The position numbers were made by a program, and so were the translations under genes. The notes beneath the pieces were generated by a model that saw only the letters and a list, made by a program, of their open reading frames with translations, had not been told where the DNA came from and did no database searches. Shown one piece after another: positions 1 to 64,000 of a stretch of 64,000 nt of DNA; positions within the stretch are counted from its first letter, which is position 1, and the number at the start of each line of letters is the position of its first letter. The DNA is from a virus: the IMG/VR virus record IMGVR_UViG_3300029390_000003. One strand, 5' to 3'.

Positions 1-263
1 GGGCTTCGTGTGTGCTCCGCAGCGGTTTAGCACTCCTTTTCTCTGAGTGCTAATTGTATTGTACTCATCTTGCTCTGAAAAATCAAGGGGTTTTGCAATT
101 TTTATGAGAAAGTTTTCAGTTTTTTAACATATCGGCATTTTATTACGTTAATTCGTGAATTATTTGTATTCAATAATCTATTATGTGCCGCATGGTATGG
201 CATATCTTCGCATATCTTGGCGTATTTTCACCAAAATTGGTGTAGTGATTGGTGTAGTAACTC

Positions 264-1421
264 TCACATCTGTGCCACTTTTGCAAACTCAGTTTTTATC
301 ATATCAGCGTCGATTGATGTGTATACATCGAGCGTAATTTGTACTGAGCTATGCCCCATTAGATATTGAACTGCCTTGATGTTCATGCCGCTGCTAACTT
401 TTCTGGTACAAAAAGTGTGTCGAAGAACGTGAGGTGTGAGATTTGGTAATTGGCACTCTGGGTAAAGGCTGTTATACGCCTTTGCAATTTCTCTTAGCTC
501 ATATTCAATGTTCCAAGAGGTCTTCGGGGTTCCATTTGAATGAATTGAGATGAAACCACAATAACCATCGACCATCATCTCGTTTGTTTGTGGCCGACGA
601 TTGATAATGGCTTTAATCGCGTGATATGCTTCAGCGCTCAATGGAATCGTCCGAAACCCAGCTTTTGATTTTGGATCTGTGATGTAGAGTTCTCCTTTTG
701 AGGTTTTGATGAGTTGTTTATCAATTACAACTTCATGTTTCACAAAATCAATGTCCGAAAGTGTTAATCCACAAAATTCACTTACGCGAATTCCAGTTTC
801 ATACAAAAATACGATGTCATCATAATACTTATGAAAGACTCGATCACATAAAACGAATTCAAGCAAATCAGAATACTGTTGTTCAGTTAATGCGACTCTT
901 TTTTTAGTGTCGTTTTTTATAACTTCATTCAGCTGAAAATCAAACGGATTCTTTAAAATTAAATCATCTTCTTGAGCCATTTTAAATGCAGCTTTTATCA
1001 GTGTTTTTATAGTTTTTATTGTACTGTATTTCAACCCATTCTGGCTCAAATCAATAATCAGTTGTTTTGCGTCTGAAATTTTTACGTCAATGATTTTTGT
1101 ATTACCGATAGACGTATCCTTCAACTTGTTTGTCGTTGTATAATATGTCTTCAAACTCGATTTCTTTATTGATGTTTTCTTAAATTCATAATATCTTATA
1201 AGAAACTGATATGTTGTTATTTTACCGCCTTCAAAATCTATCCCTTGAGAAATTATTTTACTAGCATTATTTTCTTTTTCTCGAAGAACTTTTAAATCTT
1301 TCGCATAAATTGTGTGACGTTTTCCAGTTTTATCAGTCCATCGATATTGATACATGCCATCCTTTCTTTGGCTTTCTCCATTTTTTAAAACTCTGCCTTT
1401 ACTATCTTTACGTCTTTCCAT
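264..1421 (-). CDS. int: Tyrosine-type site-specific integrase. The true start is probably the internal Met (MERRKDSKG...).
   Basis: The C-terminus has the catalytic signature HVLRHTFCTR...LMGHSSVQITLDVYTS (R, H-x-x-R and the Tyr nucleophile). The N-terminal part resembles the SAM-like DNA-binding domain of phage integrases. It is the last gene of the minus-strand array at the window edge. Confidence 0.85.
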   Translation of the reverse strand: MERRKDSKGRVLKNGESQRKDGMYQYRWTDKTGKRHTIYAKDLKVLREKENNASKIISQGIDFEGGKITTYQFLIRYYEFKKTSIKKSSLKTYYTTTNKLKDTSIGNTKIIDVKISDAKQLIIDLSQNGLKYSTIKTIKTLIKAAFKMAQEDDLILKNPFDFQLNEVIKNDTKKRVALTEQQYSDLLEFVLCDRVFHKYYDDIVFLYETGIRVSEFCGLTLSDIDFVKHEVVIDKQLIKTSKGELYITDPKSKAGFRTIPLSAEAYHAIKAIINRRPQTNEMMVDGYCGFISIHSNGTPKTSWNIEYELREIAKAYNSLYPECQLPNLTPHVLRHTFCTRKVSSGMNIKAVQYLMGHSSVQITLDVYTSIDADMIKTEFAKVAQM

Positions 1422-1494
1422 AAATAGACTCCTTACATTTACTATAAAGAGCCTTGATGTGACACTATAAGTATACCACACCAAAGCTCTGATT

Positions 1495-1689
1495 TCAAAT
1501 CGAATAAGACTGGTCTATGTATTTTTCAAGTGCTTTGCGTTTAATCAAGCGTTTTGATCCAACCCACAGCACAAGCTGCTTGTCGTCCTTGTCTGTAATT
1601 TCTCTTAATTTATGTGTGCCGATATTAGAGTACGCAGCGGCTTCTTCCACAGTAAGCGTCGTTTTTTCCCAGATTGGGACTTCTTTCAT
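1495..1689 (-). CDS. Small helix-turn-helix protein, excisionase or AlpA-like.
   Basis: It is 64 aa, sits immediately upstream of int, and has the pattern LTVEEAAAYSNIGTHKLREI typical of Xis/AlpA helix-turn-helix proteins. Confidence 0.5.
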   Translation of the reverse strand: MKEVPIWEKTTLTVEEAAAYSNIGTHKLREITDKDDKQLVLWVGSKRLIKRKALEKYIDQSYSI

Positions 1690-2513
1690 TCAATCACCTT
1701 CTCCATCTTATACTCACCATATTTCGCTACACATACATTATAAAGTAGCATGGCGCGTGTCATTAGTCCAACCCCACCGATTCGAGGAGTCACTTTGATA
1801 TCTTTCATATCATAAACAGCGTCAGCACAGTCACCGTGCTGCTTGCCGTTTTCGTCATAGTTGATACCAACATCGATACACACTTTAACCCGATCAATAT
1901 CAAACGGTATGATAAAGTTGCGCTTACCCACAGCAGAAATAATCACATCGACCATTTCAAATTCAAGAGCAGTTGCTTTCATAGCGGAACCAGTGCTATT
2001 CACAGAGATCACATTACAGTGTCGTTTAATCAGCATATCGACCAACGGACGACCTACGATATCAGATTGACCACACACAAGCGCATTCTTGCCATCCAGA
2101 TCGTAACCGATGGAGTCAAAAATCTTCATAACGCCCAGCGGAGTGCACGGCTGAAATGGAGATGTAGAATTAAAACCATCAACATCAACCGCGTCTGGAA
2201 TGCAGATATTTTGGGGGTTGATATGTTTTGGCAGTGGAAGCTGGACGATGATACCGTCCACATCTTCCCAATTATAATCTTCTAGTATCTTGTTGTTCAA
2301 TTCGTCTTCAGTGATATTTTCTGGCAGTTTGATAAGGTTTGCTTCGATTCCAACCTCTTCACAGTCACGCAGCTTGCCACGGATATAAGCATTAGACGCA
2401 GGGTTGTCCCCTACTTGATAAATATATAAAACAGGAGCGTAGTCGGCTTCTGCAATAATATTCTTGATTTTATTTTTGATGTCTTGTGCAATAGATTTGC
2501 AGTCAATAATCAT
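1686..2513 (-). CDS. folD: Bifunctional 5,10-methylene-THF dehydrogenase / methenyl-THF cyclohydrolase.
   Basis: FolD motifs are present: GIIVQLPLP, DVDGF, PCTPLG, GQSDIVGRP and the C-terminal PRIGGVGLMT. Confidence 0.85.
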   Translation of the reverse strand: MIIDCKSIAQDIKNKIKNIIAEADYAPVLYIYQVGDNPASNAYIRGKLRDCEEVGIEANLIKLPENITEDELNNKILEDYNWEDVDGIIVQLPLPKHINPQNICIPDAVDVDGFNSTSPFQPCTPLGVMKIFDSIGYDLDGKNALVCGQSDIVGRPLVDMLIKRHCNVISVNSTGSAMKATALEFEMVDVIISAVGKRNFIIPFDIDRVKVCIDVGINYDENGKQHGDCADAVYDMKDIKVTPRIGGVGLMTRAMLLYNVCVAKYGEYKMEKVIE

Positions 2514-2753
2514 TGTGAACCTCCTTTATAAGAATCCAAGTTTTATAAAATTGCTTTGTAGCCAAGATCATTTAAACACTGGCAATACCCACGGACGCCG
2601 TCCGACCCTACTTTATAAATAGAGCCAACATACTTTTTGTCTTTATCAAAAAACTCAATTCGCCATTTCCCATCACGAATATATTTAGCTCTATAAAAGT
2701 CAAAATCTTTCATTGATATTTCCCTTCATAAAACCCTAATTCTTCCATAAGAA

Positions 2754-3173
2754 TCACCTCGTTACTGTACTAACTCCATTATTTTTAATCTGTCCTTTTT
2801 GAGCATGAATTATTACAGAGTCTGCATTGACAATACTGGTCGATTTATATTCGATATACGGAGTATTACTATCGTACACAATCTGTACATGGCCTTTGAT
2901 ATTCATGTATGTGCCATTACAAAGAACCGTAAGCATCTCGTAATTTTCTGCTGGGACATTAGATACCATAGTAGATGTATATCCGTAGATACCCGGTTCC
3001 AGTTCTTCAATAGTGGCAGTCCACTTAATCGGATTATAATGACGATAGATACCGTCGCCAATCGCCCATACAAAATATCCAACAATAAGAGTAATGAGCA
3101 CACCGACTGTCAAAAACAAGATCTTTTCTCCAAGAGTGAGTTTTTCGTTATTATCATCCAAGTTCAATACCAC
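2754..3173 (-). CDS. Hypothetical membrane protein.
   Basis: It has an N-terminal hydrophobic segment (ILFLTVGVLITLIVGYFVWAI) and no recognisable domain. Confidence 0.3.
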   Translation of the reverse strand: MVLNLDDNNEKLTLGEKILFLTVGVLITLIVGYFVWAIGDGIYRHYNPIKWTATIEELEPGIYGYTSTMVSNVPAENYEMLTVLCNGTYMNIKGHVQIVYDSNTPYIEYKSTSIVNADSVIIHAQKGQIKNNGVSTVTR

Positions 3174-3642
3174 CTTCGTTTACAATATAGATACCGTTGT
3201 CTTTAAGATATTCTATAAATTCTTCGTGTGGCAACTTATCGGCAAGCTCATAAATAGTGTAGTTACTTCTGCCTTTCACCCACTTTGTTTCTTTACGCAA
3301 GCAAGACCATTGATGTACACGAAATTCCTTACAACGCCATTTTAAATGAAAGGCATCTCCGCACAAATCGCAAATCGGTATTTCTACATAAAAGTCACCC
3401 GGATAGCGTTTTCGTCGCCACCACTCCATATCATAGAATACAATACCATAGAATTCAGGATAATCTTTAAATCCATGTTCTCTAAGATAAGCAAAACCCA
3501 ATCCATTGATGGTCCATTCTGGCGACCTTGGAACTGTATATCGAAGCTGCGATTCTGTATGCGAGATACAGGCATTGTTATATTTTCCATCAATGCCCAT
3601 AATGTACCAGTCGGATTTATAATAGCCTATTTGTTTAGTCAC
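3154..3642 (-). CDS. Hypothetical protein with a Cys/His cluster.
   Basis: This 162-aa ORF is tightly packed with its neighbours and carries a CDLCGDAFHLKWRCKEFRVHQWSC cluster. Confidence 0.3.
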   Translation of the reverse strand: MTKQIGYYKSDWYIMGIDGKYNNACISHTESQLRYTVPRSPEWTINGLGFAYLREHGFKDYPEFYGIVFYDMEWWRRKRYPGDFYVEIPICDLCGDAFHLKWRCKEFRVHQWSCLRKETKWVKGRSNYTIYELADKLPHEEFIEYLKDNGIYIVNEGGIELG

Positions 3643-4099
3643 AACTAATCACATCCCCCGTATCATCACCCAACGGCCACGTGCATCCATAAAATGTTCC
3701 CAAATTTTCGATTTTAAAATAGTACCATTTCTTCGTCACGTAGTCATAAATACTGTAGCAAGTGCAGCGGCCATCCGGCCAATGGTTCTTTTTAATAGCG
3801 TCAATATCAAGTTCTAAAAATCGTTTGATTTCGGATAATTTATATGAAGCAAAAATATAATCCCATGGGCCACGCCAATGGATAAACCACATGTGCTTTA
3901 CGAAGTTCGGCCATTCTACAGAAAATCGTTCGACTGGTTTACTTCTGCCAAAATTCTTATATTGAAGAAAATAGTTGCTGATACCGTGTACACCAGTCCA
4001 ATAATGGTCTTTAGTGCAGATGAAATGAGAATAGTTTTCCCATTCTGGATTTTGTATTTCCCAGTGATTCTTTTCGATTGAAAAATCTTTATTTACCAT
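3635..4099 (-). CDS. Hypothetical protein.
   Basis: This 154-aa ORF overlaps the start of the downstream gene, and there is no intergenic gap. Confidence 0.3.
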   Translation of the reverse strand: MVNKDFSIEKNHWEIQNPEWENYSHFICTKDHYWTGVHGISNYFLQYKNFGRSKPVERFSVEWPNFVKHMWFIHWRGPWDYIFASYKLSEIKRFLELDIDAIKKNHWPDGRCTCYSIYDYVTKKWYYFKIENLGTFYGCTWPLGDDTGDVISCD

Positions 4100-4703
4100 T
4101 TACGTTACCGACTTTTAATGATTGGATTGTTATAGATACTTTTCTTTTGTTTAAAAAGATGTCTGAGATATTCAGGCGTTTGATCTGCATAATAAGTGTA
4201 TTCTAATTTGCAGCCATATTTTTTATCAAACTCTATTAGTTCTTCTTCCGTAAGAGTGCCATTCTTAATTTTCTCTAAAAATAGTTTATAGTCTTCTGTG
4301 AATGTACTACAAAATGCAAAGTCACCCATAAGTCACCTCATAAAAGTCTAGTTCTTAAAAAATAAGCTTACGCTGATATTTATTTAAAACTTCCTGAATC
4401 TCATCAACAAAACTTTCAACAGCAGAATCTGTTTTTTCTTTCTGATATTCTTCTACAGAATCTACATCAACGTCAATATTGATTACATCATTGTGGTATG
4501 GCTCTCCAGTCAAATCAATTCCATAGTTGATTTCATCGAACGGAGCCTCATACCAGTTGCCGTTTTCTCTATTAACAACCCCAAAGGTCAATTCGGTATT
4601 TTCATCATAGCCTATTTCATTCAGTTTTTTGATAAGTTCTATAACTTTCATCTCATACACCATCCTTTGATTTTCTCACACGCTCTGCAAATTGCGTCAA
4701 AAG

Positions 4704-5114
4704 TCAACTCTCGTCTGCATCAGAAACAGTTTGAAGTACGCTCTCCGCTTCTTTGCGAGCCAATCGTTGTTTATATTCTTTGTTTGCGATTCGTTCTTGC
4801 TCATGCAATTCAAGTCCTTTCAGCCAGTAAGATGGACATTCATAAATTTTTTCAAGTGTGTTTGCATCGCAAAAGTGTTCTCGATCTCTCTTATTGTAAT
4901 CGTAATATCCAATAAATGACAGACCACAATCGCTTATTACAACGTTGTCTTTTAAAAGAATCGGACGCTCATCCATGACCTTAACCCAACCGAGAAAGTC
5001 TTCGCAAGATTCGGCGCAACTATCTCTTGTTTGCTTTCTATAAGCGCATACTTCTTTATGTAGACATTTACTGCAAATAGCCATTTTTTTCTCACCTCTT
5101 TCTAAAACATACAT
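4704..5114 (-). CDS. Cys-rich hypothetical protein.
   Basis: CSKCLHKEVCAYRKQ...CAESCEDF at the N-terminus suggests zinc binding. Confidence 0.3.
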   Translation of the reverse strand: MYVLERGEKKMAICSKCLHKEVCAYRKQTRDSCAESCEDFLGWVKVMDERPILLKDNVVISDCGLSFIGYYDYNKRDREHFCDANTLEKIYECPSYWLKGLELHEQERIANKEYKQRLARKEAESVLQTVSDADES

Positions 5115-5141
5115 TCTTGAAAATAAACTTGCTTTGGCATA

Positions 5142-5441
5142 TTATTTTTCTTTATCGCAAATTCTGCAATACCGATGAAACGGAGATTCGATAATCTGCC
5201 AAAATATAGGTTTCCACTTGTGTTTATTAAAGATACGGCTGTTCTCCATAATATCAACCGGATAAGAACTAGAATCACATTCAGGACAGTTGTATTTCAA
5301 ATCACAATAATTGGCTGGCTTGAACTCTCCAAGAGAATCTGCATCAACCCAAAACTCGCAACCGCAGCTAGAACATCTAAACTCTACTGAGTATTTTGTT
5401 TTTTCTCTTTCTTTACCATGGACTTCAATTCGTATAGCCAT
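5142..5441 (-). CDS. Small zinc-ribbon protein, paralog 1 of 3.
   Basis: It starts MAIRIEVHGKEREKTKYSVEFRCSSCGC...CPECD. A GAGGTG ribosome-binding site lies upstream of the internal ATG. Confidence 0.45.
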   Translation of the reverse strand: MAIRIEVHGKEREKTKYSVEFRCSSCGCEFWVDADSLGEFKPANYCDLKYNCPECDSSSYPVDIMENSRIFNKHKWKPIFWQIIESPFHRYCRICDKEK

Positions 5442-5449
5442 TTGGCACC

Positions 5450-5683
5450 TCAATCCACAAAAATCTTTTCTCTTGGAACTGTAGATAAACAAGATGAAAC
5501 TTCTGTGTTGCATTCTGGGCAAATCGCCTGTTTAACCGGTGAGTATTCAGTCCAATCAAATTCTTTTGGAATTTTCGTATCTTCTTCATCAGCCCAAAAT
5601 ACGCATCCACATTTACAAAGGAATTTAACGGCATATCTTGTTTTCTTTCGCTCATGTTTGTGTTCAATAATCTTAATCGCCAT
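5450..5683 (-). CDS. Small zinc-ribbon protein, paralog 2 of 3.
   Basis: MAIKIIEHKHERKKTRYAVKFLCKCGC...CPECN has the same architecture as paralog 1. A GGAGGTG ribosome-binding site precedes the ATG at 5683. Confidence 0.45.
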   Translation of the reverse strand: MAIKIIEHKHERKKTRYAVKFLCKCGCVFWADEEDTKIPKEFDWTEYSPVKQAICPECNTEVSSCLSTVPREKIFVD

Positions 5684-5903
5684 CTGGCACCTCCACGGTA
5701 AAAATAGTTTTAGTTGCTTCTTTCCAAGAAATAAACTCAGCCCCAGCAACTTCCGCTCTACATCTATAGCACGCAATCACATTATTCTCAGGAATGTCCA
5801 AATCAGGATTTTCAAAAGAAGCCACTCGAATCTTAGTTGTACAACCGCAATTCTTACATGGAAATACGATTACCGGATTTTTTAAACTATCAGTCTTATG
5901 CAT
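5673..5903 (-). CDS. Small zinc-ribbon protein, paralog 3 of 3.
   Basis: CKNCGCTTKIRV...CYRCR. It is third in the tandem array. Confidence 0.4.
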   Translation of the reverse strand: MHKTDSLKNPVIVFPCKNCGCTTKIRVASFENPDLDIPENNVIACYRCRAEVAGAEFISWKEATKTIFTVEVPDGD

Positions 5904-7509
5904 ATCTACGCCTCAATCCGCAAACACAAACGATGTATTAAAAAAATTCGATCCAATAATCATATTTTCTTCGGACAAAGCGACTTTGATAATCTCATCG
6001 TCAGTATACGTTTCATCATATTCTGCTGTGTCGCAGACTTTGTATATCTCGCCGTCTTTATTTTGGAACAACGTTCCTTTACCAAGTTTTAATGGTTCTG
6101 TTTTCTTTTCTTCTCGAATATGTGCTTTCATGTATTTATTCCTCCCACCCACCCGTAAAATTTACCTTTTACCAGAATGAATATTTCGTTCTAATTGAAG
6201 GTGTTTCTACACTTTTTGCAGGATTTTCCAGCATCGCGGCCTTCGCCGTGATTTCATCGATACTCTTTTGGAAATCCTGTAGCTTCTTCAATTCGCTTTC
6301 GATGTCCAGTTTCACTTCGACATTCTCGATAAACCCCATATCCTCAAGGCATTTGCAGTAGCCAGCAATCTCGTTATAGAAGATGTGGTTGTACTCTTCC
6401 AAAAGCGTATGCCCGTCAAACAGCTTTACTTGCCATGCAATTCCAAATGGAGCTTCTTTCTCGTAATGAGATTCGACAGTGTAATACTTCATACATACCT
6501 CAAATCAGCTTAATACCTTCTGGTTTAACATAATAAACAGAATTATTATACTTAACTACAAGATAACATCCATAAAGATTTTGAATCATCTTTTGAATAT
6601 ACACCTCAGCACCTTTTGGGATATCTTCCTTGTGTAAGGCAAGTGCAGTTTTCCAATCTTCGTCCATGAGATTTTCCAAAGCAACGCCTTTGCGCCCAGT
6701 GTATCTATCGTACATTATGTATTCTCCTTACTTAATGCCGTACTTAGCTTTGACCTTCTTCAAAGTCTCACTCTTGTTGTGATAGTCATCGCGAGCTGCC
6801 TGATAAGAAGTCATCTTCTCTGCAAGGACACGCTTTGCTTCGGCCTCTGCAACGTCAGCCTCTGCCAGCTCCTTGTTCAAAACAAAGCCGCTCGTCTTGA
6901 TACCATCAATAAAACCATCCATGCGATCCTTCTTGACACTCTTCTCGCCCATTGCACCAGTATCAGTGTTAAACATCTTCACAACAGAATCTTCGACACC
7001 AGCGATATTGTAAACGTAAAAATATTTAGCCATAATTTAATTCTCCTCGATCTTTTCAAACTTATAAACTGTATTCTCAGTCTGGACAATAACATTTTTC
7101 TTGTCACTTGAGATGTAATAATCAACAACACAAGATGTGTGCATTGCGCCCGGATAATCATGTCCATCATTATCTTTGATGTATCGGAAACCAGCTGATT
7201 CTCCGATCTTCAGATGCACGATTTTCATTGTCATGCCAATCCAAGTTAGATACCAGCCGTCGTTTCGAGTGCGGCCAGTTACCAGTGAGATTGCGTTCGT
7301 CAGCTCGTACTGATTTTCCATAATCTCATCATCAATCGGATTTTTATGAGTCAATGCAGCATTCGGCATCTTTTCAATTGTGCGTGTCAAAAGAAGCATG
7401 AAATGCATAAACGCATCATGCTTATCCTGCTCAGCATCGATTTCTGCGTACTTGCCCATCCGATACAGAAGCTCGGACGTATCGATTGTCTTTCCCATAA
7501 ACACCTCGA

Positions 7510-8043
7510 TTACTGTTTTCCAGTAGAACCAAACCCACCGGCTCCACGCTCAGTTTCGTCCAATTTGGAAACTTCTTCAAAATCAGCCTGCCAAAACGGA
7601 ACAACTGCCATCTGAGCAATGCGGTCGCCATGAGTAATCATCTGCGGGATGTTGGAATAGTTGTGGAGAGGAATAATGATCTCTCCACGATAATCCTGGT
7701 CGATGATTGGCACAGCGTTTACAGGTGCAAGTCCCTGCTTTGTGGAAAGACCGCTGCGGGCGAAGCCCTGAATGTACCAACCTTCCGGCGGAGCCATTCG
7801 CAAACCAGTATGTACCTTAACGGTCTCATGCGGCTGAATCATAATACAACGATCGCCATTCTTGTTTACCATCGTTGCATCATCAAAACCAATATAGGCA
7901 TACAGGTCTGCACAAGCAGCATTTGCAGAACCATAAGTCGGCAGATGAGCGTCATCGTGCAATTTGTTGATTTTAATGTTGGGGCGATACGGCATCTGAC
8001 TCATGCCATAGCCAAGATTAATAGTTGTGTTTCCTAAATCCAT
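7510..8043 (-). CDS. dut: dUTP diphosphatase.
   Basis: All five dUTPase motifs are present: AACADLYA, GFARSGLS, PVNAVPIIDQDYRGE, and the C-terminal RGAGGFGSTGK. Confidence 0.85.
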   Translation of the reverse strand: MDLGNTTINLGYGMSQMPYRPNIKINKLHDDAHLPTYGSANAACADLYAYIGFDDATMVNKNGDRCIMIQPHETVKVHTGLRMAPPEGWYIQGFARSGLSTKQGLAPVNAVPIIDQDYRGEIIIPLHNYSNIPQMITHGDRIAQMAVVPFWQADFEEVSKLDETERGAGGFGSTGKQ

Positions 8044-8044
8044 G

Positions 8045-8599
8045 TTATTTTCCTTTCTCTTCTGGAGTCCACCAAAGGACTGGTCTTCGCAAAGCAAAAC
8101 TCTTATTACAGCCGATTACACGTTGATTGGAACTCCCCATGTACGGCAAAGAGATATCTCGTTTAGATTCAATATATGGGCCATCGACTAGCACGTTTAT
8201 GTTTCGAATAATTGTTACCGTTGTCGGAATAGTTTGATATTCCAATTCTTCTGCCGCCTGTTGAATCAATTCTTCCCATGTATATCCAGTCCACATCCAA
8301 ATGTCTTTGCTTCCTTCAAACTCGTGTCTGACTCTTATTAGAATTTTGCAAATCATCTCCCTGTTCTCTGGATACAGTGGATCTCCACCAGTAAGCGTAA
8401 GCCCCTGAATATAATCAGGTCGAAGTAAATCTACAATTTTATCAAGCGTTTCATCAGTGAATGGCTGACCACCATTCGGGTCCCATGTGGTAGGATTTTG
8501 ACAACCTGGACAATGGTGATCACAACCCTGCACGAAAAGTGTGACACGCACCCCTTCACCATTTGCTATATCACATGGAACGATTTTAGCGTAGTTCAT
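8045..8599 (-). CDS. nrdG: Anaerobic ribonucleotide reductase activating protein (radical SAM).
   Basis: The sequence CDIANGEGVRVTLFVQGCDHHCPGCQNPTTWD, then TLTGGDPL and GSSNQRVI, is the NrdG pattern (CxxxCxxC variant with the G-rich SAM motif). Confidence 0.8.
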   Translation of the reverse strand: MNYAKIVPCDIANGEGVRVTLFVQGCDHHCPGCQNPTTWDPNGGQPFTDETLDKIVDLLRPDYIQGLTLTGGDPLYPENREMICKILIRVRHEFEGSKDIWMWTGYTWEELIQQAAEELEYQTIPTTVTIIRNINVLVDGPYIESKRDISLPYMGSSNQRVIGCNKSFALRRPVLWWTPEEKGK

Positions 8600-8874
8600 T
8601 TTCCAACCTCGATTAAAAGACCGCAGAACGGGCAACAATTATAGCCAAGGCTTTCTGGCGACTCTTGCCCTTTAATTTCGCCACCACAACAATCACACAC
8701 CCATGCCGAGCTCTCACAATTATCTACGAACTCAAATACAGTTGTTGGCTGGCGATCTACTTGAAAATCAATAACTCGTTCAACATCTTTTAGAGTTTTG
8801 ATATGTCCAAGATTTCCTTCCAGCAAAAGACAATCTTTTAATCTATCAGCATTAACCAGTTTTATGTAGTTCAT
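8596..8874 (-). CDS. Small zinc-ribbon protein.
   Basis: It carries two CxxC pairs (CDCCGGE...CCPFCG). Confidence 0.3.
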   Translation of the reverse strand: MNYIKLVNADRLKDCLLLEGNLGHIKTLKDVERVIDFQVDRQPTTVFEFVDNCESSAWVCDCCGGEIKGQESPESLGYNCCPFCGLLIEVGK

Positions 8875-9064
8875 TTAAAACACCACCGTCCACATACTTG
8901 CACAAACGATAATAAAAACATTTAGCGCGACGCAGCCATACATTCCATTCTTCTTATCGCCTCCAAAAATATATGTAGAGGTATCATACAGAATCTGCTC
9001 GGAGCGAATTACAGTTGCGGTTAAAAGCAAAATAATATAAGCTTTGGTTGTAAGCCAAGTAATC

Positions 9065-9442
9065 TCAGTCAACATCGATTAACACCTCCTCGACAGGAAT
9101 AATCTGACCATCAACATAGTAGCACATCTGACCGTACTCATTATAATAAGGAGACATATAGCCGTAGCCTCGATTGACTGCACCTTTATAAAATAAGTAA
9201 TACATAATGTGTGTATCCTTGTTGTATACCATAGGTGTATCACTGATACGATAGAACCAGTCATTCTCTACAGCTGCATTCCCCACTGAGTCTTTCACAC
9301 TTGTACTGCATCCAGTCAGTATAATAGCTGCTAGAAGTATGCATACGACAGTATTTTTGAAATTCTTAAACATATATTTCCTTTCTGTTAAAAGCGGAAT
9401 TCTATCAAAATTTGTTATAAATTTATTGCGATAATGCGTCAA
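9065..9442 (-). CDS. Lipoprotein.
   Basis: It has a signal peptide with a lipobox (AAIILTGCSTS). Confidence 0.5.
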   Translation of the reverse strand: MTHYRNKFITNFDRIPLLTERKYMFKNFKNTVVCILLAAIILTGCSTSVKDSVGNAAVENDWFYRISDTPMVYNKDTHIMYYLFYKGAVNRGYGYMSPYYNEYGQMCYYVDGQIIPVEEVLIDVD

Positions 9443-11875
9443 ATAATTTTACTGAAATTTGGAATTTCTTAGCTTTTTGTCAAGCTTTGTTTCTCTCTCC
9501 GTCATGTAGCGCCAATATACTACCGTATCAGCAACCTCATAATAATCAGTATCATACCACTCACCATTAAATGTGATGCACGCAACGCTTTCTGTTCCGT
9601 CCTTGTATTTTATGATGACATCCTCTGAACACATTCCGTGCTCTGGGACTGGAGGAGTTACGTCTTTCGCGCAAAACCATCGTGCATCGATGCTTTCTTC
9701 TTCGTATGAAACCAACTTTATATTATGATAACAACGCTCGAGTCTATCGCAGATGTCGCCTTTAATGGGGTTGATGTCCTCGTCTCCGTTTTCATCAACC
9801 AGAAGTTCAAGTGTTACTTTCTTCATGCTCGTTCTCCGTTAAATAACGCCAATAATCAGGTGACTTCAAGTACGTCATCACGCCGTCAGGCATCCAATTG
9901 CCATATTTTGAGTACCACACTTTAACTTCTCTCTCGCCGTATTTTGCCATAACGGTGCTACAAAGTTTTGGGAGATTCACCGCTGGGATATTCCAGTCAT
10001 CTAACTCTACTTCCGGCCAGTCGATTCTAGCTCCGCAGTTACCACAGTAACCATTACGGTTACCATCTTCATTAAAGAGATATTCACCGCTGCCACAGCA
10101 CTGGCAGGCAATAATACCTTTTTCTGCAAAAGGATTGTTAATCATTTTTAGCCTCGATTTCTTTCCATCCAATGAAATCACAAATACAAAGCTTCTCTGG
10201 ATCACACCGATGAAGCAGGAATTTGTTCTGTCCAGAAAGCCTAGACCCGCCAGACACTTCAACGGGTTTACACCCATCTTGAAACATTCCTGAAAGAGTC
10301 CATTTCTCAGCAATAGATAAATCAACATCATTTTTAATGATATCGCGATTGCATCCACGGCATTTAAAGATTTTTACGTATTTCTTCTCCATATTACCTC
10401 AGTACCCTTATCATCGGCAGTGTCGTTTTTCATATCATCAAAGAAAGATTCATAATCAAACCACTTATCCTCAAGAATATTGCCGATAATTTTTACTGTA
10501 CTACCCCAGCCTTTAGTTGCCACACGGATATACTTGTCTTTCATGTTCTCGTACTTATCGCAGCCAACAGTGTCCATGATTCGCATGATGGCTTCCATAC
10601 CAGAAGCATATCCTTTGAAAGTTTTTGCTCCTACATATCCTTTACCAAGAACATATCCTCCATAGCAAACGCCCCATCCATGACCATCCAACGTCAAATC
10701 AGAAGTCAAAACTCCATGATCGGCCATGTTAAGGCTAACATTCTTGATTTGTGCATTTCGGATCTCGTATCCTTCAGCTTCAAGCAGCTTTTCTGTCCGC
10801 TTCTTCATTTTGTCTCCTGTTATTTAACGTATCTACGTTATAAATTTGATAGAATTTTACGATAAAACGGCACTTTTATCAAGGTTCATTTTCCCTCTCT
10901 ATAATGCCGGACATTTCCATAATTTCAAAGAAATCATCCATTAAAGCTTCTGCCATCTTTCTGGAGATTTTAGGAAGTTTTAAACCGAAATCCTTGAATG
11001 CACAATTAAGGCAACCCCAAGGCGCTAGAACAAATTTTTCATCATCGTCTTTGGAATTGATGTTTTCATAGATAACGCTATCGTCTTCCACCTCAGCCAC
11101 CTGCCTTTTCTGCGTTGTGAATCATGCAGTTCATGTTAGGATGCGCCTTCTCAAAGCGATGATGTGCCTTATTCATAGCGTCATTCTGATCCTGCGCCTT
11201 TACCATATATGTATTGAATGCCTGATTCCCATCATCGTAATACATTACTTCAACAGACCAATAATCCATATAGCTCCTTTCATGCCACCACACCCACCCT
11301 ACTAGTTTATTTATTTACCTCGGCTACCTTTGATAAAACATTCAAGCAAAATCAGTATCAGCCAGATACCGGTTGCTACTTTGATGGTAAACATAATATT
11401 CAGCAGCTTAAAAATCAGCCAGATAATACCGATCGTGGTAATCCACGAGATAAAATATGTAGCCACAAAAATCAGAATGATTCCAAGAAAAGAACCAAGT
11501 GCCTTAAAGAATTTCTTCCATGCGTTTATGTTAATCACCTTCTTTCAAAAATTTTCATTTTATAGTTCCTTTTTAATGCACTGGTTGGTCAGTTTCTTGT
11601 ACACATCCTCATACAGTTCCTGTTTATCACCGTTGTAGGTGTACTCAGCATAGATACCGTCACCGCTGACGGTGGTAGAAAGCAGCGCCTTGTAGTTCTG
11701 GAGCGTCTTGCAACTCCAAACCACAAAGACGTTCTCCAGCGTAATTTTATTGGACATATGATCGTTATACCACTTAACCAGTGCGTTCTTACAAACGCTC
11801 TCGTAATGTACCATACCTGTAATAATCATAATTAAGCCTCCTTTTTGAACACGAATGTAATCCAATAGATGTTAT

Positions 11876-12727
11876 TTACTCACCCTTGGTAACGACTGTA
11901 TCTGCGCCCTGAACGGTGATCCAACCATGCTTCAGACGAGCTTCTGCTTCCTTCATCTGAATCAACTCAGGAGTGATAGACTCGGAAAGCACCTTATTCG
12001 CATCAGCCTCAGCCTGTGCTTCAATCATCTTAACATCAGCTTCCGTCTGTGCCTTAACCTTATCAGTCTCTGCCTGAGCTAGGGCGGTCTGCTTATTCAG
12101 CTCTGCAATCTCTGCGTCCTGCTTCGCCTGCTCCTTTGCGCGAATCTTCTGCATCAATGTATCGTCAGGCTGTGCGTCAACAATCAGTGCAGAAGAAACA
12201 TTGATACCATATTCTGCGGTCAGCTTCTCATTCAGATAATCGGTGATTGCAGTATTAACACCTGCACGATCATCAGAGTAAATCTGCATGACACTGAACT
12301 GAGGAGTGACTTCCTTAACATAAGCAATAATGTCGTTCTGGATTTTACTCTCCATCAGGCTCTCGCCGTCCATACCACCAAACTTGGTGTACAGTTCAAC
12401 AACATGTTCCGGCAGGAAGTTATAATTGACAGTCAGGTTGATTGCAATTGTACCGCCATTAGCAGGGGCATCGATATGCCAATCTGCGTGTTCCTTTGCG
12501 CCATAGTCGGACGGAGCATTAGAGAATACCACTCGCTGCTGAGTAATCGGGAACTCAGATACATGCTTCAGAGGACTCATAAAGTGCCAGCCCTGAGAAA
12601 TGGTCTGCTGCTCAACTCCCTTTGCGGAGTAAACAACACCAACATAACCAGTATGTACCCGCTCAGTACAAAGCACTGCACCAACTGCAACGAGGAATGC
12701 AACAAAAATTGCCATAAATTTCTTCAT
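11876..12727 (-). CDS. SPFH/band-7 (prohibitin/HflK-like) membrane protein.
   Basis: It has an N-terminal signal anchor and an SPFH core. The C-terminus is a coiled coil (KIRAKEQAKQDAEIAELNKQTALAQAETDKVKAQTEADVK). Confidence 0.7.
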   Translation of the reverse strand: MKKFMAIFVAFLVAVGAVLCTERVHTGYVGVVYSAKGVEQQTISQGWHFMSPLKHVSEFPITQQRVVFSNAPSDYGAKEHADWHIDAPANGGTIAINLTVNYNFLPEHVVELYTKFGGMDGESLMESKIQNDIIAYVKEVTPQFSVMQIYSDDRAGVNTAITDYLNEKLTAEYGINVSSALIVDAQPDDTLMQKIRAKEQAKQDAEIAELNKQTALAQAETDKVKAQTEADVKMIEAQAEADANKVLSESITPELIQMKEAEARLKHGWITVQGADTVVTKGE

Positions 12728-13198
12728 AAGTATCTCCTTAATCTTTGTAGTTATCTTTCAAAACGTAATAGGCGATAACCCATACAATCACAAAGAAAAC
12801 AATGATTTCTTTCATATGTAATCCCACCAACCCACCACTTGTATTCAAATTTTACTTCATACTCTCTTCGAGTTCTTTGTAGCTGATTCCACTTGTCAGT
12901 CCCGGAGACTCTTCACTATCCGTTCCTTTGAAATGCGCTCCAACAACACTAGGATGCAAATATTCAATCATTGCAAAATTAGCAACATCAATGAGCCATT
13001 CTGTATTTCCTGTCTCTAAATACTTTTTGACTCTTGGATAAATTTCCTTTACAGCTTGAGCCAAATCTGGATATGTCTGATTCATCCAACCATATTTATA
13101 ATGAGATACCAAAATACGATTCTGCATCTTTTTAACAAAACCATTATCCCAATCTCGCTCTAAAATCTGTTGTGTAGTATCCATATTTTATCCTTTGT

Positions 13199-15394
13199 TT
13201 AGTTATCGCTCAAATGAACCACACGATCCTTGATCTCCTGCGTGCGTCCCTGGTTCCAGAACTGAGTCCCAATAAAACCGCAGGTACGTCGTGCAACATT
13301 CAGTTTATTCTGGTCACGATTACCACAGTTCGGGCATTCCCAAATGAGCTTGCCGTTATCTTCAACAATCTTAATCTCGCCGTCATAGCCACAAACCTGA
13401 CAATAATCAGACTTGATGTTCAGCTCTGCGTAGATAATAGTGTCGTAGATGTATTTGATGACACTCATCACAGCGGGGATGTTGTTGGTCATGTTCGGGC
13501 ATTCAATATAAGAAATCGCTCCTCCGGGAGACAGCTGCTGAAACTCAGACTCAAACTTCAGCTTCTTGAATGCATCAATATGCTCACGAACCACGACATG
13601 ATAGCTATTGGTGATGTAATCATGGTCGGTTACATCTGGAATGATGCCGAACCGCTTCTGCAGGCACTTGGCGAACTTGTAGGTGGTGGATTCCAGCGGG
13701 GTGCCGTAGAGACTGTAATCAATATTTTCTGCTGCCTTCCACTCACTGCACTTGTCGTTCATGTGTTGCATAATCTCAAGAGCAAAAGGTTTTGCTTCAT
13801 CATCAGTATGGCTCTTACCGGTCATGTACTTTACGCATTCATACAGACCTGCGTAACCTAAACTGATGGTTGCATATCCGTCAAACAGCAATTTATCAAT
13901 CTTCTCGCCCTTCTTCAAACGTGCGATTGCACCATGCTGAAAATGAATTGGACTCACATCAGAAGGCGTACCCATCAATCGCTTATACCGAATCTGAAGT
14001 GCTCGATGGCACAGTTCAAGACGCTCATCAAAAATTTCCCAAAACTCAGAAACATCCTTCTTAGAGCTACAAGCAACATCTACCAGATTGATGGTGACAA
14101 CACCGGCATTAAAGCGACCATAGTACTTGTGGCCCTTCTCCCAATTCATGGCACCAGAAACATTCTCGGTGGTTCGATCAGGAGTCAAGAAGCTGCGACA
14201 TCCCATACAGGGGTAGCAAGCACCTTTGTACTCCAACATCTTCTTCTCAGAAATGTAGTCAGGTACAAATCTCTTGGCCGTACATTTAGCTGCCAGTTCA
14301 GTCAGATAGTAATACTTAGAATTATCTCGAATGTTATCTTCTTCCAGCACATAAATCAGCTTTGGGAAAGCCGGAGTAATCCATGCACCAGTCTCATTCT
14401 TCACGCCTTTAATACGCTGACGAAGGACTTCTTCAATGATAATTGCAAGGTCATCACGGGTCTGGCCTTCAGGAACTTCATCCAGATACATAAAAATAGT
14501 AATAAAAGGAGCTTGCCCGTTAGTGGTCATCAAAGTAATAACCTGATACTGAATAGTCTGAACGCCTGCAACGATTTCTTTATGTAAACGCTTCTCTACA
14601 ATTCGATTGATAGTCTCCTGATTTGGCATCTTGTCAATCTCATTGTTTTGAATCATGTCGTAAAACTCCTCATGGACTTCACCCGTAATCTTCTTTCGAG
14701 AGACGTCCACGAAAGGAGCCAAATGAGACAGAGTAATACTCTGACCACCATATTGGTTGGAAGCAACCTGTGCAATAATCTGGGTTGCAATATTGCACGC
14801 TGTAGAGAAACTATGTGGTTTGTCGATTCCAGTGCCAGAAATCACAGTGCCGTTTTGAAGCATGTCTTCCAGATTGACTAGCGAGCAGTTAAACATGTGC
14901 TGGGCAAAATAGTCGGAATCGTGAAAATGAATTCGGCCATCATAGTGAGCGTCCACAATATCTTTCGGGAGAAGCAGATTGAAGCTCAGATCTTTGGAGA
15001 CCTCGCCAGCCATATAGTCACGCTGCACGCTATTCACAACAGGATTTTTGTTGCTGTTTTCCTGCTTGACCTTCTCATTGTCTACATCACAGATGGAAAG
15101 AATTTCGCCATATGCTCGCTGTTTCTCACGAATCTCCTGCCGAAGAATACGCCAGTGACTATAAGCGTCAGCCACATCCGAAAGAGGGCTATTTTTCAAC
15201 TGGTCAATAACCACATCCTGAATCTGCTCTACAGACATCGTATCATGGATGTCCGCGATGTAGTCTGCAATAGCGTTAGATACGCGAGAATCAACTCCTC
15301 CAGTCGTATTCGTCATTGCCTTCTCAATCGCATTTACAATCTTACTTTTATCAAAAGGAACTTTCGTTCCATCGCGTTTAATCACATATTCCAT
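13199..15394 (-). CDS. nrdD: Anaerobic ribonucleoside-triphosphate reductase, class III (start at the internal MEYVIKRDG).
   Basis: There is an ATP-cone at the N-terminus, then the large catalytic domain. The C-terminal Cys cluster (CQVCGYDGEI...CPNCGN) and the glycyl-radical motif RRTCGFIGTQFWNQGR are present. Confidence 0.9.
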   Translation of the reverse strand: MEYVIKRDGTKVPFDKSKIVNAIEKAMTNTTGGVDSRVSNAIADYIADIHDTMSVEQIQDVVIDQLKNSPLSDVADAYSHWRILRQEIREKQRAYGEILSICDVDNEKVKQENSNKNPVVNSVQRDYMAGEVSKDLSFNLLLPKDIVDAHYDGRIHFHDSDYFAQHMFNCSLVNLEDMLQNGTVISGTGIDKPHSFSTACNIATQIIAQVASNQYGGQSITLSHLAPFVDVSRKKITGEVHEEFYDMIQNNEIDKMPNQETINRIVEKRLHKEIVAGVQTIQYQVITLMTTNGQAPFITIFMYLDEVPEGQTRDDLAIIIEEVLRQRIKGVKNETGAWITPAFPKLIYVLEEDNIRDNSKYYYLTELAAKCTAKRFVPDYISEKKMLEYKGACYPCMGCRSFLTPDRTTENVSGAMNWEKGHKYYGRFNAGVVTINLVDVACSSKKDVSEFWEIFDERLELCHRALQIRYKRLMGTPSDVSPIHFQHGAIARLKKGEKIDKLLFDGYATISLGYAGLYECVKYMTGKSHTDDEAKPFALEIMQHMNDKCSEWKAAENIDYSLYGTPLESTTYKFAKCLQKRFGIIPDVTDHDYITNSYHVVVREHIDAFKKLKFESEFQQLSPGGAISYIECPNMTNNIPAVMSVIKYIYDTIIYAELNIKSDYCQVCGYDGEIKIVEDNGKLIWECPNCGNRDQNKLNVARRTCGFIGTQFWNQGRTQEIKDRVVHLSDN

Positions 15395-15405
15395 GCAATC
15401 ACTCC

Positions 15406-16182
15406 TTAATCTTCCAACCAACGATTTTCTGCCACATAGAAAGCTCCAACCGCAACTACCATCAATACGACCCAGAATACCCAAAACCAAATCACTCGTG
15501 TACCAGCTGCAGAAATCATATAATCTCGTGCTTCTTCGATGTTTTTATCCTTAATGAATTGTGCATCATGTATACTTTTATCGCTCAAATTCGCGTATAA
15601 TGTACCACCATAACGAACATCTTTGACATAAAACTCGAACTTTACATGAGAACTGACTTGTACAGTGGTCAGGTACTTGCTGGATGGCATTTTGATGTCA
15701 CCATACTTAAATTCTTTTCCCAGAAACGTTACATTTTTGGAACTGTGCTCTTCTGAGCTGTAATAGTCCCAAGTCCAGTACGTTTCGACTCTTGTTCTTG
15801 TATGGCCTTTACCATCCGTAGTAGTGACAGTTCGTGTATGCATCGTATAGTGCTTTTCTTCGCAATAGATGTACATCCACTGGCCGTCGATACGTGGATC
15901 GCTTACGGTATCTACTGCTTCTAGTGCGCCTTGGCAAAACGCATTACCTACGTTGGTTCTCATTCCATAATCGAACATATTTTCGGACTCAATCGAAATT
16001 GCTGTATTATATTCTTTTTTCTGCTCAAGTGAATCTCTGGTGATATTTCCAGCGATAACGCTACCAAGTATCAGCATAATGAACACAATACCAACACTGA
16101 CGATCAATTCACGATAAGTAATTTCGGCATTACCGATTTCCAAAAAGGTTACCGACTGCCGGTGCCGCCTCATTCCCCTCAT
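15406..16182 (-). CDS. Membrane protein, possibly a partner of LemA (TPM/DUF2207-like position).
   Basis: It has an N-terminal transmembrane helix and a C-terminal multi-helix hydrophobic block (VIWFWVFWVVLMVVAVGAFYV). It lies directly downstream of lemA. The start is uncertain. Confidence 0.35.
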   Translation of the reverse strand: MRGMRRHRQSVTFLEIGNAEITYRELIVSVGIVFIMLILGSVIAGNITRDSLEQKKEYNTAISIESENMFDYGMRTNVGNAFCQGALEAVDTVSDPRIDGQWMYIYCEEKHYTMHTRTVTTTDGKGHTRTRVETYWTWDYYSSEEHSSKNVTFLGKEFKYGDIKMPSSKYLTTVQVSSHVKFEFYVKDVRYGGTLYANLSDKSIHDAQFIKDKNIEEARDYMISAAGTRVIWFWVFWVVLMVVAVGAFYVAENRWLED

Positions 16183-16687
16183 AGGACAGATACTCATAAT
16201 TCTGAACCTCATATCCAGTCAGACCAAGCAGAAATGAGTTCGGAAACTTACGAACGCTCTGCTTATATTCCTTCACGACACGATTGTAATCGCCACGATA
16301 GTTTGCAATCAAATTTTCAGTGACGGATAGCTCATTCATAAGCTCCTTGTAGTTGTCGCTAGACTTCAGTTCAGGATATGCTTCCGCAATAGCTGCAATC
16401 TGAGTCGTAATCTCTTGAGCGGTCTGGCCGGAAGTGCCACGAGCATTCACAACATCCATCAAAGTCTGATACTCATGTTGGTCATAAGCCTTGACGGTTT
16501 CAACCAGATTTGGAATCAGATCAGCTCTGCGCTTCTCCTGATTCCCAATGCCAGACTTAGCTTCCTGAATCTGCTCTTCATAAGAGATGGCCGTGTTCTT
16601 AGGTCCCTGCACAATAAAGGTCATGCCAAGAATGGAAATTAACACGACACAAATAACGATAATAGGTAACTTCCAGTTGTATCTCAT
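16130..16687 (-). CDS. lemA: LemA-family membrane protein.
   Basis: It has an N-terminal transmembrane helix and the LemA pattern NQEKRRADLIPNLVETVKAY...VVNARG. Confidence 0.7.
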   Translation of the reverse strand: MRYNWKLPIIVICVVLISILGMTFIVQGPKNTAISYEEQIQEAKSGIGNQEKRRADLIPNLVETVKAYDQHEYQTLMDVVNARGTSGQTAQEITTQIAAIAEAYPELKSSDNYKELMNELSVTENLIANYRGDYNRVVKEYKQSVRKFPNSFLLGLTGYEVQNYEYLSYEGNEAAPAVGNLFGNR

Positions 16688-16700
16688 TTATGTAAACCTC

Positions 16701-17231
16701 TTAAAACTTGACTTCATCGACATGGACTTTAGAGTTCAGCATCGAATGGTCAACCTTATTAACTCCTTTGTTATTCGGAGACATAGCATCATTATGAACA
16801 CTCGGAACCACGGCAGTTTCGATGTTCTGCTCGTATGCGTTTGGACGATAAACACAATCGTTTACCCAACAATTAAGTCTAGGATCGTAAAAATTTCCTT
16901 GGCTGTCTTTTTTCGGCATCGTAGCCAGCTTATCATTTGCCTCATCAGGAATCTTCTTGAGCGTATCTACGACACTTTCGGCAATCTTCTGCTGTTCCTC
17001 TAAAAGCCGGATTTTATAGTCCAAATACCAACGTGCCTTCGTTAAATCTTGAAGCTGAGAATTACCATCTTTGTGCCCTGCCCGACTCAGATACTTACCA
17101 ACATTCCAAAGATAAGCATCCTTGTCCAGTTGCCACTCTCGCAGTACTTTGATGGCCTCGTAGGGATTGTCTGCACCGCCGTAATAAGACGGGTGCTCGA
17201 CGTTCTTCTTAATTTCGTCAAGTGTTTGCAT
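16701..17231 (-). CDS. DUF3310-like phage protein.
   Basis: VEHPSYYGG...EAIKVLREW...GNVGKYLSRAGHK...DLTKARWYL matches my recollection of the DUF3310 pattern, which is common next to thymidylate synthase in phages. Confidence 0.45.
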   Translation of the reverse strand: MQTLDEIKKNVEHPSYYGGADNPYEAIKVLREWQLDKDAYLWNVGKYLSRAGHKDGNSQLQDLTKARWYLDYKIRLLEEQQKIAESVVDTLKKIPDEANDKLATMPKKDSQGNFYDPRLNCWVNDCVYRPNAYEQNIETAVVPSVHNDAMSPNNKGVNKVDHSMLNSKVHVDEVKF

Positions 17232-18009
17232 TTAATGCCTCCTGTTTCAGTTTGTCGTATTTATCACGAATCTCGTGGAGCTTACCACAAGACATCATAC
17301 CTTCAGTACAACCGTTACCACAGCAGTTGGGGCCAGCACACTTAAACAGATGAGGAGCAATCGGATAGACAAGCTTTAGCATCTCAGTTGCAAGTTCCCT
17401 GATTTCAGACTGTGCACGTTCACAGCAACGCAGATTAAAGAAATTATTCAACGAACGAGCGTTCATTGTAACAATCATCTTTGTAGAACAAGCATTTGGA
17501 AGAACAGAACGTGCATTCTCATTTGCAATCTTAGATGCCTTTGCACGTGCCTTTTTCTCAGTCAAACGAGAATCAGCAACCATCAGTTCCTCAGTAATCT
17601 TGTCCTCAAGAATCTGGCACAGGTGCTTATAGGAATATTCAGCAGTCTGAATTGCCTGTTCAAATACCTCTCTTGCTTCGCTATCATCGTCAATAACATC
17701 AGGAATGATGATTTCAGCATTATTCATTCGCACATAGCGCTGACTCTGCACACTGAACGATGCAATGCGATGCCTAGTAATCTGGGCAAGCAAAGACCGG
17801 CTCACACCTTCAATTCCAAAAGTAAAAGTCACATGCTCCGTAGGGCTAGCGTGACCAAGGCTAGAAAGCCGATTCAGAAACTCATCGACCTTCTCATCGG
17901 TCAGTCCATCCATCAGATCCTGAATACTCGAATTGGAGTAACACAGTTTTGCGGCTGCAGCTACTACCTTTTCAGGATCAGGAGTATGTGTAATCAGTTT
18001 AACTACCAT
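17218..18009 (-). CDS. thyX: FAD-dependent thymidylate synthase.
   Basis: The ThyX signature RHRIASFSVQSQRY (RHRxxSxxxxSxR) is present. The N-terminus MVVKLITHTPDPEKVVAAAAKLCYS is typical. Confidence 0.9.
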   Translation of the reverse strand: MVVKLITHTPDPEKVVAAAAKLCYSNSSIQDLMDGLTDEKVDEFLNRLSSLGHASPTEHVTFTFGIEGVSRSLLAQITRHRIASFSVQSQRYVRMNNAEIIIPDVIDDDSEAREVFEQAIQTAEYSYKHLCQILEDKITEELMVADSRLTEKKARAKASKIANENARSVLPNACSTKMIVTMNARSLNNFFNLRCCERAQSEIRELATEMLKLVYPIAPHLFKCAGPNCCGNGCTEGMMSCGKLHEIRDKYDKLKQEALNANT

Positions 18010-19955
18010 TCAACTCTCCTTAATATTCGTCCTGCCAGTTTTCAGGAATGTCGTTCTCACCAATTACGATGCAATTTTTAGGTGCAACATTCGTTGTGTA
18101 CTTTCCGTCTTGAACTTTAATCATTACGTTCATAATGGCGACAACTTTACGAATACTCCAAAGAACTCCGCGACCATTTCGAGTTCTAGCTCTAAGCACT
18201 GTATCGCCAACATGAATCTCTCTATTAAGAATATCGGTTACCATTTAATCCTCCTTTACTTTAGAAGTGCAAACTTAAACCAATCTGGAAAATTGGATAC
18301 TGAAATCCCATACTTGATAAGGCAAGACAACATCCACAACGCAATCATGATTCCGACCGCAATAAGATAATCCTTAAAAATCTTAATGAAAGCGATCCAC
18401 ATTTTAATCGTATCTTTCACTTACCTCACCTCTTTCAATCAGTTCATCAACAGTAACATCTCCGCAGAGAACATGTCTAAGTTGCTCTTCTGACAGCTGA
18501 TATGTAATCGGCTCTCCACACTCGGTAGGATATCGAGCCAAGGTTCTGTAATATTCTGCAAGGGCTCGTTCTTTACGCCCCTGCTCACGATGGTCAATAC
18601 CAATCATATCACCCCACCTCCTTCCTTAAATTCTTCACTCTTACCGGTCACGACATATACATCATCTTCGAGATCTTCTTTGAGAATTTTTACGATATTA
18701 AATGGTTGTTGGAATGGGTCACCTTTATCTGTACATACAAGATAATAAGTATCCGTTTCCCATATCACATCATAAAAATACCCTTTTCGCATTAAAATGA
18801 ATTGATTCATGCACTCCACACAATAACAAGCATGATAGTTCGTCCTGAAGTACATCTGCTTCATTAGGACTCCTTGTAGGGTTCCATATCACCCTTCCAA
18901 ATCTGGAAATAAGGATGTGCGTCAATGCCGTAAACCTGACCCTTCATACCTGTACTGGTGATTTTGTAAGGTTTTCCGTCCTCAAGGCTATTGATAAAGT
19001 CCTGATACTGAGGACTCATCTTAAAGAAATCTTTCTTACCCTGAATTCTCTTTACCTTAATAGTGACCTCATCACCAATCTTTGGTTCCCATTCCTCTGC
19101 GGGCATTCCAGCCAGAAAGTCGGGACCACCAGCTTTCTTGATTCGCCGGGCAAGGATTCGTGCCTTACGCTGCTCTCTGCGCCGGTCTTCTCGGTTCATT
19201 GAATTACTCATATTCTGTTCCTTTCAGCTTATCAAAGTAGGGATCGCCGTCTCGCTTCTCTAATAAGTTGAGCTCCCCGGCGGAGCCTACAGAATACAAA
19301 CGAAAATTTTTAAAAATCTCAGCACCTTTAATAGTGGCTAGAGATGTAATTATGTACAATATATTGTGTTCATCTGTGCCATCCGTAAGTTGAACTTCAA
19401 GTCGTTCTTTCTTTGGGATGGCTAATTTTCGGAAATCATTCATCATTTATCCGGCATTACATAAACATTCTCACTGCCATCACAGCAATAACTGGCGAAA
19501 ATATCACCAAGAATGTATTTACACCTTTCTTCTGAATCGTACTCACCAAGAGTAATTCCACGTCCATGCGCATCCTGCCTTGCAAAAACCTGAAGACTAG
19601 CAGTATCAATAATCGCCATACAATCGAGATTCACAATTCTTTTGTCTTGCGTTAAAAGTAGCATTTTACACCTCACAAATCAGCAAGCTGTGCAGGAGAC
19701 AAGATATCTGGAATATCCCAATCTTCTTCCGATTTTCCGTTATAAATTCCGTAGAAATATCCTTCGGATGGTACATAGACGATTCGTTGCCAGCCATTCA
19801 TGCCATGTGACACCTTTGGCTCAAAATCACGAGTCAAAATTCTACGTCCACCGCTGTTATAAGCGGATGTCTTTGGAGGAACCTCGACGCATTTGTTATC
19901 AAGAATCCGAAGAATGTGTTTAATGGACTTCTTAGAAAGATTCATAGCTTTCTCC

Positions 19956-21269
19956 TTAGCCGTAGCTTACTTCGTTCTTATCATCTCGGAATCGCACAAA
20001 TGTCGGGAATTGCAGAGACTCAAGACCAGTCTTTTTGTCACAGCTCTTTTCCTTGAACTTTACTTCCACAATCTTACCGATGTAATTATCAGGATTTTCC
20101 CACACAGCAGCTCTCGTAGCGTCATCAAATCCAGAGCCTACTCGAAGCTCGTTGCCCTTGTAGTCAACAACAAGAGCGCCCATCGTACCAGCCAGACGGT
20201 TCTGACCTTCTTCAATCGCAGTGATTCGCAGATCGACCGTATAGAATCGTTTTACCTTCAAGCAACCATTGTGACGAGTGCGGCGATATGGAACCTGCCG
20301 GTTCACAACCAACCCTTCCCAATCGTGTTTAACCGCATAATCGAGCCAATCATATACATCATTCACATCAGTACCTTCGTAGACCATCTGGACCACTTCG
20401 ATATTCTGTGTGCCGTTCTTCTGGATCTTGTTTTTCAGATCGAGCAGCCGTTTCTTTCTTACTGAGTAATTCTCTGTGCAAGCATCCCTCTCAAATTCAT
20501 CAATCGGCACAATATCAAAGATGACAAATTTAATCAGGCTCTTGTCGTTGCCATCGCTATTCAAGATAGAGATTGTCTCGCGGAAGTTTTGCCCATCAGT
20601 TAATCCGTCGATATTCCGTCGAATCAGCTCGCCATCAACTGCGTAATCAGTGCCAATGATTTTTTCAATGTCCTTGATGATATAGTCAAGTCCCTCGAAC
20701 TTCTGTGCCTGGCGAGAGATTATATCGCCCTTAAAATATGTACCTCTCGATCCATTGAGTTTGCGCGAGGCAAAAATCAATTCACCTTTTCTGAATTTAT
20801 ATTTATCAATCGGGTATCCCTGCTGAACCTCCCAGACAGGAATTATCTCTTCGCCATATACCTTATTAATGGTAGCCGCCTCGACTCCAATTGGCAGGTT
20901 CTTAGTAAACAGTCGTTTCAGAAACTCTTCATATTCAGGATTTTTATGTAAATAATTCTGGATTGTTGCGATGGATGCGTCGGAGCCGGTGTTGTGACCA
21001 GCACCCATAATATAAAGGTATCCGCAGCTGAGATACTGAATGTCGATATCAGGCATTGCAGTTACCTTCTTATTGATTTTTGCATCAGACAGACCAGTAA
21101 TAATTGCCGGATCAAGCAGGAATCGAAAGAATGCCATCAACTCATCAGCTTCATCTCCAAAATCCTTACGTGCATCCAGCAAAATGCGGGTCTTGTCCGT
21201 CTTTTTCTTTGCTTTCTGCAATGCTTTAACCATCGCATCAAGCTTACCTATAAGCTCTTTATCTGTCAT
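19956..21269 (-). CDS. ATP-dependent DNA ligase (start at the internal MTDKELIG).
   Basis: The adenylation motif I is KLNGSRGTY (KxNGxR). The nucleotidyltransferase and OB-domain organisation is present. GGAGG lies 4 nt upstream of the ATG at 21269, and the 18-bp motif lies just upstream of that. Confidence 0.75.
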   Translation of the reverse strand: MTDKELIGKLDAMVKALQKAKKKTDKTRILLDARKDFGDEADELMAFFRFLLDPAIITGLSDAKINKKVTAMPDIDIQYLSCGYLYIMGAGHNTGSDASIATIQNYLHKNPEYEEFLKRLFTKNLPIGVEAATINKVYGEEIIPVWEVQQGYPIDKYKFRKGELIFASRKLNGSRGTYFKGDIISRQAQKFEGLDYIIKDIEKIIGTDYAVDGELIRRNIDGLTDGQNFRETISILNSDGNDKSLIKFVIFDIVPIDEFERDACTENYSVRKKRLLDLKNKIQKNGTQNIEVVQMVYEGTDVNDVYDWLDYAVKHDWEGLVVNRQVPYRRTRHNGCLKVKRFYTVDLRITAIEEGQNRLAGTMGALVVDYKGNELRVGSGFDDATRAAVWENPDNYIGKIVEVKFKEKSCDKKTGLESLQFPTFVRFRDDKNEVSYG

Positions 21270-21282
21270 AAAACCTCCTTGC

Positions 21283-21300
21283 GTATCCTGTGTTATATAG
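21283..21300 (-). promoter_or_regulatory. 18-bp conserved motif, copy a, 14 nt upstream of the ligase start.
   Basis: GTATCCTGTGTTATATAG on the + strand, CTATATAACACAGGATAC on the gene strand. It is followed by gcaAGGAGGttttATG. Confidence 0.6.
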
Positions 21301-21351
21301 TTGTAGCTAATAAAGAAAGGCTTGTCGTTACGAGCAAGCCATTTCTTTCCC

Positions 21352-21369
21352 GTATCCTGCATTATATAG
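21352..21369 (-). promoter_or_regulatory. 18-bp motif, copy b (left arm of the inverted pair).
   Basis: GTATCCTGCATTATATAG. Confidence 0.6.
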
Positions 21370-21413
21370 CTAAAGAGAGAATTTTAAGCCTCCGGGATGG
21401 AGACTTTTTATAG

Positions 21414-21431
21414 CTATATTATACAGGATAC
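21414..21431 (+). promoter_or_regulatory. 18-bp motif, copy c (inverted, right arm).
   Basis: CTATATTATACAGGATAC on the + strand. Confidence 0.6.
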
Positions 21432-21442
21432 GCACATAATTG

Positions 21443-23773
21443 TCAATGCTTTTCTGAAAATTCTTTCCGTAAAAATTCCTTCAAGAACGTCCGCTTATAT
21501 GGCACTCTCGAAGTCTTTACAGCCCGATCAAGAGCGTGAGTTTCGGCGCAAATCACACAATACTTCTTGGCACGAGTGATGGCCGTATAGAGCCATTCTC
21601 TCGTCAACATCAGGTACGCAGAGTTGTCCATGCCAACAATCACATACGGAGCCTCACTGCCCTGCAGTTTATGACAACTCAGAGCATAGGCAAGTTCAAG
21701 CGTTGCCCAGATGTTATTCCCACCAAAATAATGTGGAATAAAGATCGTGCCCCACTGGTCAAAATCAACCAGAATAAAACTACTCTCAATCTTTCGGATA
21801 ATGCCACGGTTTCCATTGAACACCGGACACTTCTCTTCCTTTTTCTTTGTCTTGAGATTGTATGTGTGAAGCTCATAGTTATTCTTGTTGATAATAACCT
21901 GATCGCCCTCACGCAGAGTATACACCCTATCCTTGCCATCACCATAGATTGTAACCTTTGCTTCTGCTTGACCACGACTCGGATTCACAATTTCCTGAAT
22001 AGCATTATTAACTTCGTATGTGCAGATACTGCCACGTAGCTTCTGTGGAAGTACAATCTGAATCTTCGCACTATCATTCCCTACCTTATTATATAAGGTA
22101 CGGTACTGATTGATGATGTGGTTGAATGACTCACTTGCGTCTTTATAGATATCAAGCTCCAAATCACGAAGTTCACCACGAATCTCACTACCAGCCCAGC
22201 CATAAGGCACCAACTGCGTAGCGTTACGAACCTTAATGCTTTCCGTGATAATTGCAGACTTAGCTGCCTGACGATGGATCTTAGTCAAACGAGCCACAGG
22301 AACAACCTTAGATGCAAGCATATCCTTGAAGATGTTACACATACCAATACTCTCAAGCTGGCCGTCATCACCAATCATGATGAATCGCTTGCCGGTCTCG
22401 ATTGCCTGAATCAAGTCATAGAATAACTGAGCTCCAACCATAGAGGTCTCATCCAGAATAATAATGTCTTCTTCAAGAGGATTGTCCTTGTTATGGATGA
22501 AACCACCATTCTCGATGTCGTAGCCAAGAAGACGGTGAATGGTCTTTCCATCCTGACCAGTAATCTCCTGCATACGAGCTGCGGCACGACCAGAAAGTGC
22601 AGTCTGAGCGAAAGACTTGCCACGAAGAACCTTTAAAACACCAGCGACAACGGTACTTTTACCAGTTCCGCCGTAGCCTGTTAAGATACAGACGTTGCTA
22701 GAGCATACCTTTTTAATAGCATCTCTTTGCTCCTCAGTATACTCGATGCCAAGCGCATTCCCGGCTTCATTGATTGCAGCATCCATGTTTCGACCAATCG
22801 GCTCAACAGGTGCATCAGCCAGTCGCTTGATTTCCTTTGCGATTTTATCTTCAAGATTCCACACTCTAGTTAAAGCAAATTCCTGACGGTCATCACTCCA
22901 CCAAAGCGTTTCACGGACATCATGTAAATGGAAAAGTGCCCTTTTGATGACTTCTTGATCACCCTCGTTCAAATCAAGTTCCTTAATACAGCTATTGATT
23001 GTCTGGTTTGCCGGGATAATAGAGTTACCTTCTTCGGCACGAGCGGCAAGAAAATGCATGACGTAAGCTTCGATTCTAAATTGCGAATTGTGCTTTAAGC
23101 CCATATTCAAAGCAATAGCGTCAGCTTTTTTCCAGCCGATACCATACACATCATCAATCAGGACGTAAGGATTCTCCTCAATCTTTTTTACCAGAATGTC
23201 TGCACCGTGATACTGACGAACAAGCTTTTCAATAGCACTGGGAGTCAGACCGTACTCAATCAGTTTTGTGTACGCTTCACTGTTATCAATGTTGCGTTCA
23301 AAAGAGTCAATGATCTTTTGTGCTCGACCTTCCGTAATACCGCTAATAGTACAAAGAGCCTTGATGTCACCATTCTTGATAACTTCATACGGATTATCGA
23401 ATGCTTCATAAAGCATCTCAAACTGATGATCGGTCAAAATAAAACGGAGAAAGCTTTTTTGTTCTTCCGGGTCAGTGATCTCTTGAAACTCATTCATGTA
23501 GATGATTTTGTACTGATCACCAAACTTTTCATGATGAACATACTCACCACAGAACGAATAAGTTTTATTCATATCAAGACTAGGGACATTGCCCTTCAGT
23601 CGGAGGTCACTATATCGACTCATGATAGGATTTCCCTGCTTGACTTTTACCACCTCGGCAGAGAAAGTGGCGAAGCCGCCGGGCTCCACCTCCCTCCCAT
23701 CTTTCGGATAAAAGACTCGTTTTATCCTGATGTAGCAACGAATCATATTTTCATTAAATTTCTTATCTGCCAC
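21443..23773 (-). CDS. RecD2-like superfamily 1 DNA helicase.
   Basis: Walker A is LTGYGGTGKST. Also present are DETSMV, the C-terminal helicase motifs and a RecD-like N-terminal domain, over 776 aa. Confidence 0.8.
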   Translation of the reverse strand: MADKKFNENMIRCYIRIKRVFYPKDGREVEPGGFATFSAEVVKVKQGNPIMSRYSDLRLKGNVPSLDMNKTYSFCGEYVHHEKFGDQYKIIYMNEFQEITDPEEQKSFLRFILTDHQFEMLYEAFDNPYEVIKNGDIKALCTISGITEGRAQKIIDSFERNIDNSEAYTKLIEYGLTPSAIEKLVRQYHGADILVKKIEENPYVLIDDVYGIGWKKADAIALNMGLKHNSQFRIEAYVMHFLAARAEEGNSIIPANQTINSCIKELDLNEGDQEVIKRALFHLHDVRETLWWSDDRQEFALTRVWNLEDKIAKEIKRLADAPVEPIGRNMDAAINEAGNALGIEYTEEQRDAIKKVCSSNVCILTGYGGTGKSTVVAGVLKVLRGKSFAQTALSGRAAARMQEITGQDGKTIHRLLGYDIENGGFIHNKDNPLEEDIIILDETSMVGAQLFYDLIQAIETGKRFIMIGDDGQLESIGMCNIFKDMLASKVVPVARLTKIHRQAAKSAIITESIKVRNATQLVPYGWAGSEIRGELRDLELDIYKDASESFNHIINQYRTLYNKVGNDSAKIQIVLPQKLRGSICTYEVNNAIQEIVNPSRGQAEAKVTIYGDGKDRVYTLREGDQVIINKNNYELHTYNLKTKKKEEKCPVFNGNRGIIRKIESSFILVDFDQWGTIFIPHYFGGNNIWATLELAYALSCHKLQGSEAPYVIVGMDNSAYLMLTREWLYTAITRAKKYCVICAETHALDRAVKTSRVPYKRTFLKEFLRKEFSEKH

Positions 23774-23785
23774 TTTATAACCCTC

Positions 23786-26700
23786 TTACGCTATCTCTCT
23801 ATCATGTAGCCACTGCTTGTAAGGTTTGAAGTCGTTTGCAATAACGTGTGATTCATCTTCCTTCTTTCCAAGCACAGCTACCTGACTTCCCTTTACAATC
23901 AAATCCTGATAATCTGACAAGATTCTCGGCCATACTGTCAACTCAATGATACCATCGCCAGAATACAGATTCACAAACGCAAACTGCATACCAGTCTTTG
24001 TTTTCTTCTTTTGAATCTTTGCGATAATACCAACCAGTACACAGGAGTCACCAGTTTCAAGCTCAGAGAAATCCTTAATGTATTCGTATGCCTTTTCAAA
24101 CGGATTCTTATCGATAATAAACGTCTGCAACGTCTGGAACTCCCAGAATTGCTCGTCCTTCAAATACTTCTCTGACTGCTCGGCCATGTACGCTTCCTTT
24201 TTCTTGAGTTTTTCAGTTTCATGTACGACACGGCGCTTTTCATTATAGATTCGTAGGACGGTTTCTTTATCAACCTTCTTACCAACCTTATAATGCTCTG
24301 TATCAATATCCCACTTACTCAGCAAAACTGCCTTGGTAGGAAGTGTACTGACTGGTTTAAACTCAGATTGTTCCAAACCGCTGGCAATGTACTTTTCCAA
24401 GAATATTCGTTTGTTTTTTGTAGGAATCGCACCGGATTTGACCAACGCAATGATCTGCGCTTTCGTTGCACGAACACGACTCGTGAAATCATCAAGTCCC
24501 TTAAATTTTCCATTCCTATCTCGTTCTGCAATGATAGTCTCAGCAAGTGTATTGCCAATACCACCGATAGCAGACAAGCCAAATAGGATTTTACCATTTG
24601 ACACAGTAAAATCCATGCCGGAACGATTGATACTCGGAGGAAGAATCTGAATATCAAAGCTGCGTGCGTCCACCATAATCTTATTGACCTTACCGACCTT
24701 TGCTTTATTCAGGTTCAGCATAGCCTTAAAGAACGCAAGCGGATGATGGGCTTTCAAGTATGCGGTCTGAAGACAGATGACGGCGTATGCTTGAGAATGA
24801 CTAGCGTTGAAGCCGTAGCCGCCCTTCGTTGACAACTCGTTACAAATATACTCGGCGGTTGCTTTATCGTATCCATTTGCAAGAATTTCATCGTGAAGAA
24901 GTTCTACCTCTTCCTTGACCTTCTCAGGTTTCTTCTTTGCTAAGCACTTACGCATTCTATCAGCACCAGCATCGCTTCGGCCACCAAAGACCTTTGTGAG
25001 CTTCATACTCTGTTCCTGATAGATGTTCACGCCATAGGTGCTGCGGAAAATTGGTTCCATATCAGGATGGAAATAATGAATGTGTTCTGGATGATACTTG
25101 CAATCAACGTATGTAGGAATAGACGGCATTGCGTCAGGACGATAAAGAGCAATCAATGCTGACAGCTCCTCAATCGACCTCGGCTGAAGCTGTGCAACCA
25201 GATCCTTCATACCAGACGACTCAATCTGGAATAGATTGTCTGTCCGGCCAGAACAAATCAAATCATAGGATGCCTTGTCATTTTCAAACTCAGGATTGTT
25301 AATGTCAATTTCCCAGTCTGGAATATTGTCCTCACGCTTTGCCTCATCAATAGCCACAAGCGATGCAACGCCAAGAATATCAAACTTAACAAGTCCAATT
25401 TTCTCGTCCATCACCTTATCAACAGAGATAACGTGCTCTCCATCGGCACCGTGTCGGATACCGATATACTCATAATAAGGATGTCGGCAGACAATAACAC
25501 CGCCAGCATGGATACCATACCCTCGTGGGCGACCATTGATGTGCTCTGCAATATCAAGCAGTTCTTTGTATCTCGGATTCTCAGCCACTTCTGGATTTGC
25601 TTCAAGACAATCCTTCCATGTCTTTTGAACGAATTTCTCGCTGATTTTTCTAATCTCAGCATACGGGAAACCGAGCACCTTGCCAACATTCTGAATCGAA
25701 GTGACCGGAGTGGTGTACACGATATTCATAACCTGAACTACTCGATCTTCACCGTACTTCCGTGTCAGATACTCGACAACCTTGGCACGATCACTGACAT
25801 CTACATCAACGTCGGGAAGGTCTTTTCGTTCAATGGTAAGGAATCGTCCGAAATCAAGCTCGTATTTGATGGAATCAAGTTGCGTAATGCCAATCAGGTA
25901 ACATACAAGTGAACCAGCGGCAGAACCACGACCAGGGCCAACAATGACATCATTTTTCTTACACCAGTTGATGTAATCAACCAGAATCAAAAAATAATCA
26001 CAGAAGTCTTTCTTCTCAATGACAAACAGCTCGTCATCAACACGCTTACGATAGATCTTCTGCTTTTCTACATCAAACTTGTCAATGCCGCGTTTCTTCC
26101 ATCCCTCTTTCACAAGGTCTTTTAAGTAAGCTGCTGAGTTGGAATACTGTGGAGGAATCTCGATTTTGGGAAGTTCAGGTTCGTGCCAAGGCATATCCAC
26201 ATAATCACATAGGTCAGCAATCTCATCGGTATTGTTGATACACCATTCTGCCGCATCATATCCAATCTGACCGTCAAGGACTTCATGTTGCTCCCTGCGA
26301 GACATAAAGTAGCATCCTTCGTAGATTTCTGCGGCAGTTTCTGTATCATGAGCAATTCTCAGAAAGTAGTCTTGATAATACAGAGCTTCTTTTGTGGCAG
26401 CATGAACATCGTTTGTGACGACTACTTTTGTATGAGTGTCGTTTGCCAACCGCATGATTTTCTGATTGTATTTTGCTTGTTCACTATTTGCATGAGCCTG
26501 AACCTCAAGATAATAGTGAGGGAATAAACTCTTATACTCTTGAACTAGCTTGACACAAGTGTCATAATCATCCGTTTTGGACAGTCTACTCGCCAAACAA
26601 GCAGACAGGATAATCAAATTATTCGTATCTTCCTTAGCGATATCCTCTTTTGTGATACGAGGACGGCTATAAAAGCCATGAAGATGACCGAGTGTAGATA

Positions 26701-27002
26701 AGCGATTAACCGTCTGACGACCAGCCTCATTCTTTGCGATGATGATCAGATGCCAGTATTTACTGTTCTTGTCCTTTACTTCCCTATCCTCGCACTCATA
26801 TGCCTCGATACCATAAAGAAGCTTTACGTCAGGATACTTGTCTTTTAGTTCTGAGTAATACGGCCAGCTTGTCACCTCACCATGTTCCGTAATGGCAATA
26901 GCTTTCAAGCCAAGTTCCGATGCTCTTTTTAGATTTTCTTCAGGAGAAGAGAACCCATCGAGCAAGCTAAAAGTATGAGTGCGTATGTAAACTGCTACTC
27001 AT
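23786..27002 (-). CDS. dnaE: DNA polymerase III alpha subunit (DnaE-type, PHP domain). The N-terminus is broken by a 1-nt frameshift at an A4/T4 run.
   Basis: The PHP start MSSSLHTHSYF is read from the ATG at 27002 (ribosome-binding site AAAGGTGGTG 7 nt upstream). It runs into TAG, and the +1 frame continues as SLLDGFSSPEE...ITEHGEV. The rest of the 1059-aa body is Pol III alpha-like. Confidence 0.85.
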
Positions 27003-27268
27003 CAGGCAACACCACCTTTCATACTATTTAAATTCATTCTGTCTGCTCCTTATCTTCGATAGACACTCTCAAAGTTACAGTCTTACCGTCCTTTGTTGTC
27101 CATGTGTATCCACCAAAAGTTCTATTGTTGAACTGAGCTTCAGAAAGAAGCCAATCACGAACTGCCTCGATAGCTTCATCCGTGACACGAGTTTTATCCT
27201 TCCATTCGGTTCCATTCTTTTTAACAGTTCCTGCGTAAATACCAAACATACCACAGCTCACATGATAT

Positions 27269-28030
27269 TCACTCATTCGTATTCACCTTATCTCCAAACT
27301 TAATAATATCGTCGAAAAGCATCACATAGTCATCGGTGTACTTGTTGCCATGGAAATGGCCGAAGTACCAGAATGGTTTACAATCGTTAGGATAACATTC
27401 GTATATATTATCAAAGAATATTTCAGTTGACTGGTCTACTGTGCTTTGATCAATACCACCGATAAACAATTCAGTTGGAATGAACCGAAATGGACAGGTA
27501 TGCGTGAGCATAACATCAATATCATCGATTTGAGGGTCATGTGTAATATTCCAGATCTTTTTCTTAGTCTTCTCATTAGGCTGTTCGTCCGGCCACCAGT
27601 TCCATCCACGTTCCAACCGATAATATTTATCTACAGAATATGCTCCGCCGCAAACAAGACAGTTCAGAATTTCCCTATCAGCAAGAATCTGGTAAACTTC
27701 GCCATCAATAGCAAAATACTGATTGGGATAATGTGAATCATGCCACACCTTACCACAAATATCTCCACTGATTTCCTTTGTCCTATAACCATCCTTACGA
27801 GACGGGCGGCGTTCGTGATTTCCATGAATACAGAATAAATTCGCAGGGATGTCCGCAGCAATGGTCTTAACTCTCCATTCGTTGATGTTATCCTTACCAT
27901 AATAGTTTAGACCAACATCACCAAGACAGATAATCCAATCATTCTTTCCAAGATTGTGTTTAATGCAAAATTTATTTAACTCTAAGAGACGATTAAAATC
28001 GCCATGAATATCGCCTGTAATGTAAACCAT
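27269..28030 (-). CDS. Calcineurin-like metallophosphoesterase.
   Basis: The motifs GDIHGD, GDVGLNYYG, GNHE and GHFH are present. Confidence 0.7.
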   Translation of the reverse strand: MVYITGDIHGDFNRLLELNKFCIKHNLGKNDWIICLGDVGLNYYGKDNINEWRVKTIAADIPANLFCIHGNHERRPSRKDGYRTKEISGDICGKVWHDSHYPNQYFAIDGEVYQILADREILNCLVCGGAYSVDKYYRLERGWNWWPDEQPNEKTKKKIWNITHDPQIDDIDVMLTHTCPFRFIPTELFIGGIDQSTVDQSTEIFFDNIYECYPNDCKPFWYFGHFHGNKYTDDYVMLFDDIIKFGDKVNTNE

Positions 28031-28202
28031 TCATTCACCCCTCTCATAAACTCGCCAATGCCATGTGCTACCATCGCCCGGATAAAACCTATCGCAAAAG
28101 TCCTCAAAGCGACATCCTTCGCATGGATCATCTTTTGATAAATCTATCACTGGATGGCTTTGGCATTCTGCGATAAATTCTTTAACGTCTGCTTCAAACT
28201 GT

Positions 28203-28550
28203 TCAGGCATCAGCATTGTCAATCAACTCTCCATTTTTTACAACCTTAGCCTTATCATCCCAATATTCATCAGCTACAACCTTTCTAGGAGCAGTGCCAA
28301 AATGCTCTTTCCACTCAGGAAGACTCTCATTGATTGCATCAAACTGAATGCCCCAATCAAAGCAAGCCTCCATTGCATCATACAAAAGCTTTCCTTCACG
28401 GCAAGTCCAGAGAATCAGACCAGCACCGTGTTTCTGTTCCTGAATTGCTTGATAAATGACATTCCAATTTGGCTCACCGATATCAGGGTAATTATTTTCA
28501 CAGAGAGTGCCATCAAAGTCGATGGCGATAGCACGTTTCCAATTTCCCAT
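28203..28550 (-). CDS. Small HAD-superfamily phosphatase.
   Basis: The N-terminal motif I is AIDFDGTL (DxDGT). Confidence 0.5.
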   Translation of the reverse strand: MGNWKRAIAIDFDGTLCENNYPDIGEPNWNVIYQAIQEQKHGAGLILWTCREGKLLYDAMEACFDWGIQFDAINESLPEWKEHFGTAPRKVVADEYWDDKAKVVKNGELIDNADA

Positions 28551-28551
28551 A

Positions 28552-30294
28552 TCAAATCACCTCAAAATCAACAATCTGCGCCTGCGGAGTTACTTTGTTC
28601 CCGTACTGATTTAAAGATAACCGGCATACAGCATTGATGTATTTTTCTTCCTGATCACCATAAAAGTCATTGTTGATCCAGCCAATCATCCGGCCATTAT
28701 CAGCAAAGCACACAAAATCAATGCCTTTTTCTTCATCAGAATATTTCCACATATTACCATTCTTGCCCATCGGAGCACATCCACTATGAATCAGCGGAAT
28801 GTTTTTAATGTAGAAATACGGTTCGGAGATTCCCTGTGCCCAGATTTTATGCATTTCATACATGGTCTTCGGCAATGCAACAGTCAACTTACTATAGTCA
28901 AAATCAAAATCGACCACGATCGCCTTACTCATCGTGACATCTTTAAGCAGTTCATTGCAATCCGCAATCGCCTTTGGTACGTTTTTTTTCTTGATTTTTA
29001 CGCCAGCGGCATTATCGTGACCAAGAACCGACTCAAAATCTCCGGTGCTCATCAAAAACTCTTTTAAACTTTCAATCGGAGAACCGTCAGGATTTCTCAT
29101 TGAACCACCAAAATACTCTTGATTCTCGTCTGGCTCTTCAGGGCAGGCCATCTCTCGAAGTAGTACGCAAGGTTTACCATACATTTCAGCCAACTTGATT
29201 GCTACAACGCCAGTCAAATTACTGTCCAGAATGCCAGTGGAATTACAAAACAAAACTTTACTTCTGTCCGCTCCATACTTAGAAATCCAGTTTTGAAGCT
29301 CTGCGACAGCCTTGTCTTTGGTCTTGTTTTGCTGATACTTGCAAGACGAACACTCACGAGCTACATGCTGTGCCAGAGTCTCGTCAATCGTGACACCGGC
29401 ATTCTTGCCACGAGTCGGAGTGTACTGGAATGTCTGTTCCTCACCGACCATTGCACGGAACATCCGCTTCTTCTGCTCGGATGAACCAACACGAATCAGT
29501 GCATTCATCATCGGAACGATGTAGAACTGAACATCATTGATAGTCGGGTCACCCTTAATATTGAAGCTATTCGCTTCAACCAGAGCGCAAATCATTGGAT
29601 TCACAATTCTCGCAAGACCTTTCGTGCAAAGGCGCTTTGTCTCGTGTGAGTGCATATCCATGACGTCACCGATATTTCCGACGGCCACTAGATCAAGATA
29701 CCTGTCTGCAACATCAGTCCAATTATATTCATCAACAGCCTGAAGGAACTTATACACCACGCCAGCGCCAGACAATTCCTTATTAGGATATGTACCATTC
29801 TGGTTATTGACGATTACTGCGTAAGGATTCTCTCTGTCGCAGATGTGATGGTCAAGAATCAGAATATCGATGCCATTATCACGAAGTTCCTTACACTGCT
29901 CAACATCATTGCTGCCAGCATCAGGAATAATCAGCAAGGTAGTTTCAGGTGGAACTTCAATTTCTTTAGAGAGTCCGTGTTCTTTGCCACTATGATGCAG
30001 AACATTGATTTTTCCAAAATAACCAATCGTCTTCAAATACTGAAACATCATTGAAGCACTTGTGAATCCATCCACATCACAGTCTACAAGGATAGAGATA
30101 ATAGACTTATTCCAGATATGTTTGTTCAACAGCCGGACAGCATCTTCCATGTTGTCCAGTTCCCACGGAGAATTCAGACAAGAATCATCTAGGTTCATGT
30201 AGGTCTTATAATCCTCAACCCCTCTGTTCTCCATAATCGTTCCAATCGGGTCTGATAGGTCGTTCCTACTCCCCTTCCAGAGTTTTACATTCAT
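28552..30294 (-). CDS. RecJ-like DHH-family single-strand exonuclease.
   Basis: The RecJ N-terminal pattern is present (ENRGV...AVRLL...ISILVDCDVDGFTSA), and so is the DHH motif ILILDHHICD. Confidence 0.75.
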   Translation of the reverse strand: MNVKLWKGSRNDLSDPIGTIMENRGVEDYKTYMNLDDSCLNSPWELDNMEDAVRLLNKHIWNKSIISILVDCDVDGFTSASMMFQYLKTIGYFGKINVLHHSGKEHGLSKEIEVPPETTLLIIPDAGSNDVEQCKELRDNGIDILILDHHICDRENPYAVIVNNQNGTYPNKELSGAGVVYKFLQAVDEYNWTDVADRYLDLVAVGNIGDVMDMHSHETKRLCTKGLARIVNPMICALVEANSFNIKGDPTINDVQFYIVPMMNALIRVGSSEQKKRMFRAMVGEEQTFQYTPTRGKNAGVTIDETLAQHVARECSSCKYQQNKTKDKAVAELQNWISKYGADRSKVLFCNSTGILDSNLTGVVAIKLAEMYGKPCVLLREMACPEEPDENQEYFGGSMRNPDGSPIESLKEFLMSTGDFESVLGHDNAAGVKIKKKNVPKAIADCNELLKDVTMSKAIVVDFDFDYSKLTVALPKTMYEMHKIWAQGISEPYFYIKNIPLIHSGCAPMGKNGNMWKYSDEEKGIDFVCFADNGRMIGWINNDFYGDQEEKYINAVCRLSLNQYGNKVTPQAQIVDFEVI

Positions 30295-31313
30295 TTAATT
30301 CTCCTAACACAGTTTTCAATCAATGCCTTAAATTTTTCAGGATTATCAGTCGGGGCTTCCTTTTCATCCAGAATCCCTTTATCATCTACTACAGCATACA
30401 CACTTACGCCATCGACAAATCGATTAGCGAGAACCATAAGCTCACTAAGCTGAACGTCTTTATCAAATACAAAACAAATATCAACGCAAAGACGTGTTAA
30501 AATTTCAATTTGATTCTGTGAAACCTTCTTACCGCCAGTCGCCACACAGTTGTAGACATCCATGTTCCACATCTGCATGACAGACTTTTCAGCTTCACCA
30601 ACATATACCAGACCTTCATTCTTAATGTACGGCTCTGTCTTATACAGGCCATACAGAATACGGTTTCTGGCACACGGCTCAAGATATAGATACTTTAATT
30701 CACCTTCAGGCGGCTTGCCAAAATATCTTCCCTTTACACCAACCAGAGTACCAATTTCATCTCTGATTGGAATCGTGATTCTATTTGTCAGTTCATCAAA
30801 GCCAATCTCAAACTCCTGCTGCGTCTCATAAGATATCCCATCGTCAGCAAAAATCTGGTTCACATAAGGTTTGTAATAACCGAGGATGGCTTCGGAGATT
30901 GGGACTATCGGACGGTCATCCTCGTGTTCTTCACCTTCACTTTGCATGGCGATGAGTTCTTTTAGAATCAACATACTTTTAGGAAGGTCTTCCTCGAAGT
31001 TGTGATAGTAGTCAAGTCCAACCCATTCGCAGATTTGCTTAATAGCTTTTGGGAAAGACAGTTCCAGAAAGAACTGGACGACAGAAATCAAATCATAACT
31101 GGTCTTTCCATTGGCAATATCTCGTGTGTAATCTACCGCAGTAAGATTTTCATTCTCGTAGATACAGAGTGCCGTTCTATTGTCACCATCTGGATTTGCA
31201 CACTGGTAATAACCAGTCTTGTGACTGATATGATGACAACCAAGTTCCTCCAGAATCGGTTCAATCTGCTGTTCTTCAAGAATGTAATTTTTCAGATCTG
31301 CGATATTTACCAT
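30291..31313 (-). CDS. Toprim-domain DNA primase (DnaG-like).
   Basis: It has a Toprim Glu (VGEAEKSV) and an FVFDKD acidic motif. It sits directly upstream of the helicase. Confidence 0.55.
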   Translation of the reverse strand: MVNIADLKNYILEEQQIEPILEELGCHHISHKTGYYQCANPDGDNRTALCIYENENLTAVDYTRDIANGKTSYDLISVVQFFLELSFPKAIKQICEWVGLDYYHNFEEDLPKSMLILKELIAMQSEGEEHEDDRPIVPISEAILGYYKPYVNQIFADDGISYETQQEFEIGFDELTNRITIPIRDEIGTLVGVKGRYFGKPPEGELKYLYLEPCARNRILYGLYKTEPYIKNEGLVYVGEAEKSVMQMWNMDVYNCVATGGKKVSQNQIEILTRLCVDICFVFDKDVQLSELMVLANRFVDGVSVYAVVDDKGILDEKEAPTDNPEKFKALIENCVRRIK

Positions 31314-31322
31314 TGTAGTTCC

Positions 31323-32846
31323 TTACTTTCTGGTGCAGACACCGACCTCTCTCCAAATATTCTGATTCAAATTCACTTCAAACATGATTTTCTTTTTCTC
31401 ACCAAAGCGGTTCTTATCGATGTTTCCAACGTAATACCGCTTATCTGGATTTAGCCGATGGGCACAGTCACCGCCCCACTCAGGGTCATGAGAGATGTAT
31501 TGATACTTCGCGAACTTATCTTTTGGAATCTCCTTGAACAGAACCATCGTCCAAGCAACATGCTTAATCATTTTTGACTCAGCAATGTTGTTTGAATTCA
31601 GCTCATCAGGAAGATACTCATGAGCGTTTTCGGCCAACTGAATACTACCATAGATAAAGATCTTCAGGTTTTTCGCAGTCTCTTCAAGCTCTGTGGCTGT
31701 GACTTTAAACGCTGCCCATTCACCAATAGATGCAATATCGTTCTTTAAAGTATCATAGAACACATACTTAACTCCCTGCGTGAGAGCTGCCTTCTGAATT
31801 TCAAATCGCAGGGACTTATCACTATAATCGGCAGAAACATCTTTTGCGATAATCAAGCCTTGTGATTCGTTCTCAATCCACTGGCAAACATCAAGCACAT
31901 TGCGGTATTCTTCGCTTTCTTCGTAGACACGAGCGGTAAACTCATCAATGCTTTCTATGTATTCTCCATCTTCATTTTGCTTTCGGAAGATGAAATTTCC
32001 GTTTGCATCCCGGTACATTCCAAGGGTAATTTCTCGCTCGTCCTTATGGAAACGATGACCATGCAACTCTTGAAACTCAGGATTATTGATGGCGGTGACC
32101 AGTAAGCAATATCGGACTGACTCAAGATCCATCTCGTTCAGCAGCAGGAGTGCTTTTTGCTTTTGAACCAATGTGACGTATGCAACAATCGCCATCATGT
32201 ATCTAGTCTTACCAGCATTAGATGGCATACCATTGAACATCACGGTGCCCAGCTTCAATCCTCGGAACAAATCGTTCATGATAGGATACTGGAACGGCAA
32301 GCCCATATCAGGAACACTCAAACGTTCATTAACCATCGGCAGCAGACCGTTATTCAAAATCTCAGCATCATCGTTTGTAATGATAACCGTATTGATCTTG
32401 TCGGCCTTGCCACGAATCAGTTTATAAATGTCCTGAGCACCAAACATTTCAAACTGCCGGTGCTTCAAGATTCCTTCAATGTTGAATCCGTTTCTCTGAT
32501 ACTCACGAAGTAGCGAATATTTCTTCAGGATATTGAAATATCCCTTGATATCATCGTCATTCGCAAGATTCATGTAGTATTCAATGGTTGACCAGCCCTT
32601 CAGCCGCTTATATTGGGACAATCTGGACTCGTCTTCAGCCATAAACGTTAAAACAGACGTTTTATTAAATTCTTGAGTCCGAGTTTCATAAATAATCAAC
32701 GCTGCATCGTAAAAAAATTTTGTTGCTTCATCGGCAAAATCGTACTTGCTCTTGACATAATGCCCATACTCGACCAAATAGTCAGGATGCTTGTAAATTG
32801 CGCCAACAAATAGAATTTCGTTCGGGATATTTGAAATGAGTTCCAC
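31323..32846 (-). CDS. DnaB-like replicative helicase.
   Basis: It has a DnaB-like N-terminal domain, the Walker A motif GMPSNAGKT, and a RecA-fold C-terminal domain. Confidence 0.7.
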   Translation of the reverse strand: MELISNIPNEILFVGAIYKHPDYLVEYGHYVKSKYDFADEATKFFYDAALIIYETRTQEFNKTSVLTFMAEDESRLSQYKRLKGWSTIEYYMNLANDDDIKGYFNILKKYSLLREYQRNGFNIEGILKHRQFEMFGAQDIYKLIRGKADKINTVIITNDDAEILNNGLLPMVNERLSVPDMGLPFQYPIMNDLFRGLKLGTVMFNGMPSNAGKTRYMMAIVAYVTLVQKQKALLLLNEMDLESVRYCLLVTAINNPEFQELHGHRFHKDEREITLGMYRDANGNFIFRKQNEDGEYIESIDEFTARVYEESEEYRNVLDVCQWIENESQGLIIAKDVSADYSDKSLRFEIQKAALTQGVKYVFYDTLKNDIASIGEWAAFKVTATELEETAKNLKIFIYGSIQLAENAHEYLPDELNSNNIAESKMIKHVAWTMVLFKEIPKDKFAKYQYISHDPEWGGDCAHRLNPDKRYYVGNIDKNRFGEKKKIMFEVNLNQNIWREVGVCTRK

Positions 32847-32868
32847 TCATCCACCTCCCTTTATACTT

Positions 32869-33633
32869 TTAATACTGAATTTTGTTGTTTGGATACAGTT
32901 CATTGAACATATCAAAAACTTTTCTCAGGCCAAGACCTTCCTTACTGGGCACCCAAATTTTCTTCGGGTTCCAATTCTTCCATACACCGTCGTATTCAGG
33001 TGCTATCGCATCATACGCAGGGTTATCCACCCACTGACCACCATTCATACTGTACTCGTACTTCTTAGGATCAAGTTCGGCAAGCGTCAAGAATCTGTTA
33101 TCATTTTTGTTGTGAGCTCCAAATCCGCAGAATGTGCATCCGGTGCGATCACATCCAGTACAACACAGTGGAGCTTCTGGCTTATCACTCGTGGGAACGA
33201 TATCGCCATAAACATCAGCGATTTGAATTCCTGACTGTTTGATGAAAGCGAGTACATCTTGCTCAGTCCAAAAACTCATAGGCTGACTAGACGGCGACTT
33301 GCTATCAAAGGCATTACACCCATGTCGAATCCACGCCTGTTTGCGAACACGGCTTTCATCTGTCAAAGTTCCAATAATTGGTTTCCGCTTAGTTGCCCTT
33401 GCGTACTTCTTCATTGGACTTTTCTTCATTACTGAGCAACAGTAATGAGAAATTGCGAATGGAAGTTCTTGTGTCGCTGGAAGCCATTTCTCTTTGTTGA
33501 ACATCGATTTCGTTCCAGCTTGCATTTCAGCTCCCGGTTCATTTCCAAGTAGAATCGTTCGTCTATTTCCCTGAAATACTCCTGTTTTATCATAAAGCCA
33601 CGGGTTGCTAAAGACACCTCCCGGACTGTTCAT
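32869..33633 (-). CDS. PAPS-reductase-family protein, C-terminal segment (out of frame with the N-terminal segment).
   Basis: GTLTDESRVRKQ (the RxES..R motif that follows a PP-loop) and the Cys cluster CCTGCDRTGCTFCGF are present. This frame is open all the way back to the (CT)n repeat. Confidence 0.65.
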   Translation of the reverse strand: MNSPGGVFSNPWLYDKTGVFQGNRRTILLGNEPGAEMQAGTKSMFNKEKWLPATQELPFAISHYCCSVMKKSPMKKYARATKRKPIIGTLTDESRVRKQAWIRHGCNAFDSKSPSSQPMSFWTEQDVLAFIKQSGIQIADVYGDIVPTSDKPEAPLCCTGCDRTGCTFCGFGAHNKNDNRFLTLAELDPKKYEYSMNGGQWVDNPAYDAIAPEYDGVWKNWNPKKIWVPSKEGLGLRKVFDMFNELYPNNKIQY

Positions 33634-33674
33634 CCTTAAACCCAGAAGTTCCTGTCTTTTCCTGAGAGTTGTTC

Positions 33675-34091
33675 TTAACTCTCTCTCTCTCTCTCTCTCA
33701 TGGTGGCTGCGCCGCTATTTCTGATTCGTCTAGCGTAATAAATCGCTTCTGCCACTTCTTTAGAGATAAGAGGATAACCATATGTAGAGACAACATCACT
33801 AAATCCCATCTTGGGATAAACAAAAACCGCATCCGCATCTCGTGCAAACTTCTGGATAGACGAGTATTCCAACCCCGTGTTACTGAACACAAGCGGAACA
33901 TCTGGAAACAGCTGTTTCGTCAGATGAGCAAGTACAGTAGAATCCTTACCACCAGAAAAACTGACATACACGCCACCGTCGTAGTGCATATACCATTCTT
34001 GGATGCGATTTTGAGTGATCTGAATCTTTCGCTCAAGAGGAAGTGCTTGAAGCTCCTTCAATCTTTGAGCGTCATGAACTGTATTATCCAT
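33675..34091 (-). CDS. PAPS-reductase-family protein, N-terminal PP-loop segment. It ends inside the (CT)10 repeat.
   Basis: VSFSGGKDSTVLAHL...VFSNTGLEY matches the PP-loop ATP-pyrophosphatase pattern of the PAPS reductase family. The ORF terminates as ...MRERERES* inside the dinucleotide repeat. Confidence 0.7.
   Translation of the reverse strand: MDNTVHDAQRLKELQALPLERKIQITQNRIQEWYMHYDGGVYVSFSGGKDSTVLAHLTKQLFPDVPLVFSNTGLEYSSIQKFARDADAVFVYPKMGFSDVVSTYGYPLISKEVAEAIYYARRIRNSGAATMRERERES
33679..33699. repeat. (CT)10 dinucleotide microsatellite inside the PAPS-reductase-like gene.
   Basis: ctctctctctctctctctctc on the + strand. It is read as RERERE in the N-terminal ORF. Confidence 0.95.
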
Positions 34092-34105
34092 TTACCAACC
34101 TCTTT

Positions 34106-34798
34106 TTATATTTCATCGAGAATTGCATTTATATCAATTTCATTCTCGTTTTTACTCTGTTTCGGTGCTGTTTTCATCCGTTTCAGTACCGTTTCAGTCA
34201 GATTATCCTTCGTTTTTCCTTCGCTTTCGCTGCGAATCGAAGCTAGTCTTTCTTTTCGTTCAAGATAACTGGGATATTGAGCCAACAAAACAGCCAAGTC
34301 GTAATTCCATCGCTGACTCATATCACAACCCTTTGCTTCTTTCTCGGCAATTACTTTATCCAATCGGGGTTTCGCTAGAACCCACATATCGTAGAGTTCT
34401 AGCGGAGGAATAGAACCTCTATATTTGTAATAATTACCGGAAATTAACTGCGTAAGTTTCGAGTAGAAGCTACCCGGAACAACCGCCGGGGCGTATATAT
34501 CTCGAATATGGTCGAAAAGAATCTTTTTCTCTTCCTGTTTGATATGTGCAAGCTCACGATTGTGGTCTTGCTCTCTCTTTTTGGAAAGAAGATCATCGAC
34601 CTTTTTATCCGTAGTGTCATTCACTTTGTCAAAAAATGCCCTTAGCAGGTCATCTGTCCAAGGGCGTTTTTGATTTTTCTTTTTTTCTACAAAACAATCC
34701 TTATGATAAAAACCAGTCTTGTCGTAGAAAAACGTGCTACGGTCTCGCTCGATGAAAATGTTCTTCCCGCAAATCTTGCATTTACGGGTTAATTCCAT
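34106..34798 (-). CDS. Hypothetical protein with an N-terminal zinc finger.
   Basis: CKICGKN...HKDCF at the N-terminus, followed by a Lys/Glu-rich central region. Confidence 0.3.
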   Translation of the reverse strand: MELTRKCKICGKNIFIERDRSTFFYDKTGFYHKDCFVEKKKNQKRPWTDDLLRAFFDKVNDTTDKKVDDLLSKKREQDHNRELAHIKQEEKKILFDHIRDIYAPAVVPGSFYSKLTQLISGNYYKYRGSIPPLELYDMWVLAKPRLDKVIAEKEAKGCDMSQRWNYDLAVLLAQYPSYLERKERLASIRSESEGKTKDNLTETVLKRMKTAPKQSKNENEIDINAILDEI

Positions 34799-35946
34799 TA
34801 AGCCAGTTCCTTCTCCATGACTGCGGCAACCTTCTTCAGTTCCTCAATATCAGTCATAGAACGGAATGCGGTAGACAGGCCAGCCGCCTTAACAGCCTTC
34901 TGTGCGGCACTCTTCTTCATAGGAGAAGCGGAAGCAATCAGGTCATTCAGCTTTGCCTTGATGTCATCCATAGAAGGCTCTTTACTATCAGAACTCTTAT
35001 CTGCCGGAACATCACCCGGCTCATCGTTTTCGATACCAAGGTCACGCATACTCAGCTTAACCTCAGTCTTAACAGCATCGTTTAAGCCGTTTTTGATGAC
35101 GTTCTCCCGATTCTTTGCGCTACTAGAGATAATATCCTGATACTCAAGCAGGGTCAGATCCTCAACGACCTCACCGCCCTTATGCATACCGGTACGATCC
35201 TTATCGAAGAAAGCGAGCTGCTGACCATCCTGAAAATACAGGCGGAACTCAGTATCAACGTTGTACTCCTGACCAGCAAACCCATCAGGAATCTTACGAC
35301 CAGTAGGCTCACTTACGATAGAACCATTCACAACCTTAGTATGCTTCTCGTCCTTCTCTCGGCAAACAACGATGTAGTTCACACCAGATGCATTCAGATC
35401 CAAAATCAGAGACTGACCCTTGAAGTTCAGGGTATTGAAATCCTTGAGCTCCATGCCAGCACCCTCAATCTTAACTGCCTTTTCATCACCGGTCAGACCC
35501 TGAGATGCAGCCTTAACCTTGGCACGCTTCTGCGAGAAGGCGGTGAGGCCCTGGGTAGCAGTCATCTTGAGGATGGAAGCGGAGTCAACAACCAGAGCGT
35601 CTGCACGGAACGGCTTGCCATCTGCATCCAGATAAACATCCCCATTCTCATCTTCAATGTCCTCATCGTTGGTAACCATCTTGATATAATCCTGAACTTC
35701 TGCCAGAGACTGGGTGTAAACAATCAGCAGATTATCAGGATTCACACCATTGGCTTCCAGCTCCTCGGTGTAATTATCAATAGAACCATTCTCGGTATCC
35801 AAATACAGAACACGGAACGGCTTACCGTCTGCATTCTTCAGATAGCACAGCTGCATAGCAGTACGAGACTTACCAGTTCCCTGTTCACCATAAATCAGCA
35901 TATGAAGCTTCTTACGAACAGCAGATGCCTTACGAATCATAGCCAT
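34798..35946 (-). CDS. RecA-fold ATPase, AAA_24/Sak4-like.
   Basis: A Walker A motif (IYGEQGTGKS) is followed by VLYLDTEN, a pattern typical of phage AAA_24 / Sak4 annealing ATPases. An SSB-like gene follows it. Confidence 0.5.
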   Translation of the reverse strand: MAMIRKASAVRKKLHMLIYGEQGTGKSRTAMQLCYLKNADGKPFRVLYLDTENGSIDNYTEELEANGVNPDNLLIVYTQSLAEVQDYIKMVTNDEDIEDENGDVYLDADGKPFRADALVVDSASILKMTATQGLTAFSQKRAKVKAASQGLTGDEKAVKIEGAGMELKDFNTLNFKGQSLILDLNASGVNYIVVCREKDEKHTKVVNGSIVSEPTGRKIPDGFAGQEYNVDTEFRLYFQDGQQLAFFDKDRTGMHKGGEVVEDLTLLEYQDIISSSAKNRENVIKNGLNDAVKTEVKLSMRDLGIENDEPGDVPADKSSDSKEPSMDDIKAKLNDLIASASPMKKSAAQKAVKAAGLSTAFRSMTDIEELKKVAAVMEKELA

Positions 35947-36035
35947 ATATGTAAATTCCTCCGTTTTATCAAAATTATTTATCGCACCTACGATATTTAT
36001 TTTGGCGTAAATACGATAAATCTTTTCTTTTATAA

Positions 36036-36053
36036 GTATCCTGTGTTACTTAG
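36036..36053 (-). promoter_or_regulatory. 18-bp motif, copy d, about 90 nt upstream of the Sak4-like ATPase.
   Basis: GTATCCTGTGTTACTTAG. Confidence 0.5.
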
Positions 36054-36066
36054 CTAAGGCTAAAAA

Positions 36067-37170
36067 TTACAGTCCCCAGTCATCTTCTTCCTCGTTTACA
36101 GGAGTTGCAGTAGACTTGTTAGAACCACCCCACCAAGAAGTGTCGTTCTCAGCAGCCTTGCCGTCGAAGTCCTTCTTAGCCTGAGCGTTGGCAGCAATCT
36201 TTGCCCGCGCCTCAGAGATATTATCCTCAGTATAAGTTGGCTCCGCATCCTTGTCGCCGGGATTCGGATCAAAAGAATCAGGATTAACACCCTCGATATA
36301 CAACTTACGAACTGCCGGAGTGCTCTGACGCTTCATCTTATTAGGACCACCCCAGATATTCTCAGTCTCAACTTCCTCAACCTTCTGCTGATTGACGATA
36401 GGACCAAAACACTCGAAGCTGGTATAGGGCTTCAAACGCTTACGAATAGAATCAGCCAGAACCTTATTCTGAGCGTTTGCCTTATAATCAATGAAGAATT
36501 CTGCGTCCTCGATGGTGTTGTAGTTCACAATCTTGGCATCGACAACTACTTCATCGTCCTCATCGCTCTTACGGCAACCAGTGTACACAATAGTCTGAGT
36601 GAACAGAGCCAGCTCTTCAAAGCCCTCCGTATCAAAGTCGATTTCCTTAGAGCTCAGAGAAACCTGAGTAGGAACAAAGCGAATCTGGTGCTTGCCGTTG
36701 TAAGTGCTGTACTCGATGTTACCACGGACATACACGTTATCACCGTCATGCAGGTTATCGGAAATCTCCTTGGCTGCATCAAAGTCAGTCAGAGTCTTGT
36801 TATCATTGACGACCTTACCAGACTCATTCGTCTTCTTGGTAACACCGACCTTAACGCCAATCATGTCGTAGCCTTCCGGTGCAACATAAGTCAAACGATC
36901 CTTCCAAGCGACTTCCTTCTTATCCTTTTCGATGCCCTTGTCCTTATCGGCACGGCGGAAGAAGTAAACCTTATCACGAGGCATACCAGCCAGATCAACA
37001 TAGAAAGTGTTTTCATTGGAAGTCTGAACGCCAAAACTCAGGACACGGCGCATAGCACCACTCTTAGTCTCCTTCTCGTTATAGAAGTTACTACGCTGGG
37101 TGCCGGTGACCTTACCAGCCATCTCAAAAGAACCACGGGTCTGAGGAAGATTAAAAATTCTATCTGCCAT
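36067..37170 (-). CDS. Putative single-strand DNA-binding protein (atypical).
   Basis: It has a Gly/Asn-rich tail ending in acidic EEEDDWGL, as in SSB C-termini. Its position next to a Sak4-like ATPase fits. There is no strong motif. Confidence 0.35.
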   Translation of the reverse strand: MADRIFNLPQTRGSFEMAGKVTGTQRSNFYNEKETKSGAMRRVLSFGVQTSNENTFYVDLAGMPRDKVYFFRRADKDKGIEKDKKEVAWKDRLTYVAPEGYDMIGVKVGVTKKTNESGKVVNDNKTLTDFDAAKEISDNLHDGDNVYVRGNIEYSTYNGKHQIRFVPTQVSLSSKEIDFDTEGFEELALFTQTIVYTGCRKSDEDDEVVVDAKIVNYNTIEDAEFFIDYKANAQNKVLADSIRKRLKPYTSFECFGPIVNQQKVEEVETENIWGGPNKMKRQSTPAVRKLYIEGVNPDSFDPNPGDKDAEPTYTEDNISEARAKIAANAQAKKDFDGKAAENDTSWWGGSNKSTATPVNEEEDDWGL

Positions 37171-38744
37171 ATCAAGTCTCCTTTATGTAATTTTGTCTCA
37201 TTGATAATCACTTATGTTTCCTGTTATCGTCTTAAATCAATTCATGCACTATTCATTTTATGTATTATCCTCCGTCTGGCTTATTGATGGCTTATATTTC
37301 ATACGGCACTCGCCGTTAGAAATCGTCCTTTAAGGGATTATGTACAAACATTGCGCCGAGCACTACTGGGAGCCGTTCTGAACACTCAGGACACAAATCA
37401 AAACTCAAAAGCGAACCGTCAAGTTGGCTACCATAAGAGTATTGATGCTCAAAACTGATTCCCTGCTCGCTACCTATCGGCTTGATTTCACGACCACACC
37501 AGTTACATATTTTCTTACATGTGTTCATACGGCATCACCCCATTTTTAATATTCTCTATCACGGAACATCTTAGATTGAGCACGAGTCAATCTGTTGTTC
37601 CGACCATACTTAGGTCTGAATGCGGACTGCAGCTTGTTGTTTGCGTATTCGAGGTCACTCTCCAGAATCTTAGCAGCTTCTTCAATGTAATCTCGAATGG
37701 CACAATACTGATCGCTGTTGATACAATGCATCTTTAGATAATCAAGCATATCGATGGCCTGATTTTTCAAAAGAAGCGTATCTTCAAGCTGTGTCTTGCG
37801 CCGTTGGAAGAAATCTATATTCAACCCTGCACCTCCCCATTCTGCAGTCTTTCAAGCGTGGGACGAATCGTTCTCTCATAATGCCTTACAAATCGCCAAT
37901 CAAGTAATTGTCCGCAACGTGGACAGAAGTTATCAAGATTTGATAGTGTGTAATAACAAACCGGGCACTCATAACGTTTATAAACGTCATCGAGAAGAGG
38001 CTCTTTGTAATCTGTTCTAAACTCATAAAGTTCAGCTTTTGAAAGAATAATTTCGAGAGCCTTTGTTAAATGCTCACGAGGGCACCACTGGCCTCCTTCT
38101 TTACCAAGACGAATTTGTTTCTCTACAATTTCCTTCGCTTGGTCAAAAGTCATGTTCTCAATCTCTTTTTTCTTTGCGTGCATCCAATCTTTCATAACAC
38201 ACCACTTTCAGCAAATGCATAATTGTGCTTTGCATTCTTATCCATCCACACACCCCAATCAATTTTATGTTGACACTCTGGACATTTCGGTTCAAGCTTC
38301 TCCAGCTTCGTTACACAGAACGGACAAAGATATGTACTCTTTTCCTTCTGGAAGATAGGACTTGCCGGAAGGCTCAAAGAACCAGGGTCTATGGTTGCAT
38401 TGATAGGACTTTTGCTGTTCATCGTGTCACCTCTTATTTGAATTAGCCTTTTATGAGATTTTCTTATTACGGAATATGAGTTGCTTTGTCAACGGGCTTT
38501 TCCATTTCCTTCATAATCCGCTTGTGTTCTTCGATTGTCATGTTGTTCGGGAAGAAACACCTGTCAACCATTTCAAACGGCTTAATATAATGGTCAAGAA
38601 CATCTCGTGCTTCTTTTCGTGCCTTTTCAGCACACATCTCGATATATTCTTCTTCGGTCATGTTGTAATCGGTGACACAATCGACCACCGAAGAAAACCG
38701 ACACAGCAAACCGTTAGGCTGTCTTGCAATAAAAGCTCCCATTT

Positions 38745-40221
38745 TTATCCTCTTTGCTTTTCTGGAAAATGCTTCTTAGTTACTGCAACGCAAAAGCTAT
38801 CAATTTCTGACCCCCAAATGGCAGTACCTTCACCATATGTGCTTTGAAATACTAACGGAAAGCCGCCGATCCCATCGAAGAGGCTACCAAGAGTAGGATT
38901 CTCACCGATATACGGTTTCATCTTCTGAAAAATCCAATACCATTGCGGTAATGCGATTGAATTGCCGAGTGCCTTATAACGAACTGCGTCAGAAGTTTTA
39001 TGCTTCTTTTCGTTCTCATCAATCCAGTCACCGATATCTGTCCATCCATCAGGGAACCCCTGAAGCCGTTCATCCTCCAAAGGAGTCAAACGGCGAACAA
39101 TCCATCGTAGATTCTTCGTTTCTTTTTCTGTAATCAGGTCAGTAGCGTCCTTGTAATCACGAGATTTCATCGTACTAGCCTGTTCACTTTCCTTGTATTC
39201 ACCAATGCGTTGCATCGCAAAGGCTTTCTTCTCAATGACCAGTGGCATATTATTGCCACCAGTTCCCCACTGAGCAGTACAAGTCGGACTTGTATCACTC
39301 AGCTGAGTGTATCGAGCGTCTTGACTGTGGCTCTCAAACACCACCGGCGAAATCTTTTGTTTTAAATTATGTAAAGAGGGATTTTCTGCCAAGCAAATCA
39401 GCGTCTGGTCTTGTAACGTAGAAATCGTTGCGCTCAATTCAGTTTGAACCAGAGCGCCTTTACCGCCACCTTCACATCCAGAACGGATTTTTAGAGTGTA
39501 GGCTGCAGGTTCTGTGCATCGAGTCGAAGTCTCTCGATGGTCTGACTCCAATACTCGTCCAATTCCTTCTCTTCCAGACCTTCTTGTTCCTTCACTTTCT
39601 GCACCACCTGTGACAGAGTTCCTGGATTCCACCATTCGATCATATCCAGCAACGCTTGCTTCAGGAGTTCGGGCAAAGGTTTTCCACGCCGGGATGCTCT
39701 CACAAGAATCCCCTGACATGCTCGTGCGCTCAAATAGAATTTCTGAGGCACGTTGTCCTCCAAAATCCATGACAAGCGCGATTCTCTGGCGACGCTGGGC
39801 GACTCCCCAGTATTTAGCGTCGAACAATCTCCATGCAATAGACCATCCATTACCGGAAATCGCTCCAGATTTTGCCCACTTTCCGTTCTTCCCTGAAGGT
39901 CGAGGAATTGAAACGTCTGGCTCGACAATGCGTGCAAATCTTTCCAACACACATCTGAAGTCTTCACCTTTGCTTGAGCTGAAAGCTCCTCTGACATTTT
40001 CCCAGATTGCGAATTTTGGATATTCTCCATTAGTGGCCTCCCTCATTTCTGTAATCACACGAATCATTTCAAGGAACAATCCAGAGCGTTCACCAGCCAA
40101 ACCTTCACGTTTACCGGCCTGACTCAAATCTTGGCATGGACTGCCTCCTGTGATACAGGAAACCGGTTCAATCTGCCACCCATGAAGTTGTGTAATATCT
40201 CCGTAATGCTTCAGTTTTCAT
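38745..40221 (-). CDS. DNA (cytosine-5)-methyltransferase with circularly permuted motif order.
   Basis: From N to C the motifs run GGSPCQ (IV), ENV (VI), QRRQR (VIII), a roughly 200-aa variable region, RRLTPLEDERLQGFPDGWT and GNSIALP (IX/X), then FDGIGGF (I) and SEID (II) at the very C-terminus. The ATG at 40221 is 1 nt out of frame (A4 run). A CTG 8 nt downstream of AGGAGG is in frame. Confidence 0.75.
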
Positions 40222-40232
40222 TCCTCCTTTTC

Positions 40233-40250
40233 GTATCCTGTATTATATAG
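40233..40250 (-). promoter_or_regulatory. 18-bp motif, copy e, 12 nt upstream of the methyltransferase ATG.
   Basis: GTATCCTGTATTATATAG. On the gene strand, CTATATAATACAGGATAC gaaAAGGAGGaATG. Confidence 0.6.
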
Positions 40251-40347
40251 CTAAAACTCAGAAAATGAGCGAAAAAATAATAGACGTATCAACGTCATGT
40301 TATTTCGTCGCCTATAAAACAAAAGTTCTAGCAGGTTTTATGTACGC

Positions 40348-40424
40348 CCTATCGGGCTGGTGGGACAGGAGAGATTCGAACTCCCGACCAAGCGGTTATG
40401 AGCCGCCAGCTCTGACCAACTGAG
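40348..40424 (-). tRNA. tRNA-Met (anticodon CAT); could be a lysidine-modified tRNA-Ile instead.
   Basis: The cloverleaf was folded by hand. The acceptor stem is GGGATAG/CTGTCCC, the D-stem GCTC/GAGC, the anticodon loop CTCATAA and the T-loop TTCGAAT. CCA is encoded. Confidence 0.8.
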
Positions 40425-40661
40425 CTACTATCCCATGCAAACGCCGACTTTCGTCGGCGCGATGCCAGCGGAGGAATCGAACCTCATCTCTCGGTGTTTC
40501 CGAGCGCTTTTACCATTAAGCTATCCAGCCGTATACCTCAGAATTTAATTCTCACTATCCAAGCTACGTCGCGTTCCAATATGATCACTCTTGGCAACCA
40601 TGTCGTAACATATAGGTTCCTTTCGGCTCTGAGTAACCGGTGCAGCGTAAGGGGCTGCGTG

Positions 40662-40737
40662 TGGAGCGACTGACGGGGGACGATCCCGCAACATTCAGAT
40701 TGGAAATCTGACGCTCTGCCAATTGAACTACAGTCGC
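40662..40737 (-). tRNA. tRNA-Gly (TCC).
   Basis: The acceptor stem is GCGACTG/CAGTCGC, the anticodon stem TCAGA/TCTGA and the loop TTTCCAA. The T-loop is atypical. CCA is encoded. Confidence 0.7.
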
Positions 40738-41094
40738 ATAAGAACCAACCTAGCAACTGGCATCACTAGGCTGGGATGCTCGGCTTGCAAAGGCACGCTG
40801 CACTCTTTCGAGCGAGCCGAGAATAACGTACATGGATAATTTCGTTAGCCCCTTTCTGGGTGGTATCTTGCACAGGCGCGGCCGGATCTGACCGCTAAAG
40901 ATCCTACCCATACAAGATTGGAGCAGCGAAAGGTAGTCGAAACCTCATCCTCAGCTTGGAAGGCTGATGTACTAGCCGTTGTACGACCGCTGCATGAAAA
41001 CCCAGCTTACAAAGCACTACTGCACCATCACTGGCGAGCTGGGAATAATAGTGGTCAAAGGAGTTCAACCATGAACAACAACGATTCATGACCG

Positions 41095-41176
<82 letters not shown>

Positions 41177-41181
41177 ATAAA

Positions 41182-41252
41182 TTGCGCCAACAGGGGTCGA
41201 ACCTGTGATGGAGGAGTCAAAGTCCTCTGCCTTACCGCTTGGCGATGGCGCA
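41182..41252 (-). tRNA. tRNA-Gln (TTG).
   Basis: It has a U1:A72 acceptor pair as in bacterial tRNA-Gln. The anticodon stem is GAGGA/TCCTC, the loop CTTTGAC, and the T-arm ACAGG-TTCGACC-CCTGT. Confidence 0.8.
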
Positions 41253-41320
41253 TCATATACCCAGCTTACTGGAGAAGCATCCTACTGCCTTACTGCTAAG
41301 GAGCTGGGAATAATAGGAAT

Positions 41321-41396
41321 TGGTCTGAGCGACAAGATTTGAACTTGCGGTCCCCTGTTCCCAAAACAGGTGCGATGCCAACTTCGCTACGCCCAG
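41321..41396 (-). tRNA. tRNA-Pro (TGG).
   Basis: It has a C1:G72 pair as in bacterial tRNA-Pro. The anticodon stem is CCTGT/ACAGG and the loop TTTGGGA. CCA is encoded. Confidence 0.8.
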
Positions 41397-41403
41397 ATAT
41401 AAA

Positions 41404-41486
41404 TGCGCCCGGCGGGACTTGAACCCGCACGCCATCTCTGGCAGAAGATCTTAAGTCTCCTGTGTCTGCGATTCCACCACGGGCGC
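41404..41486 (-). tRNA. tRNA-Leu (TAA), type II.
   Basis: The acceptor stem is GCGCCCG/CGGGCGC and the anticodon loop CTTAAGA. The variable arm forms a hairpin (GCC-AGAGAT-GGC). The T-arm is GCGGG-TTCAAGT-CCCGC. Confidence 0.75.
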
Positions 41487-41686
41487 ATATAAAAGAAGAT
41501 CAGAAACAGCCAACCATTCGTTTTACATTCTAGTTTTCTGGCGAACCGAAGAGTATTTATCCGATAGCTAGTCGGCTTACACCTTATTTCTCTTCTTGTC
41601 TGGCTTGACGTCCTTTACCGGTATGACGTCTTTCCGGTCGCCAATGTACGGCCAATCCCCGAACGAGCTAGAACAACTGATCTTCA

Positions 41687-41771
41687 TGGTAGGGATAATC
41701 GGATTTGAACCGATACGTCTTTCGACACTTGAGTTTGAATCAAGCGTGGCTGCCAATTTCACCATATCCCC
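41687..41771 (-). tRNA. tRNA-Leu (CAA), type II.
   Basis: The acceptor stem is GGGGATA/TATCCCT and the anticodon loop TTCAAAC. The variable arm forms a hairpin. The T-arm is ATCGG-TTCAAAT-CCGAT. CCA is encoded. Confidence 0.8.
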
Positions 41772-41825
41772 ATATTGCCGGTCTTTCCCGGCTGTCAGCC
41801 CCGCGCAGGGCATTTTCGGAGGAAG

Positions 41826-41872
41826 AAATATCACGATATTTCGTTAATTATTCTAACGAAAATCACGATAAA
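41826..41872. promoter_or_regulatory. Direct-repeat / inverted-repeat / direct-repeat element between the Pnkp-like stop and tRNA-Leu(CAA).
   Basis: tATCACGATAtttcgttaATTATTCtaacgaaaATCACGATAaaatg. A 9-bp direct repeat flanks an 8-bp inverted repeat (TTTCGTTA / TAACGAAA). Confidence 0.4.
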
Positions 41873-41888
41873 ATGTCTATTTTTTAAT

Positions 41889-44108
41889 TTAGCTCTTCTG
41901 CTGACTTGCGTAGAACTCATTCCGCAGCTGAATAATACCCTTCTTGCAGAAAGACTCTTGATCTTTCTCTCGTTGTTCACGCATCCAACCATAGAACAGG
42001 TTATCCTCGGCAGTAAACAACTTTGCGGTATTTTCATAATAGCCACGTTTTTGAACGCTCTGCATGACACCACGCAAGAACTTCCAGTGCTTATAATACG
42101 GAAGCTTCAGCTTAAACATGAAATTATTGCTGTCTCGCAAAACAAAGCCTTCAACGTGTTCAAAACCATGATGCAGATAGTTCTCGTTCATGACTTCTTC
42201 GTACCAAGGATAGAATTCACTCCAGTTCTCAAAGGTTTTAACCTTCTCCTTAATCTGCAGATGACACTTCTCGGCTACACGCTTCAAATCATCATAATCC
42301 ATTACACTGAAATTCATATCATTTGCAATAATATCCAGCAAAACAATGTGCGGTTTCTTATATTCGATGATATGTGCATCATTCACAGGATCAATCACCT
42401 CGAAGATGATGGAGCCATTCTCTTTTGCAACTTCTTTCAGATTCTTACGATCTTCATCAGAAGTCGTATCCATGAGAATCTTTCGGAACATATCTGCAAA
42501 AGGCCCATCAGGAGTGGATTTACTTGCAATGAACAGACCATCCTGTTCTGCATCATACGAAATGATACCAAGAAATCCGTTCTCTTTTAGATATGCAGTC
42601 ACCGGGAACTTCAAAGTGTTCTGTAGGTTTCCAATTCTCGTTTCATTCCGCTCATCAACCGCAAAGAACTTATCATAGCTTCGAGCTACAATCTTATTCG
42701 TCTTTGTGTTAATGAACAACCCTCTTGCTTTGGTAGAAACCTCATCCCAGTGCTTCTTATAAAATGCTTCACGAGAGAAGTTGAAAGAAGAAATATCTCC
42801 GAATCGCTTCTCAAACACATATTTGCTTTGACGCATCTTACTAACAAGTTCTGCGTTATCGAACTCAGTTTTCATTTCAACGGCAGTTTCAGTCTTTGGC
42901 TCCTCTTTTCGGAATACATCATTCTTGGTTTCTACGCATTTGATAGGCTGACCGTGTTCAAGCTCCACACAACGAAGATATCCACCAAACTCGATTTTGC
43001 CTTCAAGATTGTAGCACCGATGACCCATATCAATAGGAACATCCTGTACATTTCGATGGCCGAAGATCTGAATATAGCTATCCGGCATCGACTTTTCCCA
43101 AGACTCAGCCACGGTCAGTATATCAGGATAGCGGCCTACGCCTTTAATCATCTGATCCGCAGACACGAACGGAAGAAAATAAGGAAGATAGCTCAGACCA
43201 CCGTGACTTACGAAATACCGCTTACCATCATACTCAAAGTAGACACACTGGCCGACTCTGGAATAGATCTTACGAGCAGTGTTCTTGTCAATACCGGCTT
43301 TAAAGAGCTGCGGACGAGTGTAGTTTGCAAACTCTTCACTTTGAACCGGTTTATCACGCCCCCACTTGTTCAGCCAATGCTCGTGGTTCCCTTCCAAAAG
43401 GATCACATTCTTGCGGTTGTTATTTACAACATCACACAAGAACTTGAATACCTCAACGTTTTCGATGCCACGATCGAGATAATCACCAACGAAGATATAA
43501 AGCTCGTCGTCCTTCATCTCACCAAGGTATTCACTCAAGCAGGTATAGCAGCCATGAATATCACCGATGATATGTATCTTTTTCCACTGGTTAAAGTCAT
43601 TCGGGCAGTAGTTCAAATCGGACATCACATCCGTAGTAGAAGGAAGAACTGTCACGCCAGAAGGAACTTTTTGAGTAGCAAACCGAGCGTACATCTTATC
43701 AATAGCCGCTTCAGGAACTCGCTTTAGCCATTCTCTCTGAGCGTTTCTTCGTTTGCATTCCTCGATCGGAAGGTCCGTCATATCAATAACATACATCCGA
43801 TAACGATACTGTTTTGCAAGATTCTTATAACAATTCATTTCGACCGTCTTGGAATTCGTTGCATCAATCACAGTAAACTCGCCATGGCTCATCCGCACCT
43901 CAAGCAGTTTGAAAAGCATCTCCCATACAACATCATCATTCTGCTGAGAAATCTCCATCTGCCCATCAGGTGTTTCCTGTGCGCTCTGGCACATAAGGCG
44001 AAGTGTATCAACACTCAATACGTACTGCTCAAGATTATGCTCTTTAATATAGGTGGACTTCCCGCAACCGGGTGCTCCACGGAACAGTAAAAGTGTTCTC
44101 ATCTGCAT
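41889..44108 (-). CDS. Pnkp-like RNA end-healing and sealing enzyme: P-loop polynucleotide kinase, calcineurin-type phosphatase, and a C-terminal nucleotidyltransferase (ligase-like) domain.
   Basis: The N-terminus has Walker A (FRGAPGCGKST). The middle has the binuclear phosphoesterase motifs IIGDIHGCY, GDYLDRG and GNHE. The C-terminal 350 aa carry a KxNG lysine motif (AYLKENGFLGII) like ligase/adenylyltransferase motif I. The domain order matches bacterial Pnkp. Confidence 0.7.
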   Translation of the reverse strand: MQMRTLLLFRGAPGCGKSTYIKEHNLEQYVLSVDTLRLMCQSAQETPDGQMEISQQNDDVVWEMLFKLLEVRMSHGEFTVIDATNSKTVEMNCYKNLAKQYRYRMYVIDMTDLPIEECKRRNAQREWLKRVPEAAIDKMYARFATQKVPSGVTVLPSTTDVMSDLNYCPNDFNQWKKIHIIGDIHGCYTCLSEYLGEMKDDELYIFVGDYLDRGIENVEVFKFLCDVVNNNRKNVILLEGNHEHWLNKWGRDKPVQSEEFANYTRPQLFKAGIDKNTARKIYSRVGQCVYFEYDGKRYFVSHGGLSYLPYFLPFVSADQMIKGVGRYPDILTVAESWEKSMPDSYIQIFGHRNVQDVPIDMGHRCYNLEGKIEFGGYLRCVELEHGQPIKCVETKNDVFRKEEPKTETAVEMKTEFDNAELVSKMRQSKYVFEKRFGDISSFNFSREAFYKKHWDEVSTKARGLFINTKTNKIVARSYDKFFAVDERNETRIGNLQNTLKFPVTAYLKENGFLGIISYDAEQDGLFIASKSTPDGPFADMFRKILMDTTSDEDRKNLKEVAKENGSIIFEVIDPVNDAHIIEYKKPHIVLLDIIANDMNFSVMDYDDLKRVAEKCHLQIKEKVKTFENWSEFYPWYEEVMNENYLHHGFEHVEGFVLRDSNNFMFKLKLPYYKHWKFLRGVMQSVQKRGYYENTAKLFTAEDNLFYGWMREQREKDQESFCKKGIIQLRNEFYASQQKS

Positions 44109-44123
44109 CTCCCTTTCTAATAG

Positions 44124-44141
44124 GTATCCTGTGTTATATAG
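44124..44141 (-). promoter_or_regulatory. 18-bp motif, copy f, 16 nt upstream of the Pnkp-like start.
   Basis: GTATCCTGTGTTATATAG. It is followed on the gene strand by tattagaaAGGGAGatgcagATG. Confidence 0.6.
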
Positions 44142-44152
44142 TTAGCATGTTA

Positions 44153-44180
44153 AAATGAAGGGGCCGAAGCCCCCTGTTTT
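44153..44180 (-). terminator. Bidirectional rho-independent terminator after the 44180..45106 gene.
   Basis: On the minus strand, the stop codon TAA is followed by aaaCAGGGGGCttcgGCCCCttcatttt. The + strand reads GGGGCcgaaGCCCCctgttttt. Confidence 0.7.
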
Positions 44181-45106
44181 TAATTTTCATGGAAATATTC
44201 AACCCAACCTTTATATCCTTGCCGGAAACTAAGATAGGCAACTTTACTGCACTTTCTTCCGATAATGTCCGCAAGAGGACCTTTACCATTTCCGAAACTA
44301 AGTTCTGCAAGATTAAATTTTGGATGAGTTTTACAGTAGTTATAAACCTTGATATACTCACAATTTCTGGCTAAATATCTTTGATCTAAGGTTTTTGAAT
44401 GATGCCTTTTTTCGAGGATATCGTTCAACCTCGAAAAATAGACATGAATTGAAATTATAGACGTCTTTGGATCACTGTTTACACCGGGTTTATCCTTCGT
44501 TTTGCGTAGGATATAATCGCCATTCATGACATAAAATGTTCTATAACCGCTCTTATTGGGGGCATCATACTGTTTCATCTCGTAACATTGCTTGATAATA
44601 TCCATTAACCTTGCGTCAACATCAGTCTTATCAAGAACGGTATTAGATTCAAAATCCACATCGTTAATTGTTAGATTAGAAATCTCATCGGAAGTAAGAC
44701 CAATCCAGTACAAAACAGCAATTACGTTCATACGAATCTGATATGGCTCTTCGTACTTATTTAAGAAGTCAACAAATTCGTCAACCGACGCAAAATAACT
44801 GTCATTGTACATATCATCTGCGCTTACATCGCTCTCTGAAAAGTCAGCCAGATCATACATGCTTGTTTCGTTTTCACTTTTGATGTAGCCTGTGATTATT
44901 GACTTCACATTTTTAAACGAACGACTCGAATTCACCCAATTATATTTGGCAAACATCTTTACGAAATCATCTTTTGTGAAGTCAAACAACTCATACCCAC
45001 GCTCGGCCTCGTAATCCATGACGTGACGCATCGTCGATGCAACAAACTCACCGCTTCTATCAGAATACTTTTCGGCAAAAGCTTTGATTTTTTCTTCAGT
45101 AAGCAT
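44180..45106 (-). CDS. Hypothetical protein.
   Basis: This 308-aa ORF has a clean stop followed by a terminator hairpin. No confident domain was found. Confidence 0.3.
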   Translation of the reverse strand: MLTEEKIKAFAEKYSDRSGEFVASTMRHVMDYEAERGYELFDFTKDDFVKMFAKYNWVNSSRSFKNVKSIITGYIKSENETSMYDLADFSESDVSADDMYNDSYFASVDEFVDFLNKYEEPYQIRMNVIAVLYWIGLTSDEISNLTINDVDFESNTVLDKTDVDARLMDIIKQCYEMKQYDAPNKSGYRTFYVMNGDYILRKTKDKPGVNSDPKTSIISIHVYFSRLNDILEKRHHSKTLDQRYLARNCEYIKVYNYCKTHPKFNLAELSFGNGKGPLADIIGRKCSKVAYLSFRQGYKGWVEYFHEN

Positions 45107-45159
45107 AGTGGCACACTCCTTCTTATTATATGTAGTGTACCATTAAACCTTATAAAAAA

Positions 45160-45579
45160 TCAAGCAAATGCGGCAAAATTCTGAAATTCCATGGTATGTT
45201 GTACGCCGCTCAGGAATGCTGCAAGCAAAAACGGTTCATCCTTGCATCTTGCCATTGCGATCATATTCATCTGACGCTCCGACAAGACACCAAGTTTTTT
45301 AATGAACTGTCCTTTGTTAAGTGTATCAGTCTCTTCACATAGAACGATACTATCAACCTCTAGGAAATCACAATCTTCCTTTGAGAGTAGAACATGAACC
45401 GGAGAGCGCTTGTATATTCTGGAAGACAACGGATTCCCTTTAATTGTTGGACTAAAGAAGTTGCGCTTATTGTTGCTCGTCACAACGAACGGTCGAATAC
45501 CGCGCTGCTGATGACCTGTCGCATTGGATAGATCAACCAACCAAACCTCTCCGACCTTTGGGTCAATATTGTTGTCCAT
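45160..45579 (-). CDS. MazF/PemK-family endoribonuclease-like protein, with no antitoxin partner evident.
   Basis: The N-terminal pattern GEVWLVDLSNATGHQQRGIRPFVVTSNN and the later SIVLCEETDTLNK...GVLSERQMNMI match the PemK/MazF fold signature. Confidence 0.55.
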   Translation of the reverse strand: MDNNIDPKVGEVWLVDLSNATGHQQRGIRPFVVTSNNKRNFFSPTIKGNPLSSRIYKRSPVHVLLSKEDCDFLEVDSIVLCEETDTLNKGQFIKKLGVLSERQMNMIAMARCKDEPFLLAAFLSGVQHTMEFQNFAAFA

Positions 45580-45618
45580 AGTCTTTCTCCTCTATAATAG
45601 TGTAGCTCCGTTCCATAG

Positions 45619-45636
45619 CTATATTATACAGGATAC
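45619..45636 (+). promoter_or_regulatory. 18-bp motif, copy g (inverted orientation), upstream of the MazF-like gene.
   Basis: CTATATTATACAGGATAC on the + strand. Confidence 0.5.
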
Positions 45637-45670
45637 CTTTACAGAAGTCAATAGGTTTTCAAAAATATTT

Positions 45671-45997
45671 TTAGTGCCCGTACAACTCTGGATTCTCTGA
45701 TACGAACACGCTGGTGTTATCGAATATCATCTCATACGCTTTCTCTTTATCGCCCGGCCTAAACTCAACCCTCCTTACTTCGTGACATTCTTGCCGCAAC
45801 TCAATATGACTTTCGTTTCCAAAAAATCCAATGCCTTTGACAATCCCATGCGTCTCTACGCCAATGTCGTCCATCTTTTTGCAGATCATGTGAACATCCA
45901 CACCATTGCAAATAAAACAGACCCACACTCGCTTTTTTCTTATGTACTTCAAAAAGTTCTCAACCTGTATAACTCCCAAAACCTTTTTCTCACTCAT
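45671..45997 (-). CDS. Hypothetical protein.
   Basis: A 108-aa ORF upstream of the MazF-like gene. It does not resemble an AbrB/MazE swapped-hairpin fold. Confidence 0.3.
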   Translation of the reverse strand: MSEKKVLGVIQVENFLKYIRKKRVWVCFICNGVDVHMICKKMDDIGVETHGIVKGIGFFGNESHIELRQECHEVRRVEFRPGDKEKAYEMIFDNTSVFVSENPELYGH

Positions 45998-46095
45998 CGA
46001 AATACCGCCTTCCGATCACATAAACAACTTCCAAGATATATTATACACATCTTTTTGTTTTCGTCAATATGTACCACACCATTTTGTTGTGCTAC

Positions 46096-46132
46096 TTTAT
46101 CAAAATTTTAGATGATGCCATTTACTCAGCAT
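46096..46132 (-). terminator. Hairpin terminator overlapping the stop codon of 46122..46748.
   Basis: The stem GATGATGC / GCATCATC is followed by taaaattttgat on the minus strand. Confidence 0.5.
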
Positions 46133-46748
46133 CATCCACAACCAGCTTCGCGTCATAATAAAACCTGTGTGCGCCAAATTGCCCAGCAAAGGTTGCTCCG
46201 CGCTCGTGCCAACTGCCTGGAGCAGCCGCCGGGGTTACAAACCATTGAATAGGTTTGTCTGAAATCTTAGCGCCGTAATCAAACACCATAGACACAGCCA
46301 GTTCGTTCTCTGCCGTCACCTTCCTATTATATAAGGAACTATAACCATACTTCTTAAAGACCTGCTGGATGGTTAGACTATCAAGTACAGCGGAATCATA
46401 AAGGCATTGGGCCACAGCCATCTGGCCTTCCAAACTGTCAGCACCTGCTTCACAAGCAACGATCTGCTCCGCAAGAGCACGTTCGTCATCAGTGAGTTTA
46501 TGTTTGCCCTGACCAAAGTTTACAATCCGCATCTCAGTAACGGTTTCTACAATGACTTCTGGCTCCTTTTCCTCTTGCTGCACTACACTCACTGCCGGAG
46601 GGCTATTATTATAAAGGTATGAATCACCATGATTCTGAATTACCGGACTGATCTTCGATACAAGATTCCCCGTCAGCAGGCACATTATACACACAATAGC
46701 AATACTTTGCTCACGATTTATTAACAAATTAGAGTTAATAAGAATCAC
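46122..46748 (-). CDS. SleB-like cell-wall hydrolase with an N-terminal signal anchor.
   Basis: The N-terminal transmembrane segment is followed by DERALAEQIVACEAGADSLEGQMAVAQCLYDSAV, which matches the Hydrolase_2 / SleB motif. Confidence 0.55.
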   Translation of the reverse strand: MILINSNLLINREQSIAIVCIMCLLTGNLVSKISPVIQNHGDSYLYNNSPPAVSVVQQEEKEPEVIVETVTEMRIVNFGQGKHKLTDDERALAEQIVACEAGADSLEGQMAVAQCLYDSAVLDSLTIQQVFKKYGYSSLYNRKVTAENELAVSMVFDYGAKISDKPIQWFVTPAAAPGSWHERGATFAGQFGAHRFYYDAKLVVDDAE

Positions 46749-46772
46749 TTCCTTTCAAAAATATTGGTTTTA

Positions 46773-47525
46773 TCAGATCTTTAAAGACTCCTCATTTACG
46801 GTCATCACAAGCTCGTTGACCCGCTTCCAATCAACATTGTCCGGCAGGTAAGTCTCGCTCTTGTCAACTGACAATCTGCTTTCATAGGCCGGAATCAGTT
46901 GCTGACGAATCTCTTTGTAATCATATTCACCGTTGCGAAGCTGCGTCAGGAAGTTATGATCATTGTCTCGATAGGTTTTAATTTCACCTTTTTCCAAGAT
47001 GTCAAAGAGCATCAGGTATACACGAACTGCATTCATTACCGTCTTGTGCATTTTCTTTGAATTATGGTAGATTGGATCTTTGTCTAATGTATCAGACTTC
47101 TGAATCAGCTTGCCTGCAAAACCTCCAAACGAGTAAATCACACGCTTTGAAAGGAATAGGTTTTTGTTGTCCATAAGTAGCTGCGTCATTGGGTTATAGC
47201 TAATAACGAGTTCATCGGCATTTCCTAACTGTTCCAGCATATTGGGATTTCCACTGCACATCAATTTCACAGCTTTGTTAAAGCTATAAATCGTTGTATC
47301 GGTCTGAGTGTCCACATAATGCTCAAACTCACCGAGACCAAGAAGGTCTTCTTTTGAATTCAATGCTACACCTCGAATGTCAAGATCTGAGCCCTCAACA
47401 TTTGTCCCGTAAGCATGACTGCCACCGACCGTTACGAACATCATATGCTTGCCAAGATGCTCATTCTCCCGAAGAAAACTATATTCTGGGAAGCATAACG
47501 CTCCAAGCAATTCATTTCTTGTCAT
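46773..47525 (-). CDS. Pol-beta-superfamily nucleotidyltransferase, PF10127/RlaP-like.
   Basis: VTVGGSHAYGTNVEGSDLDIRGVA is the GS-x-YG ... SDxDxRG active-site pattern of this nucleotidyltransferase family. Confidence 0.5.
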   Translation of the reverse strand: MTRNELLGALCFPEYSFLRENEHLGKHMMFVTVGGSHAYGTNVEGSDLDIRGVALNSKEDLLGLGEFEHYVDTQTDTTIYSFNKAVKLMCSGNPNMLEQLGNADELVISYNPMTQLLMDNKNLFLSKRVIYSFGGFAGKLIQKSDTLDKDPIYHNSKKMHKTVMNAVRVYLMLFDILEKGEIKTYRDNDHNFLTQLRNGEYDYKEIRQQLIPAYESRLSVDKSETYLPDNVDWKRVNELVMTVNEESLKI

Positions 47526-49058
47526 AGAATCACCTCTATTAGAACTTAGTTTTTATCAGATGTCTTTCCACCACTCGGAAATATCATCATCGTTAATTTC
47601 TTTCTTTGTTCCGACCTCACGAAAGCATTCGCAGATACTATCCCAAATTGCAATCACAAGATCACTACTTCTTTCAAGAGTATGCCCGAAGTAGTCCTTG
47701 TAATAAAGGTTAAGCATAAACGATTTTCCATTCATTCCATAAGTTGGAATTGGTTCATCAGCAACTTTAATCCACATACGGCCTCCTTAAATCTTAACTT
47801 TTATAAATCCGTTTATTCCATGCTTCGATAAGATCGGCTTTAATTTTTGCTTTTTCCATTTCAGAGGAATCAAAGTCGTAAGTTTTGCTTTCCATGATAA
47901 CATAGCAGTTGCACCTATTTTCTTTGTTTCCTCTCGTAACATACATCCATCGTGTTTGGCGATAACCGCCCTCTGCAATAGTAACTTCTCCACCGCAAAA
48001 TGGACACGGTTTCAAATTATCCATTTCGACCATTCCTTCCCTGTTTCATTTCCAGCCGCCCACTCTGATCATCGGCATCGGAAAGCGCTCCTAACAGACT
48101 AAGTGCGTACACGGCATCCAATACTATAAGTAAAATTATCATAATCCACATTATATTAACCTCACATTCTTTTGGCTTGACCATCTTGTATTGAGGTTGT
48201 CTCAAGCATACACCGCACAAAGAGATTATTCAACACAATTATCAAAATTACCAAAATTTTACTAATAATCCTACGTCATCAATAGTTATATCATCGGTCT
48301 GCACATCCTTTTGTTAAGTATCCACAAGAACCCGGATTTTATCAATTCTTGCATACTTTACATCATTAGCCATCAAACCCCATAATGGAAACTGTATGCT
48401 TTCCGTTATCATAACGAAAATAAAATCCGCCAAGAGTTTTGATGGTCTCTAATTTTGTCATGTATTCAGCAAGTTTTATTTCATACAAATCTCCAGAAAA
48501 GTGTTCTAACCCTTTCCATTGTTCATCAAGCTCATTCGTTAACTGTCTAATACCTTTGCATAACGCTTTGATTTTCTCGTCATTACTTTTCATCCATTGC
48601 ATCCTCAAGCTTTCCGTTGATGGAGTCGATTTCACGCATTAGCTTACAACGCCAATTACCATCTTTGTCAAGCCTAAAACACAGATTCTCATCATTACTC
48701 TTGTATCCCATGTAGCAGTAAGCCCTACACAAGCTTGTTGCATCAAGTGCGTCTTGTATAACTCGTGCTTCATTGAGAGTCAAATCAATCTTCATCTTGT
48801 TTCTCTCCAATCAAACTTCTGACCACAATCTCTGCAATAGTGATCATACCTACTTGTAATTACCGTATTGCATTTGGGACAGCGAAAACTTCCATGCTTC
48901 GGATCGACGACAACTATTTCACCCTCAATACGGCTGAAATAGTCATCAAGTACATCGCTCAAAATCATCTTCCCACGCCAGCCGAGGTCATTCTGCTGAA
49001 TATTCTTCGTGAGAATTCGATATGCGCTAATGATTTCACGCTTTGTGTATTTCATGTT

Positions 49059-49577
49059 TTACTCCTCTACAATATCCTGATTCACAGAATTCCATACCTC
49101 GGTCGAAGTGCTGTCATTCTCATCAGATAGGCGATCAATCCAAGCGTTCAACACTTCTCTATACACAGTCATATTCGGGCAAAAATGACTGTTGGTAAAT
49201 ACCGGCATATCGTCATTGCACAAGATTCTCATGATGGCAGCACACACAGCGGCAGATCTCGATACACCAGCAGCACAATTCACGCAGAACCAATCGGTTT
49301 TATCTGCTTCGTGATTATCCAGAACAAAATTCACGATATCCTTAGCCTGAATATCAGTGATACAGGTGCCTTCTAAATCAGTAGTGCAATCATCAAACTT
49401 CAGCGGGAGAAAAGTAATATTGCCCTCACACTTATGAAAATCAATATGATGACCATTAGCTTCAGTGATTGAGATAAACCGTATCCGTTCAAAATGTGGC
49501 TGTCGGATAAAGTCTTCTGCATCTTCTGCACTCATCACCGAGAATTTCCATTTTCTTCGATACATAGTAACAATCAT
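49059..49577 (-). CDS. Cys-based (dual-specificity / PTP-like) phosphatase.
   Basis: The P-loop VNCAAGVSRSAAV (CxxGxxRS) is present, and the general-acid Asp lies upstream. Confidence 0.55.
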   Translation of the reverse strand: MIVTMYRRKWKFSVMSAEDAEDFIRQPHFERIRFISITEANGHHIDFHKCEGNITFLPLKFDDCTTDLEGTCITDIQAKDIVNFVLDNHEADKTDWFCVNCAAGVSRSAAVCAAIMRILCNDDMPVFTNSHFCPNMTVYREVLNAWIDRLSDENDSTSTEVWNSVNQDIVEE

Positions 49578-50429
49578 TTAGTTTTCCCTCCAAAGAATTT
49601 AGGTTTTATATGGGTCTACGTCAAAAGCTTCCTTGGTATATTCTGCCTTAACCCTTTCGAGCACTTCATCGACGATGTTAATAGCAATTTCTAACCCATG
49701 CATTTTACCATGTAGATATATTCTGCCACCATTCTTTTTCATATCGAGAGCAGACTCAAAATGCTCTCGTCTAGCGTCAATGTATTCATCATATAATCGA
49801 TTGTAAATTTCTTCCAGTTCTTTCATATTTATACCTCCACTTAAAACGCAAACGGATTACTATTCACTGTTATTATCAGCGCTACATTAAAAGCAAACAT
49901 TACAAATGCGGTCATTCTCTATCACCTCAATCTCTAAATTCAATATCTACAACAATATTCTCAGGCTCTGTCATGTACCTTCGTGCCAGCAGTTCTACCA
50001 TGCGTTCCTTATCCCCAAGATTGCTATTACGCAGTAGGTATGAACAAACTTGCCTACCTCTGTACAAGAACACAGCCCATGCATTTCTCCTCAATGGGTT
50101 TGTTGTGTTAATCATTCCATCGCTTCCTCCAGAGATGTGGTCACATCGCCAAAGTCAAAATCCAGAGCACCAATCATATCATCCAGAGCATCTACAGCAT
50201 CGGACAGGTTTGTACAAGCCTCGTCTGCCTTGTCATACCGCTCACTCCCCTGCAGATTCTCCGGCATGTTGTCACGATACTCTTCTTCTTCCCACTGGAT
50301 ATTCTCAACATCGGATTTTACACTTTCGACCTCAGACACGAGCTCGTCCAGCTTCTTACGGATGGAATCAAAACGATCAATAGTCTGCTTAATAGCTTTT
50401 CTACGAGTGTTATTCATTTTCAAATCTCC

Positions 50430-50831
50430 TCAATCTACGATGCCAAGCTTGCAAATATTTTTCGGATCGGTGATATAACCAAACGTCAATGTATTTCGCA
50501 GATACCCTTTATACTCAAATCCACGGTCACGAGCTGCCAACCGGCATACATCTCGAATCGCAGATTCTCTCGGCCAAGAAATACCAGCCAGCTGATACTT
50601 CCACTGAAGGTCTCTCAGCTTCTGCCACTCAATCACAGGCTTCTTTTCATCCTCGAAACATAAACCGTTCTGCACGGCATACTTCAGAGCATCACACCGC
50701 TTACTCTCTTCCGATGTACAAGTCCCCCATTCGTTTTCCAGACGGCGATACGCCTTATCAAACGGTGCTTGCTTTGCTCCATCAATCGCAAATGCTGCGC
50801 CAAGTAAACCCAAACCAAGTAACAGTCCCAT
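50430..50831 (-). CDS. Secreted or membrane-anchored hypothetical protein.
   Basis: It has an N-terminal signal or transmembrane segment (MGLLLGLGLLGAAFAIDGA). Confidence 0.3.
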   Translation of the reverse strand: MGLLLGLGLLGAAFAIDGAKQAPFDKAYRRLENEWGTCTSEESKRCDALKYAVQNGLCFEDEKKPVIEWQKLRDLQWKYQLAGISWPRESAIRDVCRLAARDRGFEYKGYLRNTLTFGYITDPKNICKLGIVD

Positions 50832-50846
50832 AATTCAAGCCTCCAT

Positions 50847-51533
50847 TTATGCTGTTTCCAGCTCTCTTTTTACTAGTGGACGACGTTTCGTTGCATTTTT
50901 TAGCCAATCATTCCCACTGGGAGATTGTCTATCCACTCTCGTGTTGCGACCACTCCCTATCGGACAAGCCCGGCGATAATCATCAGCAGTCTTGCAACCA
51001 AGAGATTCTGCTTCGTCCAGAGCTTTTCGCACATAAGCCCATGTGCTACCGCCGAGATCAGAACACTTACCAATCACAGCAAGCACAAGTTCGTCACCCA
51101 TGCGCTCAACATATTCTGCTAAAGCCTTTTGACCAGTAGCACCAAGCTTCCCGATATTCTCTCGGAAAACATCCTCGATAGGTTTTGTCGTTGTCATCTC
51201 ATCACAAGACGAAGACGATATCTTATCTTTTTCTTTCTCTTTTTCTTTTTCTAGCTTTGTTTTGCTTGCGTTTGCTTCGTTTTGCTTACGCTTGCTTGAT
51301 GAGCCACCAGCTTTACCAGAAATCCTCTTACCTTCGATGTATTCGGCATCTTTATCCAAATCTCTCTTCACAGCAGGCCACACATACCGCTCATTTCCGT
51401 TGAGTTCAGGCTCCGTTCCAGACGATTTATATTTCATCATCGCCAGTACCAGACGCCCCACCTCAGCAGCACTAAGGGGTTCAAAGTAGCTCTCATAAGT
51501 ATCCCAGATTTTAATATAAGTATCAGCCATCAT
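50847..51533 (-). CDS. DnaD/replisome-organiser-like replication initiation protein.
   Basis: It has an N-terminal phage replisome-organiser-like region, a Lys/Glu/Ser-rich linker, and a C-terminal DnaD-like helix (STWAYVRKALDEAESLG). Confidence 0.45.
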   Translation of the reverse strand: MMADTYIKIWDTYESYFEPLSAAEVGRLVLAMMKYKSSGTEPELNGNERYVWPAVKRDLDKDAEYIEGKRISGKAGGSSSKRKQNEANASKTKLEKEKEKEKDKISSSSCDEMTTTKPIEDVFRENIGKLGATGQKALAEYVERMGDELVLAVIGKCSDLGGSTWAYVRKALDEAESLGCKTADDYRRACPIGSGRNTRVDRQSPSGNDWLKNATKRRPLVKRELETA

Positions 51534-51538
51534 ACACC

Positions 51539-52357
51539 TCAGTCTTCCAAGCTGTGTGTATTCACACCATAAAAAGTCTTCTTATAATATTCTTTTGCCT
51601 TATCCTCATCAAAACCAACGTACCGTAATGTAATATCCTGACTACTATGATTCAACTGACCCTGAATCCAAGACAATGCCTGGTTATCATCCTTATTAAG
51701 ACACATCTCACGATAACCAAATGTCTTACGGCAAGAATGAGACGCAATCTTATAATTAAGATTCAAATCTCTACCAGCATTACGAAGGATACGAGCAAAA
51801 GAATCAACATCAATAGGATCACCGGCTTTTTTGGGTTCTGCAATATGAGGAATACCAGTTTTCCCATCTCCACCATTTGTCCTCAACGACTTTTTCCAAC
51901 TCCCCTGCCGAGACGGAAACATCCAATCGTCATATCCAAGATTTGCAATCTTAATGTACGTTTCAACGATGTCTCTCGCTTCTGGAGTAAGAATGATTTC
52001 ACGATATTTGGAAGTCTTTTCTTCGACGATGCAAGTTCCTGCGTCCTCAACCACCTCAATTTTTCCATTATAAAGACAGTAAGACATATCAGAAACTTTC
52101 AATTTAAGTAAGTCACTAGCACGCAACCCAGTTGCAATGCCGACATTAAATAGACACCAATTGCGATATTGCTTTTTATCCCAGAAGTATTCCGAAATCA
52201 TTTGAACATCATCCAAGCTTCTAATTGGAGAAATATTACGCTTACGCTTCTGCTTACTTTTTGTAACACCACGCTTTTTCGCCGGAACGGAAGGTTTAGG
52301 ATTAAAATAGACCAATTTAGATATCTGTTCTTCTTTTCTTTCAACAACTGCACTCAT
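51539..52357 (-). CDS. Tyrosine recombinase (second integrase-family gene).
   Basis: It has the catalytic Arg (TGLRASDLLKLK), then HSCRKTFGY, then LNHSSQDITLRYVG (His/Arg/Tyr triad). Confidence 0.75.
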   Translation of the reverse strand: MSAVVERKEEQISKLVYFNPKPSVPAKKRGVTKSKQKRKRNISPIRSLDDVQMISEYFWDKKQYRNWCLFNVGIATGLRASDLLKLKVSDMSYCLYNGKIEVVEDAGTCIVEEKTSKYREIILTPEARDIVETYIKIANLGYDDWMFPSRQGSWKKSLRTNGGDGKTGIPHIAEPKKAGDPIDVDSFARILRNAGRDLNLNYKIASHSCRKTFGYREMCLNKDDNQALSWIQGQLNHSSQDITLRYVGFDEDKAKEYYKKTFYGVNTHSLED

Positions 52358-53492
52358 CACATTCACCTCAAATCCCATACTTTAAACAGTATTTTCCGTA
52401 AGACAATCCCTCGGCATCCGCAAGTTTAATAACATCGCTGAATGTCAAGATTGGCTTTTTGCTTCGTTCCTGTTCTCGTCTCTTTCTTTCATAAGCCTGT
52501 CGCGCTTCGATTCTTACTATCCTGCGGCAATGATCACAATACTCATGATTTATAGCAGCCGGCGCACCACAAACCTTACAGTGTCCGTTTCCTCTGATAG
52601 TAGGCATACCTTACACCTCGAATTCATCAATCTTCCAGTGGTGACGATAATAACTTTCACCACTACAAACAACAGATGCTTCCGCAGCTTCGCACCATGT
52701 CTCGTCATTACTTACAGGCTGTAGGTCATTCTTGCTTTCATTAAACAGGAATACCATTTTATCAATTGCTTTGACTCTATCCTTTGTGACCATAATCACA
52801 TTATCTTCTGCGTAAAAGTCACTGGAATCAATGCATTCGTGTAAAACATAGACCTTCATTTTTTATGTACCTCAATTCTTTTCAAATAGATCATTACGAA
52901 CCTTCGGAGTAAATTGACGAGTACCAAGCTGCTCAATAGCAGTCTCTAGCTTGCCATCTCCCCATTCTCTGGTTTCTGTATTCATAACGATCTCAAGCAA
53001 AAGCTTTGCGTCCTTAGCTTCTCTACGCTTCCGGCGAGCCTTTTTAAGCTCTGCCATAAGCTGATAACCTTGCGCTGCATTCACGGTCTTAAACTCAATA
53101 GCATGTTCTAGATCATCAATCTCATCACTTGCGGAAGTCAAATCACCGTACACTTTTGAATACATCTCTTTCAGATTACACATGGTTTTATCTGTGATAA
53201 CCAAATTCTTTTTAAGTTCCGCCAGCCATTCAGAATCTTCCATGTGAAATGCGTATGTATTTGACTTTACAGCCGGAGCCGTTATATTCGGACTCTTGCC
53301 TGCAATGGTAGCTTCATCCATAGACTTCGGTGCGTAGTGCCCGTTTTTATACCCGGCGGGAAGCTTGTTGATCTCACAAATCGCCAGTCCCTTGGATTCA
53401 AACTGTAAAGCCAGATTGATATCACAGGTGGCGCAGATTCGACCTCCCTTCCGTTTCATAATATAGTTGTGACCATTCGATATTACGTACCT

Positions 53493-54809
53493 TTACTTAT
53501 TCTCCTGCTCCTTCATCAGCTGCTTCACAGTCTTCTTAAACAGCGCGAGGTTCTTTTCGTTTTCAATAAACACCTTAGTCTTCGGATTCGGTGCTTTACC
53601 GTGTGCCTTTTCGTAAGCCACAAACAAATTATTCATTTTCTTATAGCCAATACACTCGTAAATCAGAGTATAAGTGTGCTTATACTGTGGCTTATCGCCA
53701 AGTTTTTCTGCCAGAGGAAGCATAATGGGGAAAAGAATTTTTGCCGTTTCGCTCTGCTTCTTGGGCTTTTCCTCCACAACCGGCTCAGACTCAACTTCCT
53801 TAGCTTCAACATCAATCACAGGAGCAACACAGACATCTACTTCAGGAGCTGCATCAACAACTTTAGCTTCAGGCAGAGCCTTCTGTTCAACAGCTTCTTC
53901 CTTCTTCTTATTGATTGCCTCAGTATACAGATCCTCAACCAGAGCGCCAAAGATAGACTTATACATTTTGCTTGCCTCGACCACATCAATCGTAGGAATA
54001 TGACCAGTACGACCAGTTCTTGCGCAATACTTTCTACGTTCTTCCTCAATAACAAAGGTATAGACACGATTCATGTATTCGTAAACATCACGAAACACAT
54101 CCTGAACCTTCATCTCATTGATTTCCGCAATCACATTGATACGTTCATACATCTTCTTACGCCAGTCACTCATCACATCCTTACGAGGAGTGAAGTTTCT
54201 GGTAGAACGAATCGCATCATCCATCTGCTTGTCCTTAATCTGATGGACACACTGAGATACGCTACTAATCACATTCAGTGCTTCATTGCTGGTAGCACGG
54301 GCTTCCTCAATCTGTTCACTGAGATCTTTGCGAGTAGAATTGAGTTCGCTCTGAAGATTCTTCATGCTATCAAACAGAGCGTGAAGTCTTACGTCAATAA
54401 ACTCCTTGCTCAACGCAGCATCCATCTTAGGAGTAGCCAGAACGGAATCACCACGCATCAAAGATTCCATAATGTCCCAGCAGAAATCCATGAACGCATC
54501 TGCTTTCGGCTGACGTGACAGACGGCAGATTTCCATAACACCACGCAAACTGTAAACAATATATTCACGTTCCTTCGTGATTCCGCCCTCAACTTTCCTC
54601 AGTTTGAGGAATGTTGAAAGAGGGTCAAGACGATCCGTATTCTTAACATGGATGTTTTGAATTGCCTTATTAGGATTATTGTACTCTAGCGCCGCACCAA
54701 TTTGTTCACGGGTCATGTAATACTGGTGCTTGTCATTCTGGTACACATCCACATTCAGTGCGCCGAAGGGCTTAGAGGTTATTACGGTCATAGGATTGTT
54801 GGTAGTCAT
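53493..54809 (-). CDS. Bro-N / KilA-C family antirepressor-like protein.
   Basis: The N-terminal Bro-N pattern is present (FGALNVDVYQNDKHQYYMTREQIGAALEY...KAIQNIH). The C-terminal region is coiled-coil-rich. Confidence 0.6.
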   Translation of the reverse strand: MTTNNPMTVITSKPFGALNVDVYQNDKHQYYMTREQIGAALEYNNPNKAIQNIHVKNTDRLDPLSTFLKLRKVEGGITKEREYIVYSLRGVMEICRLSRQPKADAFMDFCWDIMESLMRGDSVLATPKMDAALSKEFIDVRLHALFDSMKNLQSELNSTRKDLSEQIEEARATSNEALNVISSVSQCVHQIKDKQMDDAIRSTRNFTPRKDVMSDWRKKMYERINVIAEINEMKVQDVFRDVYEYMNRVYTFVIEEERRKYCARTGRTGHIPTIDVVEASKMYKSIFGALVEDLYTEAINKKKEEAVEQKALPEAKVVDAAPEVDVCVAPVIDVEAKEVESEPVVEEKPKKQSETAKILFPIMLPLAEKLGDKPQYKHTYTLIYECIGYKKMNNLFVAYEKAHGKAPNPKTKVFIENEKNLALFKKTVKQLMKEQENK

Positions 54810-57800
54810 TTTGTTTACTCCTTTGTATTTGTTAAGAAAAATCTGCGGTCAAATCTTCAAACGACCAGCTCTTATGATTCGTGTACTCATCACTGAATAC
54901 ATCCATCCAAAGATAACTTTCAATATCACCACAACTTTCGTAATTGATACTGGACAGGTTAATTGTTTCGCCATCATTTCTTTTAAGGTAAATCACAATC
55001 TCAGGATATGGCTCTGTAATACCTTCTGCGATAATCTTTCCGATAGGTGTATCAATTGCAAATTGCTTTTCATTCATTTTATTTTCTCTCCTAGAAGAAC
55101 TGTTTTATCAAATCGTGACGTAATACCAACCGGTGTACTTGTCTACACACCCCATTCGTTTATCTTCTTCTGGGTCATAAAAACCAGTAGCAGATACTGA
55201 CGCTCCAGCCTTTTCATCAATATAATCAGCAACACTCTGAGCATCTTCGTTTGTTTTGCATAGAATGTTCTCACCATCACACCAGCGTTCACAACCTTCT
55301 TCTGGATAACAAGGCAGATTCCTCACAAAACGATTCCAAACATCAAAAACATGATTTTCAAATTCACTCATAATCGTCACCTCAAAACTGTTTTATCAAA
55401 TCTCTACGATTTTCCACCAATCGTATATGTCACAAGCATCAATACGAATATCACCTTTTAATCGCAAAACACTAAAATTCTGTTCACCGTTTTCATCTTC
55501 ATAATATCTACAATAATGATTTACAAGAATATCGTCCACTTGTTTGTTCATTTCATTTTCTGCCTCAAGAATCGTATTGAAACCCTTTTTATAAACAACT
55601 TCTGGGAGAAATGAATTCTCACCTTTTGCAATATAAATATTGATAAGTGCAAACATTTTGTCCTCACAATCTATTCATCAAGCCATTTCTTTTTTCCATG
55701 TATTTCAAGGCGTTGGCAAGATATCTGAATGTCTTACTCTTATGCATTCCATCAAACCACTAAGCAACATACCAGTTGCCAAGACAATCACAGCGACACT
55801 TTAATTTGCCAAACCGAAACTCTGGTCGTACCGTTGGCATCTTACTCAGACTATTCCACAGTTTTAGGGCCTCTTCTCTATTCATTGGAAACGATATCCA
55901 TGGCTCGTGACCATCCGTGAATTCAAGTTTCAGAACCATATTTTTCACCTCAAAACTGATACTTCCAGAATAACTTTGCATTGCCAGTGATTGTCTGCAA
56001 ATATCCAATGTACTCGTTAAAGGAGCATACGCCCTTCATTTTCATCTTGCGTGCTCCTACAGCTCGTGCAGCCACCTTTGGATCATAATCAACAGCATCA
56101 ATAAATGCACTATCAATCATCTTCTGCTCAAACATCTTAATTTCGTTGATATCCATTTTTAAACCTCCTTAAATACCAAAGCACAATTTCCGATACGATT
56201 CACAAATTCTTCCCCATACAATTCATAGAGGTGGCCGAAATCTGCATTATCAACAACGCCTACAATCTCAGCCCCTTGGTTGTAAAGCAGTCTTGCGAGC
56301 CGGAAGGCAACATAATGAGCGTCTTTATTTGTTGTGGCAAAATAAAGGTCATCCATTCCTTCTGTAATAACATCGCTTACATCGATATATTCCATATACT
56401 GTCCGTCACTATCATAAATTTTCAGGCGATCCGGCTCTTCATTATTGTTTGCTTTAAAGAGCCCATAGTCGTTTTCAATTTCAAGTTTAATTTTCATTTT
56501 TAAATCTCCTCAAAACAACAACAATTCAAAATTTTATCGTTTGTAACATCACACTCGTACTTATCGGAATCCACACAGCAACAATAGTAGTGTTTTAGAA
56601 ACGGGTTCTTGTCATCAATATCTGTTTTATTATTTGGAAGTGGAAAACTATATTTATCACCGAGATAGCAGCAGTCAACACATTTTGTAGTATCCATTTT
56701 TAATTCTCCTTACTCAAAATCCCACCATGCGTTAATAGACGTATTCGGAACATAAACCTCAAGCATATGATGGCCGTCACGAATCCATTCAGGTTCATAG
56801 CCTTCATCTCGCAGTTCTTTCATCAGACTTTCAAAATCATTGTTAACAGACTCTACCGCTTCTTCCATTGTTTTGTGCTCTACACTGTAAGGACCATTAC
56901 ACATCGTATCGTCATAAACAACCGTAATCATTTTTAAAACCTCGATTCTATTTAGATTTTTACACTTCCTGCCTTTTCATCCAGAATAGATTGAAACATA
57001 TAAAGCAATCCTTCAGCCGTACATTTCTGTGCTATCATATTCGCAGATTTTTCACTGTGGTTGCAATAATATTCGCTATAAAAATGCAATGCGTTAATAA
57101 CCGTCTGTTTCTCAAATTTTGTCATATTCATTCTCCTTTATATTATTCTATTAAAGATTATCAATAAGAGAATCGATTGAGTATTCGATTGCATCTTCAG
57201 AATTAACCCTTTGAGTATTAAGAACGTAAATTAGCTCTCCATCGTCTGCCCATCTTATTTCAAGCATAACAACGTAACCAAGCTCATCTTCATCATATGA
57301 AATATCAAGTTCATATTCATAAAAACCATCAATGGTGTATGTTTTAATTCTAGTGTCAAAGTTATCAGGTTTTTGGCCTACGCCAGCCCACCTAGACGGA
57401 TTCATCTTAGAAATAAAATCTTCTGCAATCTCACGTGCCGTCATAAGTTAATGTCCTCCAAAATAAAAGCTTTTTCTGAATCAAAAGGTTTTAGTAACTC
57501 ATATTTGTTGGTTTCTTCATTAAAAATCCCAACTCTCACACCTTCTCTTAACCAATATGAAAGTGTATCAAGAGCTTCCTTAACTTCATCCACTGAATGA
57601 TCCCATCCGCAATTTTGGATAATCATAATTCTCACTCCCTTAATTCCTCATTATATTATTATCTTATCATCATTAAGTGTTTCGGTTTCATACGTTGCAT
57701 AGACAAGCTCTGTCGGCTTGCTGTAACACGTTTTCATCCAGTCAAGCTCTGCATCACGCAGCTCTTTTGTGAGATAGATTTCATGCCCTCTATACGTATC

Positions 57801-57844
57801 GCCGTACATAAAATGTCTGACAGAATATTCAAGATGGTAATACA

Positions 57845-58408
57845 TCAGATGGCACCTTCTTTGTAACGAATTAGGCAAATCCATGCTTCAAGAGTGTTCT
57901 GTTTATTCATAAAGTGAACACTGCTCAAACTATCCTTGCACTCTGCAAACCAGCCCCACTTTTTCGCTTTTGCTAGAATATTTGTATACTTCTCATTTAG
58001 TAAAGCCTTATTTCCATTGTCCATCTCGCAAACAATACACGGATAACTATATTCACAACAACCTCTGATTTCTTTGTGCTGAATTCGTCTAAACTCTTTT
58101 ACATCATGAAATTTTTCCCAATATGAACAACGACTAGGATTTACGTATTCAAAATATTTGTGAAGCATTGTAATATCAGAATCAGACCAACCATCTTTCT
58201 CATCAAACTTATAACCATATCCATTGTTAGGAATCTTCAACTCTGGCAAATCTGACAGTGTTTTAGCGATAACATCAAAATCGCATTTTACAAGAACATA
58301 TCCATTACTTAGGTAGTAAAAATCGTTTTCCTTGTATATCTCATAGCCTCTATCACCAAAGAGGATATACCGCAGTTTCTGAGTATCAAATCCATTTACG
58401 ATAGCCAT
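57845..58408 (-). CDS. Hypothetical protein.
   Basis: A 187-aa ORF in a tightly packed minus-strand array. It has a Cys pair (CCEYSYPCIVCE). Confidence 0.3.
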   Translation of the reverse strand: MAIVNGFDTQKLRYILFGDRGYEIYKENDFYYLSNGYVLVKCDFDVIAKTLSDLPELKIPNNGYGYKFDEKDGWSDSDITMLHKYFEYVNPSRCSYWEKFHDVKEFRRIQHKEIRGCCEYSYPCIVCEMDNGNKALLNEKYTNILAKAKKWGWFAECKDSLSSVHFMNKQNTLEAWICLIRYKEGAI

Positions 58409-58585
58409 AATTTATTTCTCACTTTCTTCACAATCCGTTACTGTAAAATCACACGTCCATTCAATATCTTTTGAGTTCATATCGTTTGCAACAATATCCG
58501 TCGCTTCTTGTTCATTATCGGCTTCAATTTCAACATAGCCAGTACGAGCTACAGTTACCTGATACTTCATAATAAAACTCTCCTT

Positions 58586-59149
58586 TTACACCTCACTAAA
58601 ATTTGCATTAAAAAGAATCTCGTTACCATATTCAGTAAGCGTATCCTTAAACCACTTCTCGTTCTTTAACCACCACTGTTCAGCCTGCTGCGGGCTCAGT
58701 ACAATACCTTTTCTTTTCGCTGCATCGATAACGTCATCGACACACCAACGAGTTTCAGCAAAATAATACTGAACATCGTAATCATCTTCTTCGTCAAATG
58801 CTTCCATTTCTGTAAATTCGGTGGAGGGATGCTGCCAATCACAATTGCAAAACACGCGTTTTGCCTTCTTTTCATCACCTTCACAGATATCAATAATATC
58901 CTGTGCAGTGTAAAAGTTCGTATATGCGTCTGCAAGTTCTTGCAAAGTCATTTTACGGTCATAGATAACACCATTCATATCGAGATCAGGAATATAAATA
59001 ACGTTGTTATAGCAGTCCTCTTCAGGAAAGTAGTCCGCTTTAAATATCGTACACTCTTGCCCATCACTCATGTCAAGCAATTCATCAAGAATAGCACCGT
59101 TCTTCAGGAGATTATAAAGTTCGTCTTTTGTGTATAAAGCCTTTTTCAT
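58586..59149 (-). CDS. Hypothetical protein (start at the internal MKKALYT).
   Basis: An ORF with acidic composition. It contains a CNCDWQH motif. Confidence 0.3.
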   Translation of the reverse strand: MKKALYTKDELYNLLKNGAILDELLDMSDGQECTIFKADYFPEEDCYNNVIYIPDLDMNGVIYDRKMTLQELADAYTNFYTAQDIIDICEGDEKKAKRVFCNCDWQHPSTEFTEMEAFDEEDDYDVQYYFAETRWCVDDVIDAAKRKGIVLSPQQAEQWWLKNEKWFKDTLTEYGNEILFNANFSEV

Positions 59150-59466
59150 GATATTTTTCCTTTCAAAAATCTTCCAAACCTGAGCAAAAGCACGGACTAA
59201 AACGAACGTCAAACAATTGCGTAGTAAAATCATCACTACCAAGTTCACGTTCTACATCTATAACTTCTTCTCTAAAGTATAGCCACGACATAATCCCGTC
59301 ATCGTGTTCTTGAATCCACTTCTTTTCGATACCAAACCTCTTTGCAAGTTCGTCCACTTCAAATACCAAAGCCCCAGAATCCGTATTCTTAGTGCCATGC
59401 TCTACCATATAATCAGCAATCTGACGTTCCATCATGTTATCATCCATGATATTTTCCTCCTAAAAT

Positions 59467-60351
59467 TCAACATTTATCAAAATTGTAAGTAATGGTTACA
59501 ACCTTCTCTGCATCACCGATACGGCACCGATCTTCTTTTAATGCCTTTTCAAGGCCACAACCAGCGCTGTATGTGATACCATTTTCAAGCACATCGGAAC
59601 CGATAAATCCGAATGCTCTATCAATTTCTTTCCACTCTCCGTGTTCCTCTTTGTAAAGCGTATAGCCGTAATTCTCACCGGAAAGATAATCACTATAGGT
59701 CTTAACCTCATCACGCATGATTCGTTCCGCTTCTGTTTTGTAAACATCAGAACCGCTAGGAACTTTTGTAACAATCCAACCAACATTGCTATCGTCCCAC
59801 GAACCTCTGAATCGTGTATCACAATCCATAGATAGGCTAGAGTGATCATGTAACCAGAGTGGAAGCCATACGATATACGTATCAAGAAGAATTTGACAAT
59901 CCTTAATGGATAATTCTCCCTCAGCATATACTGGGATTTCATTCTCCTTCAAACCCTGACAAAAATGAGTATATTCTCCATCATCAGTAAGAACAGAAAG
60001 ATAGTATGTATCATCACGAATACTCTTTTCTGCAATTACGTCAATGGTTTTCTTGTTAATAAGTGCATTGATAATTTCTTCTGGCTCGCACATCTCGTAA
60101 ACAAGATTATTCCAAAACTCTTCCGGTGTGCTTGCATCGACCTTATCACCAAGACGGTAACGAGGATGGAAATAAGCCATCACGGAATCGTGGTCGTCCC
60201 ACCAACGAGGGTTATTGTCTGCAACGTCGTCGTGCTGAATATGCAAGCAATACAGGTTATCGCCGTAAGTCCATTTTATGATTTCATTATCGTAGCAATA
60301 CAGTTTTTCCATATCTAAAATCTCCCTTTTATCAATCTTTTTAATGCACAA
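59467..60351 (-). CDS. Hypothetical protein.
   Basis: A 294-aa ORF with no identified domain. Confidence 0.3.
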   Translation of the reverse strand: MCIKKIDKREILDMEKLYCYDNEIIKWTYGDNLYCLHIQHDDVADNNPRWWDDHDSVMAYFHPRYRLGDKVDASTPEEFWNNLVYEMCEPEEIINALINKKTIDVIAEKSIRDDTYYLSVLTDDGEYTHFCQGLKENEIPVYAEGELSIKDCQILLDTYIVWLPLWLHDHSSLSMDCDTRFRGSWDDSNVGWIVTKVPSGSDVYKTEAERIMRDEVKTYSDYLSGENYGYTLYKEEHGEWKEIDRAFGFIGSDVLENGITYSAGCGLEKALKEDRCRIGDAEKVVTITYNFDKC

Positions 60352-61676
60352 AAATTGTAATCATACCTTCTTCATCTGCCGTAAAAAACGATACTTCGTA
60401 TCGACTGGCTTCTGAAATTGAAATCTGATCTCGCTTACAATAATCCTTGATTTTTTGCTCCCTGTAGTCATCCCAAAGAGCTACGCTTGTACCATCAGTG
60501 ATCAAAGAAAGAAAAGTAAGTAAATTCATATCCATTCACCTCTTATGCTTATGCGCTTTCCTTTTCTTCAAATATGTATTTACTTTTTCTTCAAATGCGT
60601 ACCAATCAGACCAAATCTTATTGATCTCGCCATTATTAAATCCATTCTTATAATCGGTAAACTCAACATAATAGTTGCTCGTCCACTCGTTCAAAGCGTG
60701 TTCGTAGATGGCTGCAACACCACGCTTTGTTTCAACAACAAAGCTATCGACTAAAACACATTCAACATAAGCACCAGTGTATTGTGCTTTATTCTGGTGC
60801 ATCCAACGGCCAAGAGCACCTGCGCTAAGATAAAACCGTGTCATAACTCATTCTCCTTTACTCAGCAGATAAAAGTGCGTATGCCAATTCTTTAAGCATA
60901 TCTCGAATCTTATATGCGTCTTCAGCAATTACCCAAACAGAATCTGGGATACCATTCTCACCACGATTTGCAATTAGTTCAGCTGCGTGATCATCGACAT
61001 CGAAATTCTCATATTCTCTCATCGCGCTGCCGGGAATGTCATTTGTGTTTAATGTGAGAATAATATTCTCACCAGCCGGAGACCAACTTTCGATATCAAT
61101 CGTTTTTAAATCTTCTCCAACAATCCCCCATTCAAGAGATTCCAGAATATCTTCATACTTAGATTCGATTTTCATAGTTCATTCTCCTTTACTCTTACTC
61201 TGCCAAAATCATAGCAAGAACCGGCTCACCGGAATCTTTCAGCTGAAGTTCCAGAATATCGCCATCATCCACGATTTCACACTTGCTTAGATAATCCTGA
61301 AGAAAGAATATCTGACATTCCTGCCAGAAAATTTCTTTCGGATCTTCATTCTCACCTACGAACACATTCTTGTGATGAAAAGATTCATTCCAAACCCAGC
61401 CATCACCATCAAAGCAAGCGTGAACTTCCCTCAGATCCCACATAATCTTCACTCCTTAAAACTCCATTGTTTCTCAGTCCTGCTACAAGTGCTTCTTCGA
61501 TTCGTATTTTTTCATTCTCTGAAATATTAAGAGAATAAAAAGTACAAATCGAATTGTATAACGGCCCACACACGTACATAACATCAAGATAATACCTATC
61601 ACTTGTGTTGAACATTAAGGCATAACCTGTTCTATCTTCTTCGTGGTAATTATTTACAATTAAATCCCACATTTTA

Positions 61677-62198
61677 TCACCTCAAAATCCCCTTGAGCAT
61701 CTTTACCATACCTTCGTAATCTTTATCATCGGCACCCAGCATACGAACCGTCATATCAAAATCAACTGTCTGACAATCACTGAAATCGTATTGTTCAATA
61801 TCGTTACTACAAGTGTCAGGGTAATGTTCTTCGAGCCGGTCTTTCGTACCACAGTCACAGAAGGTTCCAGAATAATAATCACTAGCCGACTCACCTGTTT
61901 TCATGTATACACGGATACCATCTGTGACAATCACTTTAGCGAACCGCTTCATATCTTCTGGCGTAAAGGTCTTATCCATGACATCATACGAATAGACCAT
62001 GTAACAAGTTTTATCAGGCTCATAAATATCCTGTTCCTTATCTGCGCCAAACGCTCTAGCGTATCCACCAGCCCATCCACCACAAAACACAAGAATTTCT
62101 TTTCCTGCTTCGATAGCTGCCATATATTCCTCTTCAGGAATCGCTACAATTCTTCCGTTAGGAAAAATAAAACCTTCAAATTCTCTCATTTTTATCAC
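61677..62198 (-). CDS. Hypothetical protein.
   Basis: A 173-aa ORF. Its CGGWAGGY motif and Cys pairs could bind metal or nucleotide. Confidence 0.3.
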   Translation of the reverse strand: MIKMREFEGFIFPNGRIVAIPEEEYMAAIEAGKEILVFCGGWAGGYARAFGADKEQDIYEPDKTCYMVYSYDVMDKTFTPEDMKRFAKVIVTDGIRVYMKTGESASDYYSGTFCDCGTKDRLEEHYPDTCSNDIEQYDFSDCQTVDFDMTVRMLGADDKDYEGMVKMLKGILR

Positions 62199-64000
62199 TC
62201 CTCATACATCATTTGTTTTAATGACCATAAAATAACGATGGTAGTCCCAACCGCCTTCGCTTTCTTCACCGATAACATATTCTGGAAAAGGAGAAACTTT
62301 TGCCCTAGAGAGCATTTTATATTTATCGGTGTCTACATTACATTCTCCGTAATATTGCTTCTCACATTTTTCATATGCTTTTTTCGCTGCCGCAATAGCG
62401 TCCACAAGAGTTTCAACAGTTCCGTGAATAAAGATCGCGTTTTCACAACAGGCTCTTTGGTTTGTTAAATCTTCTACAATCACATACATTTTACACACTC
62501 CCTACATTCTTGAATCCATAAAGGCTATAACCTTTATATTTGAAATACCGCATCGCTTTGTTAATCTGGGAAGAACTTGCTGTCGAATGGCTTTTTAGGT
62601 ATATATTCTTATATTCACACAGCTTTTTATACTCATCACTTTCACGATGGGCTTTTAACTTTTCGCAATGGTCGTGGCAACCAGGATAACGCTCCGGTGC
62701 TACACAATAACGGCAAGGATCAGTCATCGTTGCTCTCCTTTCTACCTGCGACGTCAAACATCTCTGTGATACGTGCTACCCAATCATCATTTTCTGATAC
62801 ATTGCAATCAAATTTGTCCTCGAATCGTTCTGCTAACTCGTCAGCAAAGTCCATAATCTCATCGTGAGAATAACCGTATTCTTCCTCAATCCAATCAGCA
62901 TTGCCATCAAGCTGATTCTCTGCATCTTCAATACGATACTGATGCTCTTTGTAACGGTACGCTGCTTCAATCTGTTCAGGTGTCATTTCCCAAGACTTAC
63001 CATTCCAGCTAGTAACAATAATCTTATTTTCGCTATTCATATTCCACACCCTCACTTGTTAGATTTGCACTGATATTTGCGTTCAATCATCTCTGCATCA
63101 GCGCAAGTCATACCGTAATACCAACGCACATCAACAACGGATTCAACCCAGTTTCCAGTCTTGCGGTTCTTTATGACACGAACCTCTTCAACATCTTTGT
63201 GAATCTGTGTGCCGGGCTTCGGGAGATAAGTCAAAACACTTTCTTCAGAATGTTCCAAATCGTAAGAGCCAACAAATGTGCAATCGCGTTTAATCAAATC
63301 AAAAATTTTCTTACGGTTCTGCTTAGACAGGTTTCTCATATTGCAAGCTCCTTTTCTTTTGTAAATTTAATCACCAACGCATTCACGTTAGCCGCTTCCA
63401 TCGTTGACTGCTTTGCATCTTCGTGATTGCCAGCTCTAAGGAATGAAACACTCTGATCCATCAGCTTGCGCCGATAAGAAGAAAGAGCTGCGAGAATAAT
63501 ATTCTTTTCAATGTTGGTCATGTTCTTTTTCCTCCTGCTCACGTTCCTTGTGAAATTTTCGCACTTCTTCCCAAAAATCAAACGGACTAGAATTGTGATA
63601 AACAAGCTCCATGTATTCTTTTCTACTGTTAAGATGGTTTATGTTAGTATCCATTTCTATCACCTCAATTTTCATCGCTCAGGTTCTGACAAAAACTTAA
63701 ATAAAAATCAATGTCGAAATCCTCCACAGTGCCATCAGGAGAAAAATCATAGAGCACATCTGCAACCGCTTCGTGTTTATAAAGAGCATCTACAATCTCG
63801 TCACGGAATGCCGTAACCCAGTTTTTTGTTACATTGAATTTTCTGGTGATCTCGTAAATATAGATGATCCAATTACCTTCTGTGGTGCTTCTTGTTCCAC
63901 TTTCGACCATCCAGTCAGAAATACTGTTAATCATCCAATCGGTAACTTGTTTTACAGTTTCGCTAGTATACATTTTCTATTACCTCAATCAAAACTGAAC

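Follow-up and report, generated by a model that had tools for sequence, protein, structure and literature searches.

The analysed DNA, hereafter the window, is a 64,000-nucleotide stretch of the IMG/VR virus record IMGVR_UViG_3300029390_000003, 94.7% of which is coding on the same strand, in 122 ORFs. A preliminary description, made from the letters alone, had placed a folD gene next to the integrase end, together with genes for ThyX, NrdD/NrdG and a dUTPase further in. An ORF is found exactly where folD had been placed, carrying both FolD Pfam domains and matching PHROG 7320, and the deoxynucleotide genes are likewise all present at their proposed positions (Table 1). The folD product is a predicted bifunctional 5,10-methylene-THF dehydrogenase/5,10-methenyl-THF cyclohydrolase homologue, and its gene is preceded by a ribosome-binding site with the Shine-Dalgarno motif AAGGAGG, 7 nt ahead of the ATG.

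Table 1. Features of the folD locus and deoxynucleotide genes of the window.
Feature	Position	Strand	Description	Support
Host DNA	1..77	minus	groESL promoter -10 (58-63) and perfect CIRCE operator TTAGCACTC-N9-GAGTGCTAA (27-53)	
att core (attR copy)	78..103	minus	~26 bp, AAAAATTGCAAAACCCCTTGATTTTT	attR (window), attP (L005) and empty attB aligned
int	264..1484	minus	tyrosine integrase with Tn916-type N-terminal DNA-binding domain	PF00589 and PF02920; PHROG 1
xis	1495..1689	minus	Tn916-type excisionase	PF09035, E 6.9e-21; PHROG 16129
folD	1686..2513	minus	275 aa, ATG start, intact, compact 'short-loop' form	Pfam, PHROG, AF2, Foldseek
Small ORFs, dUTPase to folD	2543..7504	minus	~17 co-directional ORFs, unknown function	ORF map
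dUTPase	7510..8097	minus		PF00692, E 4.4e-19
NrdG	8045..8638 (likely start gives 8045..8599)	minus	class III RNR activase (radical SAM)	PF13353 (Fer4_12), E 4.7e-48; PF04055
NrdD	13199..15490 (likely start 15394)	minus	class III anaerobic ribonucleotide reductase	PF13597, E 8e-190
ThyX	17218..18009	minus	flavin-dependent thymidylate synthase, uses 5,10-methylene-THF	PF02511, E 2.3e-69

Gene order and the prophage boundary

The genes follow each other in the order ThyX ... NrdD ... NrdG, dUTPase, small ORFs and FolD, and then xis and int. folD closes a long early-type block of one orientation, which continues directly into xis-int. NrdD has additional ATP-cone (PF03477) and Gly_radical (PF01228) domains, and NrdG is called as 184 aa in relatives. 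The ATG of xis overlaps the folD stop (ATGA at 1686-1689), as it also does at 69 of 80 related loci, and only 29 nt separate folD from the ORF upstream. No terminator-like sites were found on the minus strand in 1-8000, so none between dUTPase and int, and between 8000 and 20000 this strand gave only weak matches within genes. A promoter scan gave counts not above those of shuffled sequences; a promoter-like match lies inside folD (2300-2271). The arrangement suggests that the folD block is co-transcribed with xis-int. The small ORFs between dUTPase and folD, for which no Pfam or PHROG match was found, occupy a mosaic, variable region, as judged from the blastn pattern against contigs L002, L004, L005, L007 and L010. 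Recombination has recurred there at a breakpoint (~2546-2552) immediately ahead of the ribosome-binding site of folD.

Int and Xis form a Tn916-type module, as a tyrosine recombinase, the Tn916 N-terminal arm-binding domain, a Tn916-type Xis and an adjacent att site are all present, and repeated copies of an arm-type motif, ACTACACCA(A/C)T, flank the attP core on either side. Gene callers start int at 1421, giving 385 aa, the length also called in related contigs. To delimit the att core, attR of the window was aligned with attP from a contig in circular form (L005) and with unoccupied attB sites of complete F. prausnitzii genomes. The -35 hexamer of the host groESL promoter, at 81-86, coincides with part of this core, and upstream of groES F. 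prausnitzii contigs carry a sequence identical to the host segment of the window. With flanking GroES and GroEL that match Faecalibacterium prausnitzii proteins exactly, the host is identified by sequence as this strict gut anaerobe of the Clostridia, in agreement with the anaerobic gut or clostridial firmicute proposed earlier. Two papers on Faecalibacterium phages (PMC11792537, PMC8857322) mention neither this phage, nor integration at groEL, nor folate genes. On the other side of attP lies an AroD-like gene with the appearance of a genuine moron.

Proximity to int and xis is the one observation in favour of folD being a bacterial gene, i.e. host flanking DNA beyond a prophage that ends between xis and folD. 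However, the junction with the host lies beyond int, at the groESL promoter, so that attR is found across int from folD and 1.6 kb away from it. The empty attB sites of complete F. prausnitzii genomes carry no folD beside groES, and in the circular form lysin and holin genes come after int, with folD upstream of xis/int among phage genes. Furthermore, GC and GC3 of folD are 41.7 and 40.9%, at a window GC of 41.2%, versus 60 and 76% for host groEL, and the closest FolD relatives sit in phage contigs. A host origin, refuted by the attR/attP/attB comparison and base composition, is thus extremely improbable. By the same comparisons folD is a genuine gene of a temperate F. prausnitzii phage lineage of ~125-150 kb and not host DNA, as the preliminary description had assumed, which had named a boundary between xis and folD as what would refute it.

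The same description considered the position beside int and xis odd and cargo-like. This view is not upheld, as folD has the GC of the phage, lacks its own terminator and overlaps the xis start with its stop, in a layout like that of the lambda pL operon. A contig with different upstream genes (L004) had also prompted the idea of FolD as cargo of a portable int-xis module. It was discarded, as blastn showed L004 to be a relative of this phage in rearranged form, and as FolD in MT835556 is 90% identical versus only 43% for Int; hence FolD goes with the phage backbone rather than with the integrase.

Alternatively, folD could be a moron, expressed from the resident prophage and benefiting the F. 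prausnitzii lysogen, for example through extra one-carbon capacity. Such lysogenic conversion would explain the high prevalence of the prophage lineage, which is very common and extremely widespread in human gut metagenomes, the exact FolD protein being present in 279 blocks of the contig collection alongside thousands of near-identical homologues. It would also be in line with the place of folD at the prophage end close to attR, the promoter-like match within the gene and the higher frequency of K01491 in control-enriched gut vOTUs (PMC11938785). We nevertheless consider it improbable, as the autonomous promoter and terminator and the often atypical composition of morons are not found at folD, its orientation and tight spacing being those of ~120 lytic-type genes. 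By contrast, the AroD-like gene across attP has terminator-like hairpins on its flanks. Moreover, co-transcription with xis would be destabilising in an uninduced lysogen.

A compact and divergent FolD

The N-terminal catalytic domain (PF00763, E 3.6e-28, 98.6 bits versus a gathering score of 32.8) and the C-terminal Rossmann NAD(P)-binding domain (PF02882, E 1.5e-34, 119 bits versus 27) are both recognised, and PHROG 7320, 'tetrahydrofolate dehydrogenase and cyclohydrolase', is matched with E 6.9e-60. The AlphaFold2 model (pLDDT 93.4) superimposes on solved FolD/MTHFD structures with TM 0.84-0.88, and the top 50 Foldseek PDB matches are all FolD/MTHFD. The substrate and catalysis residues of the human enzyme, Tyr52, Lys56, Gln100, Leu101, Asp125, Gly273 and Gly276 (PMC3368264; roles in PMC3338484), are all seven matched, by Y43, K47, Q91, L92, D112 and G246/247/249, the glycine equivalents lying within an IGGVGLMT motif (245-252). 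The YxxxK motif with the catalytic Lys (human Tyr52/Lys56, P. aeruginosa Tyr50/Lys54) is invariant in an alignment of 77 sequences, and S40, Y43, K47, Q91 and D112 as well as the C123-T124-P125 motif are kept in 79 of 80 related alleles. Equally many of these alleles (79/80) are intact, and a dN/dS of 0.068 in two comparisons, with a median of 0.089 over the 80 alleles (67 distinct), indicates that folD is held by strong purifying selection across the viral lineage. The gene is predicted to be functional by every sequence test applied, and its product is most likely catalytically competent.

The protein stays far below the NCBIfam equivalog and subfamily cut-offs for FolD, the best score being 189 bits versus 421 for NF010786, with all 25 models listed below their cut-offs (333-559), which marks a divergent lineage and not a protein outside the family. 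The canonical DVDGFHPxNxGxL segment, from Asp125 to PCTP, is absent, with ~10-12 residues gone (DVDGFNSTS-PFQPCTP). This gap is seen in all five PDB alignments printed and is implied by the matched-region lengths for all 25 solved FolD/MTHFD sequences. The short-loop form is common to 55 of the 77 nearest cluster representatives. That it is specific to phages proved only partly true, as a long-loop FolD (P0219) also occurs in a phage-like contig, beside ThyX.

The NADP 2'-phosphate is bound by the triad Arg173/His196/Ser197 in human numbering (PMC3368264). The window FolD has Q149/N172/S173 at these positions, i.e. two of the three ligands are replaced, and the replacements are fixed across the lineage. 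Model confidence is lowest at residues 171-190 (pLDDT 67-75). In E. coli FolD the Arg is missing as well (GAS motif), yet the enzyme uses NADP, hence the replaced residues do not exclude membership of the FolD family. Considering the sub-cut-off score, the missing loop and the replaced ligands, kinetics and cofactor use may differ from those of canonical FolD.

The same three features, the substitutions falling where the model is least confident, could be taken further, namely as signs of a FolD-like protein that has lost one activity, switched cofactor (e.g. to NAD(H)) or serves another folate step such as DNA base modification. Such an altered function is rendered quite improbable by the conservation of all catalytic and substrate-binding residues under strong purifying selection, by the NADP use of the E. 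coli enzyme, and by the window ThyX, which is a standard Thy1-family protein.

Relatives and proposed role in methylene-THF supply

Among 1.84 billion cluster representatives searched, the next FolD clusters are found at 61% and then at <=50% identity. The nearest relatives (39-61% identity) lie in six other contigs, all six sampled contexts being phage-like, and the window FolD is most likely part of a radiation of FolD proteins that has its home in phages. A scan of genome contigs gave prophage copies and, driven by the search pattern, Geobacter matches only. Deposited sequences already include near-identical proteins ('MAG TPA: 5,10-methylene-tetrahydropholate dehydrogenase [Caudoviricetes sp.]' and RefSeq WP_118553111.1), and megablast against deposited phages gave one partial relative only. 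Phage FolD is thus an already catalogued kind (PHROG 7320, K01491). Its characterisation as a relatively uncommon auxiliary metabolic gene (AMG) is appropriate for deposited phages, with FolD in 54 of 50,697 records, but not for gut viromes, K01491 being among the 50 most frequent AMGs of a Chinese gut virus catalogue (PMC11938785).

The functional link between FolD and ThyX, central to the preliminary description, is supported by two unrelated phage contigs in which the genes are close to each other. In one (L138), FolD (P0219) abuts ThyX and thymidine kinase; in the other (L136), a ThyX-LemA...FolD-NrdD-NrdG block stands beside a gene of the formate/nitrite-transporter family (FocA-like). 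Of the other four contexts, one has dUTPase and dCMP deaminase only, and in three no ThyX or other deoxynucleotide-metabolism genes were found within 7-8 kb.

ThyX releases THF and not DHF, so that DHFR is not needed alongside it. FolD alone would not regenerate 5,10-methylene-THF from this THF, as had been suggested, since GlyA, or Fhs combined with reductive FolD, is required. As neither Fhs nor GlyA was found among the window ORFs scanned (nor were DHFR, purine-biosynthesis or formyltransferase genes), the route to dTMP is not self-contained, contrary to the earlier claim, and requires host GlyA, or Fhs with reductive FolD. In most bacteria FolD operates oxidatively, from methylene-THF to 10-formyl-THF, and in this direction it would compete with ThyX.

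On balance, and with slightly better than even confidence, we propose that a functional phage FolD, encoded in the early-type block and expressed in the lytic phase, most probably feeds ThyX reductively via host Fhs. We infer expression timing, flux direction, dependence on host Fhs and cofactor preference. Because folD ends a co-directional early-type block running into xis-int, FolD would be expressed during induction and lytic replication, along with the nucleotide-metabolism enzymes, and would raise the capacity of the cell to interconvert 10-formyl-, 5,10-methenyl- and 5,10-methylene-THF. Host formate-THF ligase (Fhs), which is encoded by all F. prausnitzii strains examined (bioRxiv 10.64898/2025.12.30.697052), would turn formate into 10-formyl-THF, from which FolD, running reductively, would yield methylene-THF. 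The most probable net effect would be that the phage ThyX is kept supplied with methylene-THF, by a route complementing serine/GlyA.

Alternatively, FolD could run oxidatively, converting serine-derived methylene-THF to 10-formyl-THF for purines (PurN/PurH) and initiator Met-tRNA formylation instead of feeding ThyX. This possibility, which we regard as unlikely but worth weighing, agrees with the usual physiological direction of bacterial FolD (reaction scheme in PMC3368264), with the tRNA-Met(CAT) among the eight phage tRNAs, with the purine dNTPs needed through NrdD and with the three phage contexts devoid of nearby ThyX or other deoxynucleotide genes. However, the window holds no recognised purine-biosynthesis or formyltransferase genes, and FolD adjoins or lies near ThyX in L138 and L136. 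In addition, host Fhs makes 10-formyl-THF straight from formate, so that an extra FolD would be less needed.

The reductive supply of ThyX can be given a bolder form, speculative and rather doubtful, if it is combined with the short loop and the altered NADP site. Phages of strict anaerobes would then carry a distinct compact FolD subfamily, with 2'-phosphate residues partly lost and perhaps preferring NAD(H), that works reductively to pass formate-derived one-carbon units from host Fhs to ThyX, i.e. a formate-fuelled deoxynucleotide programme that would need neither serine/GlyA nor DHFR. Formate is also the classical reductant of class III RNR, and in some relatives (L136) a FocA-like formate channel is encoded next to NrdG and FolD.

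In inflammatory bowel disease, F. prausnitzii, a keystone producer of butyrate, is depleted. From the set of ThyX, NrdD/NrdG, dUTPase and FolD that the phage brings along, host pathways that could limit its replication can be named (Fhs/formate, serine/GlyA and folate supply), as can points at which antifolates or diet might tip the choice between lysogeny and lysis. Viruses that are enriched in healthy controls carry folD and thymidylate-synthase AMGs more often (PMC11938785), and we speculate that the F. prausnitzii phage lineage may account for part of this signal. The abundant compact FolD would make a convenient first case for phage FolD biochemistry, as the literature searched yielded catalogue mentions only and no experimental characterisation of any phage FolD.

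Comparison with known systems

Cellular FolD (C. jejuni 3P2O, E. coli 1B0A, P. aeruginosa 4A5O) and the DC domains of human MTHFD1/2 have the same two-domain fold as the window FolD, and the YxxxK, VQLPLP, DVDG, PCTP and GGVG motifs and the catalytic residues are common to all, at only 30-38% identity. Unlike these enzymes, the window protein lacks the HPxNxGxL segment after DVDGF, has most of the 2'-phosphate triad replaced, and is phage-encoded with phage base composition. Viral AMGs of PHROG 7320/K01491 (Lak megaphages, Vibrio phage D479 and gut Caudoviricetes, e.g. DAX49370.1) belong to the same family, although FolD of the Lak and Vibrio phages is only 33-37% identical. In contrast to other phage FolD, that of the window is specific to a temperate F. 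prausnitzii phage of ~130 kb and lies in a putative operon with xis-int.

At the level of pathway logic, the closest parallels are the T4-type module of td ThyA and frd DHFR and the replacement of ThyA by ThyX in jumbo phages (PMC7824862), which likewise pair a phage thymidylate synthase with an enzyme maintaining its folate co-substrate. The helper differs, as T4 DHFR reduces DHF, whereas the window FolD would link the formyl and methylene pools. The layout, finally, is that of the lambda pL operon, in which early genes and the exo-xis accessory region lead into xis, int and attP. The window likewise has early genes of one orientation, numerous small accessory ORFs, and xis/int/att at the end of the block, a scheme from which the window departs in that Int and Xis are of Tn916 type, a metabolic enzyme comes last before xis, and co-transcription is predicted from gene arrangement.

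Identity and anatomy of FolD

The folD gene is an intact ORF with an ATG start and 275 codons for amino acids, whose product matches both FolD Pfam domains (PF00763, E 3.6e-28; PF02882, E 1.5e-34) and PHROG 7320, 'tetrahydrofolate dehydrogenase and cyclohydrolase' (E 6.9e-60). An AlphaFold2 model based on a 77-sequence alignment reached a mean pLDDT of 93.4 and a pTM of 0.92. When the PDB was searched with this model by Foldseek, the 50 best matches were all to FolD or MTHFD1/2 (TM-scores of 0.84-0.88 for the top ones). The gene identity is hence confirmed, as are the companions ThyX, NrdD, NrdG and dUTPase named in the preliminary description.

Positions of the features discussed, in the window unless a contig is named
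Feature	Position	Remarks
Host DNA	1-77	
CIRCE operator (HrcA)	27-53	perfect
groESL -10 hexamer	58-63	
att core	78-103	~26 bp
groESL -35 hexamer	81-86	
Tyrosine integrase (int)	264..1484	Tn916 N-terminal DNA-binding domain; after folD-xis
xis	1495..1689	Tn916-type; directly after folD
folD	1686..2513 (-)	
Promoter-like match in folD	2271-2300 (-)	sigma-70-like, 10/12 (TTGAAC-18-TATAAT)
Recurrent breakpoint	~2546-2552	
dUTPase	7510..8097	
NrdG	8045..8599/8638	
SPFH/Band-7	11876-12727	membrane-associated
NrdD	13199..15394/15490	ATP-cone and glycyl-radical domain
LemA	16130-16687	membrane-associated
ThyX	17218..18009	
PAPS-reductase-like ORFs	32869-34091	two adjacent, 254 aa and 138 aa
tRNA cluster	within 40358-47525	eight: Met, Gly x2, Leu x3, Gln, Pro
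Pnkp/RNA-ligase repair enzyme	41889-44108	739 aa; PHROG 8238, E 1.7e-226
Integrase-family ORF	44180-45106	PHROG 5830, E 4e-10, weak match only
MazF/PemK-like toxin	45160-45579	
RlaP RNA-repair nucleotidyltransferase	46773-47525	
Tyrosine recombinase	51539-52378	PHROG 216, E 1.2e-40, clear match
AroD-like gene, L005	12734-13486 (-)	PF01487
NAD-salvage set and FolD, L135	499-6608	
ThyX to transporter block, L136	1487-12160	FolD 45% identical
FolD-ThyX-thymidine kinase, L138	7001-9164	long-loop FolD

All seven key substrate-binding or catalytic residues of the human enzyme (Tyr52, Lys56, Gln100, Leu101, Asp125, Gly273 and Gly276; PMC3368264, roles also in PMC3338484) are matched, namely by Y43, K47, Q91, L92, D112, G246/G247 and G249. 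Between DVDGF and PCTP, the protein lacks the HPxNxGxL segment of ~10-12 residues; each of the five PDB alignments printed shows this gap, and the matched-region lengths imply it against all 25 solved FolD/MTHFD sequences. This short loop is common to 55 of the 77 nearest cluster representatives; as at least one long-loop FolD is phage-borne (in L138, a phage-like contig), it is frequent in phage FolDs, not exclusive to them. Two of the three ligands of the NADP 2'-phosphate in the human and Leishmania enzymes (Arg173, His196 and Ser197; PMC3368264) are replaced, the equivalents Q149/N172/S173 being fixed throughout the lineage. Residues 171-190 form the sole low-confidence stretch of the model (pLDDT 67-75). 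The arginine is missing from E. coli FolD as well, so that cofactor preference is not confidently readable from these positions. Together, the missing loop and the replaced ligands explain why the protein scores 189 bits, when the NCBIfam FolD equivalog cut-offs all lie far higher (333-559).

Att site, host and residence of folD in viruses

The att core was defined by aligning the left end of the window with L005, a 137-kb circular-form contig, and with the empty groES-upstream sites of the complete Faecalibacterium prausnitzii genomes CP157369.1 and CP094472.1. The core reads AAAAATTGCAAAACCCCTTGATTTTT on the minus strand and overlaps the groESL -35 hexamer; the integration site of the prophage is the promoter of the host's groES-groEL operon. 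A lysogen thus has phage-derived sequence from the -35 upstream, and its -10 and CIRCE operator are of host origin. This core position places folD 1.6 kb inside the prophage, and a boundary between xis and folD, envisaged in the preliminary description, is excluded since the attR/attP/attB alignment locates the core beyond int.

The exact FolD protein is present in 279 blocks of a public contig collection, in the order FolD-Xis-Int in every one. In most long contigs with this order groES and groEL lie ~320 bp past the integrase, and these flanking proteins are identical to those of F. prausnitzii. In L005 the integrase is instead followed by an AroD-like gene, an M15 lysin, a holin and tail-fibre-like genes, and the int-AroD junction is attP of a circular or replicative form. 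At least 80 IMG/VR relatives carry a FolD 85-94% identical, mostly on 100-151 kb contigs ending just past int, from which we estimate a phage of ~125-150 kb, the window representing about half. The lineage was not found among the Faecalibacterium phages of the published work examined.

The window has 122 sizeable ORFs, every one on the minus strand, which together cover 94.7% of it. They include a DnaE-type polymerase, RecD2-like and DnaB-like helicases, a primase, RecJ, a ligase, methyltransferases and anti-repressor-like genes; virion structural or packaging genes were not found across the 64 kb. The tRNAs, the Pnkp/RNA-ligase and RlaP repair enzymes and the toxin look like a tRNA-repair counter-defence set. 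The paired PAPS-reductase-like ORFs could be the two halves of one split gene, or encode a PP-loop pair as used in DNA modification, and the two mid-genome integrase-family ORFs, additional to the terminal Tn916-type int, possibly serve dimer resolution or inversion.

Sequence comparisons provide strong but indirect support for folD having long resided in viruses. The phage has ~41% GC compared to ~57% in the host; folD has 41.7% GC and 40.9% GC3 (window GC 41.2%), as opposed to 60% and 76% for host groEL. Its dN/dS is 0.068 against two diverged relatives, with a median of 0.089 (range 0.054-0.154) over 80 IMG/VR alleles, 67 of them distinct, and 79 of the 80 are intact with the catalytic residues kept. 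In MT835556, a deposited relative, FolD is 90% identical but the integrase only 43%, and FolD hence tracks the phage backbone rather than a particular integration module. When 1.84 billion cluster representatives were searched exhaustively, the cluster next to FolD's own was 61% identical and all others at most 50%. All six neighbour clusters examined (61, 46, 45, 45, 43 and 39% identity) are in phage-like contigs, in the contexts ERF/SSB/DnaB/Dam/RusA/dUTPase/dCMP deaminase, SPbeta-like YonD/YonG, Phage_VG64, an NAD-salvage cluster, ThyX-LemA...NrdD-NrdG and DnaB-FolD-ThyX-TK-primase-PolA.

A probable link of FolD to thymidylate supply

ThyX converts dUMP and 5,10-methylene-THF to dTMP and THF. 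The THF is reloaded by serine hydroxymethyltransferase, or by the formate-THF ligase Fhs followed by FolD in reverse, from 10-formyl-THF via methenyl-THF to methylene-THF. FolD alone therefore does not regenerate methylene-THF, and a scan of the ORFs detected neither Fhs nor GlyA in the 64-kb window. Consequently, the preliminary interpretation stands in part: phage residence and companions are borne out, a self-contained dTMP route is not. A recent study (bioRxiv 10.64898/2025.12.30.697052) found Fhs encoded in every F. prausnitzii strain that it examined, so the reductive route from formate is available in the host.

A link between FolD and thymidylate is supported by more distant homologues. 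In L138, FolD lies immediately upstream of ThyX, with abutting coordinates, followed by thymidine kinase, all between DnaB and primase/PolA; this layout is the clearest neighbourhood evidence for the connection. In L136, another phage-like contig, the order is ThyX-LemA ... guanylate kinase/NT5C fusion-FolD-NrdD-NrdG-formate/nitrite transporter family gene, with NrdD split by an HNH gene. The classical reductant of class III RNR is formate, so NrdD, the Fhs-FolD route or the two together may be what the transporter serves. That a phage carries a FocA-like channel next to class III RNR and FolD is a hint that both draw on formate.

On balance, we favour a mechanism, whose direction, timing and cofactor we infer, in which the phage would supply extra FolD capacity during lytic replication, equilibrating the formyl- and methylene-THF pools with net flow towards ThyX. 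That FolD instead runs oxidatively, for purines and fMet, is the main rival and seems unlikely to us. As an extension of flow towards ThyX, phages of anaerobes could have a compact FolD subfamily, perhaps with a preference for NAD(H), that drives formate-fuelled dTMP synthesis, a proposal that we consider unlikely.

Two further associations were observed. LemA adjoins ThyX in L136 too, so this pairing recurs, and in the window LemA and SPFH/Band-7 lie within the nucleotide-metabolism block. In L135, also phage-like, FolD directly follows an NAD-salvage set (nicotinamidase-like isochorismatase, phosphoribosyltransferase, NAMPT and NAD synthase).

Operon setting and comparison with known phage systems

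A strong Shine-Dalgarno sequence (AAGGAGG) precedes the folD start by 7 nt, the gap to the preceding ORF is 29 nt, and the folD stop overlaps the xis start codon (ATGA), an overlap retained in 69 of 80 relatives. Minus-strand terminator-like sites are absent between dUTPase and int. Among relatives, the variable ORFs upstream of folD have been exchanged in mosaic fashion, and a breakpoint recurs shortly before the folD ribosome-binding site (related contigs L001, L004, L007 and L010); the gene immediately upstream encodes 56, 136 or 157 aa, and folD-xis-int is collinear throughout. The promoter-like match inside folD could be a folD-independent promoter for xis-int, though only as a lead; promoter-like matches around folD are not enriched over shuffles.

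In the lambda pL operon, xis, int and att come after the delayed-early genes and a variable accessory region ('exo-xis'). The order found here, ThyX-DUF3310-LemA-NrdD ... NrdG-dUTPase-~17 small variable ORFs-FolD-Xis-Int-att, parallels that layout. Together with the ribosome-binding site, short gap, xis overlap and lack of terminators, this argues against folD being an autonomous moron, or the cargo that its place beside xis and int had suggested.

In contrast, the AroD-like gene of L005 (type I 3-dehydroquinate dehydratase), across attP from int, is bracketed by hairpin/T-tract terminator-like sequences. With phage-like GC (43%) and lysin and holin genes as neighbours, it resembles a true moron located at the opposite end of the prophage. 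The synthesis of pABA and folate draws on the shikimate pathway; an AroD-FolD connection is speculative.

Phage-encoded FolD is already a catalogued kind (PHROG 7320), with homologues in Lak megaphages, a Vibrio jumbo phage and many uncultured gut phages. K01491 is among the top 50 most frequent auxiliary metabolic genes of a Chinese gut virus catalogue, where it and thymidylate synthases are commoner in control-enriched vOTUs (PMC11938785). Proteins 91-94% identical are deposited as Caudoviricetes '5,10-methylene-tetrahydropholate dehydrogenase' and as RefSeq WP_118553111.1; the literature searched yielded no paper examining the function of any phage FolD. What the present one adds to these known phage FolDs is a pair of slightly unusual structural features and an uncommonly clear genomic context.

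Follow-up and report, generated by a model that had tools for sequence, protein, structure and literature searches.

What recognises a short, near-invariant DNA element that recurs between the genes of a large temperate phage, often just ahead of a start codon? The window analysed here, a stretch of 64,000 nucleotides, is part of a ~135-kb prophage (40% GC) that is very abundant and is integrated beside groESL of a Faecalibacterium. Its plan is SPβ-like: the phage is temperate, its early and late arms diverge, and the late arm is headed by a YonO homologue. The original prediction described an 18-bp motif and read it either as a promoter, used by a phage-specific polymerase or sigma factor, or as an operator to which a phage regulator binds. 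The prophage encodes a candidate protein for each reading, a YonO-like RNA polymerase and an SroF/MrpR-family repressor, but no sigma factor gene was found in the window. As set out below, the evidence leans towards the operator over the polymerase promoter.

Results

The element is a real but longer box than first described. The aligned copies read TAG-CTA-(AT-rich 5-6)-A-Y-ACAGGATAC, an asymmetric element of ~21 bp, as conservation continues beyond the 18-bp motif to a TAG 5' of CTA. The AT-rich centre is its least conserved part. The sequence GTATCCTGYRTTATATAG is found exactly four times in the window (21283, 21352, 40233 and 44124), and copies with two mismatches or fewer at 21414(-), 36036 and 45619(-) bring the total to the predicted seven. 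Shuffling of the window gave expectations of 0.00 and 0.14 matches, and the next best match within it has five mismatches. As also predicted, all seven copies are wholly intergenic, in a window that is 6.6% intergenic (P=5.7e-9). The 9-mer core ACAGGATAC was exclusive to the motif sites and never occurred in coding sequence, where frequent copies would have spoken against the original prediction. The box was also the top-ranked word in an unbiased intergenic word search.

Five of the window copies are direct; they come behind terminators and head four operons (Pnkp-Rnl, methyltransferase, Sak4-DnaE-RecD2 and ligase). They end 11–21 nt before the start codon and 2–8 nt before the Shine-Dalgarno (SD) sequence, closer to it than the 12–16 nt first given. 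The genes downstream are those originally named: an ATP-dependent DNA ligase, a C5 methyltransferase, a Pnkp-RNA ligase fusion and a Sak4-like ATPase with a 90-nt leader. The copy CTATATAACACAGGATAC at 21283..21300 (-) lies 13 nt 5' of the DNA ligase ATG, right behind a terminator hairpin. Its tandem partner at 21352..21369 (-), (ttag)CTATATAATGCAGGATAC, is followed by a terminator hairpin; the next direct copy is 69 bp away and the inverted copy 62 bp. The hairpin between the tandem copies (21312..21348 (-), -16.6 kcal/mol, z = -3.9) has a U-rich tail, and a second one (21386..21406 (-), -11.1 kcal/mol, z = -4.3) occupies the 44-nt spacer from the inverted to the first direct copy. At 36036..36053 (-), (ttag)CTAAGTAACACAGGATAC heads the Sak4-primase-RecJ-DnaE-RecD2 operon; the centre of this copy, AGTAAC, cannot serve as a σA -10 element. 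At 40233..40250 (-), (ttag)CTATATAATACAGGATAC lies behind the hairpins that end a tRNA cluster and 11 nt 5' of the methyltransferase ORF region, with a small hairpin with a U-run upstream (40283..40296 (-)). The second copy of CTATATAACACAGGATAC, at 44124..44141 (-), is 21 nt 5' of the Pnkp-Rnl ATG and 17 nt past an intrinsic terminator (GGGGGCUUCGGCCCC with a U-rich tail, 44159..44175 (-)), which adjoins it upstream and closes the candidate repressor operon.

None of these five copies has a -35 element, as originally stated, and their bases at -11 and -7, the positions critical for σA, are variable. For both reasons their use by host σA is unlikely, and they are not σA promoters. No other recognisable promoter was found for the large replication operons. 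Most direct copies are preceded by a T-rich tract, because terminator tails lie there.

The two inverted copies are organised differently. Here the claim that there is no -35 element fails, as TTGACA or TTGACT precedes, with a spacer of exactly 17 nt, a TATAAT within the motif. At 21414..21431 (+) the gene strand (-) reads GTATCCTG-TATAAT-ATAG, with the TATAAT at 21418-21423 and the TTGACA at 21441..21446 (-); this -35 hexamer overlaps the RecD2 stop codon and is kept in relatives. At 45619..45636 (+) the gene strand reads TTGACT(45646-45651)-N17-TATAAT(45623-45628), and this promoter drives a MazF/PemK-like gene (45160..45579 (-)), the first in its operon, and the candidate repressor gene. 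A third site outside the window shares the identical register, TTGAC(A/T)-N9-GTATCCTG-TATAAT. At the inverted sites conservation is 100% at the motif positions that give the σA -11A and -7T, and variation is found in the promoter spacer 5' of the box. By sequence, the inverted copies are consensus σA promoters in which the box overlies spacer, -10 and +1.

Counting beyond the window, one of the proposed checks, gave five further copies, hence 12 sites altogether; the seven in the window are conserved in >100 related contigs. The 12 sites belong to the early/middle region or stand ahead of the RNA polymerase gene; a search of 26 kb of late-arm sequence in 80 relatives found no box. All nine copies outside σA core promoters are co-oriented with local transcription, on both arms. 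They lie between terminator and SD, mostly directly behind the terminator, and end 11–39 nt from the start codon. Back-to-back pairs occur at three sites, with a spacing of 61–64 bp (mostly 62–63 bp, ~6 helical turns). As the spacers of the three pairs are unrelated in sequence, the fixed spacing suggests a constraint at the protein level.

A candidate for the cognate protein is encoded between two box copies (44124 and 45619). It is a 308-aa tyrosine-recombinase-fold protein (~44180-45106, also given as 44183-45106, (-)). A Pfam scan matched it to MrpR_N_CB (E = 6e-4), with the C-terminal MrpR domain below threshold, and its homologues carry precomputed PF22823 (MrpR_C_cat) assignments. The best structural matches to its AF2 model, which is of moderate quality (pLDDT 67, TM 0.25–0.33), were the phi3T SroF-DNA complex (E = 1.8e-4), SroF-Sar, MrpR and YopR, all ahead of Cre and Tn1549 Int. 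The protein lacks the first catalytic Arg, as does the rest of its family. Its domain matches and predicted fold indicate that it belongs to the MrpR/SroF (YopR) family. Repressor alleles among relatives diverge down to 71% identity.

Discussion

What is known of this family makes the candidate attractive. MrpR of SPβ has its binding site, the 15-bp SPBRE, at ~10 dispersed promoter regions, among them yonP, which lies upstream of yonO, and the promoter that drives MrpR's own operon (PMC10516654). SroF is a monomer on its DNA site, a long, asymmetric, genome-distributed box of which it reads 24 of 26 bp (bioRxiv 10.1101/2025.11.27.690993). By analogy, the 308-aa protein would bind the box described here. 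We consider there to be an even chance that the box is the dispersed operator of a monomeric SroF/MrpR-like master repressor encoded at ~44180-45106.

Such a repressor, bound at 45619, 21414 and the third site outside the window, where the box covers the spacer, -10 and start of σA promoters, would occlude host RNA polymerase. Negative autoregulation is implied, because one of these promoters drives the operon of the repressor itself. We infer that the direct copies act as roadblocks, at which a DNA-encircling clamp would stop read-through from units expressed in the lysogen or, alternatively, initiation by a phage polymerase. It would act likewise at the direct copy outside the window that heads the YonO-like RNA polymerase gene. 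As the evidence leans to an operator, the original remark that inverted copies favour protein binding still holds.

Several observations count against the operator. A directional promoter is a simpler explanation for the co-oriented direct copies, as a monomeric repressor has no obvious need for orientation, and the large replication operons are left with no other promoter that we could recognise. The SPβ boxes all have one orientation relative to genes, whereas here the promoter-overlapping copies and the others are opposed. The conserved blocks of the box are invariant among relatives while the repressor alleles drift, and no repressor-box co-variation was found across these alleles.

The first alternative, which is possible though we think it the less probable, is that the box is the promoter of the phage's own YonO-like two-barrel single-subunit RNA polymerase. 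Host σA polymerase would then transcribe short, terminator-bounded early units. The phage enzyme would start directionally at each direct copy, melting the AT-rich centre and initiating in or just after CAGGATAC. These starts would serve the operons for repair, methylase, replication and nucleotide metabolism, the polymerase gene itself and the late arm behind it. At the inverted copies, which would be promoters pointing antisense, occupancy by the phage polymerase would silence the σA promoters that they overlap, the one of the repressor operon included. Such an enzyme is encoded: a 927-aa YonO homologue encoded just outside the window, with a box ~30 nt 5' of its start codon, matches Pfam RdRP PF05183 (54 bits against a gathering threshold of 23.8). 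It is similar to YonO (BLASTP E = 5e-23, with DFDAD aligned to DNDGD) and, by tblastn to annotated yonO (E = 1e-17 to 1e-20), 37–38% identical to Clostridium phage c-st and Enterocloster phages. The nine co-oriented copies, with their position behind terminators, missing -35, variable -11/-7 and lack of another visible promoter for their operons, fit this explanation well. In size and information content the box resembles the promoters of T7-type single-subunit phage RNA polymerases. If the explanation is correct, the box would be the first promoter consensus for this polymerase class.

A promoter for the phage polymerase, however, needs an extra assumption for the three antisense copies, all set in one register within consensus σA promoters, and antisense transcripts from them would meet no visible terminator. 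The most conserved block would be 3' of the AT-rich region, an unusual arrangement for promoter specificity, and 26 kb of late genes have no box. The P_YonO region of SPβ shows no similarity to the motif, and PMBT24, whose polymerase is 38% identical, has no analogous motif. The dispersed repeat known from SPβ is the repressor's, and YonO starts at a single mapped site (PMC5467207, PMC10516654). Nothing contradicts the promoter outright, because the sequence of the YonO promoter is undefined (PMC5467207).

Both proteins might use the same sites. The 21 bp would then be the repressor box, laid at direct copies over a less conserved, -35-less promoter made of the T-tract and TATAA-like centre and used by the YonO-like or a modified host polymerase, and one repressor would silence σA-dependent and phage-polymerase-dependent units alike. 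This would reconcile operator-like inverted copies with promoter-like direct ones in a phage that encodes both proteins, and a T-rich tract is usually in place. We nevertheless regard it as improbable, being less parsimonious, with no independent sign of a second conserved element and with T-tracts that are terminator tails.

That the boxes are inversion sites for a tyrosine recombinase, making 44124-45636 an invertible or mobile 1.5-kb MazF-recombinase cassette, or RNA-level pairing elements forming RNase III sites, is highly improbable: the copies at 44124 and 45619 are mutually inverted around a recombinase-fold gene and homology among relatives breaks directly past the box at three sites, but no inverted arrangement was seen in ~100 relatives, both flanks of both sites are constant, the protein family lacks its first catalytic Arg, the box is not a two-arm core site, pair spacers of 44–45 bp are too short for inversion, and the inverted copies would be absent from RNA because they are upstream of their own transcription start.

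As a repressor operator, the box would be the functional counterpart of the SPBRE/SroF box of the Bacillus phages SPβ and phi3T. Like this prophage, these phages are temperate and large (~130 kb), with a YonO-type RNA polymerase and a repressor of tyrosine-recombinase fold without catalytic residues. In both systems the boxes are long and asymmetric (15–26 bp), with ~10–12 near-identical copies, which are dispersed over the early arms in intergenic/promoter regions and also precede the polymerase gene, and in both they cover the σA spacer/-10, once at the repressor's own operon. σA promoters of the SPβ-like phage Goe12 contain the box within their spacer and -10 (TAGACA-N6-AAAAATATGTATATAAt), and two of its copies directly adjoin an SD. 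The box sequences are unrelated (TAGCTATATAAYACAGGATAC versus AAAAATATGTATATAA), the repressors are alike at the family/fold level only (21% identity over the N-terminal domain), and the host is Faecalibacterium rather than Bacillus. Unlike in SPβ, most copies here have the opposite orientation and no σA promoter, and back-to-back pairs are spaced at 62–63 bp. No arbitrium genes were seen in the prophage regions that were read.

The direct copies also resemble T7-type promoters and P_YonO, being ~20 bp, near-invariant, directional, gene-adjacent and without -35 behind terminators, in a phage that likewise encodes its own polymerase. YonO-type enzymes are two-barrel polymerases unrelated to T7 RNA polymerase, however, and unlike T7-type promoters three copies are antisense in σA promoters and none is inside the late arm.

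The stoperators of mycobacteriophage L5 gp71 and the operators of phage P1 C1 are asymmetric sites of 13–17 bp, bound by a monomeric repressor at many dispersed copies in a large temperate phage. L5 stoperators occupy short gaps between genes and follow the direction of transcription on both arms, and one of them overlaps the early promoter. Their repressors are from different families (HTH proteins), and L5 has more sites; its promoter-overlapping site is not reported to be inverted relative to the others, and terminators are not known to be coupled to the sites. Lastly, the 'promoter early stem-loops' (PeSLs) of T4-type phages are mobile regulatory cassettes in which σ70 early promoters are combined with stem-loops. 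As with PeSLs, conserved regulatory sequences here mark junctions at which relatives carry different genes. In this prophage the junction is the box itself, with homology ending directly past CAGGATAC, and by analogy the box may have a role in recombination at these breaks.

A discrete intergenic box

In an unbiased, mismatch-tolerant search of the intergenic words of the window, the box was the top-ranked word. The pattern GTATCCTGYRTTATATAG had 4 exact matches in the window, and 7 when up to 2 mismatches were allowed, against shuffled-sequence expectations of 0.00 and 0.14. These seven lie exactly where the original prediction had placed them: five direct copies on the minus strand (21283, 21352, 36036, 40233 and 44124) and two inverted copies on the plus strand (21414 and 45619), the minus strand carrying every gene of the window. 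The class is discrete, as the next-closest match in the window had 5 mismatches. All seven copies are wholly intergenic, as had been claimed, in a window whose intergenic share is 6.6% (P≈6e-9), and the 9-mer ACAGGATAC was restricted to motif sites, with zero occurrences in coding sequence. The box has about 21 conserved positions and no dyad symmetry.

Five further sites outside the window bring the total to 12. Nine of these run with local transcription, on both arms, and the remaining three (45619, 21414 and position 7360 of L196, a stretch outside the window) are inverted, each placed within a σA promoter in one common register. Back-to-back pairs occur at 3 sites with start-to-start distances of 61-64 bp, mostly 62-63 bp, and spacers unrelated in sequence, and the copies of a tandem pair are 69 bp apart. 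No LexA boxes were found near the box sites, and an Rfam scan for known RNA families returned tRNAs only.

Conservation in related phages

A box scan of IMG/VR recovered at least 115 stretches among the matches listed, all from one family of ~125-140-kb human-gut phage contigs, and the neighbouring Pnkp-Rnl gene was 88-100% identical in 80 loci. When 569 motif hits were clustered by the sequence around them, they fell into the same syntenic sites and a few more that lie outside the window. Position profiles showed two invariant blocks, TAG-CTA and A-Y-ACAGGATAC, separated by a variable AT-rich centre.

Homology among the relatives often stops right after ...CAGGATAC, with different genes beyond; such breaks were seen at sites 44124, 40233 and 36036 (relatives L116-L195). 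Because homology breaks directly after this sequence, and the downstream genes differ, the box marks mosaic junctions, and it is possibly a recombination hotspot for a Sak4-type annealase. The homology search with the ligase was filled by relatives >94% identical, leaving no distant context. A 25-kb megablast against INPHARED gave tRNA-sized matches only, and DnaE was at most 34% identical to its counterparts in known phages.

A Faecalibacterium prophage

The left end of the window encodes Tn916-type Xis and Int, and on scaffolds of 240-498 kb Xis/Int is followed by groES/groEL and further host genes. The GC content is 56-60% in the host flank compared to about 40% in the phage, and the GroEL adjoining the attachment site is 90-94% identical to named Faecalibacterium GroELs. 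Together these features indicate that the window is part of a ~135-kb Faecalibacterium prophage, as judged from sequence. The junction itself, in which Xis/Int adjoins host groES/groEL at the prophage end, lies at 264-1689 and in the stretches L199-L201. On one of these scaffolds (L201), host genes enclose just the terminal ~4 kb (FolD, Xis, Int and a few ORFs), which suggests a remnant or a separable integrative module. A search with the Pnkp protein in GTDB genomes for the host found nothing. A perfect 21/21 box, including the TAG extension, is present in host-like DNA (56% GC) of a Faecalibacterium MAG (CAKSWG010000006.1; stretch L357, 3648-3668), about 30 nt 5' of, and in inverted orientation to, a 3-dehydroquinate dehydratase-like gene. 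This copy in the host genus is unlikely to have arisen by chance.

The early region of the window contains many small genes. Its replication/repair region encodes DnaE, RecD2, RecJ, primase, Sak4, ligase and Pnkp-Rnl, together with NrdD/G, ThyX, dUTPase, a methyltransferase and a tRNA cluster. No sigma factor or RNA polymerase (RNAP) was found in the window when essentially every ORF, small ORFs being concatenated, was scanned with Pfam and PHROG. Two adjacent ORFs (33678-34091 and 32872-33633, within 32872-34091) match different halves of a PAPS-reductase domain and may be a split or frameshifted gene. In metagenomes of the human gut the phage family is extremely common, individual proteins being indexed in hundreds to thousands of data blocks, and the phage would lysogenise a keystone gut genus.

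Two other palindromes were observed. The tRNA-cluster promoter (41850-41879, TAGACA-18-TAGAAT) has its -10 within the palindrome TTTCGTTA-gaataat-TAACGAAA, bordered by TATCGTGAT repeats, which may be an operator for a different regulator. The small palindrome ACGTWGATACGT has 3 window matches at ≤1 mismatch compared to 0.32 expected. Two exact matches are intergenic (10827-10838 and 40284-40295), one of them just upstream of the 40233 box, and a further copy lies beside a TATAAT in the late arm (stretch L274, ~8095-8110).

Two classes of copies

On the gene strand the five direct copies read (T)TAG-CTATATAAYRCAGGATAC. They end 2-8 nt 5' of a strong Shine-Dalgarno (SD) sequence and 11-21 nt 5' of the start codon, except for the window's Sak4 copy at 36036, which has a 90-nt leader. 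Stable hairpins with U-rich tails directly precede four of the five (z-scores -2.6 to -4.3). At the direct sites in relatives, the equivalent of -11 is A in 77% and G in 23% of variants, and the equivalent of -7 is T in 47% and C in 52%. Because these positions vary, the direct copies appear not to be σA promoters. Across the 12 sites, 7 direct copies have no overlapping or adjoining σA promoter.

The inverted copies at 21414 and 45619 are identical (GTATCCTGTATAATATAGCTAT), and at each of them a spacer of exactly 17 nt separates an upstream TTGACA or TTGACT from the TATAAT within the box. The promoter at 21446-21418 is TTGACA-17-TATAAT, and that at 45651-45623 scores 11/12 against the consensus, so that the box spans the spacer, -10 and start site of a consensus σA promoter. 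In relatives, the motif positions that supply the essential -11A and -7T at the inverted sites are 100% conserved. The -35 is also kept, whereas the spacer nucleotides 5' of the box vary. This combination argues that the inverted sites are real σA promoters plus an additional selected element. The lack of a -35, originally asserted for the motif as a whole, therefore holds for the five direct copies, which have none at any spacing (0/5), but is wrong for 21414 and 45619, because these sit in consensus σA promoters. Over all sites, association with σA promoters comprises the three core-overlapping copies and a pair that flanks a σA promoter in a divergent region.

Some direct sites have features of their own. 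At 21301-21369, direct copy 21352 is followed by a strong terminator hairpin, kept in relatives, and then by a further copy; if the box were a promoter, this unit would yield merely a ~45-50-nt RNA. The 90-nt Sak4 leader (35947-36035) is specific to the window and contains the words TTTATCGT(A/G)ATTT, which resemble the palindrome region of the tRNA-cluster promoter. The C5 methyltransferase ORF (38745-40221) lacks an in-frame ATG: the ATG at 40221, 3' of its SD, follows an A4 run and is shifted out of frame by one base. Its start is likely the CTG 9 nt 3' of GGAGG, and relatives have a GTG start at the same point. The Pfam match starts at model position 74, and AdoMet-binding motif I appears to be missing.

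Two candidate binding proteins

A 308-aa protein (44183-45106) is encoded between the 45619 and 44124 boxes, with the box-overlapped σA promoter driving its transcription. It has an N-terminal MrpR_N_CB match (E = 6e-4), and PF22823 is precomputed on the identical protein and about 70 homologues. Foldseek with its AF2 model (pLDDT 67, low TM-scores) gave the phi3T SroF-DNA complex, SroF-Sar, MrpR and YopR as the top four, ahead of Cre and Tn1549 Int, and the family as a whole has another residue in place of the first catalytic Arg. The protein is thus assigned to the MrpR/SroF family, with a tyrosine-recombinase fold that is probably non-catalytic. Neither of its distant relatives P0320 and P0325 (35-37% identical) was present in IMG/VR or JGI, and the family alignment diverged too strongly for a search pattern to be designed. 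A MazF/PemK-like gene (45163-45579) is co-transcribed just upstream of this repressor-like gene; an interaction of SPβ-group phages with host MazEF has been reported (PMC10516654, PMC10769878).

The second candidate lies outside the window, on the leftward arm, where Pfam and homology identify a gene for a 927-aa YonO-like RNAP (13285-16065 of stretch L212). The protein scored 54 bits against Pfam RdRP (PF05183; threshold 23.8), and matched annotated YonO by tblastn (E = 1e-17 to 1e-20) and BLASTP (E = 5e-23 over 524 residues). Its catalytic motif is intact, with DFDAD aligned to DNDGD of YonO. A direct box copy lies about 30 nt upstream of the gene, so that both this upstream region and the repressor-operon promoter carry a copy. 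The genes that follow are ClpP-like, PhoH-like, a metallophosphoesterase, a second tRNA cluster (5 tRNAs, L274 11084-11832) and large late ORFs. In 80 relatives, the late genes that follow the RNAP gene were free of boxes over 26 kb; late genes are the class transcribed by the polymerase in SPβ. A single copy heads the RNAP gene and the late arm, which is compatible with one long operon as in SPβ.

The leftward arm starts at a 2.4-kb non-coding region upstream of the early operon, where a back-to-back box pair surrounds the σA promoter TTGAAT-17-TGgTATAAT. The same region contains four CTAGCAAGGAAC iterons about 8 kb past the right end of the window (1869-1945 of stretch L197), which overlap and follow the promoter TAGACT-17-TATAAT. 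The iterons may mark an origin or a partition site, or may form an operator array for a further regulator.

Operator or promoter

What does the box do? The sequence evidence points to a real, strongly selected regulatory element. The Faecalibacterium prophage that carries it is very abundant and has control logic resembling that of SPβ. Between the two functions first proposed, promoter for a phage polymerase and operator, we favour the latter: at about even confidence, the box is an operator for putative binding by the SroF/MrpR-type repressor. A single protein would then suffice at all twelve sites. An operator would account for the long, asymmetric and dispersed box, the SPBRE-like inverted copies, a repressor operon under its own control, the copy that precedes the RNAP gene, the copy-free late arm and the fixed spacing of the pairs. 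Against it stand three observations: the nine other copies are strictly oriented, they lie between terminator and SD, and the replication operons have no other visible promoter.

These same features are explained naturally if the box is instead the promoter of the YonO-type two-barrel single-subunit RNAP, a reading that we hold as possible but doubtful. The direct copies are directional, have no -35, follow terminators and head operons that lack another promoter, and the phage encodes a polymerase with an intact catalytic motif. However, only nine copies are co-oriented with genes, and the three antisense copies in σA promoters (45619, 21414 and L196 7360) would need an ad hoc role. If true, this reading would provide the first promoter consensus of the ancient YonO-type class, bipartite TAGCTA / AYACAGGATAC with twelve natural instances, and the three boxes back-to-back with host σA promoters would let the phage enzyme displace host RNAP on takeover. 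Dual use of the box as operator and promoter is improbable.

Sequence variation was of little help here. Rare core variants were sporadic and confined to single sites, with no co-variation across sites within a genome. Variants of the box centre that seemed to track repressor alleles (a 71%-identical group) were in fact mosaic haplotypes that also occur with other alleles. The blocks of the box stay constant while the RNAP (80-100% identity) and the repressor (71-100%) vary, and these tests appear neutral between operator and promoter. Recombination or RNA-level functions are very improbable, and the ideas of an invertible segment and of RNase III were rejected: no inversion of the flanked segment was seen in about 100 relatives, the protein lacks the first catalytic Arg and is predicted to be non-catalytic, and the inverted copies would not be in the RNA because they lie upstream of their own start site.

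With two candidate binding proteins and twelve natural sites, the choice between operator and promoter is directly testable. As an operator, the 21-bp box would be a precise handle for predicting the operons silenced in lysogens. It is also a concrete candidate for the promoter of a YonO-type RNAP, undefined since 2017.

Comparison with known systems

The box presumably works like the stoperators of mycobacteriophage L5 or the C1 operators of phage P1, but is not a member of either family. YonO is the single-subunit two-barrel DNA-dependent RNAP of SPβ, for which one dependent start site was mapped and the promoter sequence stated as still to be determined (Forrest et al. 2017, PMC5467207); we found no later definition in the literature. 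The box has no similarity to the SPβ P_YonO region. In the corresponding region of the SPβ-like phage Goe12 (stretch L270, 9880-10110), bracketed by the published primer, there are two TAATNNTCATTTATGARGGT copies about 190 nt apart. The Enterocloster phage PMBT24 had no analogue of the box, its only candidates being σA -35 words and an unrelated 19-mer. It does have six copies of TCAATTCGTAAAGTAAAA, some followed by terminator hairpins (L269/L271). Both TCAATTCGTAAAGTAAAA and TAATNNTCATTTATGARGGT are possible candidates for further signals specific to phages. In PMBT24 and Goe12, as here, the RNAP stands at the head of the late arm.

In SPβ the 15-bp SPBRE is bound by MrpR at about ten scattered promoter regions, among them the promoter of MrpR's own operon and yonP, which lies immediately 5' of yonO (PMC10516654). 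SroF acts as a monomer on a long asymmetric box that is distributed over the genome, of which it reads 24/26 bp (bioRxiv 10.1101/2025.11.27.690993). The SPBRE copies that we extracted from Goe12 occupy the spacer and the -10 in σA promoters (TAGACA-N6-AAAAATATGTATATAAt) and all run with their genes, two of them abutting the SD. The box described here is similarly near-invariant and asymmetric (~21 bp compared to 15-26 bp), with twelve dispersed copies, among them one at the repressor operon and one at the RNAP operon. It differs in that its sequence is unrelated, the repressor is only distantly related and the host belongs to the Clostridia rather than the Bacilli, and in having a second class of non-promoter copies in the opposite orientation, which is unusual. 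The SPβ-style toolkit of a monomeric recombinase-fold repressor, dispersed long boxes and a YonO-type RNAP would thus extend from Bacillus to the Clostridia.

Follow-up and report, generated by a model that had tools for sequence, protein, structure and literature searches.

A PAPS-reductase-like gene of a human-gut phage occurs in putative on and off versions that differ in a hypermutable dinucleotide tract

Introduction

Host-adapted bacteria are the textbook case of on/off switching driven by repeats. In phages, to our knowledge, repeat switching has been documented essentially only as polyG in the receptor-binding proteins of Campylobacter phages. Phage "PAPS reductases", the class to which the gene studied here belongs, are commonly listed among the auxiliary genes of sulfur metabolism. 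The gene is part of a ~135-kb human-gut phage, and in the 64-kb stretch of DNA that was analysed (hereafter the window) it is divided into two open reading frames (ORFs) at a tract that reads (AG)n on the minus strand.

By analogy, the closest mechanistic counterpart of this locus is the (AG)n tract of the Mycoplasma MmyCI mod gene. In mmyCImod, a Type III methyltransferase gene of Mycoplasma mycoides subsp. capri, a clone with (AG)12 has a TAA directly after the tract and is inactive, a clone with (AG)10 is in frame and active, and tract length varies between relatives for this and related Mycoplasma mod genes (PMC3498834). Like the phage gene, mmyCImod carries (AG)n in its coding region, and its product is a nucleic-acid-modifying enzyme. 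However, mmyCImod encodes the methyltransferase of a bacterial chromosomal R-M system, whereas the phage gene encodes a PP-loop PAPS-reductase-like protein and has no restriction partner, and on/off activity, which is experimental for mmyCImod, is inferred for the phage gene.

Among phages, the closest precedent, again by analogy, is the polyG tracts of Fletchervirus. Receptor-binding protein genes of these Campylobacter phages are described as carrying hypermutable polyG tracts (Sorensen et al. 2021, cited in PMC11959909). The two cases have in common a phage-borne simple repeat and heritable on/off diversity, but the Fletchervirus tracts are mononucleotide G runs in structural host-recognition genes, in phages whose host is itself polyG-switching, whereas here a dinucleotide repeat lies in an enzyme gene of the replication module. 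Phasevarions rest on mod genes of Haemophilus, Neisseria, and Helicobacter in which repeat-length frameshifts toggle a DNA-modifying enzyme; in contrast to the phage locus, they are bacterial, mostly involve tetra- or pentanucleotide or homopolymer repeats, and have their effect through altered host gene regulation or restriction.

For the enzyme itself, a precedent for a counter-defence role is the Vibrio phage protein p0018, a PAPS-domain/Dam fusion whose transfer with a neighbouring gene let a phage escape host Dnd (Piel et al., bioRxiv 10.1101/2021.05.05.442762). The gene described here likewise encodes a phage-borne PAPS-reductase domain; unlike it, p0018 is fused to a methylase and has no reported repeat. 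The Vibrio phage matches that we obtained by tblastn are 26–29% identical, p0018 itself not having been aligned. DndC, SspD, and BrxP share the superfamily and the PP-loop with the phage protein, but the match is confined to residues 20–86, and none of their partner genes is adjacent. Phosphorothioation systems do occur in gut Bacillota (PMC12914056).

Results

The N-terminal part of the PAPS-reductase-like gene (33675..34091, minus strand, 138 aa) carries the PP-loop SGGKDS and has the tail ...ATMRERERES, and the exact 138-aa protein was found on many independent contigs. The (AG)10 occupies 33679-33698 on the minus strand and, together with the G of the preceding ATG, forms a perfect alternating run of 21 nt (33679..33699; CT x10.5 in TRF), where on alleles would encode M(RE)k. 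Read along the minus strand, GCC ACC ATG is followed by three AGA GAG pairs and then by AGT TAA G. The original prediction had recognized the SGGKDS motif and the ...RERERES end correctly, but placed the stop inside the repeat, while the TAA (33677-33675) in fact lies just beyond it. A 16-nt CT run is expected 0.00 times by chance (100 shuffles), the (AG)10 is the sole di- to heptanucleotide repeat in the 64-kb window, and a search of the window for further repeat switches returned only a T8 run.

The C-terminal part is in the −1 frame relative to the N-terminal part, with 269 codons open after the tract. This frame had been said to stay open from the repeat down to the Met of the C-terminal ORF, and it does so and continues beyond, from the TTA at 33678 through the stop at 32869-32871, beginning LRTTLRKRQELLGLRMNSPGG... 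and including TLTDESRVRKQAW and CCTGCDRTGCTFCGF. As called, the C-terminal part (32869..33633, minus strand, 254 aa) comprises the remainder of the PF01507 domain together with the CC...CxxC cysteines, plus a C-terminal extension that is conserved. Its Met, however, is not a conserved start: it reflects a lineage-specific ACG-to-ATG change, most relatives having ACG there, in which case gene callers start 36 codons later, and an AAGGA motif directly abuts the ATG with zero spacing. The 15 codons LRTTLRKRQELLGLR (33634..33678, minus strand) abut the tract and precede the called Met in the C-terminal frame; relatives differ there by synonymous changes while the encoded residues are conserved, which shows that what is translated is the fused protein. 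In silico, removal of one AG unit from the window yields a single ORF of 406 aa, in agreement with the ~400 aa foreseen for (CT)9, and addition of two units yields a single ORF of 408–409 aa. Relative to the commonest relatives, the window allele differs in tract length and has an extra T after the tract.

A single PAPS_reduct domain is divided between the two ORFs (Pfam; profile positions 3–46 in the N-terminal and 67–170 in the C-terminal part), and the fused protein matches PF01507 at 58.7 bits against a cut-off of 22.5, so that the expectation of one continuous domain was borne out. Homologues at ≤74% identity are single ORFs without the repeat, which suggests that the repeat is a recent addition. 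A profile-based scan of GTDB returned homologues at 35–57% identity only, mostly from Clostridia MAGs and all of them single ORFs.

The fused proteins were predicted from the window before they were found in public assemblies. There, the window haplotype occurs with exact fused proteins of 404, 406, and 408 aa (n = 6, 9, and 12) on 6, 6, and 2 contigs, respectively, the second of these being the very protein computed for (AG)9, and with off versions at n = 7, 10, and 11. In loci L137–L140, which read (AG)9TT, 0/1,203 nt differ from the window across the rest of the gene; L138 is also identical over the upstream sequence (0/3,000 nt different), leaving one repeat unit as the sole difference over 4.2 kb. 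The (AG)9 on allele is carried by sample ERR13962114, whereas ERZ28636259 (SAMN05971706) is identical to the window across the 6.4 kb compared; the phage is also carried by samples of the SAMN11098092/146/226 series. In one haplotype, the off allele (137 aa) was present on 230 contigs versus 8 contigs for the on allele (405 aa).

For a census of tract length, 38 related human-gut phage contigs (23 from IMG/VR and 15 from metagenomes) were selected by a 24-nt upstream flank pattern alone. Tract lengths were taken from consensus assemblies, without read-level data, and contig counts from ENA, Logan, JGI, and IMG/VR overlap in part and are not independent samples. Across these contigs the tract spans 4–15 units (n = 4, 5, and 7–15), with 11 alleles in frame and 12 and 15 in the two out-of-frame classes (chi-square p = 0.71), and the in-frame share is ~28–29% both in the census and in the window haplotype. 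Products are 398–408 aa for in-frame alleles and 136–161 aa for out-of-frame alleles. In complete-gene loci the post-tract frame is open for 261–271 codons to the normal stop, with one exception among the out-of-frame alleles (L043), which has a second frameshift; in L056, the frame is restored by a compensating 1-nt deletion. Among ten multi-member groups with identical 1.2-kb flanks (0 substitutions), five contain contigs that differ in n, and three of those five mix on and off alleles. In some studies or haplotypes the consensus n is steady (ten loci with n = 10, three with n = 9, and three with n = 4), and switching is possibly slower than at classical bacterial contingency loci.

Across the gene, pN/pS was 0.078 overall, 0.080 for off-off pairs (at pS 0.355), and 0.10 for on-on pairs. 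Judged from these comparisons, off alleles are not decaying, and the rest of the gene is under purifying selection. A decaying pseudogene was rejected, the off alleles being intact past the tract and their pairwise pN/pS as low as stated.

As inferred from sequence, the product is a ~405-aa PP-loop enzyme of the PAPS-reductase superfamily, probably with an Fe-S center. The SGGKDS PP-loop is invariant in 69 homologues, and a cysteine set of the CC...CxxC type is invariant in the family. An AF2 model of the protein (mean pLDDT 84.8) had its best Foldseek matches to CysH and APS reductases (E = 2e-6, target TM 0.55–0.60), followed by TtuA and LarE, and a PDB sequence search gave marginal PP-loop matches only. 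In this model the tract-coded residues fall in the block 131–140 (mean pLDDT 57), inside a low-confidence insertion (121–195), and the tract is thus predicted to sit at a tolerant, poorly conserved site of the protein. Assimilatory CysH was excluded, with 25.5 bits against a cut-off of 154 for the NCBIfam CysH model. ECGLH is the C-terminal catalytic motif of assimilatory CysH, and direct reading of the sequences found it absent. The protein had also been called DndC-like; placement in the PAPS reductase superfamily stands, but membership in DndC, SspD, or BrxP could not be established, since PADLOC models matched the PP-loop stretch alone (BrxP residues 26–79, SspD 43–86, DndC 20–57). No gene for a DndD/SspC/BrxC-type ATPase, DndE, or a cysteine desulfurase is adjacent to the locus.

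Discussion

The tract polymorphism, the on and off alleles on identical backgrounds, the intactness of off alleles, and the purifying selection are direct observations. The reading that we favor, with a probability of roughly 80%, is that the two ORFs are one gene and that the tract is a simple-sequence-repeat contingency locus that would give reversible on and off phage genomes; slippage, the null state of off alleles, and the usefulness of switching are inferred within it. The (AG)n would gain or lose units when slipped strands mispair as the DNA is replicated. In-frame lengths would only add Arg-Glu pairs to a full enzyme, whereas at other lengths translation would stop at the tract or 22 codons beyond it, leaving a fragment of 136–161 aa without the cysteine cluster, presumably a null allele in effect. 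Since such length changes are reversible, a phage population could contain on and off genomes side by side, each state heritable, although the mix within a population is itself an inference. The window would represent an off genome, (AG)10 followed by TT, which loss of one unit or gain of two would turn on. Slipped-strand switching had been put forward from the window alone, and the hypervariable tract, the on and off alleles with identical flanks, and the lack of decay in off alleles support it.

Why switching should be useful is less certain. It may toggle DNA modification or counter-defence that is beneficial on some hosts and costly on others. More specifically, the contingency switch could act on a DndC/SspD-like enzyme that transfers sulfur or adenylate and thereby toggle modification of the phage's own DNA or counter-defence, hedging between hosts; we regard this version as rather unlikely, though possible. 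If true, the hedging would be between hosts with defences that require the mark and hosts with defences directed against it, and the locus would parallel, in a virus, the phase-variable modification enzymes of bacteria.

Neutral drift of tract length would likewise leave about one third of alleles in frame, and the data therefore fall short of demonstrating an adaptive benefit. The tract could be a mutational hotspot without an adaptive role, arisen by chance in an Arg-Glu-rich linker, so that it switches without bet-hedging and off alleles are neutral or mildly deleterious accidents, continually arising and then reverted or purged. The statistically uniform frame classes, the similar in-frame share in the census and the window haplotype, and the haplotype in which off contigs far outnumber on contigs are all compatible with such a view. 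We nevertheless consider it unlikely: the tract has been kept near-perfect, and often long, over a clade with pS ~0.3, whereas selection against mutability should give synonymous interruptions. Moreover, off alleles are frequent and occur in many samples, yet the gene is under strong purifying selection, a combination for which alternating selection is a better fit than mutational load alone.

The contingency reading also assumes that off alleles make no full-length enzyme. Recoding, through RNA polymerase slippage on (AG)n or ribosomal frameshifting, could in principle supply it, and the C-terminal frame of the window is indeed −1 of the N-terminal frame; by reasoning only, a long repeat could also re-pair a shifted RNA-DNA hybrid and allow two-base slippage. 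However, the two out-of-frame classes are nearly equal in size, so that a shift in one direction could not serve every allele, and in one of these classes a stop codon follows the tract immediately. A slippery heptamer is absent, downstream structure is not significant (z = −1.3), no Rfam family matched, and the compensating deletion of L056 would be needless if recoding were efficient. We therefore think recoding very improbable, and a gene with programmed frameshifting or transcriptional slippage was rejected on the lack of a fixed frame relation (12/15/11), the z value, and the blank Rfam result.

Repeats are prone to miscalling, and the frameshift could be a sequencing or assembly artefact at the repeat, the true sequence being in frame, an alternative that the original prediction had itself raised. 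A 20–30-nt tract is shorter than reads and than the larger assembly k-mers. Assemblies of different samples (SPAdes, MEGAHIT, JGI, and Logan) contain the window's split allele (AG)10TT unchanged, in no fewer than 24 contigs and in 65 index blocks, and discrete alleles recur in several contigs each; an assembly error is hardly credible given this repetition. Finally, a naturally split gene whose two polypeptides assemble into an active enzyme can be dismissed, for although neither ORF is disrupted and each is annotated as PAPS reductase by gene callers, the C-terminal part lacks a conserved start codon, its AAGGA has no spacing from the ATG, the 15 codons between tract and Met are conserved as coding, off N-terminal fragments vary in length and C-terminal tail between alleles, and the more distant homologues are all single polypeptides, not the two separate ones that would have refuted the proposal.

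A full-text literature search found no prior account of this locus, nor of any phage PAPS reductase switched by a repeat. Gut phages that are otherwise identical and that carry a gene in what their sequences indicate are on and off versions would represent a type of switch rarely documented in viruses. The gene concerned does not encode a tail component, and it comes from the abundant class of phage "PAPS reductases" that have no assigned function; in natural population data, a common human-gut phage already shows on and off alleles in otherwise identical surroundings, and the locus offers a natural on/off pair for learning what these proteins do. More generally, when a viral metagenome assembly shows a "pseudogene" split at a repeat, the split can be genuine and carry information.

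The host is probably a member of the gut Clostridia. The flank pattern had no match when GTDB genomes were scanned, and the scan thus pointed to no cultured host; among 50,697 GenBank phage records, megablast of the locus returned nothing, and tblastn found no relatives above 41% identity. The gene lies in a replication module, with a DnaB-like replicative helicase gene (31323..32846, minus strand) 22 nt downstream and a primase gene also among its neighbours. The Sak4 and SSB neighbours named in the original prediction were confirmed as a Sak4-like AAA_24 ATPase gene (34798..35946, minus strand) and a YorF-type SSB-like gene (36067..37170). Upstream, 14 nt from the gene start, is a 230-aa ORF of unknown function (34106..34798, minus strand), which falls in a 3.2-kb block that is identical among mosaic relatives.

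Results

We regard the interrupted gene as a real, heritable and reversible repeat-length switch of a single gene, with a probability of about 0.8; its switching rate is unmeasured. All genes in this region of the window lie on the minus strand, on which the locus reads ...GCC ACC ATG (AG)10 TT AAG AAC AAC TCT C.... The (AG)10 tract occupies 33679-33698 (-) and, with the preceding G, forms a perfect alternating run of 21 nt (33679-33699, -; TRF: CT x10.5). The upstream ORF (33675..34091, -; 138 aa) carries the PP-loop SGGKDS, ends in ...ATMRERERES and meets a TAA stop directly after the tract. The -1 frame is open for 269 codons, from TTA at 33678 to the stop at 32869-32871, and the last 254 of these are the called C-terminal ORF (32869..33633, -). 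The original prediction of a gene split by the repeat, with a frame open from the repeat to the called Met, was therefore right in every detail that could be checked (tract, ORFs, frames, motif). By computation, removing one AG yields a single ORF of 406 aa, and adding two yields one of 409 aa. The fused protein also has the one continuous PF01507 domain that had been proposed for it, as a single PAPS_reduct domain of Pfam spans both ORFs, the N part matching profile positions 3-46 and the C part 67-170, and scores 58.7 bits in the fusion versus 33.1 and 28.6 in the halves.

The repeat is not a product of base composition, with 0.00 expected occurrences of a 16-nt CT run in 100 dinucleotide-preserving shuffles, and TRF and a repeat search found no other simple repeat in the 64-kb window besides a T8 run. 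Imperfect tandem repeats of 11 and 21 nt occur at 34147-34227, towards the 3' end of the upstream 230-aa ORF, a gene not assigned to any family. A small hairpin is possible at 33660-33685 (-), where GAGAGAG at the 3' end of the tract pairs with CUCUC 10 nt downstream; an effect on slippage is unestablished.

On alleles (full-length frame) and off alleles (truncated, as in the window) occur on identical backgrounds. Among related loci from public assemblies, ten groups had zero substitutions in 1.2 kb of flanking coding sequence, and tract length (n, in AG units) differed within five of the ten: L006 and L047 (n=10) with L038 (n=11); L013 (n=7) with L016 (n=9); L024 (n=10, off) with L025 (n=8, on); L030 and L035 (n=9) with L033 (n=12) and L052 (n=8, on); and L034 (n=7, off) with L039 (n=8, on). 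In a blind test, window-haplotype proteins were predicted for n=3, 6, 9, 12 and 15 and looked up as exact sequences among about 15 billion proteins. Fusions of 404 aa (n=6; 6 contigs), 406 aa (n=9; 6) and 408 aa (n=12; 2) were on record, and the n=3 and n=15 proteins had no exact match in that set. The window's own 138-aa off product (n=10) was found in 27 contigs and 65 index blocks, and other off products with its N-terminal sequence in 5 (136 aa, n=7) and 4 contigs (161 aa, n=11). Four carriers of the 406-aa protein (L137-L140) have (AG)9TT in their DNA and differ from the window at 0 of 1,203 other gene positions, which bears out the claim that contraction to (CT)9 would fuse both ORFs into a protein of roughly 400 aa. 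One of them, L138, is also identical over 3,000 nt upstream, so that exactly one repeat unit separates it from the window over 4.2 kb.

The tract is hypervariable in nature. A census of public collections was based on a 24-nt query taken from conserved sequence immediately 5' of the tract; because the query covers this flank only, sampling is independent of tract length and frame. It returned 23 IMG/VR and 15 metagenome contigs, and no matches in GTDB genomes. Tract lengths were n=4 (1 contig), 5 (5), 7 (5), 8 (4), 9 (4), 10 (9), 11 (1), 12 (4), 13 (1), 14 (2) and 15 (2), followed by T, TT (the window type) or A. Of these 38 contigs, 11 were in the full-length frame and the two shifted frames held 12 and 15, not different from uniform (chi-square p = 0.71); the collections overlap in part, and not all contigs are independent. 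In the window haplotype, the in-frame share by contig counts was 14/50, close to one third. Neutral drift of a mutational hotspot without adaptive role would give the same share. We consider this explanation improbable, and since the observed third equals its expectation, adaptive bet-hedging by tract switching remains plausible but unproven. Consensus tract lengths were stable within some studies. In the protein cluster of P0001, a 98%-identical full-length relative, the off 137-aa N-terminal ORF (n=9) was present on 230 contigs versus 8 for the in-frame n=8 allele that shares its N-terminal sequence, so that a haplotype can be dominated by its off state.

Off alleles are intact and under purifying selection. 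In every complete-gene locus, whatever its frame state, the frame runs uninterrupted from the tract to the normal stop, over 261-271 codons. The sole locus among about 50 with a second lesion is L043 (a frameshift in the N part, on a 2.1-kb low-coverage contig), which could reflect an error or a genuine pseudogene. The N part had a pN/pS of 0.030 and the C part one of 0.095 across 23 distinct alleles; for the whole gene it was 0.080 in 105 off-off pairs (at pS = 0.355) and 0.10 in on-on pairs. The intact frames and the low off-off pN/pS rule out off alleles as pseudogenes. Lineages differ by many synonymous changes in the 15 codons from the tract to the window's Met (LRTTLRKRQELLGLR), whose protein sequence is conserved; the product under selection is therefore one translated through the tract without a break.

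Programmed frameshifting, which would need a constant frame relationship, is excluded, as each of the two shifted classes is common; folding of the 161 nt around the site is no stronger than that of shuffled sequence (z = -1.3), and no Rfam family matches. Some leakiness by transcriptional slippage on the repeat cannot be excluded. One locus, L056, has an out-of-frame (AG)4 and regains frame by a 1-nt deletion 33 nt downstream (locus 388-470), reading ten codons as SKNNSQEKTR instead of VRTTLRKRPE. This compensation argues that the DNA frame matters and that the protein stretch tolerates change; it rests on a single contig of ~2 kb and should not be over-read. A natural two-subunit enzyme, which would have refuted the original prediction, is rejected: beyond the clade that bears the repeat, every homologue (74% identity or less) is a single ORF without a repeat at the tract position, and the C part has no conserved start of its own, since most relatives have ACG (Thr) in place of the Met of the window's C-terminal ORF and gene callers then begin their second ORF 36 codons further on. 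The repeat-induced assembly error once considered equally possible is excluded, as at least 24 contigs, obtained from different samples and by different assemblers, share the (AG)10TT allele, and other lengths recur as discrete alleles.

Discussion

Tract hypervariability, on and off alleles on identical flanks and intact off alleles support the proposed slipped-strand on/off switch. Length-driven frame switching of this kind matches bacterial contingency loci, the nearest being mmyCImod of Mycoplasma mycoides, in which a clone with (AG)12 reads into a TAA immediately behind the tract and lacks activity, a clone with (AG)10 stays in frame and has activity, and tract lengths differ again in related mod genes (PMC3498834). 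In our full-text literature search, we met no description of this locus or of any repeat switch acting on a phage PAPS reductase. As a mechanism the switch is familiar; it is unusual in being carried by a gut phage and in acting on a replication-module enzyme instead of a tail protein. That the gene is a viral counterpart of phase-variable modification enzymes, hedging between host defence types, is an idea we hold only as doubtful.

An AlphaFold2 model of P0001 built with 69 homologues (mean pLDDT 84.8) has a low-confidence insertion at residues 121-195, and the tract-coded residues (132-134) sit in a block with mean pLDDT 57; in-frame alleles differ solely in the number of Arg-Glu pairs there. 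The best Foldseek matches were CysH PAPS reductases and APS reductases (E = 2e-6, target TM 0.55-0.60), then TtuA, LarE and FAD synthase. Residues invariant in the 69 homologues include SGGKDS and cysteines C214, C215, C307, C315 and C318, a set that we take to resemble the CC...CxxC iron-sulfur ligands of APS reductases and DndC. The CysH equivalog cut-off was not reached (25.5 bits vs 154), and BrxP, SspD and DndC models match over the PP-loop only; we therefore file the protein in the PAPS-reductase superfamily only. With no BrxP, SspD or DndC partner genes adjacent either, the superfamily part of the earlier "PAPS-reductase / DndC-like" assignment stands and the DndC part does not. Its place in a replication-recombination module suggests that it may act on DNA or in counter-defence, as does the one experimental precedent, in which a PAPS-domain protein of a Vibrio phage, transferred with a neighbouring gene, allowed escape from Dnd (bioRxiv 10.1101/2021.05.05.442762; cited in PMC13551039). 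An alternative view treats such phage genes as sulfur-metabolism auxiliaries (e.g. bioRxiv 10.64898/2026.02.18.706556); judged by the CysH test, such a role is not supported for the window's protein.

The source element is an uncultured large human-gut phage. Its IMG/VR relatives are contigs of 120-138 kb from human-gut data, and none of the phages in GenBank is a close DNA relative. Clostridia are the likely host, which is not shown; the window's DNA polymerase is ~30-34% identical to those of Bacillota phages, and enzyme homologues at 35-57% identity come mostly from MAGs of Oscillospiraceae, Lachnospiraceae, Ruminococcus and other Clostridia. The split gene's neighbours include the expected Sak4 and SSB (a Sak4-like AAA_24 ATPase and a YorF-type SSB-like protein), together with the 230-aa ORF of unknown function, a DnaB-like helicase, a primase and a RecJ-like exonuclease. 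In L001-L005 and L007 (locus 1-6417, window about 30675-37091), a block of 3.2 kb (Sak4-like gene, ORF230, PAPS-reductase-like gene) is identical, and the SSB-like and helicase genes on its two sides show up to about 10% divergence per 200 nt. This mosaic suggests that the block, with its one off allele, spread recently by recombination. Farther away lie a DnaE-type DNA polymerase, an exonuclease V/Dda-like helicase, a DNA ligase, NrdD, a DNA methyltransferase, a kinase-phosphatase-RNA ligase, two integrase-like genes and eight tRNA genes. The tRNA cluster (Met, Gly x2, Leu x3, Gln, Pro; 40358-41771) adjoins the 739-aa gene with polynucleotide kinase, phosphatase and RNA ligase matches (41889-44108), a tRNA-repair-like arrangement. 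The integrase-like genes (264-1484 and 44180-45106) occur alongside the full replication module. Some carrier contigs reach 240-470 kb vs ~135 kb for the viral contigs; lysogeny and mis-joined scaffolds are both possible. The methyltransferase gene (460 aa, 38745-40127), whose matches are of the orphan-methylase type, is some 5 kb away from the repeat switch, and the phage therefore has at least one other DNA-modification function.

Follow-up and report, generated by a model that had tools for sequence, protein, structure and literature searches.

DNA methyltransferases are a textbook example of circular permutation, in which new topologies arise via duplication, fusion and truncation. [quoted passage not shown] In plant DRM enzymes, which contain UBA domains, the break is located between motifs V and VI, giving the order VI-X, I-V. 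Among the C5-cytosine methyltransferases (C5-MTases), the Type H enzymes M.BssHII, M.Alw26I, M2.Eco31I, M.Esp3I and M2.BsaI are natural single chains with motif X before motif I. Their break lies in the variable region after motif VIII, resulting in the order (TRD) IX, X, I-VIII with both domains intact. Enzymes of 'Type B', in which the new N-terminus lies between motifs II and III, were absent among natural C5-MTases according to a REBASE search (Slaska-Kiss et al. 2018, PMC5944983). The authors of that study were surprised by this absence in nature and proposed weaker SAM binding as the reason. [quoted passage not shown]

The gene described here was found in the window, i.e. the whole stretch of 64,000 nucleotides of viral DNA analysed (IMG/VR record IMGVR_UViG_3300029390_000003). 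Its product is very probably a C5-cytosine DNA methyltransferase, circularly permuted within one chain, from a large gut phage, with activity and substrate being inferred. The protein has the motif order III, IV, VI, VIII, variable region, IX, X, I, II, i.e. III-X followed by I and II instead of the canonical linear order I-X, and meets the definition of a Type B (Class B) permutation (PMC5944983). A natural Type B permutation had not been described; the single natural type known for C5-MTases had its break in the variable region. We searched the literature for Type B enzymes in nature and for ORFs overlapping C5-MTase genes, and retrieved nothing except PMC5944983. An earlier sequence-only reading of this DNA had stated that the break point, placed there between motifs II and IV, is not known to have been described, in agreement with Type B missing from the natural enzymes in that study.

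Comparison with known methyltransferases

The window protein runs from motif III to X and then through I and II, like cp62M.MpeI, cp58M.SssI and the first M.HaeIII permutant group (Peisajovich, Rockah & Tawfik 2006, as cited in PMC5944983). The native C- and N-termini were joined directly in the engineered Type B constructs, as they are in the window protein. These constructs are lab-made and either CG-specific (M.MpeI, M.SssI) or GGCC-specific (M.HaeIII), whereas the window enzyme is natural, belongs to a different phage/prophage subfamily, contains a long variable region of about 220 residues, and has relatives in more than 100 diverged clusters. With the Type H enzymes it shares the natural single chain and the position of motif X before motif I. 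In contrast to these, its break lies inside the SAM-binding half, between motifs II and III. The Type H criterion (N-terminus in the variable region, IX and X before I-VIII) is not met: motifs III-VIII precede the variable region, and motifs I-II follow X, yet VIII does not follow I.

A rearranged motif order is also found in plant DRM2 and NtDRM, but these C5-MTases are eukaryotic and distant in sequence. Phmmer aligned query residues 3-56 with 285-347 of the 357 residues of 4onj, and 20-61 with 306-349 of the 352 residues of DRM2, which places motif IV near the C-terminal end of the plant enzymes. The DRM order (VI-X, then I-V) is not met by the window protein, in which motifs IV and VI are both N-terminal and contiguous. 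The overall succession of catalytic motifs, TRD and SAM-binding motifs resembles that of the beta-class amino-methyltransferases. Unlike the window protein, the latter possess a DPPY motif, methylate exocyclic amino groups, and keep motif III with I-II rather than with IV.

The closest canonical enzymes are orphan C5-MTases of the same subfamily, such as Streptococcus phage Javan191 QBX15552 and Vibrio phage CP-T1 gp12, which show 35% identity over the whole length to the re-circularised window protein. They share with it TLGSLFDGxGGFP, EMRxxTNG, ILFE, RWIVRRLTPxECERLQGFP and a nested +1 ORF. Their motif order is I-X, in contrast to the window protein, which starts at canonical position 49.

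Motif order and break point

Minus-strand translation of 38745-40250 resulted in a single frame with zero internal stops and all C5-MTase motifs, and exactly reproduced the peptide segments quoted in the sequence-only reading. These are, in order, KLKHYGDITQLHGWQIEPVSCITGGSPCQD, ENV, QRRQR, RRLTPLEDERLQGFP, GNSIALP, LFDGIGGFP, GSEID and KKHFPEKQRG followed by the stop. Pfam PF00145 (C-5 cytosine DNA methylase) matched in two stretches of the protein (E=6.4e-35, 121.6 bits; curated cut-off 22 bits). The non-canonical motif order leaves membership in the C5-MTase fold unaffected. The proposed coding sequence (40214..38745, on the minus strand as are the motifs, start signals and nested ORF described below) comprises 489 codons plus stop, with the start CTG at 40214-40212.

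Motif III (GDIT, 40202-40191) was aligned by phmmer to M.HhaI 57-64, with Asp6 corresponding to M.HhaI Asp60. Motif IV with the catalytic Cys27 (GGSPCQDLS, 40148-40122) contains P26, C27 and Q28, all invariant in 93 permuted relatives. In motif VI (ENV, 40001-39993) E72 is invariant, and N73 and V74 are kept in at least 90% of the sequences, as are Q140, R141, R142 and R144 of motif VIII (QRRQR, 39797-39783). The variable region or TRD (residues ~145-373, 39096..39782) reached an AlphaFold pLDDT of only 35-60 over residues 166-370; residues 166-241 are predicted to be disordered, and alleles of this region differ through indels. It is followed by motif IX (RRLTPLEDERLQGFP, 39095-39051; R374, E380 and L384 invariant), motif X (GNSIALP, 38966-38946; G417, N418 and S419 invariant) and, in the AlphaFold model, a helix of the C-terminal type (422-436).

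Motif I, the SAM-binding glycine loop (LFDGIGGF, 38882-38859), is located after motif X and aligns to M.HhaI 16-26. S444, L445, F446, D447, G448, I449, G451 and F452 are invariant in the 93 relatives, and the strand 442-445 has a pLDDT of 95-98. Motif II (WGSEID, 38816-38799) contains the invariant W467 and E470, the latter corresponding to M.HhaI Glu40 by alignment. All SAM-binding elements, LFDGIGGF (445-452), E470 and D6, are present and aligned to M.HhaI 16-59 and 57-64. The chain ends with the tail KKHFPEKQRG and TAA (38745..38777; stop 38747-38745). This tail is variable between lineages (FPED, FPEKEIS or FGEE before the stop), and its final codons also serve as ribosome-binding site (AGAGGA) for the following gene, which starts with an ATG at 38742.

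The permuted order on one polypeptide, as proposed in the sequence-only reading, is supported by the open frame, the conservation and alignments to known enzymes. Phmmer against M.HhaI aligned query residues 444-489 with 16-59 (motifs I-II) and residues 3-89 with 57-136 (motifs III-VI). BLASTP of the native order against the canonical Javan191 enzyme gave two alignments (1-439 to 49-522 and 441-485 to 6-48). After re-circularisation, i.e. with the last 46 residues moved to the front, a single colinear alignment was obtained (2-485 to 6-522, E=9e-93), ungapped over the junction KKHFPE/MKHYGD. Mapped on M.HhaI the break falls at residues 56/57, and on the Javan191 enzyme at residues 48/49. It lies between motifs II and III and not, as previously suggested, between II and IV, because GDIT represents motif III. 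An echo of KLKHYGD in KKHFPE, which had been taken as a sign of the permutation junction, does not reflect a duplication: both are adjoining halves of one canonical segment (...TKRMPE/VKHLGD... in canonical enzymes).

Translation start and upstream signals

A promoter-like motif, TAGCTATATAATACAGGATAC (-10-like TATAAT plus conserved CAGGATAC, 40233..40253), ends 18 nt before the proposed CTG. Its reading, TAGCTATATAAYRCAGGATAC, resembles a -10 promoter element. The conserved upstream motif claimed earlier is real: with up to 3 mismatches allowed, the window contains 8 copies of the 17-mer TAGCTATATAATACAGG versus 0.12 expected. Several copies are located 20-25 nt upstream of other gene starts, and the motif is conserved in relatives. 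The Shine-Dalgarno sequence AAAGGAGG (40223..40230), read from the sequence, is conserved in about 45 relatives. Its GGAGG is separated by 8 nt from the CTG and by 1 nt from an ATG (40219..40221), which according to three-frame translations is outside the methyltransferase frame, opens a 17-codon ORF (MKTEALRRYYTTSWVAD and stop) and is too close to the Shine-Dalgarno sequence for a good start. In the methyltransferase frame, a TGA is present two codons 5' of the CTG, immediately before the K of KLKHYGD. Hence, the start is not a plain ATG.

Translation most likely starts at the non-canonical CTG 40214-40212, which is inferred from sequence comparison without direct start data. At the aligned position of this CTG, the Toutatis-like lineage and P0106 have an ATG and a sister lineage (group B) has a GTG. 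The CTG is invariant, whereas the preceding codon varies (AAA/ACT/AAC/AGA). CTG starts are rare, and canonical start codons are missing from the window upstream of the catalytic Cys. The earlier view of a genuine start rather than a truncation therefore holds in part: the start is at the break and preceded by promoter motif and ribosome-binding site, but the ATG at this site is out of frame.

Two further explanations of the start region were rejected. A programmed +1 frameshift from the out-of-frame ATG (ATG AAA A/CTG) was dismissed because the sister alleles at the putative slip site (ATGAACTCTG, ATGAAACCTG, ATGAAGACTG, ATGGAAACTG) share no slippery site while the CTG is invariant. Regarding stop-codon reassignment, no suppressor was found among the tRNAs of the window, and its other ORFs are all read normally.

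Public gene callers chose a TTG at 40125..40127, as seen in the ORF list and in the 460-aa database proteins P0001-P0093. This codon follows the catalytic Cys, and the database proteins of this lineage therefore lack motifs III and IV. Methyltransferase censuses and motif-order classifiers mis-handle such genes, since public calls start after the catalytic Cys or split the gene. If translation took place only from TTG 40127 (460 aa), the gene would be a pseudogene or a Cys-less derivative. The in-frame TGA, the out-of-frame ATG and the uniform beginning LSQAGKREG of all 460-aa entries are in line with this. Moreover, 21 loci of group B carry a 4-nt insertion directly after the catalytic Cys codon, giving TGT-TAGC-CAA, so that at least some alleles may be catalytically dead; despite this frameshift the gene is still under selection there, a hint of a Cys-independent role. 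Against a Cys-less product, the stretch between CTG and TTG in 47 relatives shows 6/5/19 variable sites at codon positions 1/2/3 and keeps the peptide KHYGDITQLHGWQIEPVSCITGGSPCQD. The CTG is spaced 8 nt after GGAGG, aligned with an ATG or GTG of other lineages and invariant next to a freely changing codon, and the TTG has no preceding Shine-Dalgarno sequence. We regard a start at the TTG only as unlikely.

Predicted structure

The AlphaFold2 model of the 489-residue protein (pTM 0.67) has pLDDT values of 93-98 for most of residues 1-165, with a dip at ~31-50, and for residues 380-489; the target-recognition region was predicted at low confidence. In the C-terminal beta-alpha-beta-alpha segment (pLDDT 95-98), the elements E442-445, H451-460, E465-469 and H473-482 match strand 1, helix A, strand 2 and helix B. 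Foldseek reported M.HhaI (E=4.5e-9, rmsd 1.3-2.8 A), M.MpeI, M.HaeIII and DNMT1 as best matches, the top matches having 146-159 aligned columns at an rmsd of 1.3-3.0 A. Only the N-terminal block is superposed, because the aligner is sequential. Of the structural support called for in the sequence-only reading, the confident fold of both halves and M.HhaI as top match were obtained, but packing of the C-terminal segment into the SAM site was inferred from confidence values, secondary structure and sequence alignments and not from coordinates.

Canonical chains open with motifs I-II, which make up strand 1, helix A, strand 2 and helix B in the Rossmann half that binds SAM, and end with the motif X helix, packed beside motif I. 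In the permuted chain, the first residue would be the one after motif II (M-KHYGDIT, motif III); catalytic motifs IV-VIII, the TRD and motifs IX-X come next. The end is formed by motifs I-II, stopping where a canonical chain would meet motif III. As every part of the fold is present once, the SAM pocket would be completed by the C-terminal 46 residues. The predicted role is that of an orphan methyltransferase which may place 5-methylcytosine on phage DNA during replication and thereby protect it from host restriction; enzymatic activity, DNA substrate and biological role are inferred.

Distribution and conservation of the permuted form

The permuted order was found colinear with the query in 160 viral loci (80 + 80), down to 37% identity, and in the cultured Faecalibacterium phages FP_Toutatis and Lelie, although the FP_Toutatis gene is frameshifted at a G9 run. 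From the best 150 clusters (50% identity), 111 and probably 6 more are permuted and begin with M[KI]H[LY]GDIT at residue 1. The search for relatives with the same permutation, suggested in the sequence-only reading, was thus successful, with 160 viral loci and more than 100 diverged clusters. Its assumption that permuted enzymes are rare does not apply here: among the closest 150 clusters in metagenomes this is the majority form. Its carriers are gut phages and prophages of Oscillospiraceae-type hosts. Since nature makes wide use of Type B in this locus and its relatives, the proposal of weaker SAM binding can now be tested on natural enzymes.

When the III-VIII core of 142 representatives was subjected to neighbour joining, the tree did not cleanly separate permuted and canonical sequences, and 9 of the 23 canonical sequences had a permuted nearest neighbour. 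The tree is compatible with a single origin, with several origins and with recombination.

In 93 permuted relatives (44-62% identity), 27 columns are invariant, including PCQ, E72 of ENV, GNS, SLFDGIGGF and W..E. Variable sites fall mostly on codon position 3 in the N-terminal, IV-VIII, TRD, IX-X and I-II segments. For the motif I-II segment, 4/3/27 and 9/6/32 variable sites were counted at codon positions 1/2/3 in groups B and C, respectively. These data bear on the possibility that the locus consists of two tandem degraded methyltransferases, the C-terminal 46 residues being the leftover N-terminus of a second truncated copy fused by chance. It is accepted that circular permutations arise by tandem duplication with subsequent end deletions (Peisajovich et al. 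2006, as cited in PMC5944983), which means that an ancestral form of this gene must itself have resembled tandem copies. Motif X is indeed fused directly to motif I, with a linker of about 5 residues. Chance fusion of a remnant is, in contrast, hard to reconcile with the invariance of motifs I and II in the 93 relatives and with the predominance of codon position 3 among the variable sites of this segment in groups B and C. The passage from X to I contains neither stop nor frameshift, nothing is redundant or lost at either end, and the break is exact to the residue. No second copy of I-II is present upstream, where the DNA contains the promoter and then the tRNA array. Two fragments, the outcome which by the sequence-only reading would have refuted its proposal, are therefore largely refuted in favour of a single gene, and we consider them very unlikely.

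The permuted gene is located in the context of a replication module with Pol III alpha, RecD2, NrdD, RecJ and DNA ligase. Directly upstream are eight tRNA genes (40358-41771), and a Pnkp/RNA-ligase gene lies nearby at 41889-44108; small ORFs follow downstream. When GenBank phages were searched for DNA nearly identical to 38400-40600, no close relative spanning the gene emerged; only 13% of the query was covered, with the match confined to the downstream ORF. The tRNA genes and the tRNA-repair enzyme raise the possibility of a Dnmt2-type RNA (tRNA) cytosine-5 methyltransferase acting with these neighbours, and S. pombe Dnmt2 was among the fold matches (rank 36). This function appears highly improbable, given that the nearest canonical relatives are ordinary phage/prophage DNA cytosine methyltransferases, that M.HhaI, M.MpeI and M.HaeIII are the best structure and sequence matches, and that 55-60 kb Toutatis-like phages carry the gene without tRNA genes among the annotated neighbours (L001). 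An artefact, i.e. a canonical gene opened inside a circular or terminally redundant contig or a chimeric assembly, is virtually ruled out although the relatives are mostly metagenome assemblies, as both gene ends adjoin unrelated, conserved phage sequence within the window (the promoter and tRNAs on the upstream side, small ORFs on the downstream side), these flanks and the order reappear in dozens of independent 100-140 kb contigs from different samples, and the order recurs in two cultured phage genomes.

A nested ORF in the +1 frame

A second ORF of 179 codons (39491..40030) is nested in the +1 frame of the permuted gene, where it shares nucleotides with motifs VI-VIII and the beginning of the variable region. 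It was identified from the ORF list, an alternative-frame selection signature and its family-wide occurrence. Its ATG is formed from Asn-Gly codons of frame 1, and an SD-like AGGGAGG is located at 40043-40037. In the conserved core (SRLSWILEDNVPQKFYLSARACQGILVRASRRGKPLPELLKQALLDMIEWW, 39629..39781), recognised by codon-position variability, the third positions of frame 1 are near-invariant (variability 0.00-0.05), whereas the first positions of frame 1, which are the third positions of the alternative frame, vary (0.11-0.19). This shift was observed in 68 unique relatives and repeated separately in groups A and B. As judged from these substitution patterns, the nested ORF is under purifying selection in its own frame. 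In 74 bacterial genes, a set chosen by the alternative-frame peptide, alternative-frame identity was 0.76-0.84 versus 0.30-0.58 in the main frame. A set selected by the methyltransferase contained the nested ORF in 57 of 57 loci, and it was present in every family member examined, permuted or canonical.

Alternative-frame similarity as a by-product of main-frame conservation was rejected for the core, given the low conservation of the main frame there. It does hold for the N-terminal two-thirds: 'SLFGKTSPEHS' is the +1 reading of ...WENVPG..S. The ATG is conserved 92-96 codons before the core. The frame-1 Arg codon 10 nt upstream of the nested ATG is AGG in 50 of 59 genes, compared to 16% of Arg codons overall, which creates GAGG. 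As evidence for separate translation signals this is weakened by other in-frame ATGs nearer to the core and by the occurrence of frameshift-fused alleles.

We lean towards the view, in the absence of protein evidence, that the whole subfamily carries a second, translated +1 gene as old as the subfamily and tied to the methyltransferase, the overlapped main-frame stretch being a disordered passenger linker. If translated, the product would be a small basic helical protein with the core LSxILExxxPxKYYLSxKACxGILRRAxRRGKxLPxxLxxAL and would act, for example, as partner subunit, regulator or counter-defence factor. Pfam yielded only a sub-threshold Rad17 match and NCBIfam none. The PDB sequence search resulted in one chance-level match (E=1.3) with the single sequence and none with the profile, and an AlphaFold model built on a shallow alignment of database proteins had no Foldseek match at E<=0.001.

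In E. coli dcm-vsr, a second protein, the mismatch endonuclease Vsr, is also encoded in another frame of a C5-MTase gene. The nested ORF is similar to this arrangement in that a second frame is read from the C5-MTase coding sequence. Unlike vsr, which overlaps only the last few dcm codons, it is contained completely within the gene and has no match among described families. If translated, it would represent a widespread overlapping gene that had so far escaped notice in an enzyme family studied very thoroughly. One gene would then combine two unusual ways of packing and rearranging coding information, a nested gene and a Type B permutation. A match of the nested ORF to PHROG 16143 'DNA methyltransferase' was observed at 5.9e-5.

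Motif order and permutation break

The C5-cytosine DNA methyltransferase (MTase) gene lies on the minus strand, as do all genes of the window. Translation of 38745-40250 (-) reproduced the peptide quoted in the sequence-only reading in a single frame without internal stops. The motifs follow in the order GGSPCQD (IV), ENV, QRRQR, a long variable stretch, RRLTPLEDERLQGFP, GNSIALP, LFDGIGGFP and GSEID, and the protein ends in KKHFPEKQRG before the stop codon. The Pfam model PF00145 matched with E=6.4e-35, split over two stretches. A 137-kb IMG/VR viral contig (L039) matches the window over the gene and encodes the protein with 100% identity. With one stop-free frame and an exact alignment break, the permuted order in one polypeptide is confirmed and its interpretation supported; what needs correcting is the position of the break, the choice of start codon and a supposed 'echo' at the junction.

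In phmmer searches against solved structures, residues 444-489 aligned with residues 16-59 of the canonical enzyme M.HhaI, covering motifs I and II up to 'NFGEKPEG', and residues 3-89 with its residues 57-136, where 'EGDITQV' is motif III followed by motifs IV to VI. The break is therefore located between motifs II and III, not between II and IV as had been proposed. The native protein gave two BLASTP alignments with the canonical enzyme of the same subfamily from Streptococcus phage Javan191 (1-439 to 49-522 and 441-485 to 6-48). Moving the C-terminal piece to the front resulted in one colinear alignment (2-485 to 6-522, E=9e-93) without a gap at the junction (KKHFPE/MKHYGDIT versus KRMPE/VKHLGDVS). 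Judged from these alignments, the permutation is exact, no part being duplicated or lost. KKHFPE and KLKHYGD, previously taken for an echo, are thus neighbours in the canonical chain.

An AlphaFold2 model, for which 93 aligned permuted sequences served as input, reached a pTM of 0.67. Its pLDDT was 93-98 over residues 380-489 and over most of residues 1-165, apart from lower values at ~31-50. The variable region 166-370 was predicted with low confidence. The predicted C-terminal elements E442-445, H451-460, E465-469 and H473-482 correspond, within the SAM-binding half, to strand 1, helix A, strand 2 and helix B. The top matches of the model in Foldseek, whose aligner is sequential, were M.HhaI (E=4.5e-9, rmsd 1.3-2.8 A), M.MpeI, M.HaeIII and DNMT1. 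The proposed profile and structure comparison thus bore out the assignment of the C-terminal segment to M.HhaI motifs I-II and to confidently modeled elements of the SAM-binding half; that this segment packs so as to physically complete the SAM pocket is inferred from the model and was not measured.

Relation to known permuted enzymes

In an engineering study, Slaska-Kiss et al. (PLoS One 2018, PMC5944983) made 21 permutants from M.MpeI and M.SssI and grouped those with activity into ten types. Our enzyme, with its break between II and III, meets the definition of their Class B (Type B), in which the new N-terminus is placed between these motifs, as in the engineered cp62M.MpeI and cp58M.SssI. 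As reported there, this class also occurred among directed-evolution permutants of M.HaeIII. In contrast, all 27 natural permuted C5-MTases that these authors found in REBASE, including M.BssHII, M.Alw26I, M2.Eco31I, M.Esp3I and M2.BsaI, have their permutation in the variable region (Type H), a definition which our enzyme fails. It likewise differs from the plant DRM enzymes, in which motif IV is at the C-terminal end of the DRM chain. Literature searches found no report of natural Type B enzymes later than the 2018 study. The earlier impression that this break point is undescribed therefore appears to hold for natural enzymes of the II/III topology, engineered forms being known. We conclude that the window gene encodes a C5-cytosine methyltransferase with a Type B circular permutation that is both natural and widespread. 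Its fold, chemistry and evolutionary mechanism are not new. That this topology exists in nature and is abundant there seems not to have been reported before and answers a question left open by the engineering study.

Distribution of the permuted family

Many relatives sharing the permutation, for which a database search had been suggested, were found among viral loci, protein clusters and cultured phages. A word-indexed search retrieved hundreds of proteins of 87-100% identity on contigs of up to 430 kb. All 80 IMG/VR loci picked by the MTase protein were colinear with it at 65-100% identity, their source phages being ~130 kb and ~57-60 kb in size, and a further 80 loci picked by family alignment (among at least 599 matching stretches) were colinear down to 37% identity. 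When 1.84 billion cluster representatives were searched exhaustively with HMMER, 28,919 matches were obtained, the best 150 of which were classified by motif order: 111 were permuted, 6 more probably so, and 23 canonical. The permuted signature comprises M[KI]H[LY]GDIT at residue 1, Pro-Cys at ~23, GNS ~28 residues before LFDGIGG, and the end ...AVTKxxF[PG]E. Across 93 permuted representatives (44-62% identity) 27 columns were invariant, including PCQ, E72 of ENV, GNS, SLFDGIGGF and W..E of motif II. The same order is present in the cultured Faecalibacterium phages FP_Toutatis and Lelie. Genomes of Gemmiger, Candidatus Heritagella and other Clostridia contain copies in prophages. This family-wide distribution and conservation exclude both two degraded tandem MTase genes and an assembly artefact.

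Translation start and upstream signals

The start had been considered genuine because of an upstream motif and a ribosome-binding site (RBS). The motif is real: the 17-mer TAGCTATATAATACAGG had 8 matches in the window at <=3 mismatches versus 0.12 expected. The full element, -10-like, reads TAGCTATATAAYRCAGGATAC and recurs on the minus strand at 40233-40253, 44124-44144, 21352-21372, 21283-21303 and 36036-36056, where copies lie 20-25 nt before gene starts, and on the plus strand at 21411-21431 and 45616-45636. It probably represents a phage-specific promoter class. With its own promoter-like element and RBS the gene is no 5'-truncated remnant. The start codon itself is not obvious. The ATG after AAAGGAGG is out of frame with the MTase; a single nucleotide separates it from GGAGG, and it begins an ORF of 17 codons. 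In the MTase frame, a TGA is found two codons 5' of a CTG and immediately precedes the K of KLKHYGD. The earliest in-frame ATG, GTG or TTG is the TTG at 40127 (40125-40127, -), downstream of the catalytic cysteine. Hence hundreds of near-identical database proteins (including P0001-P0093) are 460 aa long, begin with LSQAGKREG and lack motifs III and IV, and motif-based surveys would score them as inactive.

Several observations argue for translation from further upstream. Between the CTG (40214-40212) and the TTG, 47 sequences showed 6, 5 and 19 variable sites at codon positions 1, 2 and 3, variation being largely confined to third positions. The CTG is invariant, whereas the preceding codon differs freely among relatives (AAA, ACT, AAC, AGA). 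The CTG is located 8 nt downstream of GGAGG. It aligns with ATG in the Toutatis-like lineage and in the related protein P0106 (MKHLGDIT...) and with GTG in a sister lineage (GGAGGTGGTTTGGTGAAACAT). A coding sequence of 489 codons at 40214..38745 (-) starting with CTG is thus inferred rather than demonstrated.

A conserved overlapping reading frame

The +1 frame of the MTase gene contains a nested ORF of 179 codons (40030..39491, -) with a conserved core at 39629-39781 (-). Its peptide LSWILEDNVPQKFYLSARACQGILVRASRRGKPLPELLKQAL... gave tblastn matches in 132 GenBank phage records; those in Vibrio phage CP-T1 and Javan191 come from the +1 frame of C5-MTase genes with canonical motif order and overlap motif VIII. 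When 68 unique relatives selected with the MTase protein were aligned, MTase-frame third positions carried the variability everywhere except at gene nt ~436-585 (window ~39779-39630). There it dropped to 0.00-0.05, and first positions, the third positions of the alternative frame, rose to 0.11-0.19. Two sub-lineages separately displayed this shift (30/11/6 and 24/12/6 variable sites at MTase-frame positions 1/2/3). On this codon-position evidence, the C-terminal part of the nested ORF is under purifying selection.

A scan over one genome per bacterial species with the profile of the nested peptide gave at least 600 stretches, at least 584 of them confirmed, and 80 loci were kept. In 76 of 77 core-bearing loci the core was in the +1 frame of a C5-MTase ORF, adjoining motif VIII; 53 of the 76 were canonical and 4 permuted. 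In 65 bacterial genes the core-containing stop-free run had a median of 135 codons (minimum 84), versus a median of 13 (95th percentile 58) for other +1 runs. Since this set had been selected by the alternative-frame peptide, the test was repeated on viral loci selected only by MTase motifs. All 57 analysable loci had a +1 run of 117-224 codons, and 53 carried the core by strict pattern, the other 4 a recognisable variant. The nested ORF thus occurs in canonical and permuted genes alike.

Constraint is limited to its C-terminal ~50-95 residues; the N-terminal part ('SLFGKTSPEHS...') is a mere +1 reading of ...WENVPG.... AlphaFold predicted residues 1-83 as disordered and 85-173 as helices (pLDDT 70-87), and the MTase residues over the core beyond 'ILFE' (166-241) as disordered. 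No family, PDB sequence or fold match to the nested ORF was found; a profile search retrieved 1,823 short unannotated proteins. In nearly all genes of the peptide-selected bacterial set, 92-96 codons separate its first ATG from the core, and the MTase-frame Arg codon 10 nt upstream of this ATG is AGG in 50 of 59 genes, versus 16% of Arg codons overall, which results in a GAGG Shine-Dalgarno-like site. Internal initiation at this ATG, a nearer ATG or frameshifting remain unresolved options, and alleles joining the N-terminal MTase half to the alternative frame exist. We lean, with considerable reservation, towards the nested ORF being translated into a product of unknown function. This conserved overlapping frame merits its own experiments.

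Genomic context and likely role

The large ORFs around the MTase gene make up a module for replication and nucleotide metabolism, encoding Pol III alpha, a RecD2-like helicase, NrdD, RecJ, DNA ligase and a Pnkp-RNA ligase. Eight tRNA genes (Met, Gly x2, Leu x3, Gln, Pro; 40358-41771, -) are located directly upstream of the MTase gene and immediately downstream of the fused polynucleotide kinase / phosphatase / RNA ligase 1 gene (41889-44108, -). This arrangement places a tRNA-repair module beside the phage's own tRNAs. Because of its homology to canonical phage and prophage enzymes of the subfamily and its location in the replication module, the MTase most likely is an orphan DNA methyltransferase shielding phage DNA from restriction, although its activity is inferred and its target sequence unknown. 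A tRNA-methylating role, for which the neighbouring tRNA genes are the sole hint, is unlikely: Toutatis-like phages carry the MTase gene, yet its annotated neighbours in FP_Toutatis (L001) include no tRNA genes.

Variant alleles

The gene of FP_Toutatis (NC_047915, ~2390-2400) contains a frameshift at a G9 run and is therefore annotated as two 'DNA methyltransferase' CDSs. In this phage and in eight database proteins (P0156, P0184, P0191, P0200, P0208, P0210, P0214, P0218) a 1-nt shift joins the half with motifs III-VI to the nested +1 peptide, which could reflect homopolymer phase variation, sequencing error or loss of function. The sister lineage with a GTG start (21 loci: L045, L049, L051-L054, L057-L065, L070-L073, L075, L076) has an insertion of 4 nt (TGT TAGC CAA) that directly follows the codon for the catalytic Cys, at ~70 nt of the gene and homologous to window ~40134. 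It creates an in-frame TAG and places the remaining gene in the +1 frame. This downstream frame seems to be under selection, since variation is still found mainly at third codon positions. In two loci (L043 and L044; ORF of 663 codons) and two proteins (P0094, P0112) motif IX is interrupted between LQGFP and GWTDIG (homologous to window ~39050). The inserted ~175 residues are in frame and include an HNH_3 (PF13392) endonuclease domain, and the junctions look unlike those of a canonical intein. In the 567-aa protein P0111 the MTase ORF continues into a dUTPase domain (PF00692) just past motif I, probably owing to a deletion that joined the MTase to a downstream gene.
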